IMG/VR virus record: IMGVR_UViG_3300028536_000014
Location: 62,001 to 126,000 of that record
Direction: 5' to 3' (one strand)
Length of the DNA: 64,000 nucleotides
Of this stretch, positions 1-64,000 are shown piece after piece. Positions within the stretch are counted from its first letter, which is position 1; each line of letters begins with the position of its first letter. A model generated the notes under the pieces. That model searched no databases. It was not told where the DNA came from and saw only the letters and a program-made list of their open reading frames with translations. A program made the translations under genes and the position numbers.

Positions 1-414
1 GACGTAGCTAATAATACCACTCGGTAATACAATACTTGCACCACCATTATCTACTGTGTCATATACTTGTGAGATAATACCATGTAAACCACCGAGTGTT
101 GAGCGCTCGAAAAATTTCCTAGTATTAGCACCGCTATTAACCGTAGAAGTATTCATACTAGAAGGAGATAATGCAAGCGAATTGATATCTCCACTACCTA
201 CGAGAGATTTCGCTTGATTCCACGCAATATTTGGAATTGAATTTGATCCAGATGGAATTCCACTAAGTGGATTTGCCCAATGGTTCAATTCGACTAAAGC
301 AATACCACCTTGTTGTGGTAATATAAGATCGTAATCATCCCGCCACGGAAGAGTTGAATCAGGATCAACAGTGGAGGGAATCTTGATTCTAAGGCCGGTA
401 ATGATAGCAGTCAT
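1..414 (-). CDS. Hypothetical protein, partial (runs off the window start); possibly virion/tail-associated
   Basis: ATG at 414 opens a frame (MTAIITGLRIKIPSTVDPDS...) with no stop to base 1; follows the tail-fibre-like gene. Confidence 0.6.
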   Translation of the reverse strand, partial: MTAIITGLRIKIPSTVDPDSTLPWRDDYDLILPQQGGIALVELNHWANPLSGIPSGSNSIPNIAWNQAKSLVGSGDINSLALSPSSMNTSTVNSGANTRKFFERSTLGGLHGIISQVYDTVDNGGASIVLPSGIISYV

Positions 415-428
415 TGTTTCAATCCTAG

Positions 429-3098
429 TTAAAAGAGAGCGGGCAACGACTGCCCACTGTCGGTAGTTGCCCAGCCAAGTGTACGAATTTGGTTATAGAT
501 ACGAAGAGCGATAAATTTATCACCGAAGCTATTTGGATGTTCGAAATCATTATTAGCGTGGTCTCGCATTCCACTAGGAATTTGTCCATTAGCAAGATCA
601 ATCGCATCGGTACTTCCATTGCTGTACGCACCATAATTATCCGGAACAAAACCTATGTAAGCCATCTCAGCTGTTGTAGGTGGTGAGTTATTGACCTCAA
701 CATAAGTCAACGGACCCTGCGCTTGAATAGCTGTATTGATTGTTATCTGAGCAGCGTGATCGGTCATATTACCGGCGATGCTAATAATCGATACTCGTAA
801 CTGTTTCTGATTGTACGATTTAATATAAGCTTTACCCAATGTTAAATCTGTAGTGATAGCGGTTTGATTAGGACCATTACGACCCCATAGACAGATTTGT
901 ACAAAAGTCTGAAGAGATACACCGATATCGGTAACAAATGCTGCACCACCAGACGGTATTGTTACCGTACTTGTTGGCCCAGTAGATGGGGTAAATGTCA
1001 TACCTGTAGGTTGACCATTACCATCATAACCGGTAGCGTTTAATGTACCATGAACAGAAGTAGAAACTCCACCTACTGTACCCGTAACGGTACCTGTTAC
1101 AGTTCCAATGTTACCAGAAGTCTGATTGGTGATAAGACCAACTGTGAACCCAACAGCTAATGCTGAAGTACTTCCAGACGGGATTTGATTACTTGGAAAT
1201 GTTAACAAAGTAGGATTACCACCTTGTAATGCTACAATCTGATCAGCGGTATAACCACCAACTCCATACCGACTTGTTGTATATTTGGTTGCACCACCCG
1301 CTGCCAAAAATGTACCAAGTTGTGCCATATATGTTGTGCCAGCTGGATGCGAACTATAAGTTTCGCTATCACCAATACCAACAAAAGTACTATCAGCATT
1401 AACAGGCCATAGTTGTGTACTGGTCCCATCTGCTTTACAATACATCTCACGTCCGTCTCCATCACTCCAAAATAAGACATTATTGTTATTGTCTAATTCT
1501 GGATTACGATAAGGAGATGAACCGGAAGTTAATTGCAAACTCTGAGATGTGGTTTTGTTAAATGAATGGATTTGCAGAATTCCATTAACATCGTATCGAG
1601 ACTGTACTGTAAATGAATTATTAGCACTTGCACTACCACCTCCACCAAATCGAGTGGAAAGGTTGACTGTGGGTAAATCAGCCATTTTAGCATCACTCGG
1701 TATCATCATCCGAGATGGAGAAAACCCATTGGCTTTATCCCATTCAAATAACAACCGATTAGCCCAAGTAGCACTTAGAACCCCAGTACCATCAAACTGT
1801 TGCCCTACACCAATCAGCATAGAACTAATAATAGATGACAACAATCGCGATGTAATAGCTGATGTAACATCATCATCTATTGTTGTATTTGCTGGTAATG
1901 TTGCTTTTCGTGGATAAAATCCATTCGTGGGATCTATTGTTGCATAAAGTCGATTACTAATTAAGATATCGAGTTCTGTTCCTGGTGCGTTATATAAATT
2001 CAGTTGGTTGAAAAACCCACCAATGGCATCACTAAAGATACGTGATACAAGTGTAATAGCAGATTGATCATCCATTGTGGTATTGCTAGCAGATAATATC
2101 GCTTTATAGAGTTGGACTCCAGCGGTTGTTACTTCTGCATAGAGTCTATTACCAATTATAACTTGAAAAGAACCAGAACTTAAATAGTCGTTAAGTGCTA
2201 TAAGAGTTTTAGCCAACGGATCAAGTACGTTATGAATGATTGTATCTGCAGTAGCTCGAGCTGCTGCTTCAGCAATAGTACCTGTGGATTGTCCTGCAAA
2301 TGTAATTGCTGTCGTACCTATTGTAATTGAACCAGATGCTTGTTGACATAAATAAGTCCAACCCGTATTATTGGTTCCATCTGTTATCTGCAAACAAGCG
2401 TTACCAAGCCCGTTTGCATTATTCTCAGTACTGCGACGAGTCAATACTGCTGCAACACCTGTAGCTCCAGCGGTAGTGCAGTGATAGACACCGTTTTTAA
2501 ATTGATTTGGAGATGGTTCGTCTTTTACAACAACATCATCACTTAGTGCGACTGTCTTACCATCTACAGTCAACACACCTGTTGCTGTAACTGTTATGAT
2601 ACCAGACGAATAAGTATTGGTTGGTAATACACCATTTGTAGCAAGTCTTGCCGATGGTCTATTAGTCTCAAAAGTTGCAACAGTTTGAGCAGTATTGGCA
2701 TATGTAGCTGCATCTGTTACTGAGTTACTAATACTAGCTAATGCAGATGCAATCGTATCTAAATTTCCCTTCATGGTAACGGGTTTAGGTACGATAGAAC
2801 TAACAGCGGTCAATTTAACTTCACCATCGGTCCAAGAACTCGAACTCACTAAAATGAATTGGAATCCAACAACATCGACGAAGACGTCAGTATTAGTACC
2901 ATTTTCTAAAATAATAATGTTTCCATTTACATCGTAAAGAGTAAGTGGATATCCTTGACCAGTTTGTGCGATATAACCTTCAATGATAAGATTGGCATTA
3001 TAAACACCACCAATATTTAAACCAATACAAGCAGTACCTTCTGAAATAGGTATTCTGAGATAATCGGATGAATTAACAAGCTTCTTTCTAAAGAGCAT
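429..3098 (-). CDS. Tail fibre/spike-like protein with C-terminal SGNH(GDSL)-like hydrolase domain
   Basis: 889 aa, G/T/S-rich; fibre motif RLATNG..TVDG..LSDDVVVKD...NGVY...TR; SGNH-like blocks FVGIGDS, WGRNG and DFEHPN. Confidence 0.65.
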   Translation of the reverse strand: MLFRKKLVNSSDYLRIPISEGTACIGLNIGGVYNANLIIEGYIAQTGQGYPLTLYDVNGNIIILENGTNTDVFVDVVGFQFILVSSSSWTDGEVKLTAVSSIVPKPVTMKGNLDTIASALASISNSVTDAATYANTAQTVATFETNRPSARLATNGVLPTNTYSSGIITVTATGVLTVDGKTVALSDDVVVKDEPSPNQFKNGVYHCTTAGATGVAAVLTRRSTENNANGLGNACLQITDGTNNTGWTYLCQQASGSITIGTTAITFAGQSTGTIAEAAARATADTIIHNVLDPLAKTLIALNDYLSSGSFQVIIGNRLYAEVTTAGVQLYKAILSASNTTMDDQSAITLVSRIFSDAIGGFFNQLNLYNAPGTELDILISNRLYATIDPTNGFYPRKATLPANTTIDDDVTSAITSRLLSSIISSMLIGVGQQFDGTGVLSATWANRLLFEWDKANGFSPSRMMIPSDAKMADLPTVNLSTRFGGGGSASANNSFTVQSRYDVNGILQIHSFNKTTSQSLQLTSGSSPYRNPELDNNNNVLFWSDGDGREMYCKADGTSTQLWPVNADSTFVGIGDSETYSSHPAGTTYMAQLGTFLAAGGATKYTTSRYGVGGYTADQIVALQGGNPTLLTFPSNQIPSGSTSALAVGFTVGLITNQTSGNIGTVTGTVTGTVGGVSTSVHGTLNATGYDGNGQPTGMTFTPSTGPTSTVTIPSGGAAFVTDIGVSLQTFVQICLWGRNGPNQTAITTDLTLGKAYIKSYNQKQLRVSIISIAGNMTDHAAQITINTAIQAQGPLTYVEVNNSPPTTAEMAYIGFVPDNYGAYSNGSTDAIDLANGQIPSGMRDHANNDFEHPNSFGDKFIALRIYNQIRTLGWATTDSGQSLPALF

Positions 3099-3446
3099 TT
3101 AATTTCTCGTTTGGTTCGATATAACTGCTATTAGTTTTACACTACCGCTCGTCCAACTCGCTGGTAAGATATTCACAAATTGAAGACCACCAACATCAAA
3201 AAAGACATCTTTCTGATCTCCAGCATTTAACACACTAGTGTTATTGTTTTCATCAAAAAGTTCAAGGTCATAACCAGTTCCAGTTGCGGCTACATAACCT
3301 TTGATTGTGAGTAGACCAGAATAAGTACCTGAAATATTCAGGCTAACTGATCCGGTATTCATTCCCACCGGTATTTTGAAAAAATCATTTGCATGGGAAA
3401 TCGTCTTACTCGTAGCCATTATCACACCCGTTTTATTTTTAATCAA
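3099..3446 (-). CDS. Small paralogue of the N-terminal domain of the 889-aa fibre protein
   Basis: Aligns by eye with the first ~100 aa of 429-3098 (IP..G...LNI.G.Y...L.I.GY.A.TG.GY.L.L.D...DVF.DV.G.QF...SWT.G.VKL.AV). Confidence 0.7.
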   Translation of the reverse strand: MIKNKTGVIMATSKTISHANDFFKIPVGMNTGSVSLNISGTYSGLLTIKGYVAATGTGYDLELFDENNNTSVLNAGDQKDVFFDVGGLQFVNILPASWTSGSVKLIAVISNQTRN

Positions 3447-3492
3447 GGTCCATTAGATTTAACAAAAGAGGTCTCAATACACAAACATATAA

Positions 3493-3528
3493 ATACACAT
3501 CCGACGCTTAACTGCGTCGGATGTGTAT
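3493..3528 (-). terminator. Intrinsic terminator-like hairpin
   Basis: 15-bp inverted repeat atacacatccgacgc/gcgtcggatgtgtat between ORFs. Confidence 0.6.
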
Positions 3529-3542
3529 CATAAATTCGTTAT

Positions 3543-4559
3543 TTAAATGATCAAACTATCTTCGTCACGTGTTACAAAGTATTCCAGAATACCCGTTCGT
3601 AATGTCGGATTTGCATCTGTGAATTCAATCAACCCATCTTCTCGATAATAGATATCTCGAGAAACCACATATTCAGCATCAATCAAATAACTGTTTCGAG
3701 TACGATAACCTCGAGCAGAACGACGACCGTGCCAATAATGCAAAATAAGTCCGGGAACATAACTCACTTGACCACCGACTTTTTCCAGTGCGTTAGCTTG
3801 CCAAGCATAGAGTTTTTCCTGATATTCAGGAAGTGCTTCTTCTGCCGGAATTACGATCTTACTACCTTTCTTTTCAAGTTCTTTAAAGATCGAATCTCCT
3901 AAATATCCGAAGAATGAACTGGCCATAAAAAAGTCTGCGCTTCCAAGAATAGGGAAGTCAGGAATACCACCCATGAGATCATACGCTTCACGAGTAAATG
4001 CCCACGCAAATCCTGGTGCTCCAACACTACCGTAAGATTTGCCAGGCACATACATGCCATTCAGAACCCTGTAGGTAAAGCTAGGTCCCTTAGTAGGTGT
4101 ACATGAACAATCAGGTAACAGATCTTGTACTTCTGAGAAAGTCTGAACAACTGGGAATTGTTTTAACTTCTCGATGATTTTGGTTGCAAAATTAGGATCG
4201 GCATAAATGATATCAGCATCTGTAGGAGAGAGATATTTACATCCTTTTGGAAGTCGTTTGATAACCATGTTAATTAAATTTTCTTTATGCCAAAGAATGT
4301 CGTTAGTACGGAATTGGAAATGATAAGGATTATCAGATTGCGTAATTGCAAATTCTTGATCACCTATTGCAAGTTCTGCTGTCCATAATACAACATTGAT
4401 TGCGTTCTTCATATATCGCTCAAATTGTCGATATAATTGATAACGCGATTTGAAATTTAAAGGATTAGAGATAACAGCAATCACGTGCAGTTTATCGTGA
4501 CTCATGAATAGTTCCCGGATAATAAACGAGTTGGAGGAGATAGTTTGCAGCCATAACAT
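3543..4559 (-). CDS. Glycosyltransferase, GT-A/GT2-like
   Basis: DAD (DxD) motif, WHKENLIN, GFAWAFTREAY..MGG, LHYWHG. Confidence 0.6.
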   Translation of the reverse strand: MLWLQTISSNSFIIRELFMSHDKLHVIAVISNPLNFKSRYQLYRQFERYMKNAINVVLWTAELAIGDQEFAITQSDNPYHFQFRTNDILWHKENLINMVIKRLPKGCKYLSPTDADIIYADPNFATKIIEKLKQFPVVQTFSEVQDLLPDCSCTPTKGPSFTYRVLNGMYVPGKSYGSVGAPGFAWAFTREAYDLMGGIPDFPILGSADFFMASSFFGYLGDSIFKELEKKGSKIVIPAEEALPEYQEKLYAWQANALEKVGGQVSYVPGLILHYWHGRRSARGYRTRNSYLIDAEYVVSRDIYYREDGLIEFTDANPTLRTGILEYFVTRDEDSLII

Positions 4560-4641
4560 TTTACCCCCAATATAAAAAGATTACAAAATTTATAGATCAC
4601 ATCCACAGACCTTTTATTGAGGTCTGTGGATGTGATCTGAA

Positions 4642-4908
4642 TTATAGAATAACTTTATGAGATTTCTGTAAAATGACATACCAATGATCTTCCGATAATT
4701 CATTGTTGACGTATGCCATATATAGAGAATTAGAACATTGTCCGCAAGATCCTCCACATAAAGAACAAACAACCTCATTACCTTTCCATTTATAATCATT
4801 ACGAAGATGTACTTCTAAATCAACACCACCGTATTTAACGATAGCGGGTTTAATCTTATTTTGTTGTAAAATTGACACATATTTATTCTGTATAACCGTT
4901 TGTGTCAA
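4642..4908 (-). CDS. Hypothetical protein, Cys cluster (CxxCxxxCxxC)
   Basis: 88-aa ORF on the coding strand. Confidence 0.45.
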   Translation of the reverse strand: MTQTVIQNKYVSILQQNKIKPAIVKYGGVDLEVHLRNDYKWKGNEVVCSLCGGSCGQCSNSLYMAYVNNELSEDHWYVILQKSHKVIL

Positions 4909-5021
4909 TTTATTTCTAAGTAGTTTTTTCTTCCATTCAACTAGTGTGGTAAAAATACCATCTGTTATTGATGTTTCATTTATCGCGGCATCTCACTGGT
5001 GATACTGAATAAGTTCTGTCC

Positions 5022-5146
5022 TGACTCTTATTCAATATCATTGTAAGTTCCTGCTTCGCAGAGAGCGCTTTCATGATGACAAGACTGACCTCTCTCCACA
5101 GGCTTCAACATTCGGCGTGCCTCGCCGTAGTGTGAAACTATAACAC
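5022..5146 (-). ncRNA. Putative TnpB omega/reRNA scaffold (IS right end)
   Basis: Downstream of tnpB: GAAGCCTGTGGAG...GAAGCAGGAA, then a small hairpin ending GTCA, typical of IS200/IS605 right ends. Confidence 0.6.
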
Positions 5147-6358
5147 TTAGCGTTTGTTATTCGCTAAGAGCACGATACCTTTCGGTTCGTTCGCATTGTG
5201 ATAGGCTATCGCCGCTTCATCTCGGATGTTTATAGCAGCATTAACATCTCGATCATGGGTTTGATGACAGTGAGGACAGGTCCAAGTTCTTTCTGACAAC
5301 TTTAACTTACGATCAAGACGTTGTTGACAACTGCTACAAATATGACTTGAAGGGTAATAAGCATCCATAACGACTACAGAACAATGTCCAGATTCCTGGG
5401 CTTTATAGATCACGAAGGTCTTAAAGGTAGACCACGCTGCGTCTGAGATGTGTTTCGCTAATCGATAGTTTTTGACCATATTACTAGGCACAAGCGCTTC
5501 GAGTCCGATGACTTGGTTTTCGTCGACGAGGATTCGAGAGAGTTTGTGTAGATGGTCTTGACGTGCGTTAGCGATATGTTGGTGTATGGTAGAGACTTTA
5601 AGACAGGCTTTCTTGCGGTTATGGCTACCTTTGACTTTACGAGCTAAGGATTGTTGAGCCCGTTTAAGCTTTAAAGCGTATTTTTTAGTATGATGAGGGT
5701 TATCGATCTTGGTACCGTCTGAGAAAGTAAATAGAGACGTTAGACCTGCATCGATACCCGTAATTTTAGTACCTTTAGTAATATTAAATTCGTATTCACA
5801 AATAAAACAAACATAATACTTACCACTAGCTCTTTTAATTATAGTTAAAGAAGAAGGAGCTGATGGAAGTTCACGGTGCCATTCAATTTTAATAGGGTTA
5901 TCACATTTCGCTATGGTGAATTGACCATTTCTTATTTGAAAACCATCTCTCATTAAAGAGAATGTTTGTCGACCTTCTTTCTTTTTAAACCTAGGATACC
6001 CAATCCTCCGTCGGAAGAAATTAGAATAGGCTGTACCAAGATGTAACATCTCTTGCTGAAGGGCTGTAGCGATAGCTTCTTTTAACCATTCACAAATTGG
6101 GTCTGCTTTATAAATAGGAAGTCGTTTAACAAAATCATACCCGGTGGAGATAGGACGAGAAAGGTTAATAACCCCTTGTTCTTTTAAAGCTAGCCAGTTT
6201 TCATATTCTAGTTTAGCTTCTGATAATCCTCGATTAAAGACATATCGACAACATCCGAAGTTCTTAGCCAAGAATTCTTTCTGACTATCTGTAGGATATA
6301 TCCGAAAACAATAACCTTTTTTCATAATTGACGATATCCAATGTACTTCTACATACAA
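5147..6358 (-). mobile_element. tnpB: IS200/IS605-family RNA-guided endonuclease TnpB, no tnpA nearby
   Basis: N-terminal HTH (YCFRIYPT..Q...FGCCRYVFN), RuvC residues GIDAG, GLEAL and DRDVNAAINI, zinc finger CSSC...CPHC. Confidence 0.92.
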
Positions 6359-6532
6359 TATAGATACCAGTGAGATATAATTTTAGTGGTGCACTACGAT
6401 ACTCCGGAGTCCCATCCATATCGGTGGGTCGTCAGACGCACACGCGCAACGTCATGCTGTGTTTCCGTGTCTGACTAATGGAACTTCAGGTGATGTAAAA
6501 ACACTCATTATTGTATTCATTTGATTTTAGTC

Positions 6533-7135
6533 CTAAACATGTAGAATCGAATCCTCATTCTTTATAGACGTAATCGTATTAACACGTCTAAATTTTAGAC
6601 TGTAATGATTAAATCGACCATTAAGAATCATGTTGATTAAATCATAAATCCTATTATCATTACGATTAATAATATCGCCATTCTTATCAGTGATATCTTT
6701 TACATAAAAAGAATATCCATGAACTGTTGAATGACCATTATCAATACGAATACTACCACTCATCATCACGTGACAATTCAGTTTTAGATCTTCTTTGACA
6801 ATTTGGTTAAGTGTTCCAGATAGAGGTTCACCAACAGCTGTAAGCGTATTCTTATCGATAAGAATAGAACTGTAATTAGCATTCAAACTCAATCGCATAA
6901 ATTCAGATGAATTTTTCAATACGAATTTGAACTGTGGTAGATTCTCAGTTTGAAACCACAATATTTGATTATCGATTTTCATCGAGAACTGATAAAGTTG
7001 AATATCGGGATGAAGTCTATCAGTACGACTTACACTGCCGTCTTCAATAGCTTCATTTGTCAAAGTGATATCGAGAACATCTCGCATATCGTCAAACGGT
7101 AAAATGATCTTGTAGATTTTACTTTCGTCAGTCAT
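6533..7135 (-). CDS. Hypothetical protein
   Basis: 200-aa ORF. Confidence 0.55.
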   Translation of the reverse strand: MTDESKIYKIILPFDDMRDVLDITLTNEAIEDGSVSRTDRLHPDIQLYQFSMKIDNQILWFQTENLPQFKFVLKNSSEFMRLSLNANYSSILIDKNTLTAVGEPLSGTLNQIVKEDLKLNCHVMMSGSIRIDNGHSTVHGYSFYVKDITDKNGDIINRNDNRIYDLINMILNGRFNHYSLKFRRVNTITSIKNEDSILHV

Positions 7136-7147
7136 ACATTACTTTAT

Positions 7148-7654
7148 TTATTCAGGAATAAAGCGGGGTGGTTGTTTTTCTGATATACCGTCTGATGCTG
7201 TTGACCAACCATGATACCACATAAAAGCACAGAAGTTAGCAACATCAATAGGATCACCTTTTTCCATATGGTGACGAAGTTGTTCTCGATAGAGTTGTTC
7301 TCGATCAGGATTCATCCAACCTTCAGCAGGTTCTTTTCTACCTTCATACTCAACTTGAGCTTTATAAAGTTTCTTGGCCATAACAGCTGAAAACTGTAGA
7401 ACTAACTCCATAGTTTCTGAATTTAGTCCTATAGGAATTTCAACATGTCCAATGAGTCGGACAAGCTTATCTGTTCGATTGGTAAAAGTAACATCTTCAG
7501 GCCATTTTACAACAGATGACAATCTAGATGTATTTTCAACAAGACCTACAATCGGTGAAAAATCTACTATAGAAAGATCTCCTTGTACAAGTCTATCATC
7601 ATCCACATTTGTATGGTCATTTAGTTGTGATTCTGATTTTTCCGTTTCCGACAT
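7148..7654 (-). CDS. Hypothetical phage protein with KGDPxDVANF motif (MazG-like helical fold possible)
   Basis: LRHHMEKGDPIDVANFCAFMWY, a motif recurrent in phage proteins. Confidence 0.5.
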   Translation of the reverse strand: MSETEKSESQLNDHTNVDDDRLVQGDLSIVDFSPIVGLVENTSRLSSVVKWPEDVTFTNRTDKLVRLIGHVEIPIGLNSETMELVLQFSAVMAKKLYKAQVEYEGRKEPAEGWMNPDREQLYREQLRHHMEKGDPIDVANFCAFMWYHGWSTASDGISEKQPPRFIPE

Positions 7655-7865
7655 GTTGGGTCTCGCAAGTTTGATTCAAACCACGTCTATGACCCATTGG
7701 GTCCTTGGTATCATAAGGAACAGCAAAAGGACACCATGTACTTCCGTGATGAATCCCATTACAGTTGGTACAATACGGTGTCGAAGGAACGTAATCTTTT
7801 ACTTCTTCTGCCTTAAGCCAACGACCCATTGATATCCCCTGATTGAGTAAAAATAAATAAATCAA
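7617..7865 (-). CDS. Hypothetical Cys/His-containing protein
   Basis: CTNC...H...WC. Confidence 0.4.
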   Translation of the reverse strand: MIYLFLLNQGISMGRWLKAEEVKDYVPSTPYCTNCNGIHHGSTWCPFAVPYDTKDPMGHRRGLNQTCETQHVGNGKIRITTK

Positions 7866-7911
7866 TATGTTACATCAAAAAATAAACGGCTAAACAAAAA
7901 AAAATAAGGAA

Positions 7912-7939
7912 TGTGAGCAAGGAATTAACCTTGCTCACA
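7912..7939 (-). terminator. Intrinsic terminator
   Basis: 11-bp hairpin followed by a T tract on the minus strand. Confidence 0.6.
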
Positions 7940-7955
7940 GTTCCAAAATTTATTA

Positions 7956-8156
7956 TCAACGACGGATCAGTACTCCTCCAGCAGATCGGATATCACGGAC
8001 ACCTTTCCAAGTTGTATCCTTCTTGTTATTAGAACTGGGTGCAGATTGATCAGAAGCACGATTGGTATGCCCCTGACATTGACACGCTTGTGATTTGGGC
8101 TGAAGCACACCACAAGTGCACTCTTTTGGCCATCCAAAACAAGTTGTACAAAACAT
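7956..8156 (-). CDS. Hypothetical Cys-rich small protein
   Basis: 66-aa ORF preceded by AGGAG. Confidence 0.4.
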   Translation of the reverse strand: MFCTTCFGWPKECTCGVLQPKSQACQCQGHTNRASDQSAPSSNNKKDTTWKGVRDIRSAGGVLIRR

Positions 8157-8219
8157 AAACTTTCTCCTTAAAACATATAAAAACCACAGATAAGGAAGTC
8201 CTTATCTGTGGTCGATGGA

Positions 8220-8669
8220 TTACACAACGAACTTCAGGTAATCCCAGAGTGCCTGAGCCTTCTCAGACTTTCCAAGACTCTTCAGATGTTGGTAAGCTTC
8301 CGGGTGATCGAACAACCACTGATTGATTCTTGCGAACTCATCAGCATTTCGCCTGATCTGAACATCCACATTCAGTTTCCGGAATACACTAACACCAGGG
8401 ATACCATCGTATCCTTCACCGGAACCAAGAATGACGAAACCATTCTTGATCAACCAATTACAAACATCTTCGTCTTTTTGAACGAAGAAATCGTAATCAG
8501 AGTTCAGTTTCGCATCACCGAAGTAACGCGAACCGGTTAAGGTGAAAACGAATGAAGCCGTTTTCAACAACTGGATAGGGGAACGAACATCACCCAAGTC
8601 TCTGGGTTTCGTGATGTACTTCAGCATGACAATCTCCTGTTGCGGGTGGGAACTGCACAAGTACAGCAA
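8220..8669 (-). CDS. Pol-beta-superfamily nucleotidyltransferase-like protein
   Basis: LTGSRYFG.....SDYDFFV (GS...DxD) and a later VDVQI. Confidence 0.55.
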   Translation of the reverse strand: MLYLCSSHPQQEIVMLKYITKPRDLGDVRSPIQLLKTASFVFTLTGSRYFGDAKLNSDYDFFVQKDEDVCNWLIKNGFVILGSGEGYDGIPGVSVFRKLNVDVQIRRNADEFARINQWLFDHPEAYQHLKSLGKSEKAQALWDYLKFVV

Positions 8670-8923
8670 TTTATATATTTACAATAACCCACGAAACAGA
8701 ACATCATCAAGCAGTAGTTTGTATTGACGCCTTCTCAGAACAGATAACTAGAATACCGTTTCTGAAAAGGACTTTCATTCTACAACCAATATTTTGTTTA
8801 TCTAGTATAGCTCACGACCGAGTGGCGAATCGTGAACATTTCTTTGTCAGCCACCGTTCACAGATATTCGAAAAGCCACACCAAGGCTCTCTGCGTAACG
8901 AGTGTTCTTTCTAAAAACATAAC

Positions 8924-8999
8924 TGGTGGACCGTGATGGACTCGAACCATCGACCGACGGATTAAAAGTCCGCTACTCTACCAACTGAGTTAACGGTCC
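8924..8999 (-). tRNA. tRNA-Lys(UUU)
   Basis: Canonical cloverleaf, anticodon loop CTTTTAA, TTCGAGT T-loop, encoded CCA. Confidence 0.95.
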
Positions 9000-9057
9000 A
9001 TATACGACAAACATTTGTATAACCTTTGTATCCAAGAAAATCAAAACATTATGAGTA

Positions 9058-9131
9058 TGGGCGCGGTGAGATTCGAACTCACTATTTACCGATTATGAGT
9101 CGGGACCTTATACCTAATTAGGATCACGCCC
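9058..9131 (-). tRNA. tRNA-CAU (Ile2-like or elongator Met)
   Basis: Cloverleaf with CGA-CTCATAA-TCG arm resembling Ile2 tRNAs; CCA not encoded. Confidence 0.85.
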
Positions 9132-9234
9132 ATTGTCGAAACGATTCATGCTTTTCTCTTGAGTAATTATACAAACTTTATACTCAAGAAAACTCTATCA
9201 AGATATAATTAATGAGAGTTTTCTTGAATACTGA

Positions 9235-10030
9235 GCGACAGAAAATCTGATCTTCTCCTCCAAATTACGGCACGACCACTACTCACCTCGGCCGAAGTGA
9301 AGGTGTGGTTCATCCGATTGTTGAAAGAGAAGATCGGGTCGGTTCCTCCTCACTTATGATTTTGATCCCAATCAGCAATACATCTTCCGTTAGACGGACG
9401 ACATACTGATTTACTGACAGAGTATCTCACTAAGAATATTGGATTCTTCTAACAGGACTGTAAAGACAATCCATGGTTTTTTACAACGGTGATCGTTCGC
9501 CACAGCTGTTAACAAAGTTAAATTCGCTGCCGACCTTTGGCATTTTCTGGCAAAGCCAGAGCCCCTGTACCGGATGTTCATTTACCAAGTTACCAGGCTG
9601 AATCTGATCAGGGAACCATCAGCTGAATGGCTATTGATCAGACTATGAGAACTCATTAAACAAACTGTTGGCATACTAGTCTAATCCAACATAACGATAA
9701 TAGGGCTAAATACAAACGATTGCTCGGAGCATGTGGATCTCCACTGATGTTGTCGGGCATGACCACCGAATGCATTCGGCTAAGTCTTGGGATCGTGGAT
9801 TCGTACACTTACTGCTACCACTCAGTTGGCGCAAGTTTTAGTGCACTTACCACACCGTAAAGTACAACTCGAGGTACCGCTACAGGCATCGCCTGCAGAC
9901 CCGTAGGTCTGCAGGCGATCCGACGTCTACAAGACCGAACAAGAGATCTCGTAGTTTTTAACCCTAATCCCCACACATTGTAGAAAGTAATGCGCCGGGA
10001 AAAGGGAATATTAGATAGCCGAGTTATCGA
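9235..10030 (-). ncRNA. Candidate large structured ncRNA of unknown class (~0.8 kb)
   Basis: No ORF of 60 aa or more; 14-bp stem with cUACGg loop (9888-9919) and a cUUCGg loop (~9290) read on the minus strand; long hairpin at 9180-9232. Confidence 0.5.
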
Positions 10031-10040
10031 CTCTCCTTAA

Positions 10041-10538
10041 TTAATGTCTCACTATGCTAACAGATGCCGATTCACCAACAGGCTTGTCAATTCCGGTTGA
10101 TTTACTTCCAGATGTGTCTTTGAATGCGTTGACCGCTTGCATCAGCTGTTCATCAGACAATGAATCTTGTTCGATATTTAATGATTGGCCACTTGCAATA
10201 ATAGTAAGAAGTTCGTTTGAATTGTCGTCAATAATATCGAGACAAAATTTGAAGAAAGTGTTTCGAACAGTGGCTCTCAAACCTAGTGAGAAGTTTGCTT
10301 GATTTGTCCATATGCAGCCGATTGAAAAATCATCGGTGAGATGGTCGTCGTGATAATGTTGGAAGACCTTCTTGAAATCGAGTGCTTCCATACAGCAAAG
10401 AGGACCGCTGAAGGTACCACCACCAGCAGTGTTATGAGACCTGCCGATAAGTGCGGTCAGTTTGGCGTGATATTCCTCGAAAACCGCTACCTGAGTAGCA
10501 AAATCTTCAATGTTCATCACAGACTCCTTTTTAGTCAA
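10041..10538 (-). CDS. Hypothetical protein
   Basis: 165-aa ORF within the tRNA region. Confidence 0.55.
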   Translation of the reverse strand: MTKKESVMNIEDFATQVAVFEEYHAKLTALIGRSHNTAGGGTFSGPLCCMEALDFKKVFQHYHDDHLTDDFSIGCIWTNQANFSLGLRATVRNTFFKFCLDIIDDNSNELLTIIASGQSLNIEQDSLSDEQLMQAVNAFKDTSGSKSTGIDKPVGESASVSIVRH

Positions 10539-10576
10539 ATATCCTTAAAACAGAAAAGATACTGGACTAAAAAAAT

Positions 10577-10652
10577 TGATCCTTTCCCCCGCAACAATCA
10601 AGGCGCTGTGAGAACTCGTCTCGGGCCAGGTTGTATCTAAGAGGAAAGGATC
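10577..10652 (-). repeat. Hairpin element, copy 1, carrying the 21-mer CTGGCCCGAGACGAGTTCTCA
   Basis: Exact 21-nt match at 10609-10629 and 12598-12618; closed by GATCCTTTCC/GGAAAGGATC. Confidence 0.8.
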
Positions 10653-10895
10653 CTGTCTTTTTCATTGCTGCATTGATCCTTCACTTCTGATCTCTGCAAA
10701 CAGATGTGTGCACACACATCGTCATTTTCATTTGTTGTCAGCACGGTGCATAGGTGAGTTCACGTGCGCATATCATTTCTTCCTGTCATAAGCTACCTAC
10801 TTGTTATTTCCACAAGCCGGATTTTTCAGTAGCCCAAACGTGTTTAGTATCCCTAAAATATTAAACACAACCTTCCGCTATTGGCCCTACAAAAC

Positions 10896-11041
10896 TGGTC
10901 AGTCACGGTGTGATTCGAACACACAGCCAAATTGGTCCTTACGCCGAACACCCAATTTGGTACCAACTTTCCATTATCGATATCATGAGTCTCGATAACT
11001 TCTTTGCTAGTAACGTCTACCGTAATTCCGCCACGCGACTG
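10896..11041 (-). tRNA. Non-canonical 146-nt tRNA-Leu-like RNA with extended anticodon and variable arms
   Basis: Acceptor (C)AGTCGCG/CGTGACT(G), discriminator A, CCA; Leu-type D arm TGGCGGAATTACGGTAGACG; T arm GTGTG-TTCGAAT-CACAC. Confidence 0.7.
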
Positions 11042-11049
11042 TTTGAAAA

Positions 11050-11153
11050 TGGCGATCACTCTAGGATTCGAACCCAGCCCCTTTCCGATCGTGTTCAATA
11101 GGCTCTTTGTTTCCTATCGTTCCTATAGACCGAACTGCTTCATCCCAGTACTC
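11050..11153 (-). tRNA. Non-canonical tRNA-like RNA (104 nt), identity unclear
   Basis: T arm CTGGG-TTCGAAT-CCTAG, acceptor GAGTACT/AGTGATC (6 of 7 pairs), G-CCA end; no 7-nt anticodon loop. Confidence 0.55.
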
Positions 11154-11241
11154 GTCTTATACTCAATCAAAGATACTCTCTAGAATTCTCTCTGATCTTT
11201 CTTTGGTTTTCCTGTTCTCTTAGCTTAGTGACCATTGACTA

Positions 11242-11703
11242 TTATGCCGCTAAAGCGGCATCGATTGCATTGATGGCATATAACGTAAAATTAGTTATTT
11301 CTTTACCATCAGAACCCAATTGTGTTATTCCAGCCGTACGAAACTTAACCCTGTCTTTGAATGCATTGGGGTTTTGGTTGAATAGATTTTGTAAAACTAA
11401 CCCTTGTGGTGTTCTAAGAAGACGTATATCGGCAAATAAACTACCATCTTTAATGGTCAGTCTTTCTACGCGATGACTAACTTTGTCTTCAGGAACTTTA
11501 AGAGCGTCGTATGGATCTGGTAACGTTCTTAAATCAGGCATTCCAATTTGTCCAAATATCGGAAACTCACTATTCTTTAAAGTCCGAGACACAACGTCAG
11601 ATGAATAGATTCTGTCATTTTTATTGGGTTTATCCAACGTCATGACTTCGACATCATGTACGATAATGTCTCGTGTAATACAATCGCAATCTTCATCGTA
11701 CAT
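11242..11703 (-). CDS. T4 gp21-like prohead protease homologue with apparently substituted catalytic residues
   Basis: NKNDRIY...FGQIGMP...VSHRV..L..KDG.L.ADIRLL.TPQG..L...FRTAG, resembling NRNGR.Y/GELGHP/VSH/TP.G/SSRG. Confidence 0.55.
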   Translation of the reverse strand: MYDEDCDCITRDIIVHDVEVMTLDKPNKNDRIYSSDVVSRTLKNSEFPIFGQIGMPDLRTLPDPYDALKVPEDKVSHRVERLTIKDGSLFADIRLLRTPQGLVLQNLFNQNPNAFKDRVKFRTAGITQLGSDGKEITNFTLYAINAIDAALAA

Positions 11704-11739
11704 GATGTCTCCTTGAATTCATCACAAATTGTTTTGAAA

Positions 11740-11994
11740 CTAGTGTCCGTAATTACAACCGATCTTGGCTCTTTGACCATTCACTTCGATAATGGTATCG
11801 AAAATACCGCAACATCCTTCATCACGAGCTCTTTGATATTTATCCAAAGCAGCCTCGTCATTCAGATATGCGAATCGACGATTATCGATGCAGTGATCGT
11901 CCACATGTCTTTCCATCCACTCAAGAGCTTCTTCTTGAGTAGCAAAACTTCTTTCTTCTTCTCCGTCGGATGACGTGAAATCGACGATTGTCAT
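11740..11994 (-). CDS. Hypothetical acidic protein
   Basis: 84-aa ORF. Confidence 0.5.
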   Translation of the reverse strand: MTIVDFTSSDGEEERSFATQEEALEWMERHVDDHCIDNRRFAYLNDEAALDKYQRARDEGCCGIFDTIIEVNGQRAKIGCNYGH

Positions 11995-12216
11995 ATCGGA
12001 TTCCTTGGATGATGATAGTTAAGCTACTTCAAAAGCTTCGATATGCTTCGAAGAAATAGTCGCGATTAACGGAAAGAAATCAGGGTCCTTCCCTTCTTTG
12101 ATCCATTGTTTGTAAAACTTCTTTTTGAACCTATAGTTCTTCCATGGAACAGATAGATTGTAAAAGAACAAATTGACTTTCTTACGAAAGGTCATACATC
12201 ATCTTTTAATGTTAAG

Positions 12217-12290
12217 TGGTTGGAGGACTAGGACTCGAACCTAGATTAATGACGTCAAAGGACACCGTCCTACCATTAGACGATCCTCCA
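12217..12290 (-). tRNA. tRNA-Gln(UUG)
   Basis: U1-A72 acceptor TGGAGGA/TCCTCCA, anticodon loop CTTTGAC, CCA. Confidence 0.9.
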
Positions 12291-12566
12291 TCATAATCAC
12301 TTAATCATTAGAAAGAAAATAGGAACAGTTCCGGTTTCCAGGTAAAAACACAAACGTGTCATTTCATACTCCAATCAATAAACCCTTAGACGAGCACACG
12401 ATCACTACGCCTGGTATCACTGGTCCGAATGGGGTTGCAGGGGGGACCCATTCAGCTGAGGCGAAGTTTAACCAAATACCTTCATAATCCATAATTGTAA
12501 CAACGACATCATTAGAATTAGAAGGTTTTCATGAACGTGTGCTCCTCTAAAGATTCACATTAGAAG

Positions 12567-12643
12567 ACCCCTTTCATCATTAACGTCACTGGCACAATGA
12601 GAACTCGTCTCGGGCCAGCCGTCCTTATTTGACGAAAGGGGTC
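12567..12643 (-). repeat. Hairpin element, copy 2, carrying the 21-mer
   Basis: GACCCCTTTC/GAAAGGGGTC stem enclosing CTGGCCCGAGACGAGTTCTCA. Confidence 0.8.
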
Positions 12644-13268
12644 ATGCCACATGCAATATTGGTTTCAACTCCCTTTGAGCGCGATGCTCTCTGCAGAGTT
12701 CCACCATCGAAAGTGTACGAACACTCTCTCTTTCTGCTTTTTCAGCGTGCGGTTAATACACAAGTTAGGACTAGTTGGTTTTGAGTGCCGTAACACTCAC
12801 CTAGGTAGTCCTTGCTGGCTTATGCCAGTAGCCGCGTAACAAACAACACGGGTTTACAAATTATGACCCATATCGTTACGCGGCTATTCGGAGCCTAACG
12901 TCTTCATGTGAGGTATCTCCTCTTGTTGGCAGGTCAAAAGACTTCTCGTAAGAAGCCTGAACATGATGTCGGTGGCGAAAGGTAAGCGGTACCCTCGCAA
13001 CCTGTGACATCACACCTTTCTTACAACGTTTGCCCGAACGAGCTTATGGATTCTCCCCATCTGGCTCGGTGATCTTTCGATCTATTGCCGAAACAGTTCG
13101 GCATAACAACACGGCGGGCAGGTGCTCCTTAACGCCTTTCGGCATACCCTATCTCGAAAGATAGATCAGTCATTCAAGAACAAGAGCGGATCCTTGAATC
13201 AAGACGTAGTGATCGCCGATACCTCGGAGTATCGGTTTAGTTACCGTTAACGTCATACTACCATGCTA

Positions 13269-13360
13269 AGATCAGTGAAGGATGCTATTTCAAGGACGAC
13301 TCCACCGTAATTGGCATCACGGCTTCAAAGTCTCGCATCTATCCTACACATCAAAGATCC
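13269..13360 (-). rRNA. 23S rRNA L1-stalk (H76-H78)-like segment embedded in a phage ncRNA; not a complete rRNA
   Basis: TTGATGTGTAGGATAGATGCGAGACTTTGAAGCCGTGATGCCAATTACGGTGGAGTCGTCCTTGAAATAGCATC: 56 of 74 nt identical to the E. coli sequence as recalled, differences keep pairing. Confidence 0.85.
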
Positions 13361-14150
13361 GTTAAAGTTTCAACAGTACTAAACTAAACCGCGTGAAAGA
13401 AAACACGGGGCGTAACACCGCACCGAAAGAGGGTGAGTATGTTCGTATAGCCCCAGATCATGATCCGCATTCTGTTACCCCAGTCACGTAGGTTAGAGAA
13501 TAACACGAATCACGATTGTTTTCTTTTGTTTAGCGTTCCTGCTAACGATTGCATTGGGTTAGTCCCACGTCCACATTCTGGATGCTCATTTCCAGACTCA
13601 GTTTTCGATGGAGCTTTGGTAACATTCTTTTCGTTGACCTTACCATTTTGATAAGGCTAGAAGTAATAGCGACTTCAAAGAACATGTCTATTGATCAGTG
13701 TATCAAGCACAGACCGTTACGTTGGTCTGTGTTGAATCCCGCTCCAGTTTCCCGGCTACGGCTTCTCCCGTCGATGTTCACTTTTACGAAAAGAATTCAT
13801 TGCTTGGTATAAAGCTTGATGGTAATGGCTTCGCCAGTGTTTATACCACCTGCGCATGGACGATCTCTCCTCCACGACTCACCATTGTTACGAGGCATGC
13901 ATTTGCCCAACACCATTCTGCATTTACCAACCAATACATATATCTGACTTTTTTGATCAGATTAAACGATAATACAAGCACTCCATTAAGCACTCGCGTA
14001 GTGCTCAACAGGCTGCTTCCTCAGACGTAAATAGATCACAAGGTCTACATATCTGAATAGACAACTTGACTAGTCGTGGCCACAACCAATCCGTAGGGTT
14101 TGAATAGTTTCGAATGCCTTCGCTACTACCCCTTCGCAAATCACCCTTAG

Positions 14151-14211
14151 CTGTTATACTTATTTTAATGTTAAAATAAGTTTCGTCCCTTAAAGGACTC
14201 GTCAGTAACAG
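14151..14211 (-). ncRNA. Hammerhead ribozyme (type I)
   Basis: CTGTTA-CTGACGA-GTCC(TTTAAG)GGAC-GAA-ACTTATTTTAA(CA)TTAAAATAAGT-A-TAACAG; predicted cut after GUA, between 14157 and 14156. Confidence 0.9.
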
Positions 14212-14225
14212 TTTTATTCTACAAA

Positions 14226-14301
14226 TGGTGCCCCTGTCTGGTACCGAGCCAGATTCCCTGGCTTACAAAGCCAGACCTCATCCATTAAAGGCTTCAGGGG
14301 C
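14226..14301 (-). tRNA. tRNA-Thr(UGU), atypical T loop
   Basis: GCCCCTG/CAGGGGC acceptor, anticodon loop TTTGTAA, T loop CTCGGTA, CCA. Confidence 0.85.
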
Positions 14302-14308
14302 ATGTTTG

Positions 14309-14782
14309 TCAATTGACGATATTATTTCTCGTCTTGTATTCCTGAATAGCGGCGTTGATTTGATCGTCTGTCAGAAGAAGAACATCGACAATTGAAAAAT
14401 ACATGACGAGCGTTTCATCACCTGTGATTTCTCGTATTTCTTCAACGAAAATGCTATACTTGGCTGGTTCACCAGGAAACAAACCGACAATGATTTCGAG
14501 GCTCACGTTAGAATCATCACGAATCGTACCATCATCATTGGCTGGATACCAATCCAAGCGATACTCGGAGTCCTCATGACATCCAAGATCTTCTTTACCA
14601 TCGATGATCAGATCGAACTCATGTTCACCGAGTTCGACAGAACCAAGACCGTTCGGTTCAGAACTCAAAGCTTCGGTTATCTTGGCAACATATTGAGCGA
14701 AGCGAGCTTTCTCTCGAATGTTTTTCCGAGAATCTTTCTCTACTTCTTCTTCGTACTCTTCATCAAGTTCAGTCATGTTCAA
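14309..14782 (-). CDS. Hypothetical acidic protein
   Basis: 157-aa ORF. Confidence 0.55.
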   Translation of the reverse strand: MNMTELDEEYEEEVEKDSRKNIREKARFAQYVAKITEALSSEPNGLGSVELGEHEFDLIIDGKEDLGCHEDSEYRLDWYPANDDGTIRDDSNVSLEIIVGLFPGEPAKYSIFVEEIREITGDETLVMYFSIVDVLLLTDDQINAAIQEYKTRNNIVN

Positions 14783-14810
14783 CTCCTCTGTTGCGTGCTA
14801 TACCTCTGAG

Positions 14811-15008
14811 TTACTTCGGTTGTTTTGGTTTCAGTTCTTTGACAGAGCCAACAAGAGGTGCGCCGTATCGGCTCCGTAGCAACATCCCACCTAAACGCAA
14901 TCGCTGACCTGGAGTGGCGTTTTTGAATCTGTCAGATGCCATCAGAGTCTCCAAATTCTTCTTGAAGGTTGTGATTCCGCTGAAGGACATATCGTTTCCT
15001 TTTAACAC
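14811..15008 (-). CDS. Hypothetical basic small protein
   Basis: 65-aa ORF. Confidence 0.45.
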   Translation of the reverse strand: MLKGNDMSFSGITTFKKNLETLMASDRFKNATPGQRLRLGGMLLRSRYGAPLVGSVKELKPKQPK

Positions 15009-15012
15009 AAAA

Positions 15013-15062
15013 TGGTCCCCGGAGCCGGAATCGAACCGGCACGCCTTACAGCGAGGGATTTT
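15013..15062 (-). pseudogene. 3-prime half (exon 2) of a tRNA-Leu(UAA)-type gene; 5-prime half decayed
   Basis: AAAATCCCTC-variable arm-GCCGGTTCGATTCCGGC-TCCGGGG-A-CCA; upstream exon keeps only AGGGAACTT, with no matching acceptor strand or D arm. Confidence 0.75.
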
Positions 15063-15706
15063 CTTACCACTATAGCTTTCGCTACCATTAAGAAGTATTC
15101 AGCCTTCACTCTTATAGAGTTATTAACTCAGAGCTATTCCTTACTAACTTCTACATGTTTGTGGTCTGGACTGTACCTTAACCTTAGTTCCAACAGAACT
15201 TTTGATGACTCAGCTACACGGTTTCCCGGCTTTTTATCGAAGTTACTTCGCTAGTCAAAGAAATGCTAATTACTAGAATTAGATCATCGCAATGAAAACT
15301 TTAGGTTGTTGCCTACCAGTCTCTACACGTTTTCTTCTCAAGAACAGTCTGTGGAGATCTAATGTTCTATCCCGGTATCATTACTCCCCAACCATTTCTG
15401 GTCACCGGCTCACATCTACCATACGGTAGCTATTGAAGAATTTCGCTCGGTATTAGCATATGAACTGCAACAGACAACTCACTTAGCTTTCACCGACTTT
15501 GACAACATTCACCCTAGCCCTTACCCCGTTGATATTATCTCTGGACGATGATATCTCTATCACCTATTTATAATGGATGCTAGTTTATACGTCTTTCGAT
15601 TGAGTTGTTTCATGAGGGTAGTGAGAGCTTCAACTCACATAAGCTTTTATTCTTCCAACTCTGTTTTACCAACTCATTTTTCGTAGGTGCTCAAATTAAA
15701 GTACTT
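15063..15706 (-). ncRNA. Group I intron, ORF-less (644 nt), in the tRNA-Leu anticodon
   Basis: P1 CTT|AAG with TTTGAG (U.G at the splice site); core motifs AAAGTCGGTGAAAGCT, GCTAATACCGAG, GTAGAGACTG, AAGGTACAGTCC; terminal G. Confidence 0.88.
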
Positions 15707-15738
15707 AAGTTCCCTTTTCTACAAACTACCAACAACAT

Positions 15739-15824
15739 TGGTGCCCAGGGGGGGACTCGAACCCCCAAAAACCACGGGTTTTAAGCCCGCAAAATGTGCC
15801 ATTCTTTATTAGGTTCACCCAGGC
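15739..15824 (-). tRNA. tRNA with UAA anticodon (Leu), enlarged D region and no long variable arm
   Basis: GCCTGGG/CCTGGGC acceptor, GCGGG-CTTAAAA-CCCGT, GGGGG-TTCGAGT-CCCCC, A-CCA. Confidence 0.75.
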
Positions 15825-15833
15825 TAATACAAA

Positions 15834-16697
15834 TCAGAGATAACTGTATTCTAAATCAGCTATCTTTGCAAAACCTTTTCTTCTTACTTGGTGATTAACA
15901 GCATCGTAACTATGACCGGTTTCTTTGATAGCTTCAGTTAAAGAATTATATATCGTTACTAACTTCCTCACGATATCTTTAACACAAACTATTTTGCGAT
16001 ACCCACCAGTTCTATGACCGTTAACAATATTTCCTTCACCAAGCTGTGTCATTTTCTTAAGATCAAGAATTGGCCACGGATTTCCATCAGCATATTTAAA
16101 CGCGTGATAATCAACGTGATAACCAAAGTTAAGACCTTTTCTTAAACATTTAGAAACTGTTGCTGGATGAACTTCAAATCTTTCGGAGAATTCTCTCAAC
16201 GAATACATAAGAAATTCTCTTGGTTCTAAACCAAGATATTTAACTGCGATAGGTTTGTTATCGCTCATAAATCCAGACAATCGTGCATGTTCTACATTCT
16301 CTTTTCCAGTACACCATTCAAGGTTATCTGGAAGATTATGTAGTTGATTTCCATCACAATGATTAACTTCTAAATTACTAAAAGATTTATCTAGATGTCT
16401 AGATGGTCGACCAATGAAAGTTTTTGCTATCAATCGACTAAATTTATGACATACAGGTTTTTTGCCAGGGCTTGTTATAATTACACCTACCGTACCATTA
16501 CCAGAAAGTTGTGGTTTTAACAAGTTACCTGTATGTATGTTTACTATTTTTCCATCTCGACTAACACCAAGTCTTTTGTCATCAGGAAAGTAAAAGAAGT
16601 TATCGAAACCGAGTACCGGTTCAGGATGAACTTCTTCCAAATCAGAAGGATCATTCATCCTTACTACGGCACTCATATCAAGACTCCTGTTGTTCAA
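15834..16697 (-). CDS. Free-standing HNH homing endonuclease (NUMOD4/HNH type)
   Basis: VSRDGKI...LKPQ...RLIAKTFI...VNHCDGNQLHNLPDNLEWCT.KEN..HA. Confidence 0.88.
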   Translation of the reverse strand: MNNRSLDMSAVVRMNDPSDLEEVHPEPVLGFDNFFYFPDDKRLGVSRDGKIVNIHTGNLLKPQLSGNGTVGVIITSPGKKPVCHKFSRLIAKTFIGRPSRHLDKSFSNLEVNHCDGNQLHNLPDNLEWCTGKENVEHARLSGFMSDNKPIAVKYLGLEPREFLMYSLREFSERFEVHPATVSKCLRKGLNFGYHVDYHAFKYADGNPWPILDLKKMTQLGEGNIVNGHRTGGYRKIVCVKDIVRKLVTIYNSLTEAIKETGHSYDAVNHQVRRKGFAKIADLEYSYL

Positions 16698-16750
16698 AAT
16701 GTGTATTCCAGTTCCACCACGCTTCCACAGTCGTGTGACACATTATTGCA

Positions 16751-17080
16751 TTACTTGGAAACGATTTTCTTCTTCTTTGGTTTGCTTCTTGGTGTGTATT
16801 TGACCTTAAGCAATGGAAGATTCTTCCAAGTTGTTTCGTTATTGCTATACGACTGTCCGAAGATCAAGACATCACCGATTCTAAAACAATCAGACGTTGT
16901 CTTGATTTCAACCAACTCGGTTGTACCAATTTGACCACCTATATAAAGGTGTCGTTCTCCAACAGCGATGATTTCGATATGAGAATCACGCTTATTTGAA
17001 GCTGGTAGATGTTGAAAAGGAATCGAAAGAATGTATCCTTTCAACTTCCCTCTGGGTTTGATTGGTAATGAAGTTTTCAT
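16751..17080 (-). CDS. Hypothetical protein, paralogue of 20464-20790
   Basis: Shared pattern GKL...IP...EIIA...G..GT..LVEI.T..D...I.DV. Confidence 0.55.
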   Translation of the reverse strand: MKTSLPIKPRGKLKGYILSIPFQHLPASNKRDSHIEIIAVGERHLYIGGQIGTTELVEIKTTSDCFRIGDVLIFGQSYSNNETTWKNLPLLKVKYTPRSKPKKKKIVSK

Positions 17081-17281
17081 GCTTCCCCTTATTTTGATAG
17101 ATATGAAAGTATGTCATTGAAATGTATTAACATCTCGATTAATGCAAGGAATAAAAGGTAAGGGACAAGATCAGAGATAATACCGATAATCTCGATGAAT
17201 AGATCGATTAAGTTAGATCGAATCTTTTTGTTTTCCAGTAAAGATTTACCTTTTTTCTTTTGCATGACACGACCCTATTTA

Positions 17282-17563
17282 TTAGTCAGCTGACTTCCAT
17301 CGAATATCTCGATAGATGTCGAGTGCATCCGATAAAGCGTTGATCATCATCTTCTGATGGAAGCCGAACACCACCATGTAGAAAACGACAGCTAACGGGT
17401 AATTGCTCAAGCAGCTGAGATAGAGGAGACCACCGATGAAGAAGTTATAACGTTTGAATGCTTCGAAATGCGCCGTCTTCGTCGCAAAACATAGGGTTGT
17501 ATGGAGACAAAAACCAATGACATTCCACACAACAAAGATAGAAAGAATGAGGTGATAATTCAC
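17282..17563 (-). CDS. Hypothetical membrane protein
   Basis: Two to three hydrophobic segments. Confidence 0.5.
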   Translation of the reverse strand: MNYHLILSIFVVWNVIGFCLHTTLCFATKTAHFEAFKRYNFFIGGLLYLSCLSNYPLAVVFYMVVFGFHQKMMINALSDALDIYRDIRWKSAD

Positions 17564-17599
17564 TATAACACTCCTTTAATAAATAGATCGGATTGATTC

Positions 17600-17620
17600 T
17601 CAGCTAGAATATATGTGACT
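17600..17620 (-). promoter_or_regulatory. Putative phage promoter motif
   Basis: tcagctagaatatatgtgact; same 21-nt spacing at 18177, 28193, 29713, 31244, 33995, 38525, 54254 and 56298, mostly intergenic. Confidence 0.6.
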
Positions 17621-17686
17621 GAAATTTTTTAATAAGGTGAAAAAAAAAGACATCCAAGAATAATATCCGGATGTCTTTTTATGTTT

Positions 17687-18142
17687 TTATGTTTTAAGCA
17701 TAGCAGTAGCGTTATTGATAGCAGCTACCGTATCTTCCACACTTTCAGGATCTTTCACACCTTCTTTCTTTCTAAGCGCATCAGCAGCACGTTCAATGAT
17801 AGCCATAGCTTCAGCAGAATGTTTATCCTGCTGCTTGATCCATTCACGAAAGAAGTCTGTCTTGCGTAATGTTTCTAATGCCTGCACGATATCGGGGTGT
17901 TCTCCACTAGCGATGTCAACTTGCATTTTCTTGAGAAGATGATTAAGAACCTTAACTTCTTCATTGATGTTCTGAAGTAAAGCTAATGCTTTCTCTCTTT
18001 TTGTAAGTTGTTTCGGTACTTCTGATTTCTTATTCATAGGTAACTCCGATAGTGAAGATAAGACAGGTTGTGGCAATATCCATGATGGTGGCATCATCCA
18101 ACGTGTCTTTGATATTTTGAATGAATTGTGGATGATTATCAT
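17687..18142 (-). CDS. Hypothetical coiled-coil protein (true start probably internal, MNKKSE)
   Basis: Helical, charged ORF. Confidence 0.5.
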   Translation of the reverse strand: MIIIHNSFKISKTRWMMPPSWILPQPVLSSLSELPMNKKSEVPKQLTKREKALALLQNINEEVKVLNHLLKKMQVDIASGEHPDIVQALETLRKTDFFREWIKQQDKHSAEAMAIIERAADALRKKEGVKDPESVEDTVAAINNATAMLKT

Positions 18143-18176
18143 AGTGTGTTATTTTAGACATGATTAACGACAGATG

Positions 18177-18197
18177 TCAATTAGAATATATGTCATT
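18177..18197 (-). promoter_or_regulatory. Putative phage promoter motif
   Basis: tcaattagaatatatgtcatt. Confidence 0.6.
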
Positions 18198-18219
18198 AAG
18201 ATCTTTTCAGAACTTGATA

Positions 18220-18603
18220 TCATTTTAAAAGCTGACCAATGACCTCACCGATCTCTTTACCTGCTTCACGGATCGCTTTACCAACTTCATGAGTTAGGAA
18301 GATTTGTTCTTTCCTATTATTAACTGTTTCTTGATCATACCACAACCATCGGTGTGAACCGTTGAATCTCATAAACATAGATGTCAATTTATCACATTTA
18401 AGACAATAACAATAAGCGATGTCGATAAGCGCTTCATCATAGTTGACGATCTTGTTTTTTGTGTTGTGTGTATGAAATCCTATTCGACATAAGAATGGTT
18501 TCTTGATGGGTTCTGGTGGAGTCCATGCATCGTAAGATGGAAGATCTTCAAGTTCTTCTGGTTTGGATGTCTTATTAATGATAGCTGGTTCTGAATCATT
18601 CAT
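18220..18603 (-). CDS. Hypothetical protein
   Basis: FLCRIGFH...YCYCLKC. Confidence 0.55.
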   Translation of the reverse strand: MNDSEPAIINKTSKPEELEDLPSYDAWTPPEPIKKPFLCRIGFHTHNTKNKIVNYDEALIDIAYCYCLKCDKLTSMFMRFNGSHRWLWYDQETVNNRKEQIFLTHEVGKAIREAGKEIGEVIGQLLK

Positions 18604-19076
18604 GTTTTAGGTCCTTTAAACATAGGTCGCCAATGAGTAGCATGGATAACCACAACATAATCAACAGTCCCAGCTCGTATCCACTGTCTCTTATACCAAT
18701 AACCAACTGCAATAATTGGTTCTGAATTTTCCGCAACACCGTTGAGTTCTCCACTTATTTTACCATAAAGAAAAAGTGGTTTATTATCAAAAACATCGAT
18801 TAACATTCCATCGATTACATTTGATTTAACTTTAACCATTGGTGCTGTTTCAATTGGAAACCATTCATCATCTACAATAGGAACGACAACATGAGTTTCC
18901 GTATCATAGATTTTATAACGTCCATGATCGATACTGTTAATTAACGGTATAATCATTGGACCGTAGTTTACTGGAGATTCTTTTTCAAAGAGAGGTTTAA
19001 CTAACTCTCGTTTAACGAATTCAAGAATTTCCTCATGTGTTAATTGATCCAATTGAGGGAATTTAGATTTAATCAT
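18600..19076 (-). CDS. Hypothetical phage protein (DUF551-like WxPIETAP...THWRP)
   Basis: EWFPIETAP and THWRPM motifs. Confidence 0.55.
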   Translation of the reverse strand: MIKSKFPQLDQLTHEEILEFVKRELVKPLFEKESPVNYGPMIIPLINSIDHGRYKIYDTETHVVVPIVDDEWFPIETAPMVKVKSNVIDGMLIDVFDNKPLFLYGKISGELNGVAENSEPIIAVGYWYKRQWIRAGTVDYVVVIHATHWRPMFKGPKT

Positions 19077-19156
19077 ATTTGTTTAACTCCACGAGGATAT
19101 TCTACATGTTCAGTGAAATACTGCATAAACTTTGACTGTTCCATGATAACTCCTTT

Positions 19157-19813
19157 TCAGTTGTAAATTTGTAATTTTGCATGAACTTCGAAATGACAAG
19201 ATAATTCATCGATTTCTGTTACAATCGCTTTTACTTGTTTCTTGATTTTTGGTGGAAATTTATTGTTTTCCACTTTCTCATCAGGATACTCATCTTGAAT
19301 TTTTTTATATTCCATTTCAAGGTCACGAATCTTCTTTAATGCCATTCCAATGTAAAGTAATCGGCCTGTATAAAATGGCATAACTTTCCAATTACAAGCT
19401 TTTAAAGCGGCTCGATAGATTTTATCAATTTCGTCATAAACAAAATAACCAGCTGTCGCAGCTGTCTCTATATCCCAATCAGAAGACCGCGTATAAAAGG
19501 AATCGTAGGCAATTGAAATAGGATTAACCGAAAGTGCACTACCATTGTTATAGAGTTCTTCTGCAAACCCATAAGGTTGTTTTATAACAGCGCCTATAGC
19601 TCCAACAGAGAGTTTATTATCCTTGAGAAAAGTACTCGTTGAGAAAGAGTTCAGCATGTGTGTACCATCTTTACCAAATGGTATCGCTAATGTTCCATTA
19701 GCTGGGTTAATAAGATCTTTCCAACCTATTTTTGTAGGCATAACATTAGGTTTCATAATGAATTGAGAAAAAGCAATTGACCCCGATCGAATAACTATTA
19801 ATCCAGTTGTCAT
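19157..19813 (-). CDS. Hypothetical protein
   Basis: 218-aa ORF. Confidence 0.55.
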   Translation of the reverse strand: MTTGLIVIRSGSIAFSQFIMKPNVMPTKIGWKDLINPANGTLAIPFGKDGTHMLNSFSTSTFLKDNKLSVGAIGAVIKQPYGFAEELYNNGSALSVNPISIAYDSFYTRSSDWDIETAATAGYFVYDEIDKIYRAALKACNWKVMPFYTGRLLYIGMALKKIRDLEMEYKKIQDEYPDEKVENNKFPPKIKKQVKAIVTEIDELSCHFEVHAKLQIYN

Positions 19814-20406
19814 TTTCTCACTCTCTTTTTAACACTTATCTTTTTGATAGGTTGTTTAGAATTGTACCAAGGTGTATCAATGATTGTTGAAAGATCTATC
19901 TTTGTAAATTCTGAAGTTACATCCGACACACTCATCGAAATGATTTGGTAAAATCTTTCAAAATTATCGATTTTATTACTATCGATAATCACATTAGCTG
20001 CCGATTTAGCTGTACCTGCAGTGTATGGAATATCACGTCTTAAATAAGTAAGACGACATCCATGGTCTATTTCGTGTTCAATATGAACAAACAAATTTCC
20101 CATTACCATGATGATGCTGGAAGATGTTGAGCGAGTTTTCTTATAAATTTGATCGAATGCTGCAGAGGCATTTTTCTCTGCTTCTTTATTATCGTCAGTT
20201 TTATAAAGCGAGTAGACACTAAGAATCTTTCGAGCTTTTTCCCATTCTTCAGGAATAAGAATGTGACCTACAGACACTCCAGCAAAATAACGATCATCGG
20301 AAACATAGGTCTTCTGAATTGTTTCGAAGATACTAAGTTTTTCCGTATTATTGGTCGAAGATATATCGGCTGTCAAGCAGTCACGATAATACATTGTTAA
20401 ACTCAT
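19810..20406 (-). CDS. Hypothetical protein
   Basis: 198-aa ORF overlapping the next start. Confidence 0.55.
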   Translation of the reverse strand: MSLTMYYRDCLTADISSTNNTEKLSIFETIQKTYVSDDRYFAGVSVGHILIPEEWEKARKILSVYSLYKTDDNKEAEKNASAAFDQIYKKTRSTSSSIIMVMGNLFVHIEHEIDHGCRLTYLRRDIPYTAGTAKSAANVIIDSNKIDNFERFYQIISMSVSDVTSEFTKIDLSTIIDTPWYNSKQPIKKISVKKRVRK

Positions 20407-20463
20407 AACGTTATAGATCCTCTCACATACTCCTATTGATGGAGTATGTGAGAGGATATTCCT

Positions 20464-20790
20464 TTATCGATTATTCGGCTTCTGGGTGGAACCCTGTCGA
20501 CGAGGAGTAGGTTCTGGAGTTTTCTCTGGAAGAGGTTTTGCGTACTTGACATATCCAACGATTTTTCCATTGATATCGAAATCCATGACATCTTTGATAC
20601 CAACTCCATCAGCATCTGTTTCGATTTCGACAAGAACGTTGGTTCCAGAGCGACCTACAAAAATGGTATCATTGACTTTGGCAATGATTTCAACAGCAAA
20701 TGCGGTATCAGCCAGAACATTCAACTTCTCTGCTGGGATTTTGATCTTTGACAACTTACCTGTTAACTTAGCCATGATTTTTTTTCTCAA
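20464..20790 (-). CDS. Hypothetical protein, paralogue of 16751-17080
   Basis: Shared pattern with 16751-17080. Confidence 0.55.
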   Translation of the reverse strand: MRKKIMAKLTGKLSKIKIPAEKLNVLADTAFAVEIIAKVNDTIFVGRSGTNVLVEIETDADGVGIKDVMDFDINGKIVGYVKYAKPLPEKTPEPTPRRQGSTQKPNNR

Positions 20791-20851
20791 ATTTCAAATG
20801 GAACTAAAAGTTGGTGAACATCGTTAAACTTTGAATCAATAAGAATCTGTT

Positions 20852-21247
20852 CTATTTTGTTTTGTTAGGTCCTAAAGTTTGTATCTTTTCTATTCCTAAG
20901 ACATCACGAATCTGTTCACGATCAGCATCAGATTCTGGGATTATAACGAGGACATTGTCTTCTTCATCCAATTCAAGTTTCATATTGAAATCTTCATTTT
21001 GGATAACCTTATTTAAATCATGTTTACCTTGGTCGGTTATTTTATTAAAAGACCACCACTTATCCCAACTATTGTCGTGTTTATAAAAACTGATTCCATT
21101 TTTAAATAGGGATCTGCAACTAGATGTTTCACAATCCAATCGGATTTTATCGATGTGTTCTTGAGAATCACATTTATTAACAAGAAATTCATGTTTCATA
21201 ACCATATTCCTCCAACTGGTATTTTGAACACAAAGTTGGAGAATCAA
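20852..21247 (-). CDS. Hypothetical protein
   Basis: ORF in a dense minus-strand run. Confidence 0.5.
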   Translation of the reverse strand: MILQLCVQNTSWRNMVMKHEFLVNKCDSQEHIDKIRLDCETSSCRSLFKNGISFYKHDNSWDKWWSFNKITDQGKHDLNKVIQNEDFNMKLELDEEDNVLVIIPESDADREQIRDVLGIEKIQTLGPNKTK

Positions 21248-21431
21248 AGAATTGATGTTTCTTCTGACTTACTTCACTGGAGTTATATGGTATAACATCA
21301 CCTTTGAAAGTTTTTGCTTCATCACACGGATGATGATAAGTCCTAATACACATCCCGCCTCGACAAGTATATTTTCGTTTATGAAAGAAGTTGTCTATAT
21401 CAGGTTTGTTAATATTCGAATAAGGTTTCAT
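21189..21431 (-). CDS. Hypothetical protein, paralogue of 21428-21679
   Basis: KP....F..K..Y.C..G.CI.T......T.KG....Y.S.E. Confidence 0.5.
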   Translation of the reverse strand: MKPYSNINKPDIDNFFHKRKYTCRGGMCIRTYHHPCDEAKTFKGDVIPYNSSEVSQKKHQFFDSPTLCSKYQLEEYGYET

Positions 21432-21679
21432 GGAGAGTAATAACCTTGTAAATTATCATTTATTTCCATTTTTGAAAACTCATTTGCTTTTTCAAAAATT
21501 CTCCATTTATCCATGATATCTTCTTCTGATTTATAATATACAAACCCACCTTTATATGTATCTCTACTTCCACTAAACATATAAAGAGTCGTAATACAGA
21601 ATCCTGTCTGACAAGGATAATCAGATTTACTAATAAACTGAGTCAGTTCTGGTTTGGTAATATTTAATTGACGTTTCAT
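21428..21679 (-). CDS. Hypothetical protein, paralogue of 21189-21431
   Basis: Same pattern. Confidence 0.5.
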   Translation of the reverse strand: MKRQLNITKPELTQFISKSDYPCQTGFCITTLYMFSGSRDTYKGGFVYYKSEEDIMDKWRIFEKANEFSKMEINDNLQGYYSP

Positions 21680-21682
21680 GCC

Positions 21683-22111
21683 TTAGGGTTTTATTCTACC
21701 TGACTTTAATAACTCTTGAAAAACATAAGCCCCATGGTAAGAACTTGCTTGATACCCCCATTCATACCCTTTCTTGATTTCTTCTTCTGGTAAGAGCGGA
21801 GGTGGTTTAACATATTGAGCGCACACACTCGGCATAGCTCTTCCACTGACGATGATTTTCGAACAAAGTTCTAAATCAAGAAGTGTATCTCGAGCTGATT
21901 TGGAAGGAACATCACCATCCCAAAGAGGACCAGAACGCATTAAAGCGACAAGTGTATCAAGTTCTGCACCGTTTAATTTACTAGCAGTATCTTTATACCA
22001 TTCATCCCAAGCATCAGAACGTTCATCAGAATCAGGATGAGATTCACAAGTAGGAAATGGTTTAAATCGAGGTTCTTTTTTCCTAGTCTCGATATTGGCA
22101 AACTTTGTCAT
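21683..22111 (-). CDS. Hypothetical phage protein
   Basis: GPLWDGDVPSKSARD motif. Confidence 0.55.
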   Translation of the reverse strand: MTKFANIETRKKEPRFKPFPTCESHPDSDERSDAWDEWYKDTASKLNGAELDTLVALMRSGPLWDGDVPSKSARDTLLDLELCSKIIVSGRAMPSVCAQYVKPPPLLPEEEIKKGYEWGYQASSYHGAYVFQELLKSGRIKP

Positions 22112-22123
22112 GTTAGTTCCTTT

Positions 22124-22408
22124 TCATAAACACAAAAGAATGATTTTTGGAACGATATAACCTATTCCACTAAAGATAGAGACGAGTAAGACAAAAGCAA
22201 AAACGATTCCGTAATATAATGATTGATCAAACAACCGAATAGTAATGTTGATAACAAAATAGGTCAAACCATAAATTGGAAAACCGTAGAAGTAATCTAA
22301 GAAACTTTTCTCTTTGTCCTCTTTATCGAGGTAATGATTAAAGAAGAAAACAACTGCATTACCAACCCAAATGAACAGAGCCGCGTCTGTTATTAAGAAA
22401 ACGTACAT
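22124..22408 (-). CDS. Hypothetical membrane protein
   Basis: Three hydrophobic segments. Confidence 0.5.
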   Translation of the reverse strand: MYVFLITDAALFIWVGNAVVFFFNHYLDKEDKEKSFLDYFYGFPIYGLTYFVINITIRLFDQSLYYGIVFAFVLLVSIFSGIGYIVPKIILLCL

Positions 22409-22410
22409 GA

Positions 22411-22614
22411 CTATTTATTATCCTTTTTGTTGGTAATAGAAAAGCATGGGAGTACTGCAGAAGCATTCGTTTTAACCTGAACACCTATATAGGGTGTTTT
22501 ATCAATTTTTGTATTGAATTTCGTATTGAATTTTTTATCTGCTTCCAAAATGTCGTTAGCAATTATTAAAGCTAAAAACTTTTTAGTTTGATTGTTGGTA
22601 TAGAAATATAACAT
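22411..22614 (-). CDS. Hypothetical protein
   Basis: 67-aa ORF. Confidence 0.4.
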   Translation of the reverse strand: MLYFYTNNQTKKFLALIIANDILEADKKFNTKFNTKIDKTPYIGVQVKTNASAVLPCFSITNKKDNK

Positions 22615-22631
22615 ATAAGGTTTCCATTTTG

Positions 22632-23261
22632 TTAAGTATTTATTTTGTTAGAAGGTATAGGTGGCATAACAGAAATATCGATTTGTTTGTAATAACCATC
22701 GATTTGAATCGTTGCAGCGATACGTCCTACTGGTTTGTTTTCCAGTTTATCAACGACACGTGCATTCATTCCTTTGGCGATATGTTCAAAGAGTTTTTCA
22801 GGTGTCACTGCTTCTTCAACCCAAGGCATCGCCACGATGTCTAAATCACGTTCTCTTGAACCATGGATACCGATAGCATAACCCACTTCTTTGGCTAATA
22901 CACGAATCTTATTGATATCTGGAAGTTTAGTGAAACTCCATCCTTCACAAGGTTTAGTTGTATCACCATTACATTTCCAACACTGTTCACCTTCACGAGG
23001 TGCATTGCATGTTTTGCAATACATCCAGGTATCAGGAACAGTGATCTTATAAATGTCATGAATTCTTAAAGGTTCTGGTGGATCTAGAATCTCGATAAGT
23101 AGATAAGGAACAGTATCGAAATTACACCCTACAAGACAAGCAACATACCACTCACTAATACCTTTTGTCAAAACCCTGACAGAAAAACTGGTATCTGGTT
23201 TTACATTCAGAAGTCCATCAGGCATTCTGATAAGACCTAGATTTGATTTGAATTCGAACAT
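22632..23261 (-). CDS. Zinc-ribbon plus nucleotidyltransferase-like protein
   Basis: CKTC...CWKC, then GYAIGIHGSRERDLDIVAMPW. Confidence 0.5.
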   Translation of the reverse strand: MFEFKSNLGLIRMPDGLLNVKPDTSFSVRVLTKGISEWYVACLVGCNFDTVPYLLIEILDPPEPLRIHDIYKITVPDTWMYCKTCNAPREGEQCWKCNGDTTKPCEGWSFTKLPDINKIRVLAKEVGYAIGIHGSRERDLDIVAMPWVEEAVTPEKLFEHIAKGMNARVVDKLENKPVGRIAATIQIDGYYKQIDISVMPPIPSNKINT

Positions 23262-23277
23262 TGGAAATTAATCCCCA

Positions 23278-23466
23278 TTAAGTATTATCAGTGATATGTT
23301 TTTCTTGTGTGTTTGTTAATAGCTCTTTATCCCGAATGTCCAAACCAATAACAAGACAGTGTGGGCAACGAGCACGACCATCCTTTACCGGATGATCTGG
23401 CAACTTTGCAAATACGTGATTATGATCACAACGATCAATAACAACATCATTAATAGAAAAGTTCAT
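23278..23466 (-). CDS. Hypothetical protein
   Basis: RCDH...RCPHC. Confidence 0.4.
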   Translation of the reverse strand: MNFSINDVVIDRCDHNHVFAKLPDHPVKDGRARCPHCLVIGLDIRDKELLTNTQEKHITDNT

Positions 23467-23478
23467 ATTTATCTTTGT

Positions 23479-23916
23479 TTAAAAGATAGGAAAGAATTTA
23501 TTAATTTCTGCTTTAGCACTTTCGTTGCTGTCAGAACCATGGACAGAGTTCTCACACAACCTAGTTTCCAAAGCATATTTTCCACGAATGGTATTGGGAC
23601 CTGCTTTGGTACGATCGGTTGGTCCCATGAGTTCACGAAACTTTGACACGCAATTAGGACCATCCATCCGAAGAAGTAATAACTCAACGTCAGCTGAGAC
23701 GGTGTATTCAATTAGATCATTAAAATGAGCTCGTCCTTTGTGTTCACGATAAAGCCATTCCGCTTCTTCACGTGTCAAAAAACAAGCTTTGTACTCGATG
23801 ATTTCGAATCCGGCATTTTCGATATCTGTCTTAATAACAGCAGTAAAACCTCGAATAGTTGCATCGGGTTTGATCATTGCAAAAGTTTGCGAATAGACTG
23901 CTTGTTCTTCGTTCAT
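23479..23916 (-). CDS. ndk: Nucleoside diphosphate kinase
   Basis: TFAMIKPDA, Y.EHKGR.HF, RELMGPT, TIRG, NSVHGSDS (catalytic His). Confidence 0.95.
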   Translation of the reverse strand: MNEEQAVYSQTFAMIKPDATIRGFTAVIKTDIENAGFEIIEYKACFLTREEAEWLYREHKGRAHFNDLIEYTVSADVELLLLRMDGPNCVSKFRELMGPTDRTKAGPNTIRGKYALETRLCENSVHGSDSNESAKAEINKFFPIF

Positions 23917-23925
23917 AACTAATCC

Positions 23926-24444
23926 TTAAAAAGAAATGGTGTTGAGGATAATACAGTACCTCTTCCCATGAAGAATCTCCTCAACAGAATGTAGAGGCCC
24001 TTGCACGCCATCGATTGTGCAATCTTGGATAATGATATCACCTGACTCTGCAACATAAGGCTCTTCATCACACCAAGAATAAACAGGATCGAAATTACCA
24101 AACACTGCTATAATGGTTTTACCTATATTGTTTAAAGGATCACGATGTTCTTTTACAAATGAACCTTCAGGATAACGTTGAATAAAGATCGTAGTGAATA
24201 CCTGGGTATTAAACATATCCATCAACCGTATAATCACGTCATAAATATGAAGTGGAAGATAGCGGTAGTTACGAAATTGTGAGTATTCAAAATTACCCAA
24301 GAACGTAGGAGAGGGACAATAATCGATTGTGTCGAGTTCTTTAACGATTTCTTCTTGTTGTTCTGGCGTAAATACCGCTTTAATGATAGTCGGTAACATT
24401 CGCAACTTCTCCATTTCTAAGAGGATGTGTGTACACGCAACCAT
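23926..24444 (-). CDS. 2OG-Fe(II) oxygenase (AlkB-like fold)
   Basis: QRYPEG....EHRD (HxD), LHSV, KRYCI. Confidence 0.65.
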   Translation of the reverse strand: MVACTHILLEMEKLRMLPTIIKAVFTPEQQEEIVKELDTIDYCPSPTFLGNFEYSQFRNYRYLPLHIYDVIIRLMDMFNTQVFTTIFIQRYPEGSFVKEHRDPLNNIGKTIIAVFGNFDPVYSWCDEEPYVAESGDIIIQDCTIDGVQGPLHSVEEILHGKRYCIILNTISF

Positions 24445-24785
24445 TCTCGCGTGTCCTTAAGCTGATCAGTATCAATAGATTCTAACCCTGGTTCTTTATT
24501 ATCCAGAGCAATAAAGAATTCCTTAATCTTTAATAAACTTTCATCACCCCAGTTTATAAGAATACAGACGTGTGTGTAAGGTATCTGAAAACTATAATTC
24601 TCAGAAACAGGAGTATCATTACGGGCTAGAAATATACCGTTAATAGTCCAAAATTCTGTTACCTTACGAAAAGGATCCCAATCATAACCACCGCCTTCCC
24701 AGAAAGTGCGTTGCTGTACCTCCAAAATGTTGGATAAATACTTAACTTTCACTTGTTCGGTTGACTGTTGAATAGACCCATTCAT
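24417..24785 (-). CDS. Hypothetical protein
   Basis: 122-aa ORF. Confidence 0.5.
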   Translation of the reverse strand: MNGSIQQSTEQVKVKYLSNILEVQQRTFWEGGGYDWDPFRKVTEFWTINGIFLARNDTPVSENYSFQIPYTHVCILINWGDESLLKIKEFFIALDNKEPGLESIDTDQLKDTREWLRVHTSS

Positions 24786-24815
24786 GATTTCGTTCCTATT
24801 GATGGTTTAAGACAT

Positions 24816-25331
24816 TTAAGAAAGAATTCTAGGGATAGTACCACGTCTCTGGTTCATTTTCATCTGAACTATCATTTTTTCTGTAAACATAAAACTTTTG
24901 AATGCAGCTACGCCACGAATAAAATCTACTTCGTGAAGTTCTTCGAGGTGACGAACAATGTACTGCGGGTTCTCATAGTGAACATCACCATAACTAGTTT
25001 CGTTGACTAAAAGATCAAACGTACAATGACTTCCGTGATCGTGGTGTTGGGTTCCTTCAAACTCTAAAATTTGAGCATTGTAACCTTGCCAGAAAGCCAG
25101 TTCCAACGATACACCAGGTACTTCCCAGAAAAGCTGAACGAAGTATTGTTCCTCCGAAGTGGAATATAATTCATTTACCGCCAACTGCTCATCATCATTG
25201 ATGTCTGTCATCTTTGTATGAGACATACCGAGCATTGACGTCAAGCGATCACGATACTGCAGAAACTTTTGGTAAGCCTCAACACGTTCTGCTTCTGTAA
25301 GATTGACTGGCACTGTTTCATTATGTCTCAT
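24816..25331 (-). CDS. Hypothetical protein
   Basis: 171-aa ORF. Confidence 0.55.
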   Translation of the reverse strand: MRHNETVPVNLTEAERVEAYQKFLQYRDRLTSMLGMSHTKMTDINDDEQLAVNELYSTSEEQYFVQLFWEVPGVSLELAFWQGYNAQILEFEGTQHHDHGSHCTFDLLVNETSYGDVHYENPQYIVRHLEELHEVDFIRGVAAFKSFMFTEKMIVQMKMNQRRGTIPRILS

Positions 25332-25376
25332 TGTTTTTCCTTTGAAGAGATGAAATTGGTAAGTTAAATCTGTGAT

Positions 25377-26051
25377 CTAATACAACATCTCTGAATAGAG
25401 TTCATTTCCAAGATAAAGATGTCGACAATCTTCTTTTACTTTGTCTAATTGACCTGCAATCTTAGCAATAAGAAATGCTTCTTCACGAGACATGTAGATT
25501 CCATAGTTACATATGAAACCTTGCTCTTCATGAGGTCTATTCTTAAACATATCACCATCAACACGTTTACTGATCTGTTCACGCATTTCCATACTGTAGT
25601 GTCGTATACCGGTTACAATAAAACCGTTTTCTCCACGAACAGCTGCACACACCACAACGTGTTTAGTTGGATTTATATTTATCCAAATAACATCAGTCCA
25701 CCAACCATCATTAAGTTTGTCGTCACTATTAATGAGTGGTGGATTAATAGCTCCCACTGGCCATCCATTTGGATACATATCTGGATATTTATCTTTTTCA
25801 GAACCGAGAGTAAGACCTAATAAACGTAATGCAGTTAGGTATTTTAAGTTCCATTCTTCATCTCGATTTCCAGCCATTGTACTGGCTAGACGAAAACGAC
25901 GTATATATTCTTCAGGTGTTCGATTCATCTTTACTCTCCTAATCTGGTTTGTATGTAATGGTTTTGATAACAAGATGTCTAGAACCTGGAATACTTGGTT
26001 TAGAACCAGCAATAACAGGTATGATACCATCTGTATCAATAATAACATCAC
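25377..26051 (-). CDS. Conserved phage hypothetical protein (true start probably MNRTPEE)
   Basis: VVCAA...G.RH...QGF...G..MSR.EA..IA..AGQ...LYSE. Confidence 0.55.
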   Translation of the reverse strand: MMLLLIQMVSYLLLLVLNQVFQVLDILLSKPLHTNQIRRVKMNRTPEEYIRRFRLASTMAGNRDEEWNLKYLTALRLLGLTLGSEKDKYPDMYPNGWPVGAINPPLINSDDKLNDGWWTDVIWININPTKHVVVCAAVRGENGFIVTGIRHYSMEMREQISKRVDGDMFKNRPHEEQGFICNYGIYMSREEAFLIAKIAGQLDKVKEDCRHLYLGNELYSEMLY

Positions 26052-26178
26052 CTACTTTAATATCTGTAGATTCCTTCAGAGGTAAAGTTCCAAGAGATGA
26101 TCGTTTATCTTTGTTGATAAGATTATAAGCTTCTATTTGTGTTGGCGTTAATTTATTCATGTTAGAGTTTCTGATCAA
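25939..26178 (-). CDS. Hypothetical protein
   Basis: 79-aa ORF. Confidence 0.4.
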   Translation of the reverse strand: MIRNSNMNKLTPTQIEAYNLINKDKRSSLGTLPLKESTDIKVGDVIIDTDGIIPVIAGSKPSIPGSRHLVIKTITYKPD

Positions 26179-26923
26179 AGCGCGTCAGGACTTTTAGTAG
26201 TCTTGCCTGCACTCTGGTTTCCATTTCTTCTGGTGTTAATCGACTTTTCTCGATAGGACATTTACCTAGATGAGTTATAACTTCTTCCTTGGGATCAAAA
26301 TAAAGTTTACGACAACTCCATTTGACAACATTATCAAGAGGCCATACTTGAGTTTCGTCATCACTAACTGAAGTGAATTGGATGTGTTTACCTGGCATCC
26401 AGACATCAAATAAATAACCATCTGGTGTTCTGAGTTTATCGTTTTCTGTTTCTGATGAATGAGGTTCATCAATTTTATCAAATCGAAGATCTTTACCCAT
26501 TATTGGAAATTCTACTTGTTCTCGATTTGTCGATACCCAACTATTGTAATCGATTATGCTATCTCTTTCGGGATACATTTCATTAATAGAAATGTAGTAA
26601 TGAGGAACCTCAGATTTCCATTTTCCATTAAATAGAATAGGAACAGCACACCAAATCTTATCATCGAAAAACCAATAAGAACGATCAGTAGTACCACTAT
26701 CGCCCCATAACCAAGGCCAACATTGACTTGCAAGAACACTATTCCTATATTGGTGTAGATAGTTACTTACAAAATGTTTGAATAATTCAGGAGTATGACA
26801 CTCCAGAAATTGTTGACCGAATGAGCTTCTAGCGATCGTGTTTATATCACCGTTAGAACTAACACTACCTAACCATTCAGCTTCCTTACCTTTACCGATA
26901 TAAAAATCCGCATCAATATTCAT
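26162..26923 (-). CDS. Hypothetical protein
   Basis: ADFYIGKG..AEWLGS..S.G motif, WPW.W..S.TTD..Y.F. Confidence 0.55.
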   Translation of the reverse strand: MNIDADFYIGKGKEAEWLGSVSSNGDINTIARSSFGQQFLECHTPELFKHFVSNYLHQYRNSVLASQCWPWLWGDSGTTDRSYWFFDDKIWCAVPILFNGKWKSEVPHYYISINEMYPERDSIIDYNSWVSTNREQVEFPIMGKDLRFDKIDEPHSSETENDKLRTPDGYLFDVWMPGKHIQFTSVSDDETQVWPLDNVVKWSCRKLYFDPKEEVITHLGKCPIEKSRLTPEEMETRVQARLLKVLTRFDQKL

Positions 26924-27008
26924 TAATTATTATCCATCTGGTTCTGCAAAGGTGGTTGCAACCACGGTATGTGTTTACTCACGATGTTTGATTCCTGATT
27001 CTGGTGTT

Positions 27009-27479
27009 TCATTCTCTGACACGTTTATTCTCATCAGCGATAAGTTCACGAATGAATTTACGAGCATCATAGATTAAAATGAAAGAATTATTACCGTATT
27101 TTAATCTTATATCGTCATATGGTAATTGTTGGATATTGGCATAAGCTTCTGTAATCCAAAGACCACCACGATTATCCACAATCGACTTAAGTGATCGTCC
27201 GTAATATGTCCATGCGTATTCTTCATTCAAAAGACGCCATGGTATTTCTTTGAATTCTTCATCATGAACGATAGGACACATTTTCTCATTTGTTAATGCT
27301 TTGGAACGTAAACGGTTCCAAAGATCTTCGTTATCAACACCTTCTTCTTGAATGCAAATCCCGTATTTGTTGGTCATTGCAACAAATAGTCTACGTTCAC
27401 CATTCATGTGGTAATGATTCATACCAACGATTGACCAATCCAGCAATTGTGGTTGTAGCCATGGAGCATTGTTATTCAT
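27009..27479 (-). CDS. Hypothetical protein, tandem paralogue of 27472-27777
   Basis: KEIPW.LLNEEYAW....SL......GGL...EA.ANI. Confidence 0.55.
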   Translation of the reverse strand: MNNNAPWLQPQLLDWSIVGMNHYHMNGERRLFVAMTNKYGICIQEEGVDNEDLWNRLRSKALTNEKMCPIVHDEEFKEIPWRLLNEEYAWTYYGRSLKSIVDNRGGLWITEAYANIQQLPYDDIRLKYGNNSFILIYDARKFIRELIADENKRVRE

Positions 27480-27777
27480 AAATGCTCTTTTCTAAATTTT
27501 TGATAGATTGTAATTGACGAATATAATTACGTGCTGAAGTAATACCTTCTTCAGTTAACTTGATAGTAAATATTATCATACCTTTTTGACAAGTTGCGCG
27601 TTTAATATTAGCCCATGCTTCTACAATGTTAAGACCACCATGGTGTGCTAAATATGAAAGCGACTGACGATGATTCTTCCATGCATATTCTTCGTTTAAA
27701 AGATGCCAAGGAATTTCTTTGATTTCATCATCTTGAATGGGAAACATCTTTCCAATTGGTGCATCAGTTTCCAGCAT
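27472..27777 (-). CDS. Hypothetical protein, tandem paralogue of 27009-27479
   Basis: Same motif. Confidence 0.55.
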   Translation of the reverse strand: MLETDAPIGKMFPIQDDEIKEIPWHLLNEEYAWKNHRQSLSYLAHHGGLNIVEAWANIKRATCQKGMIIFTIKLTEEGITSARNYIRQLQSIKNLEKSIYE

Positions 27778-28159
27778 ATTTCTCTCTCCAATCTCCTGGT
27801 AGATTACAATTACTCGGAGCTTTTTGGAATAAAGGACCGATCAATTCTTCTTTATGGCCGGCTAATCCGCATCCAATTTTCACTATATGAAATTTCAGTT
27901 CAGGATGTTCGTTGGCATAAATAATAAATCGATCAACATAAGGTTTAATTTCCTCAATTGTCATTGTTTCAAACTGATGACGACCATGCATGAAACCAAT
28001 ATACTTTTTGGTTGGTATAGCGAATGCTTCACCAGTACGTCCAAAACCAACACCTAGTTGTGCTCCATGTTTCTCACGAGCTGCTAAAGCACTCCCAGCG
28101 CCATGAATTCCTTTTGTGTTACTACCGAATACCATGATTTCATTATTACTGACAAACAT
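27764..28159 (-). CDS. Macro-domain-like phage protein (A1S_2505-type)
   Basis: VFGSN..G.HG.G.A..A...HGA..G.G.G..G.AFAIPTK...IGCGLAG. Confidence 0.6.
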   Translation of the reverse strand: MFVSNNEIMVFGSNTKGIHGAGSALAAREKHGAQLGVGFGRTGEAFAIPTKKYIGFMHGRHQFETMTIEEIKPYVDRFIIYANEHPELKFHIVKIGCGLAGHKEELIGPLFQKAPSNCNLPGDWREKYAGN

Positions 28160-28222
28160 TTTGATCTCCTAGAATATCATCATAATACGTCTACAAATAA
28201 AATATATATTATCAACATAATC

Positions 28223-28264
28223 TAAGTACACCATGATAGCATTATAGCTATCATGGTGTACTTA
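28223..28264 (-). terminator. Long intergenic hairpin, terminator-like
   Basis: 18-bp inverted repeat. Confidence 0.55.
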
Positions 28265-28269
28265 TAGTT

Positions 28270-28500
28270 TTATGTGTTTAGATATATTCGAGGTGTTTTG
28301 GTTGTACGATTAGCGGTTTCACCACAATCATAACACATCTTGTATTCTTTAATAACCCTGAATCTATTACCTTGACCATCACGTATGATCTCAATGTCTT
28401 CAACAATCCATTTAGACCAGTGATGAAAGAATAGACAAGTTCGTTTTTGTTTCGAGAGACCGCTAGGACTCAGGTGGTAGAAGTTCTTGATAGTGTTCAT
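28270..28500 (-). CDS. Hypothetical protein
   Basis: CLFFHHWSKW...KMCYDCG. Confidence 0.45.
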   Translation of the reverse strand: MNTIKNFYHLSPSGLSKQKRTCLFFHHWSKWIVEDIEIIRDGQGNRFRVIKEYKMCYDCGETANRTTKTPRIYLNT

Positions 28501-29656
28501 TGTTAAGCGCTATGCTATCTTTGAACGCCAGTTCAATACTTTCCATAATACTTATAGGAGTATTATCAACATCAACAACTCTACCATCAATAATAAGACT
28601 GAATGAATCGGATATTTCGATATCAGAACTGAATATATGTCGTATTTCGTACAACTTATGCTTATTTAAATAAGCATAATAAGTAACACCAGCTTGAAGT
28701 TCACTAACTGTAATGAAACGTGGTGTTTCGATATTACCATAGAAAGGAAGTTGATGATCGCTAGTGTTCTTATTCCTGGTACTATTCCTATAGGTTGTTG
28801 AGTCTATAGGAGTAATCTTGACTTCCTTAAGAAGTTCAATAATCATCGTACCTAATGTTCTTTCGTTAACACGTGGATGTTTATTGATTTTGACTTTATC
28901 CAAAAGCCATTGGTATTCATGAATAAGATCAGTATATGGATCAAAAACACTTTTACGAAACAGAGGTTTAACAAGATGAATACCTTCTATTCGAACCCAT
29001 ACTTTTTCGATATCAACATAAATATATGTTAATGCAGTTCCATTTCTTGAAACACAAATAACATAGTTGTGGAAATTAATAACAACCACCCATTGTTTAT
29101 CTGGACTAGAATTATGCGACATATTTAATTTAGACCGATAAAAACCAGTCTTTAAACTTCTAGGATCAAAATAGACACCATTTTCTAACAATGGGTCTGG
29201 TTGATTAAAAACATATTCTCCCAATTGTTCAGGAGTTGTGTTATAGAGCCAACTACTTTGTTCCAATCTCGCATTGACTGGTAATTGCTTAAGTGTCATA
29301 TCAAGATAGTCTCGAAACATTTTGAGCTGACCCTGATCAGGTTCAATCAGTTTCGGAATACCGATATTGATATAAGTTTCCATATGTGCTTTATCAGGAA
29401 TTACATCAATAAGTTGACGAATCAATAAAGCACGTGGACCATTACCATTGATATATGCAAACGATTCATCTTTGTCCATTTCGTTGTCTACTGCATTAAG
29501 GATATCCTTAAAACCTGGTAGGAAAGAACCCATCATCGGAAAGTGTTGTTCTAACAAAAGAGTAAGTTGAACAAATTGACTTTCCATAAATTGGAGACGT
29601 CGCCGAATACCTAAATATTGATGATCGGTTAATTCAGATGTTGTTCTAAAGATCAT
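28463..29656 (-). CDS. Hypothetical protein
   Basis: 397-aa ORF. Confidence 0.6.
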   Translation of the reverse strand: MIFRTTSELTDHQYLGIRRRLQFMESQFVQLTLLLEQHFPMMGSFLPGFKDILNAVDNEMDKDESFAYINGNGPRALLIRQLIDVIPDKAHMETYINIGIPKLIEPDQGQLKMFRDYLDMTLKQLPVNARLEQSSWLYNTTPEQLGEYVFNQPDPLLENGVYFDPRSLKTGFYRSKLNMSHNSSPDKQWVVVINFHNYVICVSRNGTALTYIYVDIEKVWVRIEGIHLVKPLFRKSVFDPYTDLIHEYQWLLDKVKINKHPRVNERTLGTMIIELLKEVKITPIDSTTYRNSTRNKNTSDHQLPFYGNIETPRFITVSELQAGVTYYAYLNKHKLYEIRHIFSSDIEISDSFSLIIDGRVVDVDNTPISIMESIELAFKDSIALNNEHYQELLPPES

Positions 29657-29712
29657 GATAGGATTCCCTTTAATAAGAATTGGGTTTAAGACTCGTATAA
29701 TCTACAAGTCTA

Positions 29713-29733
29713 TCAGTTAAAATATATCTGATT
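29713..29733 (-). promoter_or_regulatory. Putative phage promoter motif
   Basis: tcagttaaaatatatctgatt. Confidence 0.6.
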
Positions 29734-29796
29734 AAAAACAAATGAGAACAAAAAAAATAGAAGAGGCTAGTGCCTCTTCTATGTTACGATTTATCA

Positions 29797-30186
29797 TTAC
29801 ATTCTAATAAATGGAATTTTGGTCAAATCTTCTTTTGATAAATAGACAGGTATAAATCTAGGAACCTTTGTGATCTTCATATCCTTGATATGATCTTTTA
29901 TGTAGTCTTCTCCAACGAGTTTGTTATAACTCTCTATTGAGGCTATAACTCCATTTGGAAGAAGATAAACATCTACTGATCCCCAGAACCGATTCAATGG
30001 TTGACAGGAACGAACCGGGGTATCGTAGAGGTTGTAATATTCAACGATTGGTTCTTGACTATCGCAGTCTCTCAGAATACCTGTGACAAGATATAGCGGA
30101 CCTTTATAGTGTCTCCATATTCCTGGTTTTAATGTTTGAATCTCTGGTTCAGCCATTGGTAATTTCTTCTTCTGGATGTTCGGCAA
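29797..30186 (-). CDS. DUF1653-like protein
   Basis: GIWRHYKG.LY.V......D..E..V.Y..LY.....PL..F. Confidence 0.7.
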   Translation of the reverse strand: MPNIQKKKLPMAEPEIQTLKPGIWRHYKGPLYLVTGILRDCDSQEPIVEYYNLYDTPVRSCQPLNRFWGSVDVYLLPNGVIASIESYNKLVGEDYIKDHIKDMKITKVPRFIPVYLSKEDLTKIPFIRM

Positions 30187-30724
30187 GCCAATTAGATTCT
30201 TCCTCTGTTAGAAGAAAGAATGATTTGTAGTGGTCAACAAGATTAGTACCATCTAACAATTTCTGTTTATCCCACATTTCTTTGAAAACTTCATTACTAG
30301 GAAATTTTCCTTCGAAAATATTAGTCAGATATTCATAGGTAATGATACGTTTATTCTCGATGTCGTTGGCAAACAATGTATGAGTAATAACAGCAACCAA
30401 CATAGATATGTGACTAGGATTGATTACCATGCAAGAAAGAAATATCAACGCTTTCCCAGTAAATTCAATACCGAAAATGAGAAATCGTTCAGCTATATAT
30501 TTTCTTGGGCCATTATCTCTTTCTGATAAACTAAGATAAAGATAAGTCGCTGGTATCGTATCAAACTCTGGATGTAGTGATTCATAGTCATCTTTATCAA
30601 AAGCCTTTATAATGTTTTTGATGCTATCGGTAAATGGTTCGCATTTGTCCCAGAATTCATCAACCCATTCTGTTGCAAGTGTTTTGAGTTTGATACAGGT
30701 TTTGATATCATATTCTGTGTTCAT
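30149..30724 (-). CDS. Hypothetical protein
   Basis: 191-aa ORF. Confidence 0.55.
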   Translation of the reverse strand: MNTEYDIKTCIKLKTLATEWVDEFWDKCEPFTDSIKNIIKAFDKDDYESLHPEFDTIPATYLYLSLSERDNGPRKYIAERFLIFGIEFTGKALIFLSCMVINPSHISMLVAVITHTLFANDIENKRIITYEYLTNIFEGKFPSNEVFKEMWDKQKLLDGTNLVDHYKSFFLLTEEESNWLAEHPEEEITNG

Positions 30725-31221
30725 GTTTTTCTCTTATTTAAATGTTGTCGTAAATGGTATTCCATCGATCTCATTTCACAGAATGATTTAGGAATTTGAA
30801 GTTTATTTCTTAAGTAGGATGCTTCTTTGTTATAACCTGTATTAACGACTTTTTGATTTAATATGAAGTGTCGTTTTAATTGTTTCCAGGCTTTTGTAAT
30901 ATAACCATTTCTACGATATTTCTTTTTAATAAAGAAAGAAGTTAATCGACTCCATACAAGAATACAACCGATTAAGTCATTTAGTTCATCGTAGATAAGA
31001 CAAACAATAAAGAAAGGTCTTTCATGTTTTTGTTTATTGAAAGTCCATTTTAATTTTTCGTTTACATAAAAAGGTTGAACATCTGTTTTCATTTTTAAGA
31101 AACGTTCACATTCTGATTTGATAAAACTACCATCTTTATCTGTAAAATGTAGTTTATCTTTTAATATTAAAGAACATGCAGCAATATATTCATAATGTGT
31201 TCTGGCTATTTTTATTTTCAC
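30721..31221 (-). CDS. Possible GNAT acetyltransferase-like protein
   Basis: FFIKKKYRRNGYITK resembles the acetyl-CoA-binding motif A. Confidence 0.4.
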   Translation of the reverse strand: MKIKIARTHYEYIAACSLILKDKLHFTDKDGSFIKSECERFLKMKTDVQPFYVNEKLKWTFNKQKHERPFFIVCLIYDELNDLIGCILVWSRLTSFFIKKKYRRNGYITKAWKQLKRHFILNQKVVNTGYNKEASYLRNKLQIPKSFCEMRSMEYHLRQHLNKRKT

Positions 31222-31243
31222 TATTGATGACCTTTGATGGATG

Positions 31244-31264
31244 TCAATTTAAGTATATAGAATC
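31244..31264 (-). promoter_or_regulatory. Putative phage promoter motif
   Basis: tcaatttaagtatatagaatc. Confidence 0.55.
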
Positions 31265-31333
31265 AAAAAGATTTGAAAATAAAAAAAAAATAGAGAGAGC
31301 CATCAGGCTCTCTCATGTTTAAGTAACAATTCC

Positions 31334-31948
31334 TTATTTGATTGCTACGCCATAATTAAGAAGACCATTATTATGACTATTTGAAGAAACTTGGAATTTA
31401 AACGTTAACACACTCCCAGATTTTGTCATCAATTTTGAACCATTACGAATAAATGGGTAGAGATAAAGCGGAATCAACATAATGATCGGTTCTAACGGAC
31501 CTATGTCTTGCATCGGATCGTTTCGATCGTGATGACCGAAATCCAGCTTTTCAAATTGCCAAGGTGTCAAATCGTTGGGATCGAAGTCGGTTAATTTCGT
31601 TATCTTATTAAGAAAACCTCCGTCGAAAAACGCTATTGAATCAGTGATAACATTCACATCGAACATATCCGGGTATTCTGTATCGCCCGGTACTTTGTGA
31701 GTATGATCCAGCATGACACCAACACGCATGAGCATGTTAGAACGAATAGCTCTACAGAACTTGAATGCCTCTTCGGCTTTCCTGGCTTTGGCTGCTTTAC
31801 TGATGATTTCAGTATTCATAAATTTCTCGATAGTAATAACATGAAAGATAGAGATAGCCATATGGCTATCTCTATCTAATTTGCTCAACCAAATGCTTAT
31901 TGACCCACTGTTCATCCCAGATACAAAATGCTCTGTGACGATTACCAC
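31334..31948 (-). CDS. Hypothetical protein (true start probably MNTEII)
   Basis: ORF. Confidence 0.5.
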   Translation of the reverse strand: MVIVTEHFVSGMNSGSISIWLSKLDRDSHMAISIFHVITIEKFMNTEIISKAAKARKAEEAFKFCRAIRSNMLMRVGVMLDHTHKVPGDTEYPDMFDVNVITDSIAFFDGGFLNKITKLTDFDPNDLTPWQFEKLDFGHHDRNDPMQDIGPLEPIIMLIPLYLYPFIRNGSKLMTKSGSVLTFKFQVSSNSHNNGLLNYGVAIK

Positions 31949-32735
31949 CCATCATGATACCACCAGAATATTCAAACCCATTGTAACCATAGGGTTCTAG
32001 AACATGTCGGATCTCACGATAAATGGTTGTGAAATATTTATTCAGTGGATTTCTATCAGCTTGTTCGATATTGAACTTGATAAACAGGTCTTTATCTTTA
32101 ATGGGGCTATCAGGCCAAACAGTTCGGTAACGACCAAACTGAATTTGATTATCCCAGATCAGTTCCCAAAAAGCAGGATCGTAAACTTGATCAATTTTAA
32201 AAACGGATTGGTTAAATTCTTTTTCATCGAAAACAAATCTGGAAAGATATCCAGTTGGTTCTCCATGATGATACTCCACTTTGATAGGACGTCTTCCATG
32301 ACTGTCTTTCAAAGTACTTGTATACTCTGCAGTGATTTTTTCATCATCTTTTAACTGATCATAAAGCGCTCTATATTGTTGAAGTGCTTTTTGTTCTTTC
32401 TTGGACAACTCACCATGTCGTTTAGGATTGTCGATTTTTACCTTAAGCACGTAGACGTTAACGTCTTCAAACTTCGGAAGACCATCAACGTTAATAAATG
32501 ACATAAAGGCTCTTTCGTAAGCATCCAATCGGTTAAAAGCAGATTCGTTAAATAGAACTTCAACCCGGTGAGATTTTCTAGACCAGTTTCCTTTTTTACG
32601 ATAAGTATCTGCAATCTTCTCAGAGTTTGTGAGATATATGCCTTGTCCAACCAGACATGTAGACTTAGTCTTCTTGAACTTGAATTCATCAATTACTGTT
32701 GAATCACCACGATACAAAATGAGTTGTTTTGACAC
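31872..32735 (-). CDS. ADP-ribosyltransferase-fold protein (ART-PolyVal-like)
   Basis: LYRG.....EF........GQGIYLT.....A..Y at the N-terminus; GYNGFEY...AFCIWD at the C-terminus. Confidence 0.5.
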   Translation of the reverse strand: MSKQLILYRGDSTVIDEFKFKKTKSTCLVGQGIYLTNSEKIADTYRKKGNWSRKSHRVEVLFNESAFNRLDAYERAFMSFINVDGLPKFEDVNVYVLKVKIDNPKRHGELSKKEQKALQQYRALYDQLKDDEKITAEYTSTLKDSHGRRPIKVEYHHGEPTGYLSRFVFDEKEFNQSVFKIDQVYDPAFWELIWDNQIQFGRYRTVWPDSPIKDKDLFIKFNIEQADRNPLNKYFTTIYREIRHVLEPYGYNGFEYSGGIMMGGNRHRAFCIWDEQWVNKHLVEQIR

Positions 32736-32813
32736 ATAAACTCCTAATGTTCTAGATTAAAGTATCTCCCTCAGTCGTTATAGACTGAGGGAGAGTTATG
32801 TTGTCTTTTTGAT

Positions 32814-33119
32814 CTATGTTCCGTAATGATGATGACGAAACTTATAGTCATGGATTTTCCATCCCATCCTTTCCAGTCTCTTAAACAGCTTGAGGATATG
32901 AGACGGATTGATATGCGGACCACGACCATCTTTGTAATTCAATTTGTCCCAGAGAATCTTGGTCTCATTAACCGAGTCGAACGGACGATCTGTAGCTACA
33001 CACCCACGACGTGATTTACCAATTGTGAATCCACTACCGGACGTCAAATCCACGGATTTACTGGTTGCCGAAATGAAGGCATTCGTTCCATGAACCGAGA
33101 AAGCGATATAGTATTGCAT
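32814..33119 (-). CDS. Hypothetical protein
   Basis: 101-aa ORF. Confidence 0.5.
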   Translation of the reverse strand: MQYYIAFSVHGTNAFISATSKSVDLTSGSGFTIGKSRRGCVATDRPFDSVNETKILWDKLNYKDGRGPHINPSHILKLFKRLERMGWKIHDYKFRHHHYGT

Positions 33120-33123
33120 TGTT

Positions 33124-33489
33124 TTACCCTTTTATGGCACTGTAATGTTTGAAAACAATATCGAAGAATACTTCTTCGAGAGTTTCCATTGCAGCAAAAA
33201 TAATGAATGAAGTACAATATTTTTGCTGTCGTTGAGTTATCTTCAGTGTGTAATTATTAACATCACAAGGAGTAAAATTACCCTTCAGAAGAATTTCGAT
33301 TGTCTTGTGTTCCCACCTATAGGCAAGATCATAGATGGTACCTTTGAAATATTCTTGATTTTCTTCAACCTCGATACATGTAGCTTCGAAGCCCAAGACT
33401 TCAGTGATTTTATCTCGATAGACATCGAGATGTTTCAATCTAGTCGGATCAATTCTTTTGATGATTTCTTTAAGGTTATCGATTTTCAT
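33124..33489 (-). CDS. Hypothetical protein
   Basis: 121-aa ORF. Confidence 0.5.
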   Translation of the reverse strand: MKIDNLKEIIKRIDPTRLKHLDVYRDKITEVLGFEATCIEVEENQEYFKGTIYDLAYRWEHKTIEILLKGNFTPCDVNNYTLKITQRQQKYCTSFIIFAAMETLEEVFFDIVFKHYSAIKG

Positions 33490-33517
33490 GTCAAACTCCG
33501 TGCTTCGATCAAAAGAA

Positions 33518-33946
33518 TTAGGTGTGTTGTGTTGGATTGGTTACAAAGGTTTCCAATCCATATTTACGTGAAAGACGATCACGAAGATATTTCGCATTCT
33601 GTTTATCACGAAAACCAATGATTTCTTTCTTGGTATTCACGATCAGTGTGTTATTGTTATCACGTAATGCAAACAGAGAATCTTCTTTCGGAATGATTCT
33701 CTGTTGATCCAGATATTGTTCCAGCGTTGTAACGACGATGACTTTAGGAGCATCGCCAGCTTTCTTCTTTTCAGACAGGAGCTTAGCAGCACGTAGCTGG
33801 TGAGTTATTGGAGATGCTTCAGCAGCTAGCGCATTAATCTCATCAGTTTGCATTTGTAACATCGCGTCATTAACACGATGCTCTTCCTCAGATTCCTCAA
33901 AACCACCACTGAGACGCCTGAATTTTCCACTCATGTTTTTCTCCAT
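33518..33946 (-). CDS. Hypothetical protein
   Basis: 142-aa ORF. Confidence 0.55.
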   Translation of the reverse strand: MEKNMSGKFRRLSGGFEESEEEHRVNDAMLQMQTDEINALAAEASPITHQLRAAKLLSEKKKAGDAPKVIVVTTLEQYLDQQRIIPKEDSLFALRDNNNTLIVNTKKEIIGFRDKQNAKYLRDRLSRKYGLETFVTNPTQHT

Positions 33947-34152
33947 TCAAAAATAGTTGAACTTCTCGGAAATTAAATTAGTCTGTTATAGCGACTACCT
34001 AATGTATATATAATCGAATAATTTTAATAATAGAACAAAAAAAAACACAAAATACAAATTTGTGTTTTTTAGAACGATCTTACAATGTCTGCATCAATAA
34101 AATCGGTATGATTCTCTAACTGATTAGATTTACTGATATGCAGTGCCATGAG

Positions 34153-34521
34153 TTATGATTCCCAAAGTTTGATATTCCACGCCCCTGTTTTTCCAAAACT
34201 ATATCTGGAATTATTGATTTGTACATTCTTCCACCCAGCATTCGTATATCTAGAAATCAACTCATTTTGAATAACTGTTGAAATCTCACGATCTGTAGTG
34301 ATAGGAATTATCCAGTAGAACATCTCTTGACTTTCATGTACGTATCTTTGTGCGTTTTTTCTCATCCAAGATGTGTTGTTCAGATACACATCGATGACTG
34401 TTTCGAAGTTTAAAAGTTTCTTCTTAATGCTGTCATCAGTTTCTGGTTGTTAGCTACTATCATTTACCTGACTCTGAGTTGGTTTTAACAACTCGATAAC
34501 ACGATTTCTTGTAGTTGGCAT
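34153..34521 (-). pseudogene. Member of the tandem AGW family with an in-frame TAA at codon 24
   Basis: ATG at 34521 (MPTTRNRVIE...), TAA at 34450-34452, frame then continues to the YTNAGWKNV motif. Confidence 0.6.
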
Positions 34522-34538
34522 ATAAACCTCCTAAAACG

Positions 34539-34871
34539 TTAATTAAGATCCCAAAGAGAGATGTAGAACATCTCCTCGTTAGTTGATTTCCGGATGATGT
34601 TAACAGAATACCAACCCACTTGTTCGTAGCGCTCTTTCAGCGTCTTCTGATCTTCTTCAGTCAAGCCGGTCATGATCGGAATCAACCAATGTCGCTTGAT
34701 GGTTTTTGAACCATAAGTCAATTGGTTTTTTAACATCCACTCTTTATTACAAAGATGTCTGTCGATAAGAAGTTCAAGAACTTCTATGCTCGGAGTAATG
34801 GGTTTCTCATCCAGAGTGAAGTTTTCGAAACGTGCTACTAGTTCTAAAGCGATGTCAATATGGAGGGCCAT
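34539..34871 (-). CDS. Tandem paralogue family member (Y..(A/V/S)GW..V)
   Basis: ID.HL...EW....W.IPI...RYEQVGW.SV. Confidence 0.6.
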   Translation of the reverse strand: MALHIDIALELVARFENFTLDEKPITPSIEVLELLIDRHLCNKEWMLKNQLTYGSKTIKRHWLIPIMTGLTEEDQKTLKERYEQVGWYSVNIIRKSTNEEMFYISLWDLN

Positions 34872-34913
34872 AATAAAGGTTCCTTTTAAACAAAGATGAT
34901 GAAGGGACCTTTA

Positions 34914-35234
34914 TTAAGATCCCCAGAGTGTGATATTCCAAGTCCTGATATTCTTATCATCAGGAACACTATGATTAATACGAACGTGTTTCCATCCAGC
35001 GTTTGAATACCGGAAAACAAGTTCAAGCTGAACACCAATTGGGATTTCGTCCTCAGTAATCGGAACGACCCAGTATTTGATATCTTGATAAAGAGATACG
35101 TTATCTTTGATCCATTCCGTGCTAAACAAATGAGCATCGATCCTGGATTCCAATTTCGTAACGATGTCGTTCTCAACGATAGGTGAGTTAACGGACTTGA
35201 ATGACTGAATGACATATTCTCTTGACGTAGCCAT
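34914..35234 (-). CDS. Tandem paralogue family member
   Basis: IDAHL...EW...WVVPI...RYSNAGWKHV...W.I.LW. Confidence 0.6.
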   Translation of the reverse strand: MATSREYVIQSFKSVNSPIVENDIVTKLESRIDAHLFSTEWIKDNVSLYQDIKYWVVPITEDEIPIGVQLELVFRYSNAGWKHVRINHSVPDDKNIRTWNITLWGS

Positions 35235-35258
35235 ATAAGGCTCCTTATGAGTGATTGT

Positions 35259-35591
35259 TTATTCCGGTATATTACAACAGAGTTCGATGGTCCAGGTTTT
35301 CATTTCTTGTTCGTCGGAATTATATATTCTAACGAAATTCCAACCACTTTCTCCATATAAAACCGCTAGAGAATTTCTGACCTCTATACTGAGTTCACCC
35401 TGGAAACATAAAGTACAAACCATTCTTCCATTCAAAATATGAACGGCATGTTCGTCCAATTGGAGATGAAGTGAAATTTTGGATAAAGCGACTTCGATCA
35501 ACTCGATTGCGTAGTTCAAACACAATTCATGAACTTTCATTCCTTGTCGAAGAGGAATAGAAGCTAGAACTGAAGTAGGTGATGTTGGCAT
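35259..35591 (-). CDS. Tandem paralogue family member (divergent)
   Basis: LYGESGWNFVRI...WTIEL. Confidence 0.55.
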   Translation of the reverse strand: MPTSPTSVLASIPLRQGMKVHELCLNYAIELIEVALSKISLHLQLDEHAVHILNGRMVCTLCFQGELSIEVRNSLAVLYGESGWNFVRIYNSDEQEMKTWTIELCCNIPE

Positions 35592-35654
35592 GATAATTCT
35601 CCTGGTAATTTTTGTATCAACCTAGAACCAACTAGCTTCAACACAACACGTGGT

Positions 35655-36056
35655 TTAATCTTTCCAGACAACATAACCTGGAACTGGCCAAGAATATGTA
35701 ATCTTTCGATTGTACGGAGGAAGTGCTACTTCACCACGTTTGTGGATGAGAACGACGTCTACTTCGTTTTCAATAAATTGGAAAATACTACGAGCATAAG
35801 AGATATTAGGATATGAATCTGTTGCTCCAAGCCAATCGGCACGAGGGGCCGCCATTGGGTAGTTATCCGGATATTGGGATGGATTGACAATGAAGTCTTT
35901 AGCAACAATGGTCATACCAATTTCATCTAACATCGTAAGATATACACCGGTATCTGTTTCACCCGGATTAATAATACGTGTTACTCTCATTTCTTCCAAC
36001 AATTTTTTGTAATTCTCAGGAGTCTTTTCCATAAATGTTTCCTCTTGTTGTTTCAT
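35655..36056 (-). CDS. Hypothetical protein
   Basis: 133-aa ORF. Confidence 0.55.
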   Translation of the reverse strand: MKQQEETFMEKTPENYKKLLEEMRVTRIINPGETDTGVYLTMLDEIGMTIVAKDFIVNPSQYPDNYPMAAPRADWLGATDSYPNISYARSIFQFIENEVDVVLIHKRGEVALPPYNRKITYSWPVPGYVVWKD

Positions 36057-36086
36057 TAAAAAGATTTATGACGAATATAAAACAAA

Positions 36087-36118
36087 ACGGAGACCTAGGC
36101 CGAAACCTAGGTCTCCGT
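36087..36118 (-). terminator. Intrinsic terminator at the end of the intron-containing RNA
   Basis: acggagacctagg/cctaggtctccgt stem with TTTTGTTTT following on the minus strand. Confidence 0.7.
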
Positions 36119-36119
36119 A

Positions 36120-36593
36120 CTTGCCGTTGCTTAGAACAACATCGAACAAACATCTGACATATACTGATTACGACTAACGACCTATAACCACGAAAACGCA
36201 GATCGTGTCATTACAACCTTTACCAATAGGAGTCAGATATTCAAAACGCAGATCGCGTCGTTTGATCGAGTGTGATGATTTCTATACCAACTCACGGAGG
36301 TATAGCAGAACATTCATCACGATAGTGCCGATATTAACATACGAGTGAAGGATCGTTGATTTAACGCCCCAGTGCTTATATGTATCAATGAGCTAAGTTC
36401 TGTACCTTTCTATCCTACTCTAGTCCTAGTAAATCAAAGACACGGACTCTGGTTTCCCAGCTATCCCTTACCCTCGGAAGTATAACCCAATCTGCGCCTA
36501 TTAAGAGGACCAACAGCTCTAAGGGTTAACGTTTTGAAAGATTAATCAGTAGTTTTCACTACCGTCTAAGATTTTTGTTTCAAGGGAAAACAA
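36120..36593 (-). ncRNA. 3-prime exon of an unidentified large structured RNA
   Basis: ORF-free; hairpins such as GGTAGT-GAAA-ACTACT and CTGG-GAAA-CCAG; repeated CGATCTGCGTTTT. Confidence 0.55.
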
Positions 36594-37408
36594 CTACCAC
36601 TATAGCTTTCGCTACCAATAAAAAGCGTTCAATGTTTCACTCGTATTGAGTTATTAGCTCAACGTGCTATTATTTACTAACTTTACATGTTTGTGGTCTT
36701 GACTCTTTTAAGCATATAGCTCAGCTTCATCTCGCTAGAGGTTCTATTAGTTACTTGCTAGACTTACACTTGGTCTGATTCTTAAAGATTACTTCCGTCT
36801 GTCGGGAAAGATATGACTCTTTACTCCTAAGATTTCATCTATTCAGAAATAAGACTCTTCGCTTCCCGTCATCACTTTCACGCTGTATTAGGCGCTATTT
36901 AGCTTGTTGCCATTGAGTCTCTACACGTTCTAATCCAATTACCTGTTGTGCACATTTACTGTCACAACGCGGGTATAAACACGGTATATACATCACCGCA
37001 CTCGTTTAACCGATCAGTAATTCAGATTCGTTTCGCTCGGTATTAGCGTAGGATGGACCACTCATTCATTGAAGACTTTTTGTGTTCCCTATAGCTATAA
37101 CCGACTTTGACAACATTCACCAACATCTATATTAAGACATGATCGCCATGGAGACTAGGATTTCTCCGGTATTCCATATAGCTATTATCCATATCCTTCA
37201 GCTTGCTGAAATCACATTTCTCAAAGAAGACTGAGGGTCTGCTATTCAGTAGATGTTTATACGTCCTTTCGGATTGAGTTGTTTTCGCATTTTTAGATGG
37301 GGGTTCTCATACTTCCCCGGCAGCTCAGATTTAGGCTGAGTCCCAAACTTTTACCGTGCCGATTTTACCAACTCATTTTTCGTAGGTGCCCTTACATTAC
37401 ACGGTTAA
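36594..37408 (-). ncRNA. Group I intron, ORF-less (815 nt), paralogous to the tRNA-Leu intron
   Basis: Six shared blocks with 15063-15706; P1 TCT|TTA with TAAGGG; P7 GACTC/GAGTC; terminal G. Confidence 0.85.
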
Positions 37409-37820
37409 AGAAGTATTTCTACTCCCCAGTTCCTCAGGAACTGATGTCCTTTCCTCACCGTAAGTTCTTAAACAATGGACACTTTTGGCTGGTCAAAAAT
37501 TCACTTGTTCGTCAGACCATTATGGCATATACCTCACGATCGCCTGCAATTGAGAACAAGTATAGGAGAGTTTACAGTTCAGGAAGACGCAAAAAGGCGT
37601 CTCTCGTAACTGCTACAGAGGGCGAAAGGTCGACCCCAAACTCACAAACTTTAACAAACTAAAAATCTAAGTTTCGTTCGCACGACATAGGTCACCACGA
37701 CAATTGCGATATGTCGACTATTAAGATGATTCAGGCACGAAACACCACCCTTGACACAAGAGAACCAGATCGTGTTACCGGTTACTCCGTCTGAATTTGA
37801 ATTTATCAATAGCTTTCGCT
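37409..37820 (-). ncRNA. 5-prime exon of the unidentified large structured RNA (5-prime boundary uncertain)
   Basis: No minus-strand ORF; hairpins GGAGTA-GAAA-TACTTC, CAGTTCC/GGAACTG, GACGC/GCGTC, CTTGTTC/GAACAAG. Confidence 0.5.
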
Positions 37821-37847
37821 ACATGATGTATTAACTAACTAAATTTT

Positions 37848-38030
37848 CTATTTCATTAAACGGAAGTAAGAATATTCAGCTAGCATAACTGTTACAGCAA
37901 TGAGTGCTCCAGCTGTTATACATTGACCAATTGTTAAGCTTTGCAGCTTAAATAAAATAGCTGAAAGCAAGAAGATGATTACAACACCTTGTTGGTACAT
38001 CATCAGTTTTCCTTCAATCGTTCGATCCAT
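37848..38030 (-). CDS. Small two-TM membrane protein
   Basis: Two hydrophobic helices. Confidence 0.45.
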   Translation of the reverse strand: MDRTIEGKLMMYQQGVVIIFLLSAILFKLQSLTIGQCITAGALIAVTVMLAEYSYFRLMK

Positions 38031-38085
38031 ATTGAATTATTTACTTTATTATGAAGTAAATGTTTACAATAAGTATCGTTCTAAA

Positions 38086-38547
38086 CTACTGAATCGTGCT
38101 GGGATGGAACTCACGCCCCATGATTTTGGCAACTTTTTCCATTACCAAATCCATACTTTTGTTGGCTTTGACAACTTTTGCTTTGATTCGATTGAAATCT
38201 TCCAGCCGATTCTCTTCTTCGAATTTCTTGCGAGTTGCAGGATCAGTGATGAAATAGATACACGGTCCTTTCATCATGGAAGCTTCCATGCCCTTGCTGA
38301 CGATGTGAGAATTCTGGATCATCTTCTTCGTACACAACACCCTGTTCAGAATCGGTAATGCGTATTTTTCGAGACCATTAACAGAATACTCGTAGTCATA
38401 AGCAAACTTTTCGATCTCTTTGAGAGGATCGGCATCGACAGTGATTGTTTTTCCATCCGATAATCCAATTTCAACATTCATAGAGTTTCCTGATTGATAG
38501 AGAAAGAATATAAACCACCTATGCTCAATTAGAGTATATATAACCAA
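38086..38547 (-). CDS. Hypothetical protein (true start probably MNVEIG)
   Basis: ORF; promoter motif overlaps the annotated 5-prime extension. Confidence 0.5.
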   Translation of the reverse strand: MVIYTLIEHRWFIFFLYQSGNSMNVEIGLSDGKTITVDADPLKEIEKFAYDYEYSVNGLEKYALPILNRVLCTKKMIQNSHIVSKGMEASMMKGPCIYFITDPATRKKFEEENRLEDFNRIKAKVVKANKSMDLVMEKVAKIMGREFHPSTIQ

Positions 38548-38571
38548 AAACTTTTAACAAAGTGATTAGTT

Positions 38572-39051
38572 TTAAATAATGACCTGACTTGCTATTTTCA
38601 CAACATCAACAATCCGTTTTGAAACTGGATTTAAAACTAACGCAAGCATACCCATAGGAGCTATTGATGCGTTTTTATCCATATCAGAACAATCTTGAAA
38701 AGTTTGTCTATGAAAAATACATACCGTACTTGTTAGTACATTTTCACCTTGTGAGTTCATTGTGATAGATGGGAAATGAACAATAATAAAAAATTCATTT
38801 CCAAATCGTTCAACAAGTTCCATATAAAACATGTCTTTTGGAACATCTGAATAAAGTGAAAAAATCATGTTTTTAATACTTTCATAAAGATTAGCTATCC
38901 ACGAACGATAAGCAATACCAGTCATAGTGTTCATAATAAACAAAACGGCTTCATCACCAACATAGGCTTGCTTAGGTTCATTTAGTGATTGTATATTATC
39001 GAAGAAATCCATGATATTATTTCCTATCAGTTCAGACAATAAGGTATTCAT
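38572..39051 (-). CDS. Hypothetical protein
   Basis: 159-aa ORF. Confidence 0.5.
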   Translation of the reverse strand: MNTLLSELIGNNIMDFFDNIQSLNEPKQAYVGDEAVLFIMNTMTGIAYRSWIANLYESIKNMIFSLYSDVPKDMFYMELVERFGNEFFIIVHFPSITMNSQGENVLTSTVCIFHRQTFQDCSDMDKNASIAPMGMLALVLNPVSKRIVDVVKIASQVII

Positions 39052-39111
39052 AACGTTTAAATTAGAGACTCTGGGAATTCCCAGAGTCTCTATGAAATAT
39101 TCAATTAAATG

Positions 39112-39333
39112 TTATTTCTGTTTCCAGTATTTAGCTAGAACAGATTCCATTGCATCATGGATTCGATCTTCTAGTTTCTTCACTTCATCTTCAGTTAAAT
39201 CTAAATCGAACGGAATGGTAACCGAACAATTAACTTTACGAGAATGAATAGAAGTATTGTAGTACGCACCAGGAGTAAGACAAACCTTTTTAGCTCCAAG
39301 TTTATTAGCTACTTTTTGAAATTTCTTAGCCAT
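39112..39333 (-). CDS. Hypothetical protein
   Basis: 73-aa ORF abutting the helicase stop. Confidence 0.5.
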   Translation of the reverse strand: MAKKFQKVANKLGAKKVCLTPGAYYNTSIHSRKVNCSVTIPFDLDLTEDEVKKLEDRIHDAMESVLAKYWKQK

Positions 39334-41355
39334 TTACCATTTCTCCAAAACTGCTGGAGCAAAAGCTATTGTGGATTTAAATGTTTCAAATTCAGGGAAA
39401 CATTCCATTGTTACAACATCATCCTCGTCCAATGTCAGAGGCTGACCAATGATCTTCTCTATTTCTACACGACAAAATTCTAAGATGTCTCCAGAACGTG
39501 TAGAAAGATTAGATTCTTCTCCAGTGTCTAAATAAAAGTTATAGATATAAACCTGTGTATCTTGACCAAGTCTATCGACACGACTAATGGCTTGTTCAAA
39601 AATATAGGGTCGAAAAGGCACATTTAACATTAAACAAACGTTAGCCATAATCAAAGGAACAGCAGTTGAAAGACTAGCATAGGTTGCTAATAGAGGATTT
39701 GCATCCTCATCTTTATCAAACTGTTGGATGATACTCGTTAGATTCTTATTGGTTTCACCATAAACGATCAAAGGTTGATAGCCTTCACCTCTGAGATAAT
39801 GTTCTGCTTTTTTAACAGCATTAACATAAGTACTGAATATCAAGACTTTCTTATCTGCTTCATCAATGAAGTCTTGAAGGTTAACATGAGGTACCATATC
39901 AACGATACATTGTTCTCTCATCTTACCTAAAATTCGACCAAGAGCTTCACCATTTATTTTTAACAAAACATATTTAATAACAGTTCTGGCATTCTTGAAA
40001 GGTTCTTTAATGTGCTGTGGAAGTGTTTGAATAATAGTTTTTAATTCAAACTGATTACAAAACTTTGCCATTTCTTTATGAGCAACTGGATCATATCCTT
40101 TCCTAATGATCGAAATATAACTCTTGTAAATATCAAAGTTATGTTTTAATTCTTTTGTTTTAATTGTTTTATCAAAAAGTGAAAGCGATGTATTATAAGT
40201 ATTCTCATACTCTTTCATATGTTTTTGATAAAATTCAATTCGTTCTGCAATAAACGCTTTCAGAACGATCTTTACTTTCGAAAGCGTATAAATATCACCA
40301 TTTGGTATTTTAACTTTGACATCTTTGGAGATAGGTTCTTCACCTTGACGAAATTGAGCTTTAGTTGTCAAATGTATAATCATTCCAACTCGATGACTCA
40401 GAATGTCAACAGCACGACTCGTTGATTTACCAAAAATGTCAGTGAATCGTTGTTGAGCATCATCATTGAAATACGGATCAATAGATCGAAGTAGAGGAAT
40501 AACTTCACGCCCCATCGCTTTGATAGGTGTTCCAGAAGCATAGATTACGTTATTTGAATGAAGTACATCAACTAGTTTCATAAACAACTGAGACCGTTCT
40601 GATGTGGGTTCATTCAAATTATGACTTTCGTCCAACCAGAGCATTGGTTTGAAAAAATGATTCTTCTTAACAAACTCAATGGCATCAATAAGACGTTCAT
40701 AATGGAAAGCATAATTTCGACAATGTTTCGGTGGTTCTTCATCCGAAGAAGAAACCCAATAACTTGTTTTCTTTTTATAAGCTTCTTCAAACGTTTTTTT
40801 CCACACTAAGTCAATTGAGTTCTTAGGAACGATAATGATATTAACATCACTGTCTAAAAGTTCTCCTAGAAACAAAGACATCATTGTCTTACCACTACCA
40901 GGGGCTGCTGCTAAAAGATAACCTTTTAGATGGAATTTCTGAGTACTTTCTTCATAATCGTTAAAGAACTCAGTTTGATGTTCTAATGGATCAAACATAA
41001 ACTTCTTTAACTTATCTCGATCTAAAATAGCAAGAGTAGGTTCAGTAGAAGCAATGAACCATGTATTTTGTTTCAGAAGTTCAATCGTCTTCTGAATGAC
41101 TCTAACATTAACCCCTCTGGGCTTTTGTTCTGCCATTACCGAGAAACTATAAACTAAATCAGGTACAAAAAACTTATTAAACGATAAAGAAGAATGATTG
41201 GTATGAGTAAAAATATTATCACCAATTTTTGATGTTTTCCAAATATTGTAAAATGCATTAATGATAGGAGCTGTAGATATTCCTTCAATATGTACAAGGT
41301 CGTCTTTTTCGTAGACCTTAACTGCCCCCAGCAGACGTCTAAGATAAGACTCCAT
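39334..41355 (-). CDS. SF2 (SNF2/DEAD-like) helicase
   Basis: Q motif PLEHQ, Walker A AAPGSGKT, DESH, SGTP, VLIFS, QAISRVDRLGQ. Confidence 0.88.
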   Translation of the reverse strand: MESYLRRLLGAVKVYEKDDLVHIEGISTAPIINAFYNIWKTSKIGDNIFTHTNHSSLSFNKFFVPDLVYSFSVMAEQKPRGVNVRVIQKTIELLKQNTWFIASTEPTLAILDRDKLKKFMFDPLEHQTEFFNDYEESTQKFHLKGYLLAAAPGSGKTMMSLFLGELLDSDVNIIIVPKNSIDLVWKKTFEEAYKKKTSYWVSSSDEEPPKHCRNYAFHYERLIDAIEFVKKNHFFKPMLWLDESHNLNEPTSERSQLFMKLVDVLHSNNVIYASGTPIKAMGREVIPLLRSIDPYFNDDAQQRFTDIFGKSTSRAVDILSHRVGMIIHLTTKAQFRQGEEPISKDVKVKIPNGDIYTLSKVKIVLKAFIAERIEFYQKHMKEYENTYNTSLSLFDKTIKTKELKHNFDIYKSYISIIRKGYDPVAHKEMAKFCNQFELKTIIQTLPQHIKEPFKNARTVIKYVLLKINGEALGRILGKMREQCIVDMVPHVNLQDFIDEADKKVLIFSTYVNAVKKAEHYLRGEGYQPLIVYGETNKNLTSIIQQFDKDEDANPLLATYASLSTAVPLIMANVCLMLNVPFRPYIFEQAISRVDRLGQDTQVYIYNFYLDTGEESNLSTRSGDILEFCRVEIEKIIGQPLTLDEDDVVTMECFPEFETFKSTIAFAPAVLEKW

Positions 41356-41444
41356 AATTAATTCTCTAAGTTAGTTTTAGATACTCAAAGGATCATACGT
41401 TCTAGGAATTAACCTAGAACGTATGATTGTGTTTTGTTTAATGA

Positions 41445-41783
41445 TTAACCGATGATGAGCCAGCTGGTTCCATCACAACGCAGAGTGGCTTTAGAGCCAG
41501 CTGTATTGCCAACGATTGCAGTGCTGTTCGAACCGCCAGCAAGTGGTTTGACATTGGCTGATGCACTGTTCACAGCAAAGGCGGCTTGAGTGATCACCTT
41601 CAGAACACGATTGTTATTGGTCGATGGCGTTGGCAGAGTCAGGACACAAGTAGCGGCAGCTGTAACGATGATCGTTCCGTCATCGGGACCGACAGTATAA
41701 GCTGCGGCAGTGATCTTGACGAGCGTATCGGTTTCTGCTGTTTGGACATCAGCAGGAGTAAGTTTCTTGGAACTGAAAGACAT
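41445..41783 (-). CDS. Small beta-rich protein, possibly virion-associated
   Basis: A/T/V-rich, YTV...D.TIIV.A....LTLP. Confidence 0.5.
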   Translation of the reverse strand: MSFSSKKLTPADVQTAETDTLVKITAAAYTVGPDDGTIIVTAAATCVLTLPTPSTNNNRVLKVITQAAFAVNSASANVKPLAGGSNSTAIVGNTAGSKATLRCDGTSWLIIG

Positions 41784-41832
41784 GTGAGGGTTTCCTTGAA
41801 CGTTATTTAAAAAGTTGAGTAAATGACAAAAG

Positions 41833-42192
41833 TCAGTTTTTCAGCAAATAACATTCACGACCAATCTTGACGACTCCATTAGAATCCGGAACCGTGAACG
41901 TCATCTGATCTAGAAAAACTATTTCCTCTGAAGGAGGTATTTTAATAGCACCACTAATTGTTTTTCCAATTATACCACAATCCACTTTTTGTTTATAAGT
42001 AAAAGTAATTGTGTCAGATGGAGCAACCGATTGAATAAGAGACGGAATCACTACTGGAGTTTTAACTGGAGTAACAGGTGTAGGAACCGTTGTTTTGGTA
42101 GATGGCGTTGCAGCACTAGATGAATGTCCTGGACAAGCAGTCACAAGTGCTAAAACGATCAGAGAAATGGAAAAATAAAAAAGAGCTTTCAT
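41833..42192 (-). CDS. Putative lipoprotein
   Basis: Signal peptide ending LVTAC, then a P/T-rich linker. Confidence 0.55.
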   Translation of the reverse strand: MKALFYFSISLIVLALVTACPGHSSSAATPSTKTTVPTPVTPVKTPVVIPSLIQSVAPSDTITFTYKQKVDCGIIGKTISGAIKIPPSEEIVFLDQMTFTVPDSNGVVKIGRECYLLKN

Positions 42193-42201
42193 GATATCTT
42201 C

Positions 42202-42591
42202 CTATATTTTCGTGTACCGATAACCACCCGATTGTGTTTTATATACAATCGGAGTTTTGATTCCTGATGGATAAAGTTCAACTTTGATATTAGACGTCAA
42301 AGAAGAATGAGCTGCTTGGAGTTTATTGATATAAAGTCGAACATCACGATAATAGTCTTGCATCGCGATATCTGATTGTTCCAAAGTGTAATAAGTTTGA
42401 ACAACCATTTTATAGTTGTCAAGATGATAATATCGAAGTCGATTTGTTTTAGCGTCCATCAATTCAACGATGTAACTCATCTCTGGATGGAAAACAAAAC
42501 TAATTTGTCTGAGATCTCTAGTTTTAAAGGAAAGATGCGCTTGCGTTAACAAATCACTTAAAGAATAGAGATCTTGGAGTTCAAGACTCAT
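42202..42591 (-). CDS. Hypothetical protein
   Basis: 129-aa ORF. Confidence 0.5.
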   Translation of the reverse strand: MSLELQDLYSLSDLLTQAHLSFKTRDLRQISFVFHPEMSYIVELMDAKTNRLRYYHLDNYKMVVQTYYTLEQSDIAMQDYYRDVRLYINKLQAAHSSLTSNIKVELYPSGIKTPIVYKTQSGGYRYTKI

Positions 42592-42600
42592 AGGTTGTTA

Positions 42601-42933
42601 TTAAGGTGTGTATGTAATGATCAAAGTCCACTTCTGGGATCCACCAATACTATCATGCGGACTCTGAACATTGTTGTTGCAATCAGCAGTTGTCCAACCT
42701 GCATCAATCCACGCACCAATAATAGTAGAAATTTCTATAGCATTGAGATATCCTGAAGAAACAAAGATATATTTCAATGTCATTCCAGCAGTTTGATCTG
42801 CTACTGTTATTTTGTTATTAGCAGCAACATAAACAGGATCGAGCATATTGGCATCAATCTGATTGAACTGATCCTGAACATCATCACGAACAGCTTGACC
42901 ATTGTTACCAATCTCATTGGGTGGCATTGCCAT
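42601..42933 (-). CDS. Distant member of the AGW family
   Basis: M...P.E....AWIDAGWT.....W.L.I. Confidence 0.5.
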   Translation of the reverse strand: MAMPPNEIGNNGQAVRDDVQDQFNQIDANMLDPVYVAANNKITVADQTAGMTLKYIFVSSGYLNAIEISTIIGAWIDAGWTTADCNNNVQSPHDSIGGSQKWTLIITYTP

Positions 42934-42949
42934 TACACTTTACTCCTAA

Positions 42950-43333
42950 TCAAAAAGTGGTAAGTAGAAAACTGGTCTTTATCTTGATATGACGTTCTTG
43001 AGGAATTGTTTTTGCATGAATCGTATTACCATCAAGAAGTTCTACAAATGTGAAAGGAAGAACTTTATCTCCATCTTGAATCATGTTATTCATTTTAAGA
43101 TGAAAAAGTTCTTCCTCAATCGCATCTGACGAATGATTACTTAGAGATACTTCTTTAATGATGGATTTATTTGTATGGTCATCATCAGATTTTGAAATAA
43201 TGAAATAATCTCGTCCTTTAATCAAAGGAAAATAATCAGCATTGTTGTTAAAATTAAATAACGGCGTATAAACGATACAACGTTGGTCAAGACTTTTCAT
43301 ACACCCCTCTTTTTTAATATGAATCGGCATCAA
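42950..43333 (-). CDS. Hypothetical protein
   Basis: 127-aa ORF. Confidence 0.45.
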   Translation of the reverse strand: MMPIHIKKEGCMKSLDQRCIVYTPLFNFNNNADYFPLIKGRDYFIISKSDDDHTNKSIIKEVSLSNHSSDAIEEELFHLKMNNMIQDGDKVLPFTFVELLDGNTIHAKTIPQERHIKIKTSFLLTTF

Positions 43334-43399
43334 AAGATACTCTATCCGCCTAATAAAAAGGCGGATAGAGATTTTGTTTTATTAATCAACAAAATAAGG

Positions 43400-45019
43400 T
43401 TAGAATCCATCTAAATAATTTACTAATTCCCACTGTCCACCATTAATCGTAGCATCATATTCTAAGATTACTTTAGATTTCTTTCCGCTAGCAATGATAG
43501 CTGGAGAAATAAAAGTACTGGATGTGGGTACTACGATAGCTGCATCTAACGTCAGATTTCGTGCACCACCAGAAGCTGTAACCCAAATATTCAATTGAAC
43601 ACCATCAGCTGGACTAGAAGGTGGTGCTAATATCACATCGCCTGTTGCTATAATGCGACTATGCGTGTTTTGACTACCGTCTAATGTAACGGTAGATGCA
43701 TAAATTACACTACCGTAAGGTGTTGCAGGAACACCCAACATAGTTTGAACTTGCGTTGGAGTTAGGTCAAAAGTAAATGCAGTACTTCCTGTATTATTGC
43801 CTTTGATTGTATTCGAGGCACTTTGGATATCAGACGATTCCCAACGTTCCCAAACCGTTCCGTTATTGACAACTTTGTCATTCACAGCAAACGTAATGGA
43901 GCCAGCACCAAAATCATAAGATCCAGCAACCGTCACTTCGTAAAGATGACCTCCAACTCCTGTATCTGTGTTAGCTAATGTTGGAGTGTTCGTTGATGCG
44001 TTATATGTTCCAATATATTCTATCGGATTAGGAATCGCAGCAATTGCTGTACTGATTGCTGTATCTGTCTGAGTGTTAGTATAAACATCCGTAATTCCAA
44101 AACCAGAGACTGTAGTAGGTTTACTAGCTAAAGCACTCCAGCTTGTAGCAAGTGTTGCAACTGAAGAACCCCAAGCTCCAGCGGTTTTTTGACCATAAAG
44201 ATCACCGGTTGTTGTATCGATATAAACATCGCTATTATTACCAGTTCCGGAACTAGGAGCACCGCTACCTGTAATAACAGTACCACCTTGAACTCCTTGG
44301 ATACCTTGAGGACCTCTGATATTACCAGTAACAGAACCCCAGCTAGTAGTTTTGGGTCCATAAACATCACCATTAGTACCGTTAAGATAGAAATCATTAA
44401 CGAGACCAACAGAACCTGATGGTGCACCAGATCCGATACGCCAGATTGATCCAGCGGTTCCTTTCATTACAAGGATCTGAGCACCCCAAGTTCCACTGAC
44501 TTTCTTATACAGATAACCATTAGTAGTATTGATGTAATAATCACCATTGATACCATTACTGTCATTTGGTGCGATTGTACCTTGATAAATCGTACTACCT
44601 GCAGTACCTGCAACACCTTGTGGGCCTATCAATGAGTTCAAGAAATCAGTTTGAGTACCAGTATTACCATTATCTAACCAACTTTGGTAAGCGGATTCAC
44701 CAGTTGCACCGATCAAAGAAGTTAGAAACTCTGATTCGTTTCCAACGTTCCCATTAGCTAACCATTCTTGGTAAGCAGACTGTCCAGTAGCTCCAACTAG
44801 ACTATTTAAAAAATCTGTTTGATTTCCACTATGACCATTAGAAATCCAGACATCGTAAGCAGATGCACCTGCTGCACCAGCTTCGCCATCATGTCCATAG
44901 ATCGCCGTGATCGGAACACGCGCATTACGATCACTAATATTCTGAGCGTTGGGATTAAAGATAGGAACATATTCAGCACCTGTCAGAATAGACAGAATTG
45001 GCATAACTGAAATTTTCAT
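43400..45019 (-). CDS. Tail fibre-like protein with collagen-like and SAYxxW repeats
   Basis: Three G.SAY..W..NG..G....FL.SL.G repeats, G.GAP....G...D.Y...TG..Y repeats, GPQG triplets. Confidence 0.7.
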   Translation of the reverse strand: MKISVMPILSILTGAEYVPIFNPNAQNISDRNARVPITAIYGHDGEAGAAGASAYDVWISNGHSGNQTDFLNSLVGATGQSAYQEWLANGNVGNESEFLTSLIGATGESAYQSWLDNGNTGTQTDFLNSLIGPQGVAGTAGSTIYQGTIAPNDSNGINGDYYINTTNGYLYKKVSGTWGAQILVMKGTAGSIWRIGSGAPSGSVGLVNDFYLNGTNGDVYGPKTTSWGSVTGNIRGPQGIQGVQGGTVITGSGAPSSGTGNNSDVYIDTTTGDLYGQKTAGAWGSSVATLATSWSALASKPTTVSGFGITDVYTNTQTDTAISTAIAAIPNPIEYIGTYNASTNTPTLANTDTGVGGHLYEVTVAGSYDFGAGSITFAVNDKVVNNGTVWERWESSDIQSASNTIKGNNTGSTAFTFDLTPTQVQTMLGVPATPYGSVIYASTVTLDGSQNTHSRIIATGDVILAPPSSPADGVQLNIWVTASGGARNLTLDAAIVVPTSSTFISPAIIASGKKSKVILEYDATINGGQWELVNYLDGF

Positions 45020-45031
45020 AAAGTGTGTTCC

Positions 45032-47131
45032 TTAAACCTTACTAATGTTGTGTGTATAAATGTATTTACCTGCAACACTACCTGCAGCGTAAACACCTTT
45101 ATTCGTAATCGGACGAACAAGCTGTAAGCCGATTTCACTAATGGATTCAACTGTATCCCAATATGGAATAGCATTTTCTTCACCAATACGAACTGGAAGC
45201 TTCATACCTACTTTCAGTTCTGAAGACATAATTGTTGTATGATCTTCTAAACATAATGGCGTTGTTGTAGAAAATCCTAATTCTGCACCAGATGTCATTA
45301 CAATCCAGATACAAGGTTGCATCTCAGCATCACGAATAGAAACGATTGGTTTATCAAGGAATTCATAAGTATCCTCATCCATACCGTAGAGACTCATACC
45401 GACATAAGCGATATCTGCTGTTATATCAGATTTCAGATACATGTATGTCATTACACATCCACCACCATATCCGCCACCACTTGGCGGTGGTGTTGAACCA
45501 GAGAAGGTTAATGTTGTAACGGCAGCAGCAGTGATCGGTGTAGTTAAATACCCTATGACCTGCCAAGTAAAGAAGTTGTCATATGGATTACCAGACGAAC
45601 CAGAGTCTGTTTGAATCTTCACATAAACTTGACATCCTCGGCTTAACGTTGTTGGGGCTAATGCTTGACATTGAACTCCAACTTGATCACCAGATCCGTA
45701 AGCAGCAGTCGAAAGAAGAGTTTGTTGAACACTTGAAGAATCTGCACGTGCATAGACGCTACAAGGGTTTTGATGAGCTAAAATACCTGTCACTACCAAA
45801 ACAGCTGTAACTGGAATACTACTATCTACATTGGCTAGTGCAGTTGAAAAATCAGCATTCATCCAAACACCTGAGGTATTTGGGAACGTACAAATAACAG
45901 GTTGATCCAAAAGAATAAGACCAGGAGGCTCTATCCATCCAGTGTCATAATCAGCACCACTAAGTTTTACAAGAAGTTGTCCAGCTGATCCGCCAGCAGC
46001 AACACCAGCACCGGAACCAGTAGGCCCTTCAATATTACCGGTAGGACTGCCCCAGCTACCGGAGACTTTATGGTAAATGTCTCCATTATCATCATTAAGG
46101 TAATAATCACCATTGATACCAGTACCAGAACTAGGTACACCAGAACCGTTATACCAAACAGATCCAGGTGTACCAGTGCCAGTTGGACCCACAATGTTTG
46201 CGATGGGTGACCCCCAGCTACCAGAGACCTTGTGATAAACATCACCATTAGTGTCATTTAAGTAATAGTCACCATTAATACCAGTACCAGAACTAGGTAC
46301 TCCTGATCCATTGTACCAAATTGATCCAACAACACCAGAACCAGCCGGTCCTACAATATTAGCAACTGGAGAACCCCAGCTACCAGAAAGTTTCTGGTAA
46401 ACATCACCATTGGTGTCATTGAGGTAGTAATCGTTGTTAGCACCCAAACCACTACTAGGTGCACCAGCACCATTATACCAATGAGCACCAGTAGGTCCTT
46501 GAGGACCAATGGTTCCCTGAGGTCCTTGAGGTCCTGTTCCACCTGTTGCACCATTTTGACCGACAAGTGATGCAAGGAAGTCATTCTCAGTACCAGAGTT
46601 ACCAGCTTGTAACCATATCTGGTAAGCAGATAAACCTGTGATATAAGTAATAAAATCATCCTCAGTACCAGTATGTCCTGCACTGAGCCATATATCATAA
46701 TCAGAAAGTCCTTGAGGACCAGTCAATGAGTTAATGAAATCTTGACTAGAACCAGTATTACCAAGATCCAACCAAACCTGGTAAGCGGATTCTCCTTTTA
46801 GACTAGTGACGAAATCTTGTTCTGTACCTGTGTTACCAACGTCTAACCAACTCTGATAAGCGGATTCACCATTGGTACCATTAACACCATCTGTACCAGC
46901 AGCTCCTTTAATAGAGTTGATAAAATCAGTCTCGGTACCTGTATTACCGATATTCAACCAGCTCTGATAAGCAGAAAGACCCTGAAATCCACGTTCTCCC
47001 TGAAGACCTTGGAATAGTTCAACATTTACCTTACGGTTCTGCTGACTAACGGTTGATTGGTTTGGATCATAGACTGGAACGTACTCCGCTCCACTGAGCG
47101 CAGTTGAAGTAACCATACTGCTGATGCGCAT
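45032..47131 (-). CDS. Tail fibre-like protein with C-terminal Hint (intein-like) domain
   Basis: Same repeat types as the neighbour; GGG|C at 45457 opens a ~140-aa domain ending YTHN-ISKV. Confidence 0.7.
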   Translation of the reverse strand: MRISSMVTSTALSGAEYVPVYDPNQSTVSQQNRKVNVELFQGLQGERGFQGLSAYQSWLNIGNTGTETDFINSIKGAAGTDGVNGTNGESAYQSWLDVGNTGTEQDFVTSLKGESAYQVWLDLGNTGSSQDFINSLTGPQGLSDYDIWLSAGHTGTEDDFITYITGLSAYQIWLQAGNSGTENDFLASLVGQNGATGGTGPQGPQGTIGPQGPTGAHWYNGAGAPSSGLGANNDYYLNDTNGDVYQKLSGSWGSPVANIVGPAGSGVVGSIWYNGSGVPSSGTGINGDYYLNDTNGDVYHKVSGSWGSPIANIVGPTGTGTPGSVWYNGSGVPSSGTGINGDYYLNDDNGDIYHKVSGSWGSPTGNIEGPTGSGAGVAAGGSAGQLLVKLSGADYDTGWIEPPGLILLDQPVICTFPNTSGVWMNADFSTALANVDSSIPVTAVLVVTGILAHQNPCSVYARADSSSVQQTLLSTAAYGSGDQVGVQCQALAPTTLSRGCQVYVKIQTDSGSSGNPYDNFFTWQVIGYLTTPITAAAVTTLTFSGSTPPPSGGGYGGGCVMTYMYLKSDITADIAYVGMSLYGMDEDTYEFLDKPIVSIRDAEMQPCIWIVMTSGAELGFSTTTPLCLEDHTTIMSSELKVGMKLPVRIGEENAIPYWDTVESISEIGLQLVRPITNKGVYAAGSVAGKYIYTHNISKV

Positions 47132-47232
47132 TTTATTATCCTTGATGACCTATTGCCTTCACCTGATTTCCAAAAATACTAATTAACAACAAAAAAGAGA
47201 GACAGAAGCTAATGCTTCTGTCTCTATAGGTC

Positions 47233-48228
47233 TTATAAATAACAAATCAGATCGACTGATTGATTCGGAATGAATTCTTTATTCTGAAGATTATTGAACT
47301 CCAGCGAATGACACAGTTTATGATCATAGACCATATTGATAACTAATGCGGTACCTAATATTACGAAATAGATTTCGTAATAAGGATAGGTTACCATTTT
47401 TGTAACTTGATTTATCGTTCCATTAATATAGCCGGATATTGAATTTTCGGTCTTATTAAAAAGATCAAACCGATCCATTTGCTCGTTAATGAATTTCTGA
47501 TCAAACATGAATCCTTTCTTACGAAGGAATTCAACTAAACGCGCTTTCAATTCAGAAAACGTTTCAGTTCGATCATCTTTATCATTCAGTTCGGCAGGTC
47601 CATAATAACCATTGACAAAACCGAGACTAGCAGTAAGATCTAACTCACCATTTGGAAGTATCCAATTCCCATAGGGAATAATTTCAGGATCCCATAATTT
47701 ACAAACAAATTGTTTTCCAGCCATACCGGCTTTCAGCCAGTGATAGCCTTTTCGTTTCCGATATCGTATCGGTGGAGGCAAAATACGAAGAGTTTGTGTA
47801 TAACGTTCGTATTCAGAAAGTTCATTATACTCATCTTCATTACGAGGAAGTGCTTTCGGATTGAAGATCATTCGTCCAGCTAACTTCCGTCGATAAGCAT
47901 CCACTGCAAGAGTAATAAGATGAGCTTGAGGATAAATCAAGTAAGCACGATGAGTTTTTAGGTAAGTACGAAAATATTCGATGGTTGAAACTTCTTGACC
48001 CGCTTCGAAATCGAACACCGCATCGTCGTCTGAGATATTGACTTTGTTTTGATACAGAATACCGAACTCATTTGTTTCAAGAACGAATGCGATAACGGTC
48101 CGATCATGTCGAACCCAATATTGACCTCTCGATAATTGATAAGTATCATAATCGATCTGTTCTTTTTCAATTGTGACCGTGTTTTCTACTTCGCCTTCAA
48201 TAGGCACTAAAGAATTAGTTTCTTGCAC
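47233..48228 (-). CDS. Hypothetical protein
   Basis: 331-aa ORF. Confidence 0.6.
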   Translation of the reverse strand: MQETNSLVPIEGEVENTVTIEKEQIDYDTYQLSRGQYWVRHDRTVIAFVLETNEFGILYQNKVNISDDDAVFDFEAGQEVSTIEYFRTYLKTHRAYLIYPQAHLITLAVDAYRRKLAGRMIFNPKALPRNEDEYNELSEYERYTQTLRILPPPIRYRKRKGYHWLKAGMAGKQFVCKLWDPEIIPYGNWILPNGELDLTASLGFVNGYYGPAELNDKDDRTETFSELKARLVEFLRKKGFMFDQKFINEQMDRFDLFNKTENSISGYINGTINQVTKMVTYPYYEIYFVILGTALVINMVYDHKLCHSLEFNNLQNKEFIPNQSVDLICYL

Positions 48229-48329
48229 AATGAACTCCTTTAACTAGCAAAAGATAGATTGATTAATAAGAAAAAAAAAGATAGATCTGAGCTTTAAGCT
48301 CAGATCTATCTTAATGTAATTCACAAATG

Positions 48330-49607
48330 TTAAGCTGAGATGAACCCAACTTGCTTTTTCGATTTCGTGTGAATGTTATTCACACTTTCGTAGTTCAATG
48401 CTTCAGCCAGAGTCAAATTACCTACGATATGGTGATCTTCCGGAAGCTCTGATAGACCGATCGCCAATCGTGCCGTACTGGCCTCAGCAACTGTCAGTTT
48501 CCTGAAATTGATCACCATGAAGGTACGACCAGAACGAATCAGCGCTTCGTCGACCTGATTCACATTCGGGAGATTGGTCGAGATAATCAACTTCCGACGT
48601 GTCTTGATGATACCATCCGACATATTGAGAAGTGCTGACATCTTGCTATTACCATTTTGTCGACAGCCAATGTAATTATCGGCATCTTCAAGGGTAACTA
48701 AAGTTCCATCACCGAAATCACCGATCCAATTGCTAATGTTAGGTGATTCCAATGCATTCTGATCATTACAAATTCCGAAATGTTCAAATTCGCATTCCAG
48801 CATGATCGTGCGAGATAAGGTTGACTTGCCAGTACCTGGAGGACCAACCAGAAGTAGGATGTTCTGCTTGGAAGCCATGAAATCTTTAACCAGTTTCTTA
48901 ATACCATCAGTGATAAACGGATAGAAACTATCATGACCAACGTCAGCACCTTCAGATTCGATCGTACGATCGATAACCTTGAAAGTTCCATCGTTAGCAA
49001 CACCGGTTAGGATATGAACCTTCTTGATGCTTGGAGCTTGGAACCGTTCTAGGAAATGCTTTTCCCAACGCTTTACTTTATCGTGGTCACCGCACACCAC
49101 GATCGAGTAAGCTTCTTTGATATTGTAATGTGTCAAATGAATGACTAGATCAGGAATGTTGGGATTGGCTTCATCAACGATATAACCGCGCCAAACCAGA
49201 TTGGAAAAGAACTGGGTTTTGAAATTATACTCTTTGAAAAGAGCCATGAAGGTTTCGATCTTCATGTTTTCAGAACCGATGATATTGTAAATGAATGTAC
49301 CAGTATTCAGACCATGAGCGGCACGATAAGCCCAGACATATTCCACAAACCGTGTAGTATCGACATCCATCGACACCATGATTTCGGGTAAATTCTCGAT
49401 GAACGGTTTTCGAAATAGTTCAATTTCACCTTTATTGGTGAAATGCATTTCGCTATCCCACATTAATCTCAGTCCATCTTTCTGAAACTTATGATCGTTA
49501 TTTTTCAGAACCTTTTTGCTGTTATTGAAATAATACAGCAAACAAGCAACAAAAAGAATCGAGACAACAATGCTGATGGCCCAAATCGTTAGATTCATAG
49601 TAATCAT
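48330..49607 (-). CDS. Membrane-anchored AAA+ ATPase
   Basis: N-terminal TM; GPPGTGKS, LEDAD, LLN..DG, IISTN, DEALIRSGR. Confidence 0.85.
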   Translation of the reverse strand: MITMNLTIWAISIVVSILFVACLLYYFNNSKKVLKNNDHKFQKDGLRLMWDSEMHFTNKGEIELFRKPFIENLPEIMVSMDVDTTRFVEYVWAYRAAHGLNTGTFIYNIIGSENMKIETFMALFKEYNFKTQFFSNLVWRGYIVDEANPNIPDLVIHLTHYNIKEAYSIVVCGDHDKVKRWEKHFLERFQAPSIKKVHILTGVANDGTFKVIDRTIESEGADVGHDSFYPFITDGIKKLVKDFMASKQNILLLVGPPGTGKSTLSRTIMLECEFEHFGICNDQNALESPNISNWIGDFGDGTLVTLEDADNYIGCRQNGNSKMSALLNMSDGIIKTRRKLIISTNLPNVNQVDEALIRSGRTFMVINFRKLTVAEASTARLAIGLSELPEDHHIVGNLTLAEALNYESVNNIHTKSKKQVGFISA

Positions 49608-50035
49608 TTCTTCTTAGTGGTTGAAATTTTGGTTTCTTTTAGGAAATGCTTTTCCCAATAGGAAACACATGTTGGATCTCCAAAGATTACAATCGTGTAA
49701 GGTTCAGTAGGGTTATAGTGAGTCAAATGAATGATCAGATGTGGAACGTCGTCTGGATCTGTTTCATCAACGATATAACCGCGCCAGACCTTGTTAGATA
49801 AGAACTGGGTTTTGAAATTATACTCTTTAAAGAGTTCAATGATGGACTTGATTGTCACATTGTTAGAGAGATCGATCTCATGTTGGAATAATTTCGTATT
49901 CAAACCACGAGTGGCACGATAAGCCCAGACGTACTCTGTAAATCGACTTGTATCGATATCCATCGTAATAACGATAGCTGGGAGGGTGTCCAAGAATGGT
50001 TTATTGTGTACTTCCAAAAAGTCATTGGAATTCAT
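49604..50035 (-). CDS. Stand-alone duplicate of the AAA+ ATPase N-terminal domain
   Basis: KPF...LP.I...MD.DT.RF.EYVWAYRA..GLNT...FKEYNFKTQF.SN.VWRGYIVDE shared with 48330-49607. Confidence 0.75.
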   Translation of the reverse strand: MNSNDFLEVHNKPFLDTLPAIVITMDIDTSRFTEYVWAYRATRGLNTKLFQHEIDLSNNVTIKSIIELFKEYNFKTQFLSNKVWRGYIVDETDPDDVPHLIIHLTHYNPTEPYTIVIFGDPTCVSYWEKHFLKETKISTTKKK

Positions 50036-50040
50036 GATGA

Positions 50041-50295
50041 TTAAAACTCCTTAAGTGATTTGATTTGCTTATTTATAACATGTTTTTCTACAACAGTATT
50101 TAACAGACCTTTTTTACAGACTAACGATATTGATTGTTTTACTTTTATCCTACTTTTCCGACCATGAATATAATGGTCTTCTATCGTCTTGTTGTTTAAA
50201 AGAATGATTCCGTCCTCCTCTATTGAAAGAAGAAGACGGAATTGATAATGTTTTTGTTGATAAAACTCATTACCATTTATCCTAAAGTAAATCAA
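50041..50295 (-). CDS. Hypothetical protein
   Basis: 84-aa ORF. Confidence 0.4.
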   Translation of the reverse strand: MIYFRINGNEFYQQKHYQFRLLLSIEEDGIILLNNKTIEDHYIHGRKSRIKVKQSISLVCKKGLLNTVVEKHVINKQIKSLKEF

Positions 50296-50309
50296 AGCTT
50301 ACTCCTTGA

Positions 50310-50492
50310 TTAATCTTCCTCAGCTAACCAAGTTCCTACTGTTGCTATGATAGGTTTTGGTAAACGGATATTTCCAGATATTCTTAAAGGCTCTTCCATG
50401 TTCCAAATATTAAATTTTGGACTTAAAGAATACCACATATCTGCCATGGCTTCATCCAGAGACAAACACAACGAGCAAGAATCTCCATCAAA
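50310..50492 (-). CDS. Exon 2 of the non-virion RNA polymerase beta-prime-like subunit
   Basis: Begins TTT GAT GGA GAT (FDGD), completing NAD-FDGD; continues P..N....P..ISGN..LP.P...WL. Confidence 0.9.
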   Translation of the reverse strand, partial: FDGDSCSLCLSLDEAMADMWYSLSPKFNIWNMEEPLRISGNIRLPKPIIATVGTWLAEED

Positions 50493-50832
50493 CCTTACCT
50501 TCAAGTAGAATCGTTACTTCTACTCCGTGTTGATACACAGCTCTAACTTTCATTAGAAGAGGAGAACATATCACGATCTCTTTCGAGACCCCTTCCATTT
50601 CAGCTCACTTGAGCCTACTCCGCGCTACCGGATGTTCGTTGAACGTTTTTCTGACGGATCAGAAACTTCGCTGCGGATTATCCAATCTTCTTATTTGTTA
50701 CCATACCTGAGTGATTAGTTCAGCCATTGTTATATCACTATAACAACTTGGTATAAGAAGCTCTAAAGGACTTTCCCGACAATTAGAAAGGTGCTATTCA
50801 GATATCACTATCTGAAAGGACTAAAACTGTTA
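50493..50832 (-). ncRNA. Group I intron, ORF-less (340 nt), in the RNAP catalytic motif
   Basis: P1 GAT|TAA with TTAGTC; AATTGTCGGGAAA, AATCCGCAGC, GTTCAACGAACAT/ATGTTC (P7); terminal G. Confidence 0.92.
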
Positions 50833-52071
50833 ATCAGCGTTCATGCTCGTTGTGATCAAAATACTGACTCCAAATGTCAGATCCTTCGGATCGTTTTTAA
50901 CTCTTGGAATATAAACCTTCTGAATGGAACCTTGAAGCAAAGATGGAAATCGATTAAACAAGACTGGATAACGCCCATCTTTAGTATCAGAGATAATTTC
51001 TTTCAGATATTGATCAAGCAGTGGATGATAAATTTCAGTATGAGATAGAAGAAGTCCCACAGCGTCATTAATCAACATTCCACTTTTCTTGATAAGCTTG
51101 TTAATGAGCATCGGTCTGAAAATCGTTAAACCAACACCCCAAGGTATTTCAATTTCATCATATCGATGTGCGTCTGTTATCGAAGAGATAACAGCTCGTG
51201 CGGAATAATCGAATCGAGATCCACCGATATAATGTCGAAAGAGTCCAGACTTCTTAGCAACGATCGTCTTGAAATAACTGTCATAAAACTTACAGCTAAG
51301 AAGATACATCGCTCTAGCTGTACGATTTTCTTTAACAGAAACTGTTTGATTATGAAAATCTTTATCGATCGATACCAACATTTCGATAGCTTCAAGTGCT
51401 AACGGAACGGTACTGTCGATATAAGTGGCCAGAGATGTTTTCTCGATAACCAAGAGAGACTTATTCAGTAAAGGAATATAATCCGAGAACAAAATATCTT
51501 TCTTAACTGTTAAAAGATCAGCAAGATAATCTCGTCCTATTCCTTTGATTTTAAAATCTTTCAGACTCATCAAGAATTCGATGATCGATTGAAAATTCTG
51601 AACGAAGTAATTATATCCACGTTGAATACCAGCTTGTTCAATTTTATCTACGACATCAGGACGATTGATCTGAGGTGAATATGTTGTATCAGTTAACCAT
51701 CTCAAGATGCTAAATTTTGATTTGCTAAATCGATAATCCAACATAATCCAGATTATTGGTGACATCAATTTCTCAACACCAATAGGTTTTCGAAACCAAA
51801 CCAACGGTTCAATGGTGTTTTCAATCGCTGCACTGACGAGTGTGTCGCAGTGTTCACAAATCGTATTCTTACTGAATTCTCCTTTTGTCATTCCACATCG
51901 ACACGAAGGAAGAATTGTCACCATGTCACTTGAATAAGTTGTGGTGATTAATTGTTCAATACGTTCACGATCTTTCGTGGTAGTGTTAAGCAAGTCGTTT
52001 ATGATAATCGGAGGGTTCTTGAGCCCCTCGAACATCATATTGTTATCGATCAAACTCTGGATAATAGGCAC
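50833..52071 (-). CDS. Exon 1 of the non-virion RNA polymerase beta-prime-like subunit (phiKZ gp55-like); spliced product 473 aa
   Basis: Zinc finger CRCG...CEHC, K.GLFR..I.GSR.DYSARAVIS, FNRFPSL, ends SMNAD. Confidence 0.9.
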
Positions 52072-52084
52072 TTAAATACTCTTT

Positions 52085-52375
52085 TTAATTATCTTCATTA
52101 ATTATCAGAGCATCGACCTGATGATTATAAATCGGATCATCCTTTTTAAATCCATACATCTTTCTTTTCTTTTGTTCTTCTATTTCTTTCTTCTGCTCGA
52201 TGTCACGCAGTTCACGTGCACGTTTTGCATGTTCTTCAGAGAAGACGACACCCTGACGAGCTGTTTGAGATTCAGGATGTTCTCGACAAGCACGTCCTTT
52301 TCCTGGTACAGCATAGGACTTAGGTTTCGTGGTAGGTTTACCACAAACACAACAATTGAACGTCGAAAAGCTCAT
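52085..52375 (-). CDS. Hypothetical zinc-finger protein
   Basis: CCVCGK...ACREH. Confidence 0.55.
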   Translation of the reverse strand: MSFSTFNCCVCGKPTTKPKSYAVPGKGRACREHPESQTARQGVVFSEEHAKRARELRDIEQKKEIEEQKKRKMYGFKKDDPIYNHQVDALIINEDN

Positions 52376-52460
52376 GTTAGAAGAACTCCTTTTGAGGAAA
52401 TCGGGTGTGACATCAAATAGAGTATGTAGTATTGAAAATATTATAGAATAGGTTTATTAT

Positions 52461-52688
52461 TCAATAATTATGTTTTGGTTTTCTAGTTGTTTTATAACGC
52501 TTACCTGTATTAATTATTTTCATGGCTTCAGATTTATCTAAAGTGTTATCTGATTCTTTACCAGTAACATTTTCCATCAATAATTGTTTTTCGAATGCTG
52601 AACTCGTACCATAGAAAAGATCTTTGAATAGAATAACAGATCCGTGTGATAATGATTTATTTTTTCTAAATTGTGCTATCGGGTTCAT
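52461..52688 (-). CDS. Hypothetical protein
   Basis: AT-rich ORF. Confidence 0.4.
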   Translation of the reverse strand: MNPIAQFRKNKSLSHGSVILFKDLFYGTSSAFEKQLLMENVTGKESDNTLDKSEAMKIINTGKRYKTTRKPKHNY

Positions 52689-52853
52689 TTATATCACTTT
52701 TATAATGTTTAATTTATAGAACAATAAAGTATTTATTTAGTGATGAGAAATCTGTTCCACTTTAATATTTCCAATAATCATTCTTATCATGGTTACTTTT
52801 ATTAAAATAATTGATAGTAGAATTAAAATAATGTTGTTTTCTAAATACTAAAT

Positions 52854-53117
52854 TTATAACGTTTTTCTTATGAAATAGTCAGAATCATCTTTATGAGTTA
52901 CACTACACAATGCTCTAGGTTTATTACCATTAATAAACCTTCCACTGAATAGTTTTTCATTAATTATCGGTTGATCAAATAAGAAAAGTTTCTGTTCATA
53001 ACCAAGATGTTCAACCTGATTAAGAGATTTAAAATAAGAATTAACACCTAGATAACTTTTATCAAATGTTTTAACAATAGATTGATGTTGTATTTCTCTC
53101 TGAAGTGAAAGACTCAT
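52854..53117 (-). CDS. Hypothetical protein
   Basis: AT-rich ORF. Confidence 0.4.
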   Translation of the reverse strand: MSLSLQREIQHQSIVKTFDKSYLGVNSYFKSLNQVEHLGYEQKLFLFDQPIINEKLFSGRFINGNKPRALCSVTHKDDSDYFIRKTL

Positions 53118-53119
53118 TC

Positions 53120-53446
53120 TTATTCCTTCAATATGCTAATAGACTTACAAGATGGAAATCTATTATTTAATGATATATTTTTCATATCAACAATATCATC
53201 ATTAAGATATTTTATTAAATTACGTTTATACATTGAAATAAAACCACCGATAACGATTGGTGATTTATTCATATATTGTCTGGATTCTTTTATTAGATTA
53301 ACTAATATTCGTTTTATGGATTTAATCATTACTAATCTCAATAATAACTCACATAGAGTATATAATATTGAAACAAAATAGACAGTCTTCTCAGAACCAT
53401 CAATAGGTTCTGAGAAGACTGATTTGTTACTGACTAGAACCAGCAT
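53120..53446 (-). CDS. Hypothetical protein
   Basis: AT-rich ORF, start uncertain. Confidence 0.3.
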   Translation of the reverse strand: MLVLVSNKSVFSEPIDGSEKTVYFVSILYTLCELLLRLVMIKSIKRILVNLIKESRQYMNKSPIVIGGFISMYKRNLIKYLNDDIVDMKNISLNNRFPSCKSISILKE

Positions 53447-53909
53447 ATTGGAAATACGTTGTCACTGCAGTTTGTAAGGTAGCTAACTGAGTTGTATATG
53501 TTGTATAATTCGGATCATTCGAAAGTGCAGTAATCGACGTTGTAATCGCTTGCATGATATCATTGACAGTTCCATCTCTATCAAAAATAGTCTGTGGATC
53601 AGTGGTATAAGCATTGTAAGTTGTCATCGCTGTAATCAATAGTGGTTTCTGAGTTGCAAGAACCGCTGCTTGATCAGTTTGAGACACCATGGAATTACTT
53701 AACATATAGAAAGCGTTAGAAATGTCTTCACCATAACAACCTAACTGAGCTTGTTTTACATAAGACATTCCAGTTGCAGATGGATTACAAGGACCTAGGT
53801 CTGGTGGTATTTGACCAAACTGATTACAAACCCAAGGTTGATAAGAAGAAGAAGCGTAGCTGAAATATCTTGGGTATCCGTTATTACTACAACTACTATC
53901 TCCGCTCAT
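53427..53909 (-). CDS. Hypothetical protein
   Basis: 160-aa ORF. Confidence 0.55.
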   Translation of the reverse strand: MSGDSSCSNNGYPRYFSYASSSYQPWVCNQFGQIPPDLGPCNPSATGMSYVKQAQLGCYGEDISNAFYMLSNSMVSQTDQAAVLATQKPLLITAMTTYNAYTTDPQTIFDRDGTVNDIMQAITTSITALSNDPNYTTYTTQLATLQTAVTTYFQYAGSSQ

Positions 53910-54253
53910 GACTTTTCCTTAGGAAAGAAATAGATTCCACAAGATCAAACAAAAAAAAATAACAAAGTAAAACATCACAGACCGACGTAGTTAGTCGGTC
54001 TGTGATGCCTGGCGTGATCAACACGCCATCTGTGTGTTTATGGATAACACATACCCAGAGTGATCTATACTTCTAGATCAAACGTCGAAAGCAGCTTGTG
54101 TACCCACCTTCCAGAAATTCCGACTTTTATGAAAGTTTAATTCTTTGCCCCTTAATACGTCTATTAAGTTCTTAAGAATATGGGTGCCAGTCCTTAAACG
54201 ATGGAAATCAGGTCTCTGAAATTCATCGTTTTATATTAAGAACCAGCTAGTCA

Positions 54254-54274
54254 TCAGATTAAGTATATGTGATT
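54254..54274 (-). promoter_or_regulatory. Putative phage promoter motif
   Basis: tcagattaagtatatgtgatt, just past the chimallin terminator. Confidence 0.6.
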
Positions 54275-54306
54275 AAAATATTTTAAGAATGGTATTCAAT
54301 AAAAAA

Positions 54307-54340
54307 AGATACATCCGAGCTTTTAGGCTCGGATGTATCT
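54307..54340 (-). terminator. Intrinsic terminator after chimallin
   Basis: 14-bp stem plus T tract on the minus strand. Confidence 0.75.
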
Positions 54341-54367
54341 AATTGATTCTTATTGAAACCTATTTTC

Positions 54368-56230
54368 TTACCAACGAGCCTGGAAATAAGCTGATGCCGC
54401 AGCCGGTGTTGAACCATAACCACCCTGACGCATGTAGCTCTGACCAGTACCCAGCAATGCCTGCTGAGCATAAGTTGCCACACCACGTGCGTTGTAGAAG
54501 TCGTTGCCAGACATCGGTGTCCGGATATTGACCTGTAGGTTCTGAGTAGCGATAGCCGCGTCAAGCGCCGATAAGAAAGCACCAGTAAAAGTCACACGCT
54601 GATAGTAGCCCGTAAACTTCGCGGTATCGTTAGAAAGTTGCATAAGCATCTTCCGACGCGCTTCCAGTCGCAGATTCTCCGGATATTCCAAACGCAGGAA
54701 GGTATCAGACCATTCACGAATCATGGCCGGATTGCGTTGTCCGACGATATTCGCTACAGCAGCGTAGTCGAAATCACGCAGGTCACGCTTGTTGCCCTGG
54801 TTGTCTACCCAAGTACCAGCATGGATACGTTCCGATTGTGTTGCGAACAACGGAGTACCCATTTGGAAATGCTTGGCGTACTCACCATTGGTCAGTTCAT
54901 TGGCAGACTGGATGATGCGCTTGTAAGCACCATCGACGCCACGGGCCGCAGCCATGAAGACACTGAGATAATGGGTCTGCGGACCATACTCTGGAATATC
55001 CATCGAAATCATGAGATCGCTATTGAACAGAGCGGCAATATACATGCCGAGCTGTTCTGATTTGAAATCGTCAGACTTGGTGTCGATTGGCAAACCAAAC
55101 CCGCTTGTGTTGGTTGCCAGAATACCGCTAGGTTGCGGTACTGGCAAATTGCCTTCGTAGTTGTAGGCGCCAGGATCTGTGATGTCAAGCTCCTTCTTGG
55201 AGACAGCCATCGGACGAAACGCTTGGATCCAGTTTGACGATGGACGTAGTGCCAGTGCCGTCGAGAGTGCCAGCAGAACCGATGCTGTTGTTTGAGCAAC
55301 GTTGGCGGTAATGTCGGTGATCACTTGACGAGCGACAAATTTCCGAGTTTGAGCCATCTGCTGAGGCGCAAATGCCTGACCAAGTCCGCCGTTCGGATCT
55401 TGTGCAGGAAACCAGACCGCATCCACGAAACTGGAAAGAGTGGAGAAGTTCGCATTACGATCGCCAGTGTTCATCTGACGACTATCGCGATCTACGACCT
55501 TACGATCGGAGAAATTGATAAGCACGTCACTACGATAGACATTGCCAGCTGCATCTTCGAGTGTCTGACGAGCAAATGTCACATCGACCTGAGCCTGACC
55601 ACGCTTGTTCAGATTGGCGAGGTTGAGATCTTTGAAACCAGGTGTCCGAGAATTGAGTTCGGTAACACCAGCCATTGCAGCAGTCAGAGCCAGACGATGA
55701 ACCTGGGTCTTGTTAACTGGATTGAAGTTGCTATTGACGACTGTGCCGTCAACGAAGAGCACCTTGTTTGTGTTGTAAGCGGTCTCGATAATCCGCCGAG
55801 CTTTGCGAACCAGAATGTCGTTGATCGCATCGGACGGAACGCGATAGATCATTACGGTACGATCGTAGATCTGGTCCGAATACGGTTGGATTTCTTCACC
55901 GGTTTCGGCGAGAAGGATGATGTAAACAGCGACACCCAGTTCCGGCATGTTCTGCAATCGCGTGGCCACGAGAATGCAAGAGAAGTCGAGCGCTGGATCG
56001 GTTGCCCGACTCAATTCGACCACACCGATATCGACACTGCGGTCAGCGAGCTTGTAAATCTCGATCAGAGCCGTCTTGACACTATTGTAATACTCCGAAC
56101 CCATTCCACGCGGAATCGGGGCATTGAAGAGACCACCGTCATGCATGTTCCAACCGTTCTGACCTGCGGATGCGGCTGCTGCACGCGGATCACCATTGCT
56201 TGCACCACTACCTTCGTTAACAATACTCAC
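54368..56230 (-). CDS. chmA: Chimallin, phage nuclear shell protein
   Basis: 620 aa; GN..RSD, VITD, IDTKSDDF..EQLG, GTW.D..G.KRDLRDFD, TG..QRVTF...F..ALD resemble recalled 201phi2-1 gp105; sits upstream of the gp55-like RNAP subunit as in phiKZ. Confidence 0.88.
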   Translation of the reverse strand: MSIVNEGSGASNGDPRAAAASAGQNGWNMHDGGLFNAPIPRGMGSEYYNSVKTALIEIYKLADRSVDIGVVELSRATDPALDFSCILVATRLQNMPELGVAVYIILLAETGEEIQPYSDQIYDRTVMIYRVPSDAINDILVRKARRIIETAYNTNKVLFVDGTVVNSNFNPVNKTQVHRLALTAAMAGVTELNSRTPGFKDLNLANLNKRGQAQVDVTFARQTLEDAAGNVYRSDVLINFSDRKVVDRDSRQMNTGDRNANFSTLSSFVDAVWFPAQDPNGGLGQAFAPQQMAQTRKFVARQVITDITANVAQTTASVLLALSTALALRPSSNWIQAFRPMAVSKKELDITDPGAYNYEGNLPVPQPSGILATNTSGFGLPIDTKSDDFKSEQLGMYIAALFNSDLMISMDIPEYGPQTHYLSVFMAAARGVDGAYKRIIQSANELTNGEYAKHFQMGTPLFATQSERIHAGTWVDNQGNKRDLRDFDYAAVANIVGQRNPAMIREWSDTFLRLEYPENLRLEARRKMLMQLSNDTAKFTGYYQRVTFTGAFLSALDAAIATQNLQVNIRTPMSGNDFYNARGVATYAQQALLGTGQSYMRQGGYGSTPAAASAYFQARW

Positions 56231-56297
56231 ATAAACTCCTTGGTTTTTTTAAAACGTTTTAAATCAGCGCTGATGAGAACAAATGGAGAGTAAGTCC

Positions 56298-56318
56298 TCA
56301 CATAGAGTATATCTACTC
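56298..56318 (-). promoter_or_regulatory. Putative promoter upstream of chimallin
   Basis: tcacatagagtatatctactc, about 70 nt before the ATG. Confidence 0.6.
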
Positions 56319-56597
56319 AAAGATTTTTAGAAAAGGCTCTCCACACTCTGTTAAGGTATTCCGATACTTCCTCTTCTTGAAAAACATCTGGGGTACAGTT
56401 CCTGAACTCCTCCCTCAGCTTACACTGAAGAAGAAGTACTGGTTCAGATAATTGATATATGCAAAGAATTTTTTCATACAAACATTTTCTTATATCCTAT
56501 CAGGTCAGTCTGATGTTATGAAGATGTTTCTCCGTTATACTAATAAGGAGGGTTCGATGTTTGTATTTCGCAAACCCTTCAACAAGGGTCGCCTCTA

Positions 56598-57722
56598 ATG
56601 TTCCAACTCTTTCAACCAAGAACCCGATTCATCAAAGGTATTGTTCGACCTAGTCAGTCTGATTATATTAAACAGACTTATTTATATCGATTATCTAAAC
56701 TTCGTCATTACTATCAAGAACGAACGTTCTATTTAAAGAACGATCATATCTTGGTTAGATTACTGAATATAGGATTAGGCTCACTACGCACTAGTTATGA
56801 GACTTTTGTCTGGACATCAATGGATCGAACAGATGCTTTGATTCGTCATTTCCAATTTACAGGCTCTGCCAGTTATGGTAAAATCTGGTATGGAACTTTT
56901 TATGGAGAAGGAAGTTACGAAATTATCATTGGTGATGATGCTGAATTTGATATCAGAGATATTATTCAAAATTGGAAAACAGCAACACCTGTTAAAGTTT
57001 TAACACATCCCATCAGTGATTTCGGTTTAACAATACCAAATGGTAAAACAAATCATTACATAGATGGATTATCCGTTATCTACATTAACATTCCTATGTT
57101 AATGTTACAATATCGAATGTTTATCGAAGAACAATTAAAGAAACAGAAAGATGGAGAAGGAGATGGAATTATCTCTCCTAAACTTTTTCTATATCGATAT
57201 GTATTACCAGGAATGATGGTTTCTCATCTTGATCACGTCTTTGTAAACCGCATTATCAATCTGGAAGAAGGTGTTCCGATGTCAGAATCATTGACGAGGT
57301 CTCCTTTCTTTCAGGCAGAAGCAGGTAATGAAGAAGGTTCTGGAATTATTAATAGTGTTAATCGTGCTCAAGAAGCTGTTCTAGTGAAGTTGACACAAAG
57401 TCAAGTGAACTACGATCAGATGTTAGCAAACATCTTTGTTGTAACTGAAGAAGATGCTTTAAATCTTTTATCAATGCCAGCTATTGCACCTACTCGACAA
57501 GTTTGGTGGGCATTTCTGATGGCGCGATTAAAACATATGAAATTCTTATTGAAGATCGGAAGTGGTAATATCGCAGGTCAAAATCGACTTTACCAGAATC
57601 GAATCATTATCGATCTATCACGGTTACTCGATAGTCATGTTCTTGAACGAATGTTAACTGCTGAGTTACTGGAAATTGCGATTGAAGATATCAATGAAAC
57701 ATTAGCTCTGGCTCGATCATGA
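56598..57722 (+). CDS. Conserved phiKZ-like core protein, probably virion structural
   Basis: 374 aa, divergently transcribed from chimallin, as recalled for the phiKZ-like core block. Confidence 0.6.
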   Translation: MFQLFQPRTRFIKGIVRPSQSDYIKQTYLYRLSKLRHYYQERTFYLKNDHILVRLLNIGLGSLRTSYETFVWTSMDRTDALIRHFQFTGSASYGKIWYGTFYGEGSYEIIIGDDAEFDIRDIIQNWKTATPVKVLTHPISDFGLTIPNGKTNHYIDGLSVIYINIPMLMLQYRMFIEEQLKKQKDGEGDGIISPKLFLYRYVLPGMMVSHLDHVFVNRIINLEEGVPMSESLTRSPFFQAEAGNEEGSGIINSVNRAQEAVLVKLTQSQVNYDQMLANIFVVTEEDALNLLSMPAIAPTRQVWWAFLMARLKHMKFLLKIGSGNIAGQNRLYQNRIIIDLSRLLDSHVLERMLTAELLEIAIEDINETLALARS

Positions 57723-57732
57723 GGATTACAAG

Positions 57733-58560
57733 ATGATGAACCCTGTATCGAACGCGATTCGTGAGATCGAGAATGTGATACCTTCTCAGATCCTCACAGC
57801 AGTTTTTGGACATGAAGATTATAGAAACTGGCGTCGGCAAGCACCAGCTTCGATCGATGAGATGATTCGCAGTAAAGTTATTCGACCACGAGTTCTGAAA
57901 GATTGTAACCTCGTAGGTGGGAGACTTGTTTATGTCTCAACAGAAGGTCTAGAAGGTTATTCCGAAGATCCATTCTCTGTCATGTACACTATTCCACCTC
58001 AAAAAACAGGAAATAGAGAAATTATTTCTGTGATGGGAGTGAATTATCTTCCTCATAGTTCGGCTATGGGAACAATGGGAACTCCTTACGGTTCAGTAAA
58101 TCCAGTTACGCAATCTGATGTAGAAACTGTAGGACAGCGTGTAATGGACAGTTATGCTAACGTTCCACATATCTCGTCTGCACACGCAGAGTTGGTTGGT
58201 TACAATACTGTTATTATTCGAGACCAGATGCGCTCTACGGTTATTTATGAACTGAGATGTGTTTTAGCGAATGAAGAAAATCTTTCGAATATTTCACCTA
58301 GAAGCTATCCTATTCTAGCTAAAGCATGTATCTTGGCTGTTAAGTCCTATATCTATAACAATCTGATTATTAGGATCGATCAAGGTGTTCTTGAGCAAGG
58401 ACAAGCGTTGGGTGAATTCAAAACTATCGTCGATAAATACGACGATGCTGAAGAGCAATATCAAAATTATCTTGAGACAAAAGTCAAGAAAACGTTATTT
58501 ATGAATGATATCGAATCTTACGATCGATTCATCAACATTCAGATTAATCCTGGCTTGTAA
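57733..58560 (+). CDS. Conserved phiKZ-like core protein, probably virion structural
   Basis: 275 aa; IPSQIL..VF...I...VIRPRVL.DCN..GG, IYN.LII.ID.G.L..GQ.LG.FK.IVD.Y.DA. Confidence 0.6.
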   Translation: MMNPVSNAIREIENVIPSQILTAVFGHEDYRNWRRQAPASIDEMIRSKVIRPRVLKDCNLVGGRLVYVSTEGLEGYSEDPFSVMYTIPPQKTGNREIISVMGVNYLPHSSAMGTMGTPYGSVNPVTQSDVETVGQRVMDSYANVPHISSAHAELVGYNTVIIRDQMRSTVIYELRCVLANEENLSNISPRSYPILAKACILAVKSYIYNNLIIRIDQGVLEQGQALGEFKTIVDKYDDAEEQYQNYLETKVKKTLFMNDIESYDRFINIQINPGL

Positions 58561-58581
58561 AACCAAAAAGAAATAAATATA

Positions 58582-58614
58582 AGACTCCACAGTCCAATGC
58601 GGACTGTGGAGTCT
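58582..58614. terminator. Bidirectional terminator between convergent genes
   Basis: 14-bp stem flanked by A- and T-rich tracts. Confidence 0.7.
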
Positions 58615-58622
58615 ATTTTGTT

Positions 58623-59015
58623 TTAATCAACAAATGTGAAGTTAACACCCAAATGAGCCAGTGCCGTTTGAATATTAGTACGATCAGTCGAAGTCGCATT
58701 CACGATATTGATTGTGAAATTCTGATTAGTTACAACAACCAGGGATGAACCATCAATCCATGGTTCAGCAATAAAAATCTTTTGACCCGATTCAGAAGTG
58801 AAACGGTAGAAAAGAACTCCTGTAGGAGATTGTGGACTTCCTGACGGAAGTGCTGGATAAATCTGCTCATACAACACTGCGACATTTTCGAACTTAGTAG
58901 CTGTTTCGAAATCAAGGACCGCATTGAGAACAGCATTTTTGATTACAGCACCTAAAAGCGCTGGAGCCAAAGTATTAAAAGTATACGTGCTATTGATCTG
59001 AAGATTCAGGCTCAT
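58623..59015 (-). CDS. Conserved phiKZ-like hypothetical protein
   Basis: YTFNTLAP.LLG...N.....LD...A....PWI...S. Confidence 0.55.
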   Translation of the reverse strand: MSLNLQINSTYTFNTLAPALLGAVIKNAVLNAVLDFETATKFENVAVLYEQIYPALPSGSPQSPTGVLFYRFTSESGQKIFIAEPWIDGSSLVVVTNQNFTINIVNATSTDRTNIQTALAHLGVNFTFVD

Positions 59016-59055
59016 ATTGGCTCTCAGAGGAATGGAGATGTATCATTCAATACCA

Positions 59056-59472
59056 CTATACTTTAGGAAAAGGTATCGGCATTTTACGATCATATTTAAA
59101 AATGTACTGATTATTAATTTTGTATTTGTTTAAAATTGATGAAGACAATACTTTATCATCAAAATGTGATAACCCAAAATCGATACCAAAAAGAATTTCT
59201 TCATTATCTAGTTCTTTATGATATTCGTTTGCGTAAGAATTTAAAACAATGTTTTCAAATGAACATTCTTTAACTGCTCTTTGTATATTCTCAACATATG
59301 GTTTGTCTTCATTATAATCTGTTACGTTTACGGATGTGTAAACATATATAGGTTTTATATTATCATCGAATAACGAAACAATATCGAATAATAATGGTTT
59401 TTCACAAAGAATTAACCAATCCATGTTTCTCTTAGAGGTATTGATTAACATTGAGTCATAAACCTTTTTCAT
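59056..59472 (-). CDS. AT-rich hypothetical, paralogue of 59469-59843
   Basis: MKKV....LI....KPIY...S...T..N..K. Confidence 0.5.
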   Translation of the reverse strand: MKKVYDSMLINTSKRNMDWLILCEKPLLFDIVSLFDDNIKPIYVYTSVNVTDYNEDKPYVENIQRAVKECSFENIVLNSYANEYHKELDNEEILFGIDFGLSHFDDKVLSSSILNKYKINNQYIFKYDRKMPIPFPKV

Positions 59473-59843
59473 GTTTTAACCATTGGAAGTGGAGAATCTG
59501 AAAAATGATGAAGTTGTTCTTGTTTGAACAGTTTATATTTATCAACAATAATTAAAGTATGATATTTGTCGTCATATCGTTCAAGACCGTTATCGACGTA
59601 TTGTTCTTCGATAAACTCAATGTCTCTTGAAGCTTCATAAGGTTTGAAATAACTTTGAACACAATCTGATTCTTTATATCTATTATGCTCAGTTATATCA
59701 ATAGAATCAAAGGTATAAATTGGTTTAAAGTAATCAAAGTAAACACTGATGTTGATAAGAACCATAGGTCTATCTAGAATACTTTTTGTAAACCCACGAT
59801 TCTTATCTCGATGAATTAATTTTGTTTCAATAACTTTTTTCAT
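59469..59843 (-). CDS. AT-rich hypothetical, paralogue of 59056-59472
   Basis: Same pattern. Confidence 0.5.
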   Translation of the reverse strand: MKKVIETKLIHRDKNRGFTKSILDRPMVLINISVYFDYFKPIYTFDSIDITEHNRYKESDCVQSYFKPYEASRDIEFIEEQYVDNGLERYDDKYHTLIIVDKYKLFKQEQLHHFSDSPLPMVKT

Positions 59844-59862
59844 TTATATTTTAACACACTTA

Positions 59863-60159
59863 TTACAAATGACTTTGAAGGAATAAAATACATTTATAAG
59901 GAATAACATAAACGCTATTTTTATCCTCATTTAGAAAATAATAGAGTAATAATTCGTTATTTTCTAAATTAATAGGAATGGGATAACTTGTCTTTTTACT
60001 TAAAGATACAATCGATAATACTATGTTTTTAGGTATACAAACAGAAATATGAATATATTTATTTCTCATAATCTGATTATTTACTATCTTTGTATCGAAC
60101 GTATCTTCATCCAAATTACTGAACTTATATCTATTTATAGTGTCTGTAATCTTTTTCAT
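59863..60159 (-). CDS. AT-rich hypothetical protein
   Basis: 98-aa ORF. Confidence 0.4.
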   Translation of the reverse strand: MKKITDTINRYKFSNLDEDTFDTKIVNNQIMRNKYIHISVCIPKNIVLSIVSLSKKTSYPIPINLENNELLLYYFLNEDKNSVYVIPYKCILFLQSHL

Positions 60160-60162
60160 TTG

Positions 60163-60624
60163 TTATAAATTTCCTGCATCACGATAACATGATTGTTTAA
60201 ACATTTTACACTTATCTTTAATTATACCTGATTTGGTTTTATCCATTGTAAGAATATAACCAATTGGATAACGAAAACAATCATCTACAAAATTAGTCTT
60301 CTCAGAAGCAGGAAAAATAAGGTAATTAAAAACACCTGTTATTATTCCATCAAGTTCTGTTTTGAGTTCTTCTTGATCTTGTTCAAACATCTTTTCAGAC
60401 TGGAAATGAGTTGTATCTTCTATCCACTCTCTTTTAGAATACAGTTTATCTCGTTGATGTAGATTCTTATTTTTATATACTTTTCTATCTGCATGAGCAT
60501 GTTTATATTGATTATTAGTGAAACTAACTATTTTCATAATCTTCCTAAAAGATATTTTCTTGATTATTAATGGTACACTCACGGTGTACCATAGCCGGTG
60601 TTTCCATTTTCGTGATTTGACCAA
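60163..60624 (-). CDS. AT-rich hypothetical protein (true start probably MKIVSF)
   Basis: ORF. Confidence 0.45.
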   Translation of the reverse strand: MVKSRKWKHRLWYTVSVPLIIKKISFRKIMKIVSFTNNQYKHAHADRKVYKNKNLHQRDKLYSKREWIEDTTHFQSEKMFEQDQEELKTELDGIITGVFNYLIFPASEKTNFVDDCFRYPIGYILTMDKTKSGIIKDKCKMFKQSCYRDAGNL

Positions 60625-60889
60625 AGCACATATTCTTTTTCACCAACATCTTTTCCACCAACATATAGTTGGATTCTTTATTTTCATAAGCTAAAATAAA
60701 GATACCCCCCAAGATTAACTTATTTAATCCGTATGAATGATGTTTTTTGTTTTTTAAGTTCTATGTCAAATTGACAGGATTGTTTGTGTTCAATATTATC
60801 AGTTAAAACATGATGATAATTATTATCGTCAAACTTATAATTATCATAACGAATATCTTTATAAATCGAAATAGTGTTATGGACTTGTT

Positions 60890-61252
60890 TTAACATAAAT
60901 CAGTGCTCTGAATAAATAGTTCTGATTTATTTTTAATAACACCACTATTAAACTTATCCACAGATGGATAACAAGCAAACATGCGTCCAGAATCATTATG
61001 ATGCATAAAGTATTCAACATCACTCCACTCATGGATATTGATGTAATCTTCTACTATTGTTATTTTATCTTCATCAACCACTGATTCTAATGTTATAACA
61101 TATTTATCGTCAGGAGTATTGATGCAGTTGAATTTATTATCATCATAATGTTCAAGACCTATCGGAATAAAAAGAGGTTTTTCTTGTTGATGGAAAAATT
61201 GATCGATGTCCTTATTGTGTTTATAAGTTAAATGAATAGATGAAATTTCCAT
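60890..61252 (-). CDS. Hypothetical protein
   Basis: 120-aa ORF preceded by AGGAG. Confidence 0.5.
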   Translation of the reverse strand: MEISSIHLTYKHNKDIDQFFHQQEKPLFIPIGLEHYDDNKFNCINTPDDKYVITLESVVDEDKITIVEDYINIHEWSDVEYFMHHNDSGRMFACYPSVDKFNSGVIKNKSELFIQSTDLC

Positions 61253-61317
61253 AAAACTCCTACATCACAAGAGACAAGTCTAGACTTGTCTCTTGTGATG
61301 TGTTGTTAGATATCGAA

Positions 61318-61782
61318 TTAATCTCCATTGGTATATGAAGATAGTTTTCTTGCTTGACTTACAACAACATAATCAATACCTAATTGAATTGGAATATAAC
61401 AAACATCATTCGGTATTTCCTGAAATTGAAACTTCAAATGAAGATAAATCTTAAGACCGTACTCTTGACAAACGATGGCTACTTCATCGTAAGATTCATG
61501 TTCAATGAAAGACCAAACATCTGTCAAACTGTCTGATCGTGGAAAGTATTTCAACCTTTCCACAACTTCACTAGGATGCAGATGTAAAATTCTAATAAGA
61601 TCATTGATTGTAGTTTCATAAATCAATTTAACAGCCCAGGTGAATTCTTGATGATAGTTTTGAACACCTGCAACGATCTCATTAAGTTTTTGATAAAAAT
61701 CATGCCCACAACGTCCAAGATCAAGGATAACGTTATCCCCTAATTCATAATAGGGTACGTTATTCCGCATTAATGTTTCCAT
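61318..61782 (-). CDS. phiKZ-like hypothetical, paralogue of the upstream gene
   Basis: ILDLG...FY...DLIR.L.L.P.E..E.L...G.DYVVV. Confidence 0.55.
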   Translation of the reverse strand: METLMRNNVPYYELGDNVILDLGRCGHDFYQKLNEIVAGVQNYHQEFTWAVKLIYETTINDLIRILHLHPSEVVERLKYFPRSDSLTDVWSFIEHESYDEVAIVCQEYGLKIYLHLKFQFQEIPNDVCYIPIQLGIDYVVVSQARKLSSYTNGD

Positions 61783-62435
61783 AATGAATTACGGATTTTG
61801 TTATGATGAGTTGCAGTCATAGGAACATAACTCATCATAATCTCTCTTACCACTACATAATCCATTCCAATGTTCTGTGAGGTATATTGAACATTCATTT
61901 TAATCTCTAATTGTGACCGCATCTTGATGTAAAGATTTAATAAACTCTCTTTACATATTTCTGAAAACAGATCTTGTTCGTGACAAAGAATACATTTAAG
62001 GAATTGAGGAATATAGTCTGTTGTATTATCTTTACTTAAATGTTCTATTGCCTCAGCTGGAGGAAGATTAAGCATTCTGATAAGATCGCTCATAACAACA
62101 CGATATACAATGTCAGCAACTGAATCAAAATTGACTTTTTCATCAGTAATCTTACGAACATAGTCACCAATGCTATCGTAAAATCGAATAGATTCAACTC
62201 CCAAGTCAAGGACAATTATTAATCCACCTTCTTGAAGTTCCATTTTAATTATCTCCCAAAATAAAGGTTTTACCCATTGGAAGAATGTCTTTTTCAAGAC
62301 ATAGACAAATTGAAATAGGATCAACCCATTTATAGAAAACATAATGACCAGAGCAAAAATAGTCTGGTGACTTACGTGCGATCTCGAGTTCCAATTCTTG
62401 TGTGAGACCTTCAAAGAAGATGAAAAGGCTATCAA
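61770..62435 (-). CDS. phiKZ-like hypothetical (true start probably MELQEGG near 62243)
   Basis: Same pattern as 61318-61782. Confidence 0.55.
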   Translation of the reverse strand: MIAFSSSLKVSHKNWNSRSHVSHQTIFALVIMFSINGLILFQFVYVLKKTFFQWVKPLFWEIIKMELQEGGLIIVLDLGVESIRFYDSIGDYVRKITDEKVNFDSVADIVYRVVMSDLIRMLNLPPAEAIEHLSKDNTTDYIPQFLKCILCHEQDLFSEICKESLLNLYIKMRSQLEIKMNVQYTSQNIGMDYVVVREIMMSYVPMTATHHNKIRNSLWKH

Positions 62436-62763
62436 TATCGATTTTTTCCATCATCGATCCCATTCGCTCTTCGACATAAAACAATAAGCGATCAGTAAGT
62501 CCTGGAATTTCTGCATTCTTAATACTGACTGATAACAACATTTCTATCATGTCGTGTAACGGAAACACCTGATAAAGTCTTACCATGTTATTGAAACGCA
62601 TATATCGACCTATCGTACTCGATACATCCGTAATCATAAATGGTTGAATAATCGATGGTGTATCTGGAAATGGTGGGGTACTATAATCTATATACTCAAT
62701 GAAATTGGTTCGTTCAGTTGGAGGGTATAGATGCTTATAGATTGCAGAACGTTCTTGTACCAT
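62245..62763 (-). CDS. phiKZ-like hypothetical protein
   Basis: 172-aa ORF. Confidence 0.55.
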   Translation of the reverse strand: MVQERSAIYKHLYPPTERTNFIEYIDYSTPPFPDTPSIIQPFMITDVSSTIGRYMRFNNMVRLYQVFPLHDMIEMLLSVSIKNAEIPGLTDRLLFYVEERMGSMMEKIDIDSLFIFFEGLTQELELEIARKSPDYFCSGHYVFYKWVDPISICLCLEKDILPMGKTFILGDN

Positions 62764-62772
62764 AATGGCTCA

Positions 62773-63501
62773 TCAGCGTTTTAATTCAATAGGAATGAAA
62801 CTTTCCGAGATACCTCCAAGGTCATGATCATAACCATCTGAATTCTTGATCTGACTCATATGCCAATCTACGATTCTGAAATCAAGACCTTTTTCAATTA
62901 TAAGTGTAGTTCCCAGTACCCTATAAAAATATAAGTTCCAGGAATCACGTCCTACGAAATCTCTAACTTCAAGGAAGAGTTCATCAAACGCTATTTCATA
63001 ACTCTCTTGATCGAGTAAGTAATGAGATTCTTCTTTAACCAATAAAGGAAGTTGATAGTTATAAGCAGCAACGTTTGTGTGTGGTGATAGTGTATTCAGA
63101 TACCCTACAACTGTTGCGATTGCAACTTCACACCCCTTAACTGGAATGTTTGGATTCGTAATGAAATATGGTTTAACCCGTTCATATTGAGAACGTCTTA
63201 ATCTAAATTTCATCTTCTCATGAAAGAAATCACCACCAGGAAGACGTTTGTCATTAATGAAATCTTTCATAATGTCATCAAATGTAATTTGAATAACACC
63301 TCTCTTTTGAATAAGTGTGTAAACCTCACCCTTTTCAAAAATCGGTTGAATTGAACCTGGCATATAAAGACCTGGTCGAGGATCATTTAAGGCGGCTAAT
63401 AAATTTGGAGCAATACCAACAGCATGAGGAATGAGATCGATAATCTTACATTCCACAATCTCATTATAAAGATCCATAATGCTGGTATATATTTTACTCA
63501 T
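62773..63501 (-). CDS. phiKZ-like conserved hypothetical protein
   Basis: 242 aa; F...L..EV..FVGRD.W..Y......T.LIIEK..DFRI.DW. Confidence 0.55.
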   Translation of the reverse strand: MSKIYTSIMDLYNEIVECKIIDLIPHAVGIAPNLLAALNDPRPGLYMPGSIQPIFEKGEVYTLIQKRGVIQITFDDIMKDFINDKRLPGGDFFHEKMKFRLRRSQYERVKPYFITNPNIPVKGCEVAIATVVGYLNTLSPHTNVAAYNYQLPLLVKEESHYLLDQESYEIAFDELFLEVRDFVGRDSWNLYFYRVLGTTLIIEKGLDFRIVDWHMSQIKNSDGYDHDLGGISESFIPIELKR

Positions 63502-63938
63502 TTCTCATGATCCTGCTTTTGAATAACATCTGGACTGAAAACTAACGTTTCTCTCAAATTTCCATCACTGTCTATAAATGGTAAATCCAAATCAGACGAT
63601 GTAGTTTTTACTATCATTTTAAATCCCGGTTCATTTAAATTACCTATGAAGGAGATTTCATCTACTGGAGGTGGAGAAGTTAGTTTGGATATTGCATCAG
63701 TTGTTAAGGCATTATTTTCTTCTTCGAGAGTTTCTATCCATGAATGGATATCTTTCATTGCAAATGTTTGTATTTCGTATTTAGCTATATCGAAAGCAAC
63801 AAGAAACCATTGCGGTTTAGTATGATATTCCGTTGTTCCGTGGAAAATACTCATCGGTATAACAGAGCGTTTATGTCTTTCACTTTTATAGTCAGTATAG
63901 TCGATGACTATTTTTTTAATTACGTCTGTATTACTCAT
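63498..63938 (-). CDS. WYL-domain-like protein
   Basis: IDYTDYKSE...R.V.P..I..G.TEYH..PQW.L.AFD..K....TFAMKDI. Confidence 0.7.
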   Translation of the reverse strand: MSNTDVIKKIVIDYTDYKSERHKRSVIPMSIFHGTTEYHTKPQWFLVAFDIAKYEIQTFAMKDIHSWIETLEEENNALTTDAISKLTSPPPVDEISFIGNLNEPGFKMIVKTTSSDLDLPFIDSDGNLRETLVFSPDVIQKQDHEK

Positions 63939-64000
63939 ATAGCTCCTTAAAATTCGAACAACATTCCAACAACAAGAATATTTCCAACCGTCATCATCTT

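Follow-up and report, generated by a model that had tools for sequence, protein, structure and literature searches.

A stand-alone copy of the ribosomal L1-stalk RNA in the tRNA cluster of a nucleus-forming jumbo phage, and similar copies in other large phages

Background

The L1 stalk of bacterial 23S rRNA consists of helices 76-78 (H76-H78; E. coli nt about 2093-2196), carries the binding site of ribosomal protein uL1, and possesses two T-loops that dock the tRNA elbow (PMC4810234). Isolated 55-80 nt fragments of this region fold on their own and bind L1, more tightly than does the regulatory mRNA site of L1 (PMC2175363; Tishchenko 2012, cited secondarily). L1 recognizes a bulged stem, and the bulge nucleotides together with the flanking pairs make the critical contacts (PMC3616713). 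The same site is mimicked outside the ribosome by the autoregulatory leader of the rplK/rplA (L11) operon, which shares the bulged stem with the G-A pair and the unpaired A (PMC3616713). Interdigitated T-loop modules, used to dock the tRNA elbow, occur in three RNA classes, the other two being RNase P RNA and T-box Stem I (PMC4810234). Protein-sequestering RNAs, such as CsrB/RsmZ for CsrA and 6S RNA for the sigma-70 holoenzyme, imitate the natural nucleic-acid target of a protein and titrate it. Large phages carry tRNA arrays, tmRNA, translation factors and a few ribosomal proteins, including uL1 and uL11 encoded by the jumbo cyanophage PhiMa05 (PMC13157829), whereas full-text literature searches for a phage-encoded L1-stalk RNA, or for any selected rRNA fragment in a phage, found no report.

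Identification of an L1-stalk element

The DNA analysed, hereafter the window, was a 64,000-nt stretch (IMGVR_UViG_3300028536_000014:62001-126000) of a phage contig of 244,725 bp. A sequence-only reading had proposed that 13269-13360 contains a copy of H76-H78 under structural selection, with 56 of 74 identities to E. coli 23S over 13281-13354 and 17 of the 18 differences located in stems that remain paired. That observation proved correct. In a scan of the window against Rfam 15, the bacterial large-subunit rRNA model matched 13270-13359 on the minus strand at 63.6 bits (gathering score 50; E 2e-16; model positions 2126-2215) without gaps and with a posterior probability of 1.00. Rfam 15 has no dedicated family for such an element, since only the LSU model hit. 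When aligned without gaps to the 23S rRNA gene of E. coli NCTC86 (rrl, about nt 2100-2189), the element was 67/90 identical, and over 13281-13354 identity was exactly 56/74, with 17 of 18 differences in stems that keep the pair. Of the 23 differences over all 90 nt, 21 were in stem positions whose pair is kept, one was unpaired (13296, A to U), and one broke an H76 pair (13275). The probability that at most 1 of 23 differences falls in the 36 unpaired positions was 1.9e-5 (hypergeometric). The stem changes listed previously were all correct, that is, H77 GGUGG/CCACC to GAUGC/GCAUC, lower H78 GGC/GCC to GAC/GUC, and the upper H78 changed to GCCGUGAU-GCCA-AUUACGGU. The features of the element and its surroundings, all on the minus strand, were as follows.

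13270-13359 (-): the whole stand-alone L1-stalk element, 90 nt, comprising H76, H77 and H78 with their loops; it scored 102.4 bits with a covariance model built in this study (R1, see below) and was the only copy in the window
13349-13359 (-): H76, 5' strand (GAUCUUUGAUG), pairing with 13270-13280 according to the Rfam structure line
13340-13348 (-): unpaired UGUAGGAUA, first T-loop region, in which GUAGGAUAG was invariant in all 12 aligned copies
13335-13339 (-): H77, 5' strand (GAUGC), pairing with 13281-13285 (GCAUC)
13330-13334 (-): GA bulge plus lower H78 5' strand (GA-GAC), the core of the uL1 site by analogy with rRNA, GAC pairing with 13298-13300; G-A-G was invariant in all 12 copies
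13304-13323 (-): upper H78 hairpin, GCCGUGAU, loop GCCA, AUUACGGU
13286-13303 (-): GGAG, the lower H78 3' strand, and unpaired GUCCUUGAAAUA, second T-loop region; GGAG and U-G..AUA were invariant in all 12 copies
13270-13285 (-): 3' strands of H77 (GCAUC) and H76 (CUUCACUGAUC)
13389-13408 (-): terminator-like hairpin about 30 nt upstream of the element, which may mark the end of an upstream transcript or be a processing structure; it was found by consensus scan only, and the number of such sites was not above the shuffle expectation
13119-13152 (-): second motif, about 120-150 nt 3' of the element, a GCC-GAAA-GGC hairpin followed by UAAGGAGCACC
12291-14225 (-): ORF-poor, hairpin-rich spacer between tRNA-Thr and tRNA-Gln that holds the element, possibly one processed polycistronic RNA
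12217-12290 (-): tRNA-Gln(UUG), the next tRNA gene downstream (ARAGORN and Rfam)
14226-14301 (-): tRNA-Thr(UGU), the next tRNA gene upstream (ARAGORN)

The motifs GUAGGAUAG, GAG, GGAG and UGAAAUA were identical to those of E. coli; thus, the sequence motifs of both T-loops were the same as those of the rRNA, the three-dimensional fold being inferred from sequence alone. The junction of H77, the GA bulge and H78, which in the rplK/rplA leader corresponds to the internal bulge with a G-A pair and an unpaired A, was retained. Thermodynamic folding of the element alone was not significant (z -0.6 to -1.2), as expected for a domain held together by tertiary contacts, and was not used as evidence.

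Genomic context in a nucleus-forming jumbo phage

The window encoded a chimallin (54368-56230, Pfam PF25677), a fragment of a PhiKZ-type capsid protein, a piece of a multisubunit RNA polymerase, a TnpB transposase and group I introns, indicating that it belongs to a nucleus-forming, PhiKZ-like jumbo phage of about 245 kb. No close relatives were found: megablast against phages returned nothing, a search with the capsid-protein fragment returned only the same contig, and the chimallin was only 33% identical to its closest cultured relative, that of Burkholderia phage FLC9. An independent metagenome contig (Ga0137416_10000001, 244,771 bp) was 100% identical over 13,261 bases around the element and the flanks are not rRNA; thus the element is not an assembly artefact. 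Short rRNA-containing records do contaminate phage collections, but a chimera or rRNA contamination is very unlikely here, also because five contigs carry the version found in a second phage, L009 (see below).

The element lay on the gene-bearing strand in a cluster of five same-strand tRNA genes at 8.9-15.8 kb, in the 1.9-kb spacer between tRNA-Thr and tRNA-Gln, about 870 nt from the upstream and 980 nt from the downstream tRNA. This spacer had no ORF above 110 aa, its small ORFs had no PHROG hit, and folding z-scores ran from -2 to -4 over 12500-13250. The element does not form part of a 23S rRNA gene, since a sensitive Rfam scan of 8000-17000, at E up to 1, found no other LSU match; nor did it find RNase P, T-box, GOLLD, ROOL, introns or another known RNA in the spacer, and blastn against a true 23S found only the L1 stalk, with weak similarity extending about 24 nt upstream of H76. 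Pfam scans of the ORFs of 60 aa or more in the window found no ribosomal-protein gene, uL1 included, and no uL1 gene was found next to the other copies. Numbers of predicted sigma-70 promoters and terminators were at the shuffle expectation, and PhiKZ-like phages use their own polymerases.

Search for the same variant in 23S rRNA

Compensated differences from E. coli, on which the sequence-only reading had based its case against neutral decay, do not by themselves prove selection in the phage, because any two bacterial 23S rRNAs differ by compensated changes and a fresh, unselected copy from another host would look the same. A pattern fitting the window copy, including its unusual G after GAAAUA, was therefore searched for. 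In the JGI metagenomes it matched only six stretches, namely the window phage, a second phage (four contigs) and one further contig; in one genome for each of 185,579 species it matched a single place, which was not inside a 23S. Thus, the window copy is not a verbatim copy of any sequenced 23S, although many metagenome-assembled genomes lack rRNA genes.

The single genome hit was in CP175956.1, a complete chromosome of a Candidatus Moraniibacteriota (CPR) bacterium, where the L1-stalk copy was preceded by a sigma-70-like promoter sequence and followed by a hairpin with a T-run, just upstream of the rpsL-rpsG promoter; these signals were read from the sequence, not scanned. Some Parcubacteria lack uL1 or helix 78 (PMC9297842). 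The unpaired motifs that had been taken as proteobacterial, hinting at the host group, were also identical in this CPR copy and in most of the other viral-contig copies, being part of the invariant core; the inference of a proteobacterial host is therefore not supported.

Stand-alone copies in other viral contigs

Because the Rfam LSU model missed several clear copies (L003, L004 and L105; L numbers denote loci compared in this study), covariance model R1 was built. Scans of IMG/VR for L1-stalk motifs, filtered with R1 and checked against Rfam, revealed at least nine other distinct stand-alone copies in viral contigs, none in a 23S gene, at the following loci.

L009/L100: 191-kb contig, the second phage detected by the pattern search
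L002/L003: contigs of 117 and 59 kb, next to a multisubunit RNA polymerase beta-prime gene with an intein, a baseplate J-like gene and DUF7873
L113, L114: contigs of 413 and 410 kb, in dense tRNA arrays
L116, L122: contigs of 105 kb each, in dense tRNA arrays
L117, L118: contigs of 119 and 70 kb, tRNA 519 nt downstream
L121: 42-kb contig, with an 84-nt insertion in H78
L119: 16-kb contig, which has a terminase
L004: 43-kb contig, copy cut by the end of the locus
L001: 2.5-kb contig, copy cut by the end of the locus

Two more hits (L112 and L120) looked like contamination or chimeras and were set aside. The window, L009/L100, L002/L003, L119, L113/L114, L116, L122 and L117/L118 scored 71-102 bits with R1, had no surrounding 23S and were closed by their own H76 stem; L121 scored 47 bits. 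No cultured phage carrying the element was found, as blastn searches of the INPHARED collection with five different versions returned only contaminating rRNA records or the neighbouring tRNA; three cultured Mimasvirus-type jumbo phages with a similar tRNA-Arg (CBB, XbC2 and Kaldavass) have an unannotated gap upstream of it but no L1 stalk.

Covariation of stems and invariance of loops

In an alignment of 12 sequences (10 stand-alone copies plus two true 23S), 92.8% of cells formed standard pairs, compared with 68% in shuffles and 35-52% when partners were slid, and 16 of 21 pairs showed changes on both sides; none of 500 shuffles reached the observed values. H77 and lower H78 were paired in 100% of cells, 3 of the 5 H77 pairs and 7 of the 8 upper H78 pairs having changes on both sides; a smaller set of sequences agreed. 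In contrast, GUAGGAUAG, the bulge GAG and GGAG were invariant, while in UGAAAUA only U-G..AUA was. A closing H76 stem was predicted in every lineage but with a lineage-specific sequence, for example a 12-bp A+U-rich stem in L002, and in every copy aligned in full the similarity to rRNA ended at H76. This is the signature of a module kept for its fold.

These findings bear on the possibility that the element is a neutral passenger, a piece of host 23S rDNA acquired by illegitimate recombination whose compensated differences would simply reflect the rRNA of the donor. Recent capture does occur, as the core of L004 is 64/68 identical to E. coli 23S, and the weak similarity upstream of H76 in the window would be compatible with it. 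However, no 23S with this variant was found in the collections searched, only this domain gave an Rfam match in the phage loci scanned, the copies differ from each other by double changes in the stems, and many have a fixed position in tRNA arrays, so that a neutral passenger is disfavoured and considered unlikely. The earlier interpretation is thus supported in part: the element is a copy of H76-H78 outside any rRNA gene with structure under constraint, on evidence firmer than the comparison with E. coli, whereas its uL1-sponge mechanism is plausible without having been shown and its host assignment lacks support.

Association with tRNA genes

In L113, L114, L116 and L122, the element lay inside dense arrays of same-strand tRNA genes with the next tRNA starting 41-43 nt downstream, and in L117, L118 and L121 a tRNA followed after 519 nt; the element sits in tRNA clusters in the window, where the association is looser, and in at least seven other viral contigs. 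In the L113/L116/L122 family, about 45 nt on each side were conserved as well. No tRNA was called in L009/L100 and L119, nor in L002/L003, although tRNA-like fragments follow the element in the latter. The simplest reading, inferred in the absence of RNA data, is that the RNA is transcribed with the tRNAs and released when they are matured.

The second motif of the window, the GAAA-capped hairpin followed by UA.GGAGCA.C about 140 nt downstream, was present at a colinear position in the unrelated 191-kb phage contig (L100 1446-1480), both elements lying in long ORF-poor structured regions. The raw blastn E-value was 2.7, and a rough rescaling to colinear 300-nt windows gave about 4e-4; elsewhere in IMG/VR the pattern gave only two matches, both apparently inside protein-coding sequence. 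Core identity between the window and L009 elements (51/68) was no higher than to E. coli (50/68); only the shared downstream motif suggests common ancestry.

Possible functions

The best explanation is that the element is a genuine gene for a small structured RNA, kept under selection by the phage and expressed together with its tRNA genes. What the analysis establishes is the homology to the L1 stalk, the location outside any rRNA gene in a nucleus-forming jumbo phage on the same strand as five tRNA genes, the recurrence of stand-alone copies in other large phages, often 41-43 nt upstream of a tRNA in a dense array, and the covariation of stems around invariant T-loop nucleotides and an invariant bulge. 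Expression, excision from a polycistronic tRNA/ncRNA precursor by the enzymes that mature the neighbouring tRNAs, autonomous folding as for isolated fragments in vitro, and binding of free host uL1 with rRNA-like affinity are inferred from sequence and by analogy. An abundant decoy of this kind would compete with nascent 23S rRNA and with the rplK-rplA leader for uL1, which would lift the autorepression of uL1 and change how many ribosomes carry it, and would also yield a free L1-stalk particle able to hold tRNA elbows. A real, selected, stand-alone L1-stalk RNA gene is held at a probability of about 0.85, but the uL1-binding mechanism at only about 0.45.

The bulge G-A-G and the opposite GGAG, which with the flanking pairs make the contacts critical for L1 binding, are invariant in all 12 sequences. 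However, the H77 pair next to the bulge, which is G-C in rRNA (E. coli, locus L005 and the Rfam consensus), is C-G in the window and L119, U-G in L009 and the CPR copy, and A-U in L113, and the scan for the window version found no true 23S in the 185,579 species genomes; since flanking pairs are said to matter (PMC3616713), affinity could be altered. In addition, every conserved nucleotide is equally needed for the T-loop core that docks tRNA, so that conservation does not separate uL1 binding from tRNA binding, and no benefit to a phage of titrating uL1 is known.

The main rival, less likely but serious, is a tRNA-elbow docking module that, alone or as one domain of the roughly 2-kb structured spacer, would hold tRNAs or pre-tRNAs for processing, protection, transport or sensing, with uL1 dispensable or secondary. 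The tRNA clusters, the invariant T-loop nucleotides, the portability of the motif as a tRNA-elbow binder (PMC4810234), the downstream motif shared with L100, and the departure of the bulge-adjacent pair from the rRNA state in 5 of the 10 stand-alone copies aligned, as if the uL1 constraint were relaxed, point that way, and the distance of about 870-980 nt from the nearest tRNAs means that the window element may be one domain of a larger RNA. On the other hand, the uL1 bulge and lower H78, which are not part of the elbow-stacking surface, are also invariant; no RNase P, T-box or other known catalytic or sensing core was detected nearby at E up to 1; and in the dense arrays the unit is compact, with about 45 conserved nt on each side and then the next tRNA, so that a large RNA is not general.

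A cis-acting uL1-responsive element, in which free uL1 would control processing, stability or translation of neighbouring phage RNAs, is unlikely. The L1 leader is a known mimic of the same site, the element of L003 directly follows the stop codon of a DUF7873 gene, and the CPR copy lies upstream of rpsL-rpsG; however, in the window no credible ORF follows for about 1 kb, in the tRNA arrays the next gene is a tRNA, the terminator-like hairpin and promoter-like sequence separate the CPR copy from rpsL, and known leaders keep only the bulged stem. Also unlikely is a decoy for another factor recognizing the L1 stalk, such as a host or rival nuclease or toxin, an ABC-F or E-site factor, or a phage protein, which would protect ribosomes or titrate that factor. 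Preservation of the whole domain, not only the uL1 site, is compatible with it, and phage tRNA clusters are a place where counter-defence RNAs might be expected; but no L1-stalk-specific nuclease or defence system is known, none was found in the literature searched, and no candidate partner gene is conserved next to the copies.

A more far-reaching possibility, tentative and less likely than not, is that large phages encode a previously unrecognized class of translation-related small RNA, a trans-acting, free L1-stalk particle (the RNA with captured host uL1) made alongside their tRNAs, which would act on the flow of deacylated tRNA or on uL1-dependent ribosome function and in some phages, as in this window, would be built into a larger tRNA-handling RNA; the CPR copy, which appears from its flanks to have its own promoter and terminator, suggests that the class also exists in cells. 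If the RNA binds uL1 or tRNA in trans, it would be a new way for viruses to interfere with or re-tool the exit site of the host ribosome, and would add a member to the small set of RNAs that act by imitating the target of another molecule. For annotation, short LSU hits in viral contigs should not be discarded as contamination without a look at their context.

Comparison with known systems

Mimicry of an rRNA site and phage-encoded translation parts are both known, whereas stand-alone L1-stalk RNA genes in the tRNA clusters of large phages appear to be an undescribed, recurrent class, with a fair chance of being more than a variation on these themes. Compared with the L1 stalk of 23S rRNA, the element has homologous sequence, the same three helices, T-loop motifs and uL1 bulge, but it is not embedded in a 23S, is closed by its own H76 stem, is encoded by a phage among tRNA genes, and has C-G instead of the conserved G-C next to the bulge. 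Compared with the rplK/rplA leader, a minimal bulged stem of 6-12 bp acting in cis on a ribosomal-protein mRNA, it likewise imitates the rRNA site outside the ribosome, but it keeps the whole 90-nt domain with both T-loops and upper H78 and has neither rplK/rplA nor a downstream ORF, the next gene being tRNA-Gln about 980 nt away. The T-loop modules of RNase P RNA and T-box Stem I have the structural motif that is inferred here from sequence alone, together with a link to tRNA biology, but they are convergent and not sequence-related to rRNA, whereas this element is a direct homologue of the rRNA version, and no catalytic or specifier domain was detected with it. The proposed logic is that of CsrB/RsmZ and 6S RNA, which are, however, cellular regulators with repeated short motifs or an open-promoter mimic, while this would be a virus-encoded copy of an rRNA domain. 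Finally, among phage-encoded translation components, PhiMa05 carries the protein half of the L1 stalk, whereas no phage-encoded piece of rRNA reported as a gene was found in the literature searched.

Other features of the window

Window 14150-14226, minus strand, hammerhead-like ribozyme
Window 10560-10665 and 12560-12645, minus strand, two paralogous structured motifs
Window 12399-12427 with 13187-13215, long-range complement
Window 10903-10923 and 11056-11076, minus strand, T-arm-like sequences
Window 5147-6358 and 6533-7135, minus strand, TnpB/IS605 OrfB gene next to a 200-aa ORF
Window 50541-50852, 15151-15571 and 15834-16697, minus strand, group I intron, weaker intron-like match and nearby HNH endonuclease gene and tRNA-Leu

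The hammerhead-like ribozyme, located directly after tRNA-Thr, possessed the CUGACGA and GAAAC core, two closed stems and an open stem I, although the Rfam scores were below the gathering thresholds (RAGATH-1-hammerhead, 34.8 bits; Hammerhead_1, 23.4 bits). The two paralogous motifs shared an invariant 21-nt core, CUGGCCCGAGACGAGUUCUCA, whereas the enclosing stems covaried (GGAUCCUUUCC/GGAAAGGAUC versus GACCCCUUUCG/GAAAGGGGUC); no Rfam match was obtained for them, and in IMG/VR the core occurred only in this phage. The long-range complement, with an 11-nt perfect core CGATCACTACG/CGTAGTGATCG, could close a domain of about 800 nt immediately 3' of the L1 stalk. The T-arm-like sequences (GATTCGAAC) were situated outside the tRNAs that were called, and may be degenerate or unusual tRNA-like genes.

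The 200-aa ORF adjacent to the TnpB/IS605 OrfB gene matched only the middle of the PhiKZ major capsid protein; the capsid gene may be interrupted. The group I intron at 50541-50852 scored 59.5 bits, while the weaker intron-like match at 15151-15571 (43.3 bits) was observed near the HNH endonuclease gene and tRNA-Leu.

Features of other loci

Sequences resembling tRNAs that were not called by ARAGORN were observed in two viral contigs carrying an L1-stalk copy. In L003, a 59-kb contig, tRNA-like pieces in permuted order, that is, a T-arm (GGTTCAAATCC) followed by a D-arm-like segment, were located at 6230-6330 (minus strand), downstream of that phage's L1 stalk and a hairpin. In L100, from the 191-kb phage contig, nt 1023-1088 shared 76% identity with the tRNA-Lys of the window.

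The L1-stalk copy at 4965-5115 of L121, a 42-kb viral contig, carried an 84-nt insertion in place of upper H78. In L120, a 6.5-kb tobamovirus-like contig possessing the tobamovirus IRES and the TMV pseudoknot domain, the sequence ended in an L1-stalk-like sequence (6330-6419), which is most likely a chimeric assembly with rRNA.

A stand-alone L1-stalk copy was also present in a CPR bacterium, Candidatus Moraniibacteriota (CP175956.1; locus L107, 1850-2180, minus strand), and the same sequence was in another locus, L105. This copy, which was not in a 23S, was preceded by a promoter-like sequence and followed by a hairpin with a T-run, upstream of rpsL-rpsG. Some Parcubacteria lack uL1 or helix 78 (PMC9297842).

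What the first reader, a model, noticed from the sequence alone, without database searches (positions are those of the whole stretch)
14151..14211. Hammerhead ribozyme placed to cut out the 5-prime end of the rRNA-like RNA
Complete core on the minus strand: stem I CTGTTA/TAACAG, CUGACGA, stem II GTCC/GGAC, GAAA, 10-bp stem III, GUA triplet. It lies 15 nt past the CCA of tRNA-Thr. Cleavage would release the large RNA starting at 14156 with a 5-prime OH, which is known to slow RNase E attack. Inference: host-independent maturation of the large RNA from a polycistronic tRNA transcript.
Basis: partly seen in the sequence, partly recalled or inferred. Interest (0 to 1): 0.78.

Follow-up and report, generated by a model that had tools for sequence, protein, structure and literature searches.

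The report
Hammerhead ribozyme before a phage RNA
A complete self-cleaving hammerhead ribozyme sits on the minus strand of a nucleus-forming jumbo phage, between an odd tRNA-like gene and 1.9 kb of structured non-coding RNA, placed so that its cut would make the 5' end of that RNA; the ribozyme is a known phage kind and only its setting is unusual.

Summary
Minus strand 14211..14151 carries a full type I hammerhead. It has a 6-bp open stem I, core CUGACGA, a 5-bp stem II, GAAA, a 10-11-bp stem III and a GUA triplet. The predicted cut lies between 14157 and 14156.

It is not a chance motif. None of 300 shuffled windows gave a motif this good. A covariance model built from 23 other phage type I hammerheads, with this one left out, scores it 39.8 bits (E 6e-10) in the correct register. 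It stays below Rfam's gathering scores.

The ribozyme lies 14 nt after an atypical tRNA-Thr-like gene. Downstream are 1866 ORF-free, structured bases holding a 23S L1-stalk mimic, ending at tRNA-Gln.

In other phage contigs the same hammerhead design cuts 16-47 nt before a ribosome-binding site, or exactly at +1 of tRNA-Tyr. The reading "it makes the 5'-OH end of the downstream RNA" therefore fits the geometry and the analogues.

Not shown:
- cleavage itself;
- co-transcription with the tRNA;
- that the 1.9 kb is one RNA;
- any RNase E effect.

The only other jumbo phage found with a related L1-mimic RNA has no hammerhead. Verdict: a new member of a known kind in an interesting context.

The parts
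14151..14211 (-). Type I hammerhead ribozyme. Stem I 14211-14206 / 14156-14151; core CUGACGA 14205-14199; stem II with loop 14198-14185; GAAA 14184-14181; stem III 14181-14158; A17 at 14157. Predicted cut between 14157 and 14156.
   Evidence: Sequence. MFE fold. Only descriptor hit in the window, and 0 of 300 shuffles as good. CM R2, built without it, gives 39.8 bits, E 6.4e-10. Rfam below threshold: RAGATH-1-hammerhead 34.8 bits (cutoff 56.3), Hammerhead_1 23.4 bits (cutoff 34).
14212..14225 (-). 14-nt A-rich spacer (UUUGUAGAAUAAAA) between the CCA and stem I. Its AUAAAA aligns to the conserved linker of the RAGATH-1 hammerhead model.
   Evidence: cmscan alignment.
14226..14301 (-). tRNA-Thr(UGU)-like gene with encoded CCA. 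Atypical: T-loop CUCGGUA and A8.
   Evidence: ARAGORN. Cloverleaf is the MFE fold. No Rfam tRNA match at E<=10.
12291..14156 (-). 1866-nt ORF-free stretch that would be the 3' cleavage product, if it is one RNA. GC is higher than in neighbouring genes, and it is structured on the minus strand.
   Evidence: No ORF on the minus strand except a 55-codon TTG frame. About 35 stops per frame and no long frame under any stop reassignment. Fold z-scores on the minus strand of -2.4 to -5.2 at 12500-13100 and 13700-14300. No Rfam family matches apart from the L1 piece.
13270..13359 (-). Mimic of the 23S rRNA L1 stalk (helices 76-78) inside the non-coding stretch.
   Evidence: LSU_rRNA_bacteria positions 2126-2215, 63.6 bits. 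It is the only part resembling 23S. Related mimics occur in L050, L054 and L059, with 9 of 19 pairs showing compensatory changes.
12217..12290 (-). tRNA-Gln(UUG). Its 5' end (an RNase P site, by inference) would set the 3' end of the non-coding stretch.
   Evidence: ARAGORN; Rfam tRNA 59 bits.
14309..14782 (-). Upstream 157-aa orphan ORF on the same strand. It shows that the region is read on the minus strand.
   Evidence: No homologue other than itself among 5.8 billion proteins. No Pfam family.

Best explanation
This is an active type I hammerhead inside a minus-strand transcript of a chimallin-encoding jumbo phage.

Proposed sequence of events:
1. The polymerase passes the tRNA-Thr-like gene.
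2. The 61-nt ribozyme folds locally and cuts itself after A14157.
3. The ribozyme stays on the upstream piece (tRNA-like, 14-nt spacer, 55 nt of ribozyme) and ends in a 2',3'-cyclic phosphate.
4. The downstream non-coding RNA starts at U14156 with a 5'-hydroxyl and carries only six ribozyme nucleotides.
5. The 3' end of that RNA is most simply set by RNase P cutting at tRNA-Gln (12290).

The job of the ribozyme is therefore to give the downstream structured RNA, which carries an L1-stalk mimic, a precise, protein-independent 5' end and to uncouple it from the upstream tRNA and mRNA.

Shown: the motif, its fold, its family membership, the strand, the non-coding and structured nature of what follows, and the way the same ribozyme design is used in other phages.

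Inferred: cleavage itself, co-transcription, a single 1.87-kb product, and any stabilising effect of the 5'-OH.
For: - All core positions and three helices are present. The fold is the MFE both alone and in context.
- Chance is excluded.
- A model built from 23 other phage type I hammerheads has 98.5% of cells paired and 12 of 15 pairs with double changes. It scores this one 39.8 bits, E 6.4e-10, full length, as the only hit in the window.
- All neighbouring genes and tRNAs lie on the same strand.
- The downstream 1866 nt are non-coding under any code and structured on the minus strand.
- Same design elsewhere: the cut falls exactly at +1 of tRNA-Tyr at six unique junctions in five distinct phage contigs, L011, L012 (L015 is an identical copy), L013 twice, L027 and L041. 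In most others it falls 16-47 nt before a Shine-Dalgarno site plus ATG. This matches the published view that phage hammerheads cut polycistronic RNAs into units (PMC3088659).
- The first nucleotides of the product are predicted to pair with the last 40 nt before tRNA-Gln (summed probability about 0.45). This is weak evidence.
Against: - There is no experimental or transcript evidence.
- There is no sequence variation: three assemblies are identical, so no covariation can be read at this locus itself.
- Scores are below both Rfam gathering cutoffs.
- Stem I is short and open, and no loop-loop tertiary contact could be identified, so the rate at cellular Mg2+ is unknown.
- The related L1-mimic RNA in L050 has no hammerhead. 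In L059 the mimic is a stand-alone RNA of about 230 nt.
- Two terminator-like hairpins lie inside the stretch (13997-13974 and 13408-13389), so the product may be shorter than 1.87 kb.
- The phage's own promoters are unknown.
Confidence: 0.6

Rival explanations
1. The ribozyme is active but releases a shorter RNA. This would be the 5' domain of roughly 14156 to 13400. The L1-mimic part would be made or processed separately, so the hammerhead would not be the 5' end of the 'rRNA-like' RNA.
For: - A terminator-like hairpin with a U-rich tail lies at 13408-13389, just before the mimic, and another at 13997-13974.
- A predicted helix, 14146-14141 with 13436-13431 (P 0.67), closes a separate 5' domain.
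- In L059 the mimic is a small stand-alone RNA between a promoter-like site and a terminator hairpin.
- L050 shares only about 230 nt around the mimic with the window.
Against: - The terminator-like sites are weak consensus hits: 11 found against 6.4 expected.
- Nucleus-forming phages use their own RNA polymerases, whose signals are unknown.
- No promoter-like site stands out before the mimic.
- The MFE also pairs the extreme 5' end with the extreme 3' end.
Confidence: 0.2
2. The ribozyme serves the upstream tRNA-like gene by detaching it from the rest of the transcript. This would be 3'-side processing, like the HDV-like theta ribozymes of gut phages.
For: - It lies only 14 nt after an encoded CCA.
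- Ribozyme-assisted tRNA 3' processing exists in phages (PMC10879173).
Against: - The cut is 69 nt past the CCA.
- It leaves a folded ribozyme ending in a cyclic phosphate on the tRNA, which still needs an endonuclease.
- Theta ribozymes cut at their own 5' edge, right at the tRNA end.
- In the tRNA arrays found here the same hammerhead design serves the downstream tRNA, not the upstream one.
Confidence: 0.08
3. The ribozyme is conditional: a switch that sets how much downstream RNA is freed, rather than a constitutive processing site.
For: - UAAGGG just after stem I (14149-14144) can pair with CCUUUA of stem II and its loop (by eye). That pairing would compete with the active fold.
- Slower or regulated phage hammerheads have been proposed (PMC3088659).
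Against: - The active fold is the MFE and carries 45% of the ensemble for the 71-nt piece. It also persists in the 302-nt context.
- The alternative pairing is only 6 bp with a G-U pair.
- No ligand-binding element is apparent.
Confidence: 0.1
4. The motif is an inactive relic or a look-alike with no present function.
For: - Scores fall below Rfam gathering cutoffs.
- The motif is very A/U-rich (29% GC), with a short open stem I.
- No relatives of the phage are available to show conservation.
Against: - No core position is mutated and all three stems are perfect.
- 0 of 300 shuffles were as good.
- The independent model gives E 6.4e-10.
- Orientation and placement match the working examples.
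Confidence: 0.07

Closest known systems
Type I hammerheads of phages and prophages that cut polycistronic transcripts (Perreault et al. 2011, PMC3088659; Rfam RF00163)
   Same: - Same core, same open-stem-I topology and same size range.
- Same stem II (GUCC...GGAC) as 40 other IMG/VR loci.
- Same placement just upstream of a functional unit.
- The custom family model scores it 39.8 bits.
   Different: - Here the downstream unit is about 1.9 kb of non-coding RNA rather than an mRNA or a tRNA.
- Stem III is unusually long and A/U-rich.
- The triplet is GUA (3 of 24 in the set).
- The Rfam RF00163 score is below its cutoff, because that model expects a short stem III and mis-registers the alignment.
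- The host is a chimallin-encoding jumbo phage. I found no report of a hammerhead in such phages.
RAGATH-1 hammerhead (Rfam RF03152)
   Same: - Best Rfam match: 34.8 bits, E 1.6e-4 in the local search.
- Shared A-rich linker before stem I, U-rich 5-bp stem I, and long stem III.
   Different: - Below the cutoff of 56.3 bits.
- The upstream hairpin of the model is missing (2 nt where the model has 11).
- Stem II here is a normal 5-bp helix, whereas the model has a minimal one.
Hammerhead fused to tRNA-Tyr in phage tRNA arrays
   Same: - Same ribozyme design inside a run of phage tRNA genes on the same strand.
- The ribozyme makes the 5' end of the next RNA.
- In L013 the second hammerhead follows the CCA of the preceding tRNA after an A-rich spacer of about 20 nt, as here.
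   Different: - There the cut is exactly at +1 of a tRNA, and stem I borrows the acceptor strand.
- Here no tRNA starts at 14156.
- I found no paper on this arrangement.
HDV-like theta ribozymes next to phage tRNAs (Kienbeck et al. 2024, PMC10879173)
   Same: A small self-cleaving ribozyme next to a phage tRNA gene, proposed to replace host RNases.
   Different: - A different ribozyme class.
- Theta ribozymes cut at the tRNA 3' end, whereas this one cuts 69 nt further on and serves the downstream RNA.
Large ornate phage-associated RNAs near tRNA genes (GOLLD, ROOL; from my own knowledge)
   Same: A long, structured, non-coding RNA of a phage lying among tRNA genes.
   Different: - No Rfam match to GOLLD, ROOL or any other family except the L1-stalk piece.
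- As far as I know, those RNAs are not described as having a hammerhead at the 5' end.

Membership tests
Hammerhead ribozyme, type I | Core C3 U4 G5 A6 N7 G8 A9 ... G12 A13 A14, with the A15.1-U16.1 pair | tested here: met
   CUGACGA at 14205-14199, GAAA at 14184-14181, U16.1 at 14158.
Hammerhead ribozyme, type I | Cleavage triplet N-U-H followed by stem I | tested here: met
   G14159 U14158 A14157, then UAACAG. GUA also occurs in 2 of the 23 comparison hammerheads.
Hammerhead ribozyme, type I | Three helices around the core, with stems II and III closed by loops and stem I open | tested here: met
   The MFE and centroid folds show exactly this, also in the 302-nt context.
Hammerhead ribozyme, type I | Score at or above the Rfam RF00163 gathering cutoff (34 bits) | tested here: not met
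   23.4 bits. The alignment is mis-registered in stem III.
Hammerhead ribozyme, type I | Match to a covariance model of natural phage type I hammerheads built without this sequence | tested here: met
   Model R2 from 23 sequences gives 39.8 bits, E 6.4e-10, model positions 1-54 of 54, at 14210..14152.
Hammerhead ribozyme, type I | Tertiary contact between loop II and stem I or its flanks, needed for fast cleavage at low Mg2+ | tested here: inconclusive
   No convincing complementarity found by eye. The A-rich 5' flank matches the conserved RAGATH-1 linker.
Hammerhead ribozyme, type I | Site-specific self-cleavage giving a 2',3'-cyclic phosphate and a 5'-OH | not testable with these tools
   Needs in vitro transcription or end-specific RNA sequencing.
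RAGATH-1 hammerhead (RF03152) | Score at or above the gathering cutoff (56.3 bits) | tested here: not met
   34.8 bits.
RAGATH-1 hammerhead (RF03152) | Hairpin upstream of the A-rich linker | tested here: not met
   Only 2 nt align where the model has an 11-nt hairpin insert.
Ribozyme-assisted tRNA 3' processing (theta ribozymes) | Cleavage site abuts the tRNA 3' end | tested here: not met
   The cut lies 69 nt after the CCA. No HDV-like match in the window.
Hammerhead-tRNA 5' fusion (seen in L011, L012, L013, L027, L041) | Cleavage exactly at +1 of a downstream tRNA | tested here: not met
   ARAGORN and Rfam find no tRNA starting at 14156.
GOLLD / ROOL large phage RNAs (for the downstream RNA) | Match to the Rfam family model | tested here: not met
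   No hit at E<=10 over 12000-16000 or at E<=1 over the window.

The most novel reading that the evidence does not exclude
In a nucleus-forming jumbo phage, transcription happens in a compartment thought to exclude most host proteins. There, a hammerhead would supply host-RNase-independent maturation of a large structured RNA that mimics the ribosomal L1 stalk. The RNA would get a 5'-OH end that then closes a terminal helix with its own 3' end. The same ribozyme class replaces RNase P at the 5' end of tRNA-Tyr in other phages. Self-cleaving ribozymes would then be a general phage device for making non-coding RNA ends without host enzymes.
Probability: 0.2. Interest if true: 0.75.

Novelty: new member of a known kind. 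Interest (0 to 1): 0.45.

Why it matters
The ribozyme gives a sharp, testable prediction for the 5' end (U14156, 5'-OH) of an otherwise uncharacterised 1.9-kb phage RNA that carries an L1-stalk mimic. That makes the RNA easy to map and to express with native ends.

It also adds a non-coding RNA to the list of things that phage hammerheads release. Together with the hammerhead-tRNA-Tyr fusions noticed here, it suggests that phages use this ribozyme to make exact RNA 5' ends without RNase P or RNase E.

If the phage nucleus really shuts out host RNases, that would explain why such a device is useful in this phage.

Tried and rejected
1. Relatives of the phage, wanted for covariation at the locus itself. 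Both neighbouring ORFs have no homologue other than themselves. The phage database has no DNA match. The other assemblies are 100% identical.

2. A MAFFT alignment of the hammerheads was out of register in the 3' half. I seeded a covariance model from seven alignable sequences instead and iterated.

3. The narrow first model R1 scored the window only 17 bits, in the wrong register, because it expects a short GC-rich stem III. This is the same failure as Rfam RF00163.

4. Other ribozymes or a second hammerhead that could make a circle or cut the 3' end: none found.

5. A hidden gene downstream under another genetic code: none.

6. rRNA likeness beyond the L1 stalk: none.

7. The L1-mimic pattern in 185,579 genome representatives gave only six chance hits in coding sequence.

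8. Cultured Stenotrophomonas phages of the Mendera type share the tRNA-Tyr but have no hammerhead.

9. Pairing of the product's 5' end with its 3' end is predicted. A 5-bp match within 40-60 nt is not beyond chance, so it carries little weight.

10. Literature searches for hammerheads in jumbo phages, hammerhead-tRNA-Tyr, and phage L1 mimics found nothing relevant.

Full report
**What is there**

On the minus strand, 14211..14151 reads as follows:
- CUGUUA (stem I, 5' strand)
- CUGACGA (core)
- GUCCU-UUAA-GGGAC (stem II and loop)
- GAAA
- a hairpin of 10-11 pairs (stem III, mostly A-U)
- GUA
- UAACAG (stem I, 3' strand)

Every position that defines a hammerhead is present:
- C3 to A9
- G12 to A14
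- the A15.1-U16.1 and C15.2-G16.2 pairs
- a non-G at position 17
- a U-A pair at 1.1-2.1

The spacer to the CCA of the preceding tRNA-like gene is 14 nt.

**Is it more than chance**

- The 71-nt piece folds into exactly this three-way junction as its minimum-free-energy and centroid structure (z -4.2).
- The junction persists next to the cloverleaf when 302 nt are folded.
- A descriptor scan of both strands of the window finds this one type I hammerhead and no other.
- Among 300 dinucleotide-preserving shuffles of the window, 5 gave any loose match and none gave stems this long.

Rfam places it below threshold in two families:

| Family | Score (bits) | Cutoff (bits) |
|---|---|---|
| RAGATH-1 hammerhead | 34.8 | 56.3 |
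| Hammerhead_1 | 23.4 | 34 |

In the Hammerhead_1 alignment stem III is visibly mis-registered, because that model expects a very short stem III.

**An independent family test**

I scanned IMG/VR for the core plus this stem II (CTGANGAGTCC-N6-GGACGAAAC). This pattern says nothing about stems I and III. It gave 41 loci.

Most of them fold as open-stem-I hammerheads of 47-71 nt. I seeded a covariance model from seven alignable ones, collected 23 natural phage hammerheads with it while leaving the window out, and rebuilt the model.

In that alignment:
- 98.5% of cells are standard pairs;
- 12 of 15 pairs show changes on both sides;
- the covariation score is 0.686, against 0.19 for shuffles and below 0.1 for slid partners.

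The alignment is fitted to the model, which inflates these numbers somewhat.

The rebuilt model scores the window's motif 39.8 bits, E 6.4e-10, over the full model length and in the correct register. It is the only hit in the window and in four related loci. I take the motif as a genuine member of the phage type I hammerhead class.

**Context**

The window equals IMG/VR contig UViG_3300028536_000014 (244.7 kb). It encodes a nuclear-shell protein (chimallin: phrog_4795, E 2.5e-79). The nearest cultured relative is only 33% identical (Burkholderia phage FLC9). So this is a distant nucleus-forming jumbo phage.

Around the ribozyme everything is on the minus strand, in this order:
1. tRNA-Leu (15816-15740)
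2. a below-threshold group I intron match (15571-15151)
3. two small ORFs
4. the tRNA-Thr-like gene (14301-14226)
5. the hammerhead
6. 1866 nt without a credible ORF
7. tRNA-Gln (12290-12217)
8. further ORFs

The tRNA-Thr-like gene folds as a cloverleaf and is called by ARAGORN. It is not matched by the Rfam tRNA model at all. It is atypical.

The 1866 nt have about 35 stops in each frame and no long frame under any stop reassignment. GC is higher than in the surrounding genes. Fold z-scores are clearly negative on the minus strand (-2.4 to -5.2 over 12500-13100 and 13700-14300).

Only 13359-13270 resembles rRNA: the L1 stalk, helices 76-78 (63.6 bits). Nothing else in the stretch resembles 23S or any Rfam family.

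**How the same ribozyme design is used elsewhere**

This gives the best functional clue.
- At six unique junctions in five distinct phage contigs, the hammerhead sits inside a large tRNA array. These are L011, L012 (L015 is an identical copy), L013 twice, L027 and L041.
- At each of these the predicted cut falls exactly before nucleotide +1 of tRNA-Tyr(GUA). The 3' strand of stem I is the first five nucleotides of the acceptor stem.
- In most other loci the ribozyme ends 16-47 nt before an ATG preceded by GGAGG-like sites. Contig L006 has six or seven of these in 5 kb.

This fits the published proposal that phage hammerheads cut long transcripts into units. It also fits the halovirus case, where a mapped transcript 5' end lies at the cleavage site (PMC3088659).

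A type I hammerhead cuts at its own 3' edge. The downstream RNA keeps six extra nucleotides at most, and the ribozyme stays on the upstream fragment. Theta ribozymes, which trim phage tRNA 3' ends, have the opposite geometry (PMC10879173).

The placement here therefore argues for "make the 5' end of what follows", not for "trim the tRNA".

- Nothing shows cleavage, co-transcription or stabilisation. The RNase E point is general knowledge: RNase E prefers 5'-monophosphate ends.
- The stretch may not be a single RNA. Two weak terminator-like hairpins lie inside it. A predicted helix, 14146-14141 with 13436-13431 (P 0.67), closes off a 5' domain just before the L1 mimic.
- The extreme 5' end is predicted to pair with the last 40 nt before tRNA-Gln (summed probability about 0.45). 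A 5-bp match is not beyond chance.
- The ribozyme is not a fixed partner of the L1-mimic RNA.

On that last point, scans with L1-mimic patterns found three other variants:
- **L045/L050**, a 190.9-kb phage contig. It aligns to the window over about 230 nt, E 1.9e-8.
- **L054**, a 1.6-kb fragment.
- **L059**, a 1-kb fragment in which the mimic is a stand-alone RNA of about 230 nt between promoter-like and terminator sites.

The mimic fold is kept, with compensatory changes at 9 of 19 pairs. It is absent from 185,579 genome representatives.

L050 has an Hfq gene just upstream (PF17209, 53 bits) and tRNA-like structures downstream. It has no hammerhead and no upstream tRNA.

**Verdict**

The ribozyme is a new member of a known kind.

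The most likely role (confidence about 0.6) is constitutive self-cleavage that creates the 5'-OH end of the downstream non-coding RNA within a mixed tRNA/mRNA transcript. RNase P at tRNA-Gln would probably set the other end.

The geometry and the analogues agree with it. The size and unity of the product, the stabilisation effect and host independence remain hypotheses.

The setting is what raises interest above that of an ordinary phage hammerhead: a nucleus-forming phage, and an L1-stalk-mimic RNA.

Noticed in passing
L011:8394-8525, L012:6872-7007 (= L015), L013:6478-6756 (two units), L027:1981-2120 (-), L041:4240-4377 (-): In phage tRNA arrays a type I hammerhead is fused to tRNA-Tyr(GUA). 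The predicted cut falls exactly before nucleotide +1 of the tRNA, and the 3' strand of stem I is the first 5 nt of the acceptor stem. This would give a tRNA 5' end without RNase P (5'-OH instead of 5'-phosphate). I found no paper on it. Cultured Mendera-type Stenotrophomonas phages share the tRNA-Tyr but lack the ribozyme.
   Followed up: partly
window 13270-13359 (-); L050:7214-7303; L054:~262-362; L059:~712-812: A family of 23S L1-stalk mimics sharing a non-rRNA variant (CGUCCUUGA.AUAGCA). They occur in two unrelated jumbo-phage contigs and two short metagenome fragments, with 9 of 19 pairs compensatory. None occurs in 185,579 genome representatives. In L059 the mimic is a stand-alone RNA of about 230 nt.
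   Followed up: partly
L050:5983-6195 (+), 7835-7960 (+): The other jumbo phage encodes an Hfq (PF17209, 53 bits) immediately upstream of its L1-mimic non-coding region. Just downstream lie a tRNA-like sequence and a T-arm/acceptor minihelix ending in CCA, neither called by ARAGORN.
   Followed up: partly
window 14226-14301 (-): The 'tRNA-Thr(UGU)' has a perfect cloverleaf and an encoded CCA. However, its T-loop is CUCGGUA (C54, G58), position 8 is A and position 14 is U. It gets no Rfam tRNA match even at E<=10.
   Followed up: partly
window 15014-15571 (-): There is a below-threshold group I intron match at 15571-15151 (43.3 bits, cutoff 50). About 90 nt further on is a tRNA-like 3' piece: a T arm plus UCCGGGG-A-CCA at 15060-15014. 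No matching 5' acceptor strand lies nearby. It may be a minihelix or a broken tRNA.
   Followed up: partly
window 50541-50852 (-): A group I intron above the Rfam cutoff (59.5 bits) overlaps the 3' end of ORF 50830-52071.
   Followed up: no
window 5147-7135 (-) and 11242-11703 (-): A 200-aa ORF matches only positions 272-448 of a 746-position major head protein profile. A 153-aa ORF matches only positions 46-132 of 519 of a head maturation protease profile. A TnpB-type transposase (phrog_506, E 2.5e-111) lies next to the capsid fragment. The capsid genes may be split or interrupted.
   Followed up: no
window 54368-56230 (-): A chimallin (phage nuclear shell protein, phrog_4795, E 2.5e-79). The nearest cultured relative is only 33% identical (Burkholderia phage FLC9), so this is a deep-branching nucleus-forming phage.
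   Followed up: partly
L006:8690-13234 (-): Six or seven type I hammerheads lie within about 4.5 kb of one 66.6-kb phage contig. Each ends 16-36 nt before a start codon, and most of these are preceded by a GGAGG-like site. This is a dense example of one ribozyme per gene.
   Followed up: partly
window 4587-4643 and 20408-20470: Both sites give weak microRNA-precursor matches on both strands, so they are long near-perfect hairpins or palindromes. The first lies close to the transposase gene.
   Followed up: no

Follow-up and report, generated by a model that had tools for sequence, protein, structure and literature searches.

The locus described here is best read as a rearranged tRNA-Leu(UAA) pseudogene whose group I intron can probably still fold, and we give this reading a probability of about 0.6. 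It lies within the window, the stretch of 64,000 nucleotides that we analysed (bases 62001-126000 of record IMGVR_UViG_3300028536_000014). We propose that the ancestor was an intron-containing tRNA-Leu(UAA) gene in a phage tRNA island and that a single rearrangement removed or overwrote approximately its first 26 positions, namely the acceptor 5' strand and the D arm. It would have spared the anticodon-stem strand as well as the group I intron and the 3' exon, both in full (Table 1). Break repair or partial gene conversion tied to the adjacent HNH homing endonuclease would be the most likely cause; the case for this enzyme as the source of the damage is circumstantial.

The intron is a genuine and structurally intact member of its family as judged from its sequence, because 81 of the 86 columns that are invariant in an alignment of short family members are identical in the window intron. 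It is inserted at the CUU/AAAA junction, between U34 and A35 of tRNA-Leu(UAA). At the 5' splice site, CUU (15709-15707) pairs with a GAG guide (15692-15690) to form P1, in which the last exon base is the U of a U-G pair, and UUU (15695-15693) pairs with AAA (15062-15060) of the 3' exon to form P10. The catalytic core P3-P8, including P7, is present together with the P1 U-G pair, P10 and the terminal omega-G, placing the element among the group I introns. The same junction as in 24 distinct family genes, along with sequence homology, places it in the tRNA-Leu(UAA) anticodon-loop intron family. A local cmscan search matched the Rfam model Intron_gpI (RF00028) at 15571-15151 with 43.3 bits (E 1.9e-9), below the gathering score of 50. 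Four peripheral expansions, in P2, P6, P8 and P9, correspond to the stretches between collinear nhmmer matches to the family HMM, and no ORF longer than 45 aa was found on the minus strand of the intron. The folding energy z-score of the whole intron was -0.99, a measure that is not informative for an RNA as long as 644 nt.

Table 1. Features of the interrupted tRNA-Leu(UAA) locus, its neighbours and the paralogous intron, with positions in the window.
Feature	Position	Strand	Basis or remark
3' exon, tRNA-Leu(UAA) positions 35-76	15013-15062	-	sequence; 15013 is the A of CCA
Group I intron (copy 1)	15063-15706	-	644 nt; ends in omega-G 15063; no ORF
P3	15506-15501/15313-15308	-	explicit helix check, full pairing
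P4	15496-15493/15450-15447	-	explicit helix check, full pairing
P6	15440-15435/15337-15332	-	explicit helix check, full pairing
P7	15321-15318/15172-15169	-	explicit helix check, full pairing
P8	15307-15304/15183-15180	-	explicit helix check, full pairing
P9	15164-15161/15070-15067	-	explicit helix check, full pairing
P9a, GAAA-capped hairpin	15084-15073	-	explicit helix check, full pairing
Remnant 5' exon, 32 nt	15707-15738	-	sequence; 15738 is the first base past the CCA of the upstream tRNA
Aberrant intronless tRNA(UAA)	15739-15824	-	ARAGORN; Rfam tRNA 32.6 bits (gathering score 29)
Free-standing HNH homing endonuclease gene	15834-16697, likely ATG 16676	-	PHROG 59, E 4.5e-27
Candidate second relic	16665-16726	-	strongest, though weak, match in the genome (9.1 bits, E 0.39) to the family '5' exon plus intron start' profile
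Paralogous intron copy 2	36594-37412	-	exact 22-nt 3'-end motif; pairwise alignment; nhmmer segments; 5' boundary inferred

The intron belongs to a large family in phage tRNA genes. Its BLAST homologue resides in Agrobacterium phage Atu_ph07 (MF403008.1, ~112.9-113.3 kb; L001 2714-3075), where a complete tRNA-Leu(UAA) gene carries a 278-nt intron at the same insertion site; the last 22 nt of the two introns are identical. The interrupted Atu_ph07 gene has no tRNA annotation, and the annotation places the 'hypothetical protein' AUZ94936.1 over it. ARAGORN detects it only when introns are allowed, and the default run misses all family genes. The 22-nt intron end was found in 79 IMG/VR stretches (L002-L080), so that the family comprises at least 79 viral contigs. 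In nearly all of the 79 it is followed by a tRNA 3' half, mostly of Leu(UAA) and also of Arg, Met, Thr, Asn, Ser and Lys. The U34/A35 site is used in ~40 distinct phage tRNA-Leu(UAA) genes. With introns allowed at the default threshold, ARAGORN recovered a whole interrupted tRNA in most related loci, wherever enough upstream sequence was present; the exceptions are a few copies in protein genes (L031, L080) or in other contexts. Among the family loci examined, only in the window copy are the intron and 3' exon intact while the 5' half is missing. Eighteen short members align well, and their consensus fold contains 24 pairs with compensatory changes. Two short members exceed the Rfam threshold (62.1 and 58.8 bits), whereas long members, like the window copy, fall below it. 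In one contig (L007, ~1240-1760, minus strand), the end of a family intron and a complete intronless tRNA-Leu(UAA) downstream of it are 9 nt apart, a further case of intron and tRNA-Leu combined by rearrangement, in the reverse order to the window. A permuted tmRNA (L021 12168-12417, plus strand; Rfam 83.5 bits) is encoded in a viral contig of 155 kb whose tRNA-Leu(UAA) also bears an intron.

The window holds a second, diverged copy of the intron, whose pairwise homology to the first extends from GCACCUACG to GUGGUA. It has no tRNA beside it and lies in a 1.8-kb non-coding stretch that ends with a terminator-like hairpin near 36115-36080. Both copies have lineage-specific core changes in common, and the guide region of copy 2 is unlike that of copy 1. 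P8 reads AAGC/GCUU in copy 2 and AACC/GGUU in copy 1, a compensatory change as judged by eye. Rfam returned no match for copy 2. A third group I intron, of a different family, was located at 50541-50852 on the minus strand (Rfam 59.5 bits), between the ORFs at 50830-52071 and 50310-50504, and presumably splits a protein gene.

We scored the two exons separately against profiles built from the 24 distinct family genes, folded them as two strands, and ran the unspliced DNA through ARAGORN with introns allowed. The 3' exon consists, in order, of AAAA, the anticodon-stem strand UCCCU, a paired long variable arm, a T arm with a UUCGAUU loop, the acceptor strand UCCGGGG, A73 and an encoded CCA. The T arm, variable arm, discriminator base and CCA expected of a tRNA are thus all in place. 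This exon scores 37.9 bits against the family 3'-exon profile, compared with a leave-one-out family median of 33.1 (range 11.4-47.0). Over the 77 nt that comprise this exon and the final 27 nt of the intron, identity to a related viral contig (L068) is 93.5%.

The 5' side is very different. The remnant 5' exon is just 32 nt long because the CCA of the upstream tRNA ends at 15739. It keeps AGGGA (15715-15711), all five bases of which pair with UCCCU; an extra A and then CUU come next. The extra A results in an anticodon loop of 8 nt, ACUUAAAA. Neither a D stem nor an acceptor 5' strand is present; the locus has no 7-bp acceptor stem, no D arm with G18-G19 and no 7-nt anticodon loop. In the 54 nt that precede the splice site, the family 5'-exon profile found no match; the scores of family members against it are 16.5-34.6 bits. 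The two-strand fold of the exons gave only the anticodon stem and an irregular, wobble-rich closing helix that takes in A73 and C74. ARAGORN reported no tRNA in the unspliced locus DNA even at very relaxed thresholds.

These results agree in large part with the preliminary description of this DNA. It had recognized an intact group I intron in a tRNA-Leu(UAA) gene without a usable 5' half, and both the fully paired helices and the invariant columns bear this out. Its placement of the insertion at the known tRNA-Leu(UAA) position is reinforced by the use of the same site throughout the phage genes, and the 3' half, which it called perfect through CCA, scores above the family median. The 8-nt anticodon loop that it predicted for the spliced product follows from AGGGA and the extra A. 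Its account of the 5' remnant was right in that an anticodon-stem strand persists without D stem or acceptor strand, but too narrow, as the 32 nt also preserve a D-loop-like trace (TTGGTAG / TTTGTAGA) similar to that of tRNA-Leu.

Next to be considered is where the missing 5' half might be. The complete 244,725-bp genome was searched on both strands with the family 5'-half profile (nhmmer) and by pattern search, and no matching 5' half was found; the best genome-wide profile matches had E values of 0.17 or higher and stems that do not match. A split or trans-assembled tRNA with its 5' half elsewhere, one of the options raised at the outset, is therefore not supported, since the complete genome contains no such half. 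The intron is, in addition, in one piece with its own P1. We also considered a single large gene in which the fragment at 16726-16665 would supply the 5' half and the HNH gene and neighbouring tRNA would sit inside a 1.6-kb intron; this was rejected, as the acceptor sequence GGAAGCG and the anticodon-stem sequence GGAGU of the fragment do not pair with the 3' exon. The earlier statement that the window holds no acceptor complement is correct for the exact sequence CCCCGGA, which is absent from the minus strand, but not when wobble pairs are tolerated, as CCCUGGG occurs at 15750-15744, inside the 3' end of the upstream tRNA.

This complement raises the alternative that the locus encodes a non-canonical working tRNA, with CCCUGGG as an acceptor strand common to it and to the 3' end of the upstream tRNA, so that one transcript could yield either molecule. 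All seven positions pair with UCCGGGG (5 Watson-Crick and 2 G-U pairs), and a two-strand, cloverleaf-like fold including this strand reaches -36.8 kcal/mol as against -25.8 for the 32-nt exon. Other oversized tRNA-like RNAs in the same island would also be in keeping with such a molecule. Yet the minus strand of the window alone contains ~90 wobble-tolerant 7/7 matches, and the acceptor stems of the family are near-palindromic (CCYGGG), so that the match is likely to have arisen by chance. The resulting molecule would have a D region of ~28 nt, no G18-G19 in the loop, a 13-nt connector and an 8-nt anticodon loop, and ARAGORN rejects it even at very relaxed thresholds. Moreover, use of the strand would destroy the upstream tRNA. 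We regard a working tRNA of this kind as very improbable.

The neighbourhood of the locus is rich in damaged tRNA sequence. The intronless tRNA(UAA) directly upstream was judged aberrant by alignment with two intronless phage tRNA-Leu(UAA) genes: it has a 7-bp acceptor stem with 2 G-U pairs, an insertion of ~8 nt before the D stem, and a variable arm cut to ~5 nt. The HNH gene ends 9 nt upstream of it. The closest homologue of the HNH enzyme, with 37.6% identity, is encoded in a tRNA cluster of Pseudomonas phage D6 (L106 2355-3232), starting 72 nt past an intronless tRNA-Leu(UAA). A more distant homologue in a viral contig (L071 6610-7536) lies ~400 nt downstream of an intron-bearing tRNA-Leu(UAA). 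The location of these homologues suggests a homing endonuclease lineage tied to the tRNA-Leu(UAA) gene. The candidate second relic comprises a tRNA-Leu-like D arm, an insertion of ~12 nt, an anticodon-stem strand and CUU, followed by a candidate intron start, UGAGUGCC, which overlaps the start codon of the HNH gene. Its position fits the order of D6 and L071, in which tRNA-Leu(UAA) precedes the HNH gene; no 3' exon matching it was found in the genome. A possible kinship between the tRNA-like fragment upstream of the HNH gene and the upstream tRNA was discarded because they have only a 9-nt match, which is not significant (p ~0.09 against shuffles).

Further unusual RNAs were observed in the tRNA island. 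Two oversized tRNA-like RNAs, at 10893-11041 (149 nt) and 11050-11233 (184 nt) on the minus strand, each have a closing stem of 7-8 bp, a T arm with a UUCGAAU loop and a CCA. In the first there are, in addition, a Leu-like D arm, a 9-bp extra arm and the loop CUCAUGA. Neither ARAGORN nor Rfam calls them as tRNA. The 'tRNA-Cys with a 1049-nt intron' that ARAGORN reported at 11050-12193 is spurious, since ORFs occur within the presumed intron and the acceptor stem contains mismatches. A hammerhead-like sequence at 14152-14226 (minus strand) scores 34.8 bits against RAGATH-1 hammerhead and 23.4 bits against the type I model, both below the gathering scores. It adjoins the 3' end of a tRNA-Thr called by ARAGORN (14226-14301), a call not shared by the Rfam tRNA model. 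Where ORFs are sparse between tRNA genes, a 90-nt fragment (13270-13359, minus strand) matches positions 2126-2215 of the bacterial 23S rRNA model with 63.6 bits. These positions are what we take to be the L1-stalk region, and the fragment may be a mimic that binds a ribosomal protein.

Several observations argue for the rearranged pseudogene. One is the sharp asymmetry of the locus, with a 3' exon above the family median beside a 5' region that has no match. Since the damage stops after about 26 positions and the intron and 3' exon beyond are perfect, a rearrangement is a better explanation than slow decay by point mutation. Another is that the tRNA-Leu(UAA) pieces lying around the homing endonuclease gene include several that are damaged, and of the options in the preliminary description it is the relic that these pieces favour. 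Its wording that the 5' half had 'decayed' holds in so far as that half is missing; as a mechanism, decay is probably wrong, given how confined the damage is. The preserved intron and 3' exon would then reflect a recent origin in a single event. In keeping with this, a 2026 article describes the T-even phage homing endonuclease SegB as promoting segmental amplification of anti-defence loci, the defence there cleaving tRNA-Tyr (PMC13096335).

A slow decay in place would have a redundant gene drifting by point mutation after the upstream intronless tRNA(UAA) took over its task. The position of that second tRNA(UAA), directly upstream, is as expected under this scenario, and the D-loop-like trace suggests descent from a real 5' half. 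However, drift should have reached both halves and the intron, and yet the 3' exon exceeds the median and the intron keeps its invariant columns while the 5' region has no match. The acceptor strand is missing, not mutated, with no more than 32 nt between the splice site and the CCA of the neighbour, and the would-be replacement is itself aberrant. We therefore consider slow decay unlikely.

If the locus is a rearranged pseudogene, its transcript would be expected to fold and self-splice still, because P1, P10, the exon-exon anticodon stem and the omega-G are all in place. The spliced product would be an RNA of ~82 nt without an acceptor stem, which RNase P would not process and which could not be charged; lacking that stem, the element would have no tRNA function. 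Some considerations weigh against this reading. No close relatives were found with the downstream 157-aa protein and three lineage-specific DNA motifs as queries, the matches being the source contig and the Logan contig from the same sample only; hence the intact ancestral gene and the date of the damage are putative. Furthermore, an intron and 3' exon without visible decay would also fit selection for some function. The self-splicing of the Anabaena tRNA-Leu intron reportedly requires anticodon-stem exon pairing (Zaug, McEvoy and Cech, 1993, as cited in PMC3984707). By analogy, the surviving AGGGA and CUU are what that intron needs for self-splicing, and splicing itself could be what is maintained.

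The source phage is an uncultured phiKZ-like soil jumbo phage with a complete genome. The record is 244,725 bp long, has direct terminal repeats and is rated complete; the phage DNA has a GC content of 37.8%, and the helicase shares no more than 46% identity with its counterparts in phiKZ-like jumbo phages of Burkholderia, Ralstonia, Xanthomonas and Pseudomonas. The phage was found only in one JGI soil metagenome and in the Logan assembly of probably the same sample (SRR7975446). A search of sequencing runs located the locus sequence in one DNA run, the probable source sample, and in no RNA run. An assembly chimera, in which the junction of the upstream tRNA and the 32-nt exon was mis-joined from repeated tRNA sequences, comes to mind since tRNA clusters are repetitive and the phage occurs in one sample only. 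The JGI contig (244,771 bp) and the Logan contig (39,454 bp) are, however, identical across 6.5 kb around the locus, a comparison that is not fully independent because both were probably assembled from the same reads. The genome closes with direct terminal repeats, and the joined sequences have no second copy in it from which a mis-join could have arisen. We hold a chimera to be very unlikely, more so than slow decay or a working tRNA.

The intactness of the intron and 3' exon could also be explained by a function that acts on other RNAs. As a half-tRNA device working in the manner of an engineered trans-splicing ribozyme, the guide, GAG preceded by UUU, would bind an RNA ending in CUU-3'OH, such as a tRNA-Leu(UAA) cleaved in its anticodon loop, and ligate a fresh 3' half to it, or the locus would release a half-tRNA as a decoy. 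The preliminary description had also raised a half-tRNA, as a decoy or a repair substrate, and none of our observations speaks specifically for it. The guide sequence, the ribozyme core and an intact 3' exon with CCA are the architecture that such a device needs, and the 3' exon has no decay. Phage tRNAs have been proposed to counter tRNA-targeting host defences (PMC10264068), and Azoarcus and Tetrahymena group I introns have been turned into trans-splicing ribozymes (PMC3895272). A ribozyme of trans-splicing design has no 5' exon of its own and forms P1 with the target RNA only; the window locus departs from this, and its cis 5' exon, with a full P1 and a 5-bp anticodon-stem pairing, would outcompete substrates in trans. 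Anticodon nucleases leave cyclic-phosphate ends, which would be unusable in the second step of the ribozyme unless the ends were healed, and we detected no RtcB or Rnl2-type (RNA_ligase) ligase in the phage genome. Nor did a potential target emerge from our attempt to infer the host: among 185,579 species genomes, the exact pattern of T arm and acceptor strand was found in no bacterial tRNA-Leu(UAA), the matches being a few tRNA-Leu(CAA) and one tRNA-Asp. Finally, none of the ~79 related viral contigs has this design, and the damaged neighbours fit decay better. A half-tRNA device is accordingly a doubtful explanation, slightly ahead of the working tRNA with a borrowed acceptor strand. Its most specific version would be a natural trans-acting ribozyme that mends tRNA: the guide would capture tRNA-Leu(UAA) 5' halves with CUU at their end, supplied by the host or by the aberrant upstream phage tRNA, and the ribozyme would add its own CCA-bearing 3' half. 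In this way, a tRNA that a host defence had cut or targeted in its anticodon loop would be restored or given a new specificity. We hold it to be less probable still than the device in general; a trans-acting reading, if true, would amount to a ribozyme-based answer to host defences that cleave tRNA.

Taken as a rearranged pseudogene, the locus by itself is most likely a broken gene and a fairly ordinary one. It indicates that a gene interrupted by a group I intron can be lost while the intron and the exon downstream persist, and that tRNA-Leu(UAA) genes located beside homing endonucleases in jumbo phages are rearranged. The more useful by-product is the large intron family in phage tRNA genes of several isotypes, including one in the cultured phage Atu_ph07. 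Because default tRNA finders miss the intron-bearing genes, the tRNA repertoires of phages are undercounted.

The type of intron and its insertion site are those of the classic tRNA-Leu(UAA) case, and it is the phage setting that appears to be little described. According to a 2014 review, all phage introns then known were in protein-coding genes despite the many phage tRNA genes (PMC3984707). The word 'phage' does not occur in a 2020 survey of tRNA group I introns, and the literature we searched, the coverage of which is incomplete, yielded no later description of group I introns in phage tRNA genes.

Among known systems, the cyanobacterial and plastid tRNA-Leu(UAA) intron resembles that of the window in a comparison of features: both have the U34/A35 insertion, a short P1 whose splice-site pair is U-G, and a closing P9 and GAAA hairpin ahead of the omega-G, and neither contains an ORF. 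The anticodon stem on which splicing in Anabaena reportedly depends is kept in the window locus. The Anabaena tRNA-Leu intron measures ~250 nt; that of the window reaches 644 nt because of its four peripheral expansions. Unlike the cyanobacterial and plastid case, the window intron resides in a phage, and its host gene lacks the acceptor 5' strand and the D arm. The free-standing endonucleases of the SegB type in T4 are similarly encoded between tRNA genes. SegB is a GIY-YIG enzyme, whereas the window enzyme is of the HNH type, with a putative role in the truncation. Split tRNA genes of the Nanoarchaeum type also feature a stand-alone 3' half with T arm and CCA; the window locus has no complementary leader by which two halves might be joined, and the complete genome no separate 5'-half gene. 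Engineered trans-splicing group I ribozymes likewise place a guide-bearing ribozyme on a 3' exon, but the window locus has a cis 5' exon with P1. The closest counterparts are Atu_ph07 and the at least 79 IMG/VR contigs, which have in common with the window a homologous core, the identical 22-nt 3' end, the splice site and the location in a phage tRNA cluster.

What the first reader, a model, noticed from the sequence alone, without database searches (positions are those of the whole stretch)
15063..37408. The two RNA-gene introns are paralogues with a compensated catalytic helix
Shared blocks include taccactatagctttcgctacca, acatgtttgtggtct, gtctctacacgtt, ttcgctcggtattagc, accgactttgacaacattcacc and ttttaccaactcatttttcgtaggtgc. 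P7 is GACTG/CAGTC in one and GACTC/GAGTC in the other, and each internal guide sequence is retuned to its own exon. Peripheral regions differ and are large. Inference: intragenomic transposition of an ORF-less intron to a new host RNA, perhaps by reverse splicing, with both copies kept active. The RNAP intron is a different lineage.
Basis: partly seen in the sequence, partly recalled or inferred. Interest (0 to 1): 0.62.

Follow-up and report, generated by a model that had tools for sequence, protein, structure and literature searches.

The report
Paired tRNA-type introns in jumbo phage
A giant nucleus-forming phage carries two related, unusually large self-splicing (group I) introns, one at the classic site of a leucine-tRNA gene and one stranded in non-coding DNA with a worn catalytic core; it is a neat but not revolutionary case of how such introns spread.

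Summary
Two elements on the minus strand, 15063-15706 (644 nt) and 36594-37408 (815 nt), share exact blocks and are each other's closest relatives. Both belong to a tRNA-type (IC3-like) group I intron family that I found in many phage tRNA genes. On a core tree they are sisters (98/93 support), nested among tRNA-Leu(UAA) introns.

Each has its own P1 with a U.G pair, an omega-G and a P10 matching its own flanks (chance p about 0.0007 and 0.0035). So the "retuned guide" claim holds.

- **P7 pair:** the "compensated" pair is the distal, least conserved one (mismatched in 7 of 31 family members).
- **Copy 2 core:** it breaks the otherwise invariant P7 closing G-C pair. It also has a J8/7 two nt short, an altered J4/5 and a lost P5 receptor. 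Its branch is about 3.7 times longer than copy 1's.
- **Copy 1 host:** it keeps a perfect tRNA-Leu 3' half but has no canonical 5' half.
- **Copy 2 host:** it lies in a 1.8-kb non-coding gap with no recognisable RNA gene.
- **Route:** reverse splicing is untested. A free-standing HNH endonuclease next to copy 1 offers a DNA-level alternative.

The RNA polymerase intron is indeed unrelated.

The parts
15063..15706 (-). Intron copy 1, 644 nt, ORF-less group I intron of the tRNA type. First base is A15706 and omega-G is G15063.
   Evidence: Rfam Intron_gpI 43.3 bits, E 8e-9 in a 5-kb search, below the gathering score of 50. Family model R1 gives 51.4 + 19.2 bits. Homology to the Atu_ph07 tRNA-Leu intron. 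Boundaries from P1, P10 and the family 3' end GUGGUAAG|.
15690..15695 (-). Internal guide sequence of copy 1 (UUUGAG). It pairs with exon CUU plus intron AAG (P1) and with 3' exon AAA (P10).
   Evidence: Sequence. Shuffle test p = 0.0007.
15707..15715 (-). What remains of the 5' exon of copy 1: anticodon-stem strand AGGGA plus ACUU, with one extra A compared with relatives.
   Evidence: Compared with 5' halves of related phage tRNA-Leu genes. No acceptor or D stem upstream. ARAGORN fails both with intron search and on the in-silico spliced sequence.
15013..15062 (-). 3' exon of copy 1: an intact tRNA-Leu 3' half (AAAA, anticodon-stem strand UCCCU, long variable arm, T arm, acceptor strand, A73, CCA).
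   Evidence: 85-96% identical to tRNA-Leu 3' halves of other phages.
15317..15323 (-). P7 5' strand of copy 1, G(A)GACUG. It pairs with CAGUCC at 15168-15173.
15739..15824 (-). Intron-less, unorthodox tRNA with anticodon UAA, immediately 5' of the copy-1 locus. It carries the empty-site loop CUU AAAA.
   Evidence: Rfam tRNA 32.6 bits. ARAGORN tRNA-Leu(taa).
15834..16697 (-). Free-standing HNH endonuclease gene beside the tRNA/intron locus. It is a candidate trans-acting mobility factor.
   Evidence: PHROG 59 HNH endonuclease, E 4.5e-27. Pfam HNH_3 is only sub-threshold (20.6 bits against a cut-off of 24.8, E 3.3e-4). A 25%-identical homologue sits next to an intron-bearing tRNA in L042.
36594..37408 (-). 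Intron copy 2, 815 nt, ORF-less paralogue with a divergent core. First base is U37408 and omega-G is G36594.
   Evidence: Shared blocks. Sister of copy 1. No Rfam hit at E <= 10. R1 gives 16.6 + 9.4 bits. Family HMM sums to 51 bits against 87 for copy 1.
37389..37394 (-). Internal guide sequence of copy 2 (UAAGGG). It pairs with exon UCU plus intron UUA (P1). GUAA pairs with 3' exon UUGU (P10).
   Evidence: Sequence. Shuffle test p = 0.0035.
36915..36921 (-). P7 5' strand of copy 2, G(A)GACUC. It pairs with GAGUCA at 36700-36705. The distal pair is C-G. The closing pair is G x A, where it is G-C in the other 30 distinct family sequences compared, copy 1 included.
36706..36709 (-). J8/7 of copy 2, AAAA. 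This is two nt shorter than the family's AAGGUA-type 6-mer.
36057..36593 (-). 3' flank of copy 2: non-coding, structured (z = -3.4), ending in a strong intrinsic terminator at 36087-36118.
37409..37847 (-). 5' flank of copy 2: non-coding, with no RNA family or ORF.
36549..36562 (-). Extra P9a-type GNRA hairpin 31 nt after copy 2's 3' splice site. A second one lies at 37809-37822, about 400 nt before its 5' splice site. Both may be relics of other intron 3' ends.
   Evidence: 4 matches in the window against 0.13 expected. R1 segment match 13.6 bits.

Best explanation
The two elements are paralogous, ORF-less group I introns of the tRNA-anticodon-loop (IC3-like) family. That family turns out to be common in phage tRNA genes.

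Copy 1 sits at the ancestral home of the family, between U34 and A35 of a tRNA-Leu(UAA). Its catalytic core is close to the family consensus. I predict it splices by the ordinary two-step guanosine-initiated mechanism: P1 with a U.G pair, omega-G docking in P7, and P10 aligning the 3' exon. Its host now has only the anticodon-stem strand of the 5' half plus a perfect 3' half, so the product is probably not a normal tRNA. An intron-less tRNA(UAA) lies just upstream.

Copy 2 is a derived, ectopic copy in a 1.8-kb non-coding stretch. Since the split it has kept P2, P3, P4, P6, P8 and the shared P9 extension. It has also co-evolved its guide sequence with its own flanks, which argues that splice-site recognition was under selection for much of that time. 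Its core is now the most deviant in the family, so it is either a weakened ribozyme or a decaying relic.

Shown: homology, sister relationship, helices, P1/P10 fit and core deviations. Inferred: splicing activity, direction of transfer and the transfer mechanism.
For: **Group I identity**
- Rfam hit for copy 1.
- Family alignment with covarying P2, P3, P4, P5, P8 and P9.
- Family model hits on both copies.

**Family context**
- 46 viral stretches carry the 3' block, most inside tRNA-Leu, Arg, Ser or Lys genes and tRNAs with other anticodons.
- 24 GenBank phage records also match.

**Paralogy**
- Sisters at 98/93, nested with the tRNA-Leu(UAA) introns L021, L039, L012 and L033.
- Identical P3 and a shared 105-nt P9 extension at 87% identity.
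- No closer relative elsewhere.

**P1 and P10**
-.

**Structure kept through change**
- Different sequences form equivalent P6 and P8 closing stems and P7 distal pairs.

**Copy 2 decay signals**
- 6 deviations at 51 highly conserved columns, against 1 for copy 1.
- Terminal branch 0.48 against 0.13.
- Lowest family HMM score among full-length introns that carry the exact 3' block: 51 against 87 bits.
- P7 closing pair broken only in copy 2.

**Hosts**
-.
Against: - No splicing data exist.
- Both copies fall below Rfam's gathering score (43.3 bits, and no hit).
- The tree rests on 130 partly paired columns from sequences that I selected by an exact 23-mer.
- Copy 2's good P1/P10 fit sits oddly with a dead core. 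Its correlated J8/7 and P7 changes could be a working alternative architecture.
- Copy 1's pristine 3' exon beside a ruined 5' exon is not what simple pseudogene decay predicts. An assembly error at the adjacent tRNA-like repeat cannot be excluded, since the contig comes from one metagenome.
Confidence: 0.62

Rival explanations
1. Both are fully active introns interrupting genuine RNA genes, and copy 2 arose by reverse splicing of the excised tRNA-Leu intron into a new host RNA, followed by reverse transcription and recombination.
For: P1 and P10 fit their own exons in both copies. The flanks of the two copies are not significantly similar (p about 0.1 and 0.15), as expected for insertion into an unrelated RNA. 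The copy-2 5' exon contains ACUU two nt from the junction. The 3' flank is structured (z = -3.4) and ends at a terminator.
Against: No RNA family, tRNA or conserved homologue exists for the copy-2 flanks. The only relative of the neighbouring gene has no such gap. Copy 2's core deviates at otherwise invariant positions. The present guide sequences differ, so the target would not have matched the ancestral guide without later change. No reverse transcriptase was noticed in the window. Reverse-splicing mobility has no direct experimental support (review PMC3984707).
Confidence: 0.15
2. DNA-level origin. Copy 2 is an old segmental duplicate of the whole intron-bearing tRNA-Leu gene whose exons decayed beyond recognition. 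Alternatively it came from ectopic homing promoted by the neighbouring free-standing HNH endonuclease.
For: An HNH gene lies about 130 bp upstream of copy 1's 5' splice site and directly upstream of the adjoining intron-less tRNA, and a homologue lies beside an intron-bearing tRNA in L042. Other family members carry an ORF inside the intron whose product has HNH-type motifs by eye; I did not search it against any family library (L006, L008). There are faint collinear flank motifs (GUAGAAA..ACUU upstream, UCCCU.G downstream) and a GGGA/UCCC exon-exon helix in both copies. Extra P9a-type hairpins around copy 2 suggest repeated intron-derived debris.
Against: Flank similarity is not significant. 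There is no HNH gene near copy 2. The endonuclease's target is unknown.
Confidence: 0.35
3. Independent acquisitions. The two introns entered this genome separately from related donors rather than by intragenomic copying.
For: Peripheral P2.1, P5, P6 and P8 extensions are unalignable. Core path length from copy 1 to L021 (0.56) is about the same as from copy 1 to copy 2 (0.61). The P2 module is shared with introns of other phages: L020, L050, L060 and L063. Sampling was limited to exact-word scans.
Against: The copies share a long stem branch (0.39) with 98/93 support, an identical P3 and a private P9 extension. No other genome in three collections has either.
Confidence: 0.12
4. Exaptation. 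The conserved large P2 and P9 domains mean the RNAs, or at least copy 2, now serve as structured non-coding RNAs or processing ribozymes rather than as introns.
For: Strong conservation of a peripheral 105-nt P9 domain at 87%, while other parts are saturated. Copy 2 sits in non-coding DNA with GNRA hairpins nearby.
Against: There is no comparative support and only one genome. Whole-intron folding energies are unremarkable. P1 and P10 are kept, which is what an intron needs.
Confidence: 0.06

Closest known systems
Cyanobacterial and plastid tRNA-Leu(UAA) group I intron (Anabaena type) and the Azoarcus tRNA-Ile intron (subgroup IC3)
   Same: Copy 1 has the same insertion site, CUU|AAAA between U34 and A35. 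The core motifs are the same (J3/4 AAA, P4, P6 closing pairs, GUAGAGACU..AGUCC P7). There is an L9 GAAA loop with an 11-nt receptor in P5 (copy 1) and exon pairing in the anticodon stem. The comparison with the Azoarcus and Anabaena sequences is from my own knowledge. The site is also described in 10.1101/2020.01.27.920355.
   Different: The window introns are 3-4 times larger (644 and 815 nt against about 200-250), with added P2, P2.1, P5, P6, P8 and P9 extensions. They are in a phage. Copy 1's tRNA lacks a normal 5' half, and copy 2 is not in a tRNA at all.
Unannotated tRNA-Leu(UAA) intron of Agrobacterium jumbo phage Atu_ph07, and about 40 further phage tRNA introns found here
   Same: They share the 3' terminal module (P9 ACCAC/GUGGU enclosing the UAGC-GAAA-GCUA hairpin) and the core blocks.
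   Different: Most are compact (178-290 nt) and sit in canonical tRNAs. Some carry an ORF inside the intron whose product looks HNH-type by eye. Several genomes have 2-3 copies, but in different bona fide tRNAs.
Related group I introns at different rDNA sites, taken as circumstantial evidence for reverse splicing (PMC1299323; review PMC3984707)
   Same: Paralogous introns at two different sites in one genome, each with site-matched guide sequences.
   Different: Those hosts are functional rRNA genes. Here the second site has no recognisable gene, and the copy shows core erosion.
Phage introns served by a free-standing homing endonuclease (cyanophage psbA case; from my own knowledge)
   Same: An ORF-less intron with an HNH gene next door.
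   Different: No cleavage data exist. The neighbour here also includes an intron-less tRNA carrying the empty site.

Membership tests
Group I intron | Conserved core in the order P3-P4-P5-P6-P7-P3'-P8-P7'-P9 | tested here: met
   Both copies align block by block to 29 family members. The family alignment shows covariation in P2, P3, P4, P5 and P8. Helices were drawn for both copies.
Group I intron | P1 with a U.G wobble at the 5' splice site, formed with an internal guide sequence, plus P10 to the 3' exon | tested here: met
   Copy 1 CUU|AAG with UUUGAG, P10 AAA/UUU. Copy 2 UCU|UUA with UAAGGG, P10 UUGU/GUAA. Chance p = 0.0007 and 0.0035.
Group I intron | Omega-G as the last intron base | tested here: met
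   G15063 in GUGGUAAG| and G36594 in GUGGUAG|.
Group I intron | G-binding G-C pair in P7 with a bulged A and a closing pair | tested here: inconclusive
   The G-binding pair is present in both. The closing G-C pair, invariant in the other 30 sequences, is G x A in copy 2.
Group I intron | Score at or above Rfam RF00028 gathering score (50 bits) | tested here: not met
   Copy 1 scores 43.3 bits (E 8e-9 locally). Copy 2 has no hit at E <= 10. This is a detection threshold and not a defining property. Large loop insertions depress the score. The RNA polymerase intron scores 59.5.
Group I intron | Self-splicing with guanosine and Mg | not testable with these tools
   Needs a bench assay.
tRNA anticodon-loop (IC3-type) introns | Located in the anticodon loop of a tRNA gene | tested here: inconclusive
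   For copy 1 the site and 3' half are tRNA-Leu(UAA), but no canonical 5' half exists. For copy 2 the feature is not met: there is no tRNA in the flanks.
tRNA anticodon-loop (IC3-type) introns | L9 GNRA loop docking into an 11-nt receptor in P5 | tested here: inconclusive
   The L9 GAAA hairpin is identical in both. The receptor GCUAAG/UAUGC is kept in copy 1 and changed to GCUAUAG/CUACGC in copy 2. Docking itself was not tested.
tRNA anticodon-loop (IC3-type) introns | Subgroup assignment with subgroup-specific models | not tested
   No subgroup library is on hand. The assignment rests on homology to tRNA-Leu introns and on my recollection of the Azoarcus and Anabaena cores.
Homing-endonuclease-carrying mobile intron | Endonuclease ORF inside the intron | tested here: not met
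   No ORF of 100 aa or more on the intron strand. The largest in copy 2 is 33 aa, and the opposite-strand 121-aa ORF has no family support.

The most novel reading that the evidence does not exclude
Copy 2 is still an active intron, and the roughly 1-kb RNA made by joining its flanks (about 37847 to the terminator at 36087) is a genuine, so far undescribed non-coding RNA of a nucleus-forming phage. The intron would have been seeded from the tRNA-Leu intron by RNA-level reverse splicing, with the guide sequence re-tuned afterwards. That would be a rare natural record of group I intron retro-transposition into a new kind of host RNA.
Probability: 0.12. Interest if true: 0.72.

Novelty: new variant of a known kind. 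Interest (0 to 1): 0.42.

Why it matters
- **Guide-sequence change:** the pair is a natural before-and-after of group I intron relocation. The same ribozyme lineage sits at its ancestral tRNA site and at an ectopic site, each with a guide sequence matched to its own flanks. This is the kind of case used to argue for or against reverse splicing.
- **Overlooked phage introns:** tRNA-type group I introns are frequent in phage tRNA genes, including cultured phages where they are unannotated or overwritten by spurious CDS calls. A 2014 review stated that all phage introns then known were in protein genes (PMC3984707).
- **Practical uses:** better phage tRNA annotation, and large ORF-less ribozymes with conserved add-on domains for structural study.

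Tried and rejected
- **Host RNA of copy 2.** Rfam at E <= 10, ARAGORN, ORFs and three-frame translation across the junction and Pfam/PHROG searches of neighbouring and opposite-strand ORFs gave nothing. BLAST of both flanks against 50,697 phage records, against the window and against the fetched family introns also gave nothing.
- **Relatives of the phage.** The helicase found only the same contig. The 133-aa neighbour found one 49%-identical homologue, on short contigs with no equivalent gap.
- **Pattern scans.** The P9-extension pattern found only self. The P2 pattern in metagenomes gave self, a few tRNA introns and 7 chance hits. The P3-P4 18-mer gave 22 genome hits, all chance; I estimate about 17 would be expected.
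- **Flank homology between the copies.** Not significant.
- **Whole-intron folding energy.** Uninformative, z = -0.99 and -0.23. The 5' flank gave z = -1.2.
- **Covariance model.** R1 could not span the large insertions, so it gave only partial hits.
- **Rescuing copy 1's tRNA.** I tried an overlapping acceptor strand (CCCUGGG in the 3' end of the upstream tRNA) and a 5' splice site in the upstream tRNA. Both give non-canonical D regions or mismatched stems.
- **Custom dot-bracket structure.** I did not hand one to the pair-counting tool, to avoid long typed strings. P7 statistics were computed in a script instead.

Full report
**Setting.** The window is part of a 244.7-kb uncultivated phage contig, IMGVR_UViG_3300028536_000014, also assembled as Ga0137416_10000001. 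It encodes a chimallin-family protein and a multisubunit RNA polymerase piece. It is therefore a nucleus-forming, phiKZ-like jumbo phage with nearly all genes on the minus strand. It has no close relative among 50,697 GenBank phage records.

**Observation.** The quoted blocks occur exactly twice, collinearly, with none expected by chance. Read on the minus strand, the elements are 15706->15063 (644 nt) and 37408->36594 (815 nt). BLAST between them gives 111 nt at 84% (E 6e-28) plus five shorter blocks at 84-100%.

**What they are.**
- Copy 1 matches Rfam Intron_gpI at 43.3 bits. This is significant locally (E 8e-9) but under the gathering score of 50. Copy 2 gives no Rfam hit.
- The 3' flank of copy 1 is a tRNA-Leu 3' half. 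The last 23 nt of the intron match Agrobacterium phage Atu_ph07, which has an unannotated 278-nt intron splitting a textbook tRNA-Leu(UAA) between U34 and A35.
- Scanning IMG/VR with that 23-mer gave 46 stretches. Most are introns in phage tRNA genes: Leu-UAA, CAA and UAG, Arg-UCU, Ser-UGA, Lys-UUU, CAU, UCA and others. A few are in protein genes. Several contigs carry two or three.
- 24 GenBank phage records also match, mostly unannotated.
- An alignment of 15 compact members shows covarying P2, P3, P4, P5 and P8. P9 and its inner hairpin are nearly invariant across them.
- The core motifs are those I recall from the Azoarcus and Anabaena IC3 introns (own knowledge).

**Paralogy and direction.**
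- On 130 core columns from 31 distinct sequences, copies 1 and 2 are sisters (98% ultrafast bootstrap, 93% SH-aLRT) on a shared stem of 0.39.
- They are nested with the tRNA-Leu(UAA) introns L021, L039, L012 and L033.
- Copy 2's terminal branch is 0.48 against 0.13 for copy 1.
- They share an identical P3 and a private 105-nt P9 extension at 87% identity. The P2.1, P6 and P8 extensions are unalignable.
- A P2 module is shared with introns of other phages: L020, L050, L060 and L063.
- No closer relative was found in viral, metagenome or genome collections.
- Rows left out of the tree: loci lacking one of four core anchors, and duplicates.

**Splice sites.** Copy 1 has exon CUU plus intron AAG paired with UUUGAG, omega-G at G15063, and 3' exon AAA paired with the UUU of the guide. 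Copy 2 has exon UCU plus intron UUA paired with UAAGGG, omega-G at G36594, and 3' exon UUGU paired with GUAA. Shuffled flanks reproduce such a combined P1/P10 in 0.07% and 0.35% of trials. So the retuning claim stands. It argues that splice-site recognition was selected in both lineages.

**The 'compensated catalytic helix'.** P7 is G(A)GACUG/CAGUCC in copy 1 and G(A)GACUC/GAGUCA in copy 2.
- The pair that differs (G-C against C-G) is the distal one. Across the family it is A-U in 19, U-A in 3 and mismatched in 7 of 31, so it is weakly constrained.
- The closing G-C pair next to the bulged A and the G-binding pair is invariant in the other 30 sequences. Only copy 2 breaks it, as G x A.
- Copy 2 also has J8/7 AAAA instead of the 6-nt AAGGUA type, and J4/5 AUA instead of AAN. 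Its P5 tetraloop receptor is changed from GCUAAG/UAUGC to GCUAUAG/CUACGC.
- Copy 2 deviates at 6 of 51 highly conserved columns, against 1 for copy 1.
- It has the lowest family-HMM score among the full-length introns that carry the exact 3' block, 51 bits against 87. Two relatives found through the P2 pattern, L050 and L062, score about the same at 53.
- With the family covariance model, copy 1 scores 51.4 + 19.2 bits and copy 2 scores 16.6 + 9.4.
- Activity of copy 2 is therefore in doubt. I put it near 40%.

**Hosts.**
- Copy 1's 3' exon is a pristine tRNA-Leu 3' half ending in CCA at 15013.
- Upstream, only AGGGA-ACUU survives, with one extra A. No acceptor strand or D stem follows the CCA of the preceding gene. 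ARAGORN finds no tRNA with intron search or after in-silico splicing.
- That preceding gene (15739-15824) is an intron-less, oddly expanded tRNA with the same CUUAAAA loop.
- A free-standing HNH endonuclease gene lies directly upstream of it. A homologue lies next to an intron-bearing tRNA in L042.
- Copy 2 lies in a 1.8-kb gap (36057-37847) with no ORF across the junction, no RNA family and no database match.
- A strong terminator sits at 36087-36118.
- Two extra P9a-type hairpins flank copy 2.
- The only homologue of the downstream gene has no such gap.

**Mechanism of copying.** This is unresolved. The flanks are not significantly similar, which fits insertion into unrelated sequence. Reverse splicing has no direct experimental support in general (PMC3984707). 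The HNH neighbour and the hairpin debris allow DNA-level routes.

**RNA polymerase intron.** The intron at 50541-50852 scores 59.5 bits with Rfam and shows a different P7 in the Rfam alignment. It is not matched by the family model or HMM, so it is a different lineage.

**Literature.** Bacterial tRNA introns of 21 site types are described (10.1101/2020.01.27.920355). I found no paper in the library describing group I introns in phage tRNA genes.

**Verdict.** This is a real and well-observed pair of paralogous tRNA-type group I introns. The claims of two RNA-gene hosts, of maintained activity in both, and of reverse splicing go beyond the evidence.

Noticed in passing
window 13270-13359 (-): A 90-nt fragment matches bacterial 23S rRNA positions 2126-2215 (the L1-stalk region by my own knowledge) at 63.6 bits, above the gathering score. 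It lies inside an ORF-poor gap of about 1.9 kb (12291-14151). It may be a phage-borne rRNA mimic.
   Followed up: no
window 14152-14226 (-): A complete-looking hammerhead ribozyme (stem I CUGUUA/UAACAG, CUGACGAG, CGAAAC, GUA cleavage triplet) starts about 20 nt after the CCA of tRNA-Thr (14226-14301). RAGATH-1 hammerhead scores 34.8 bits, below its gathering score.
   Followed up: partly
window 15739-15824 (-): An unorthodox tRNA with anticodon UAA. It has a perfect acceptor, anticodon and T arms, about 10 extra nt before the D stem, and no long variable arm.
   Followed up: partly
window 15834-16697 (-); L042 6610-7074: A free-standing HNH endonuclease gene lies beside the intron/tRNA locus. 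A 25%-identical homologue sits next to another intron-bearing tRNA in an unrelated viral contig.
   Followed up: partly
window 37809-37822 and 36549-36562 (-): Two extra GUAGYGAAARCUAY hairpins, each followed by UGAUWAAU, flank intron copy 2. There are 4 such hairpins in the window against 0.13 expected. They may be relics of other intron 3' ends.
   Followed up: partly
L002 about 2540-2860 (-) = MF403008.1 about 112,890-113,250: Agrobacterium phage Atu_ph07 has an unannotated tRNA-Leu(UAA) split by a 278-nt group I intron. A 'hypothetical protein' CDS (AUZ94936.1) is called over its 3' exon.
   Followed up: yes
L022 and L032 (viral contigs of 281 and 143 kb): Three intron-bearing tRNAs (Arg-UCU, Leu-UAA and a UCA-anticodon tRNA) sit within about 2 kb. 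So this intron family spreads among tRNA genes in other phages too.
   Followed up: partly
GenBank phages, e.g. LR756501.1, MH598807.1, MT774389.1: The same intron family matches 24 phage records, including a 735-kb huge phage, crAss-like phages and the capsid gene of Pelagibacter phage HTVC120P. Almost none are annotated as introns.
   Followed up: no
L015 and L016 (viral contigs): Family introns with a second terminal GAAA hairpin and non-tRNA flanks. In L015 an intact tRNA-Leu starts about 100 nt downstream. These are further 'orphan' introns beside tRNA genes.
   Followed up: no
window 5147-6358 (-): A TnpB / IS605 OrfB-type gene (OrfB_IS605, Cas12f1-like TNB and HTH domains) in the phage genome.
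   Followed up: no
window 50541-50852 (-): A group I intron (Rfam 59.5 bits) begins right at the end of an ORF encoding RNA polymerase Rpb1 domain 2. It is unrelated to the tRNA-type pair.
   Followed up: partly
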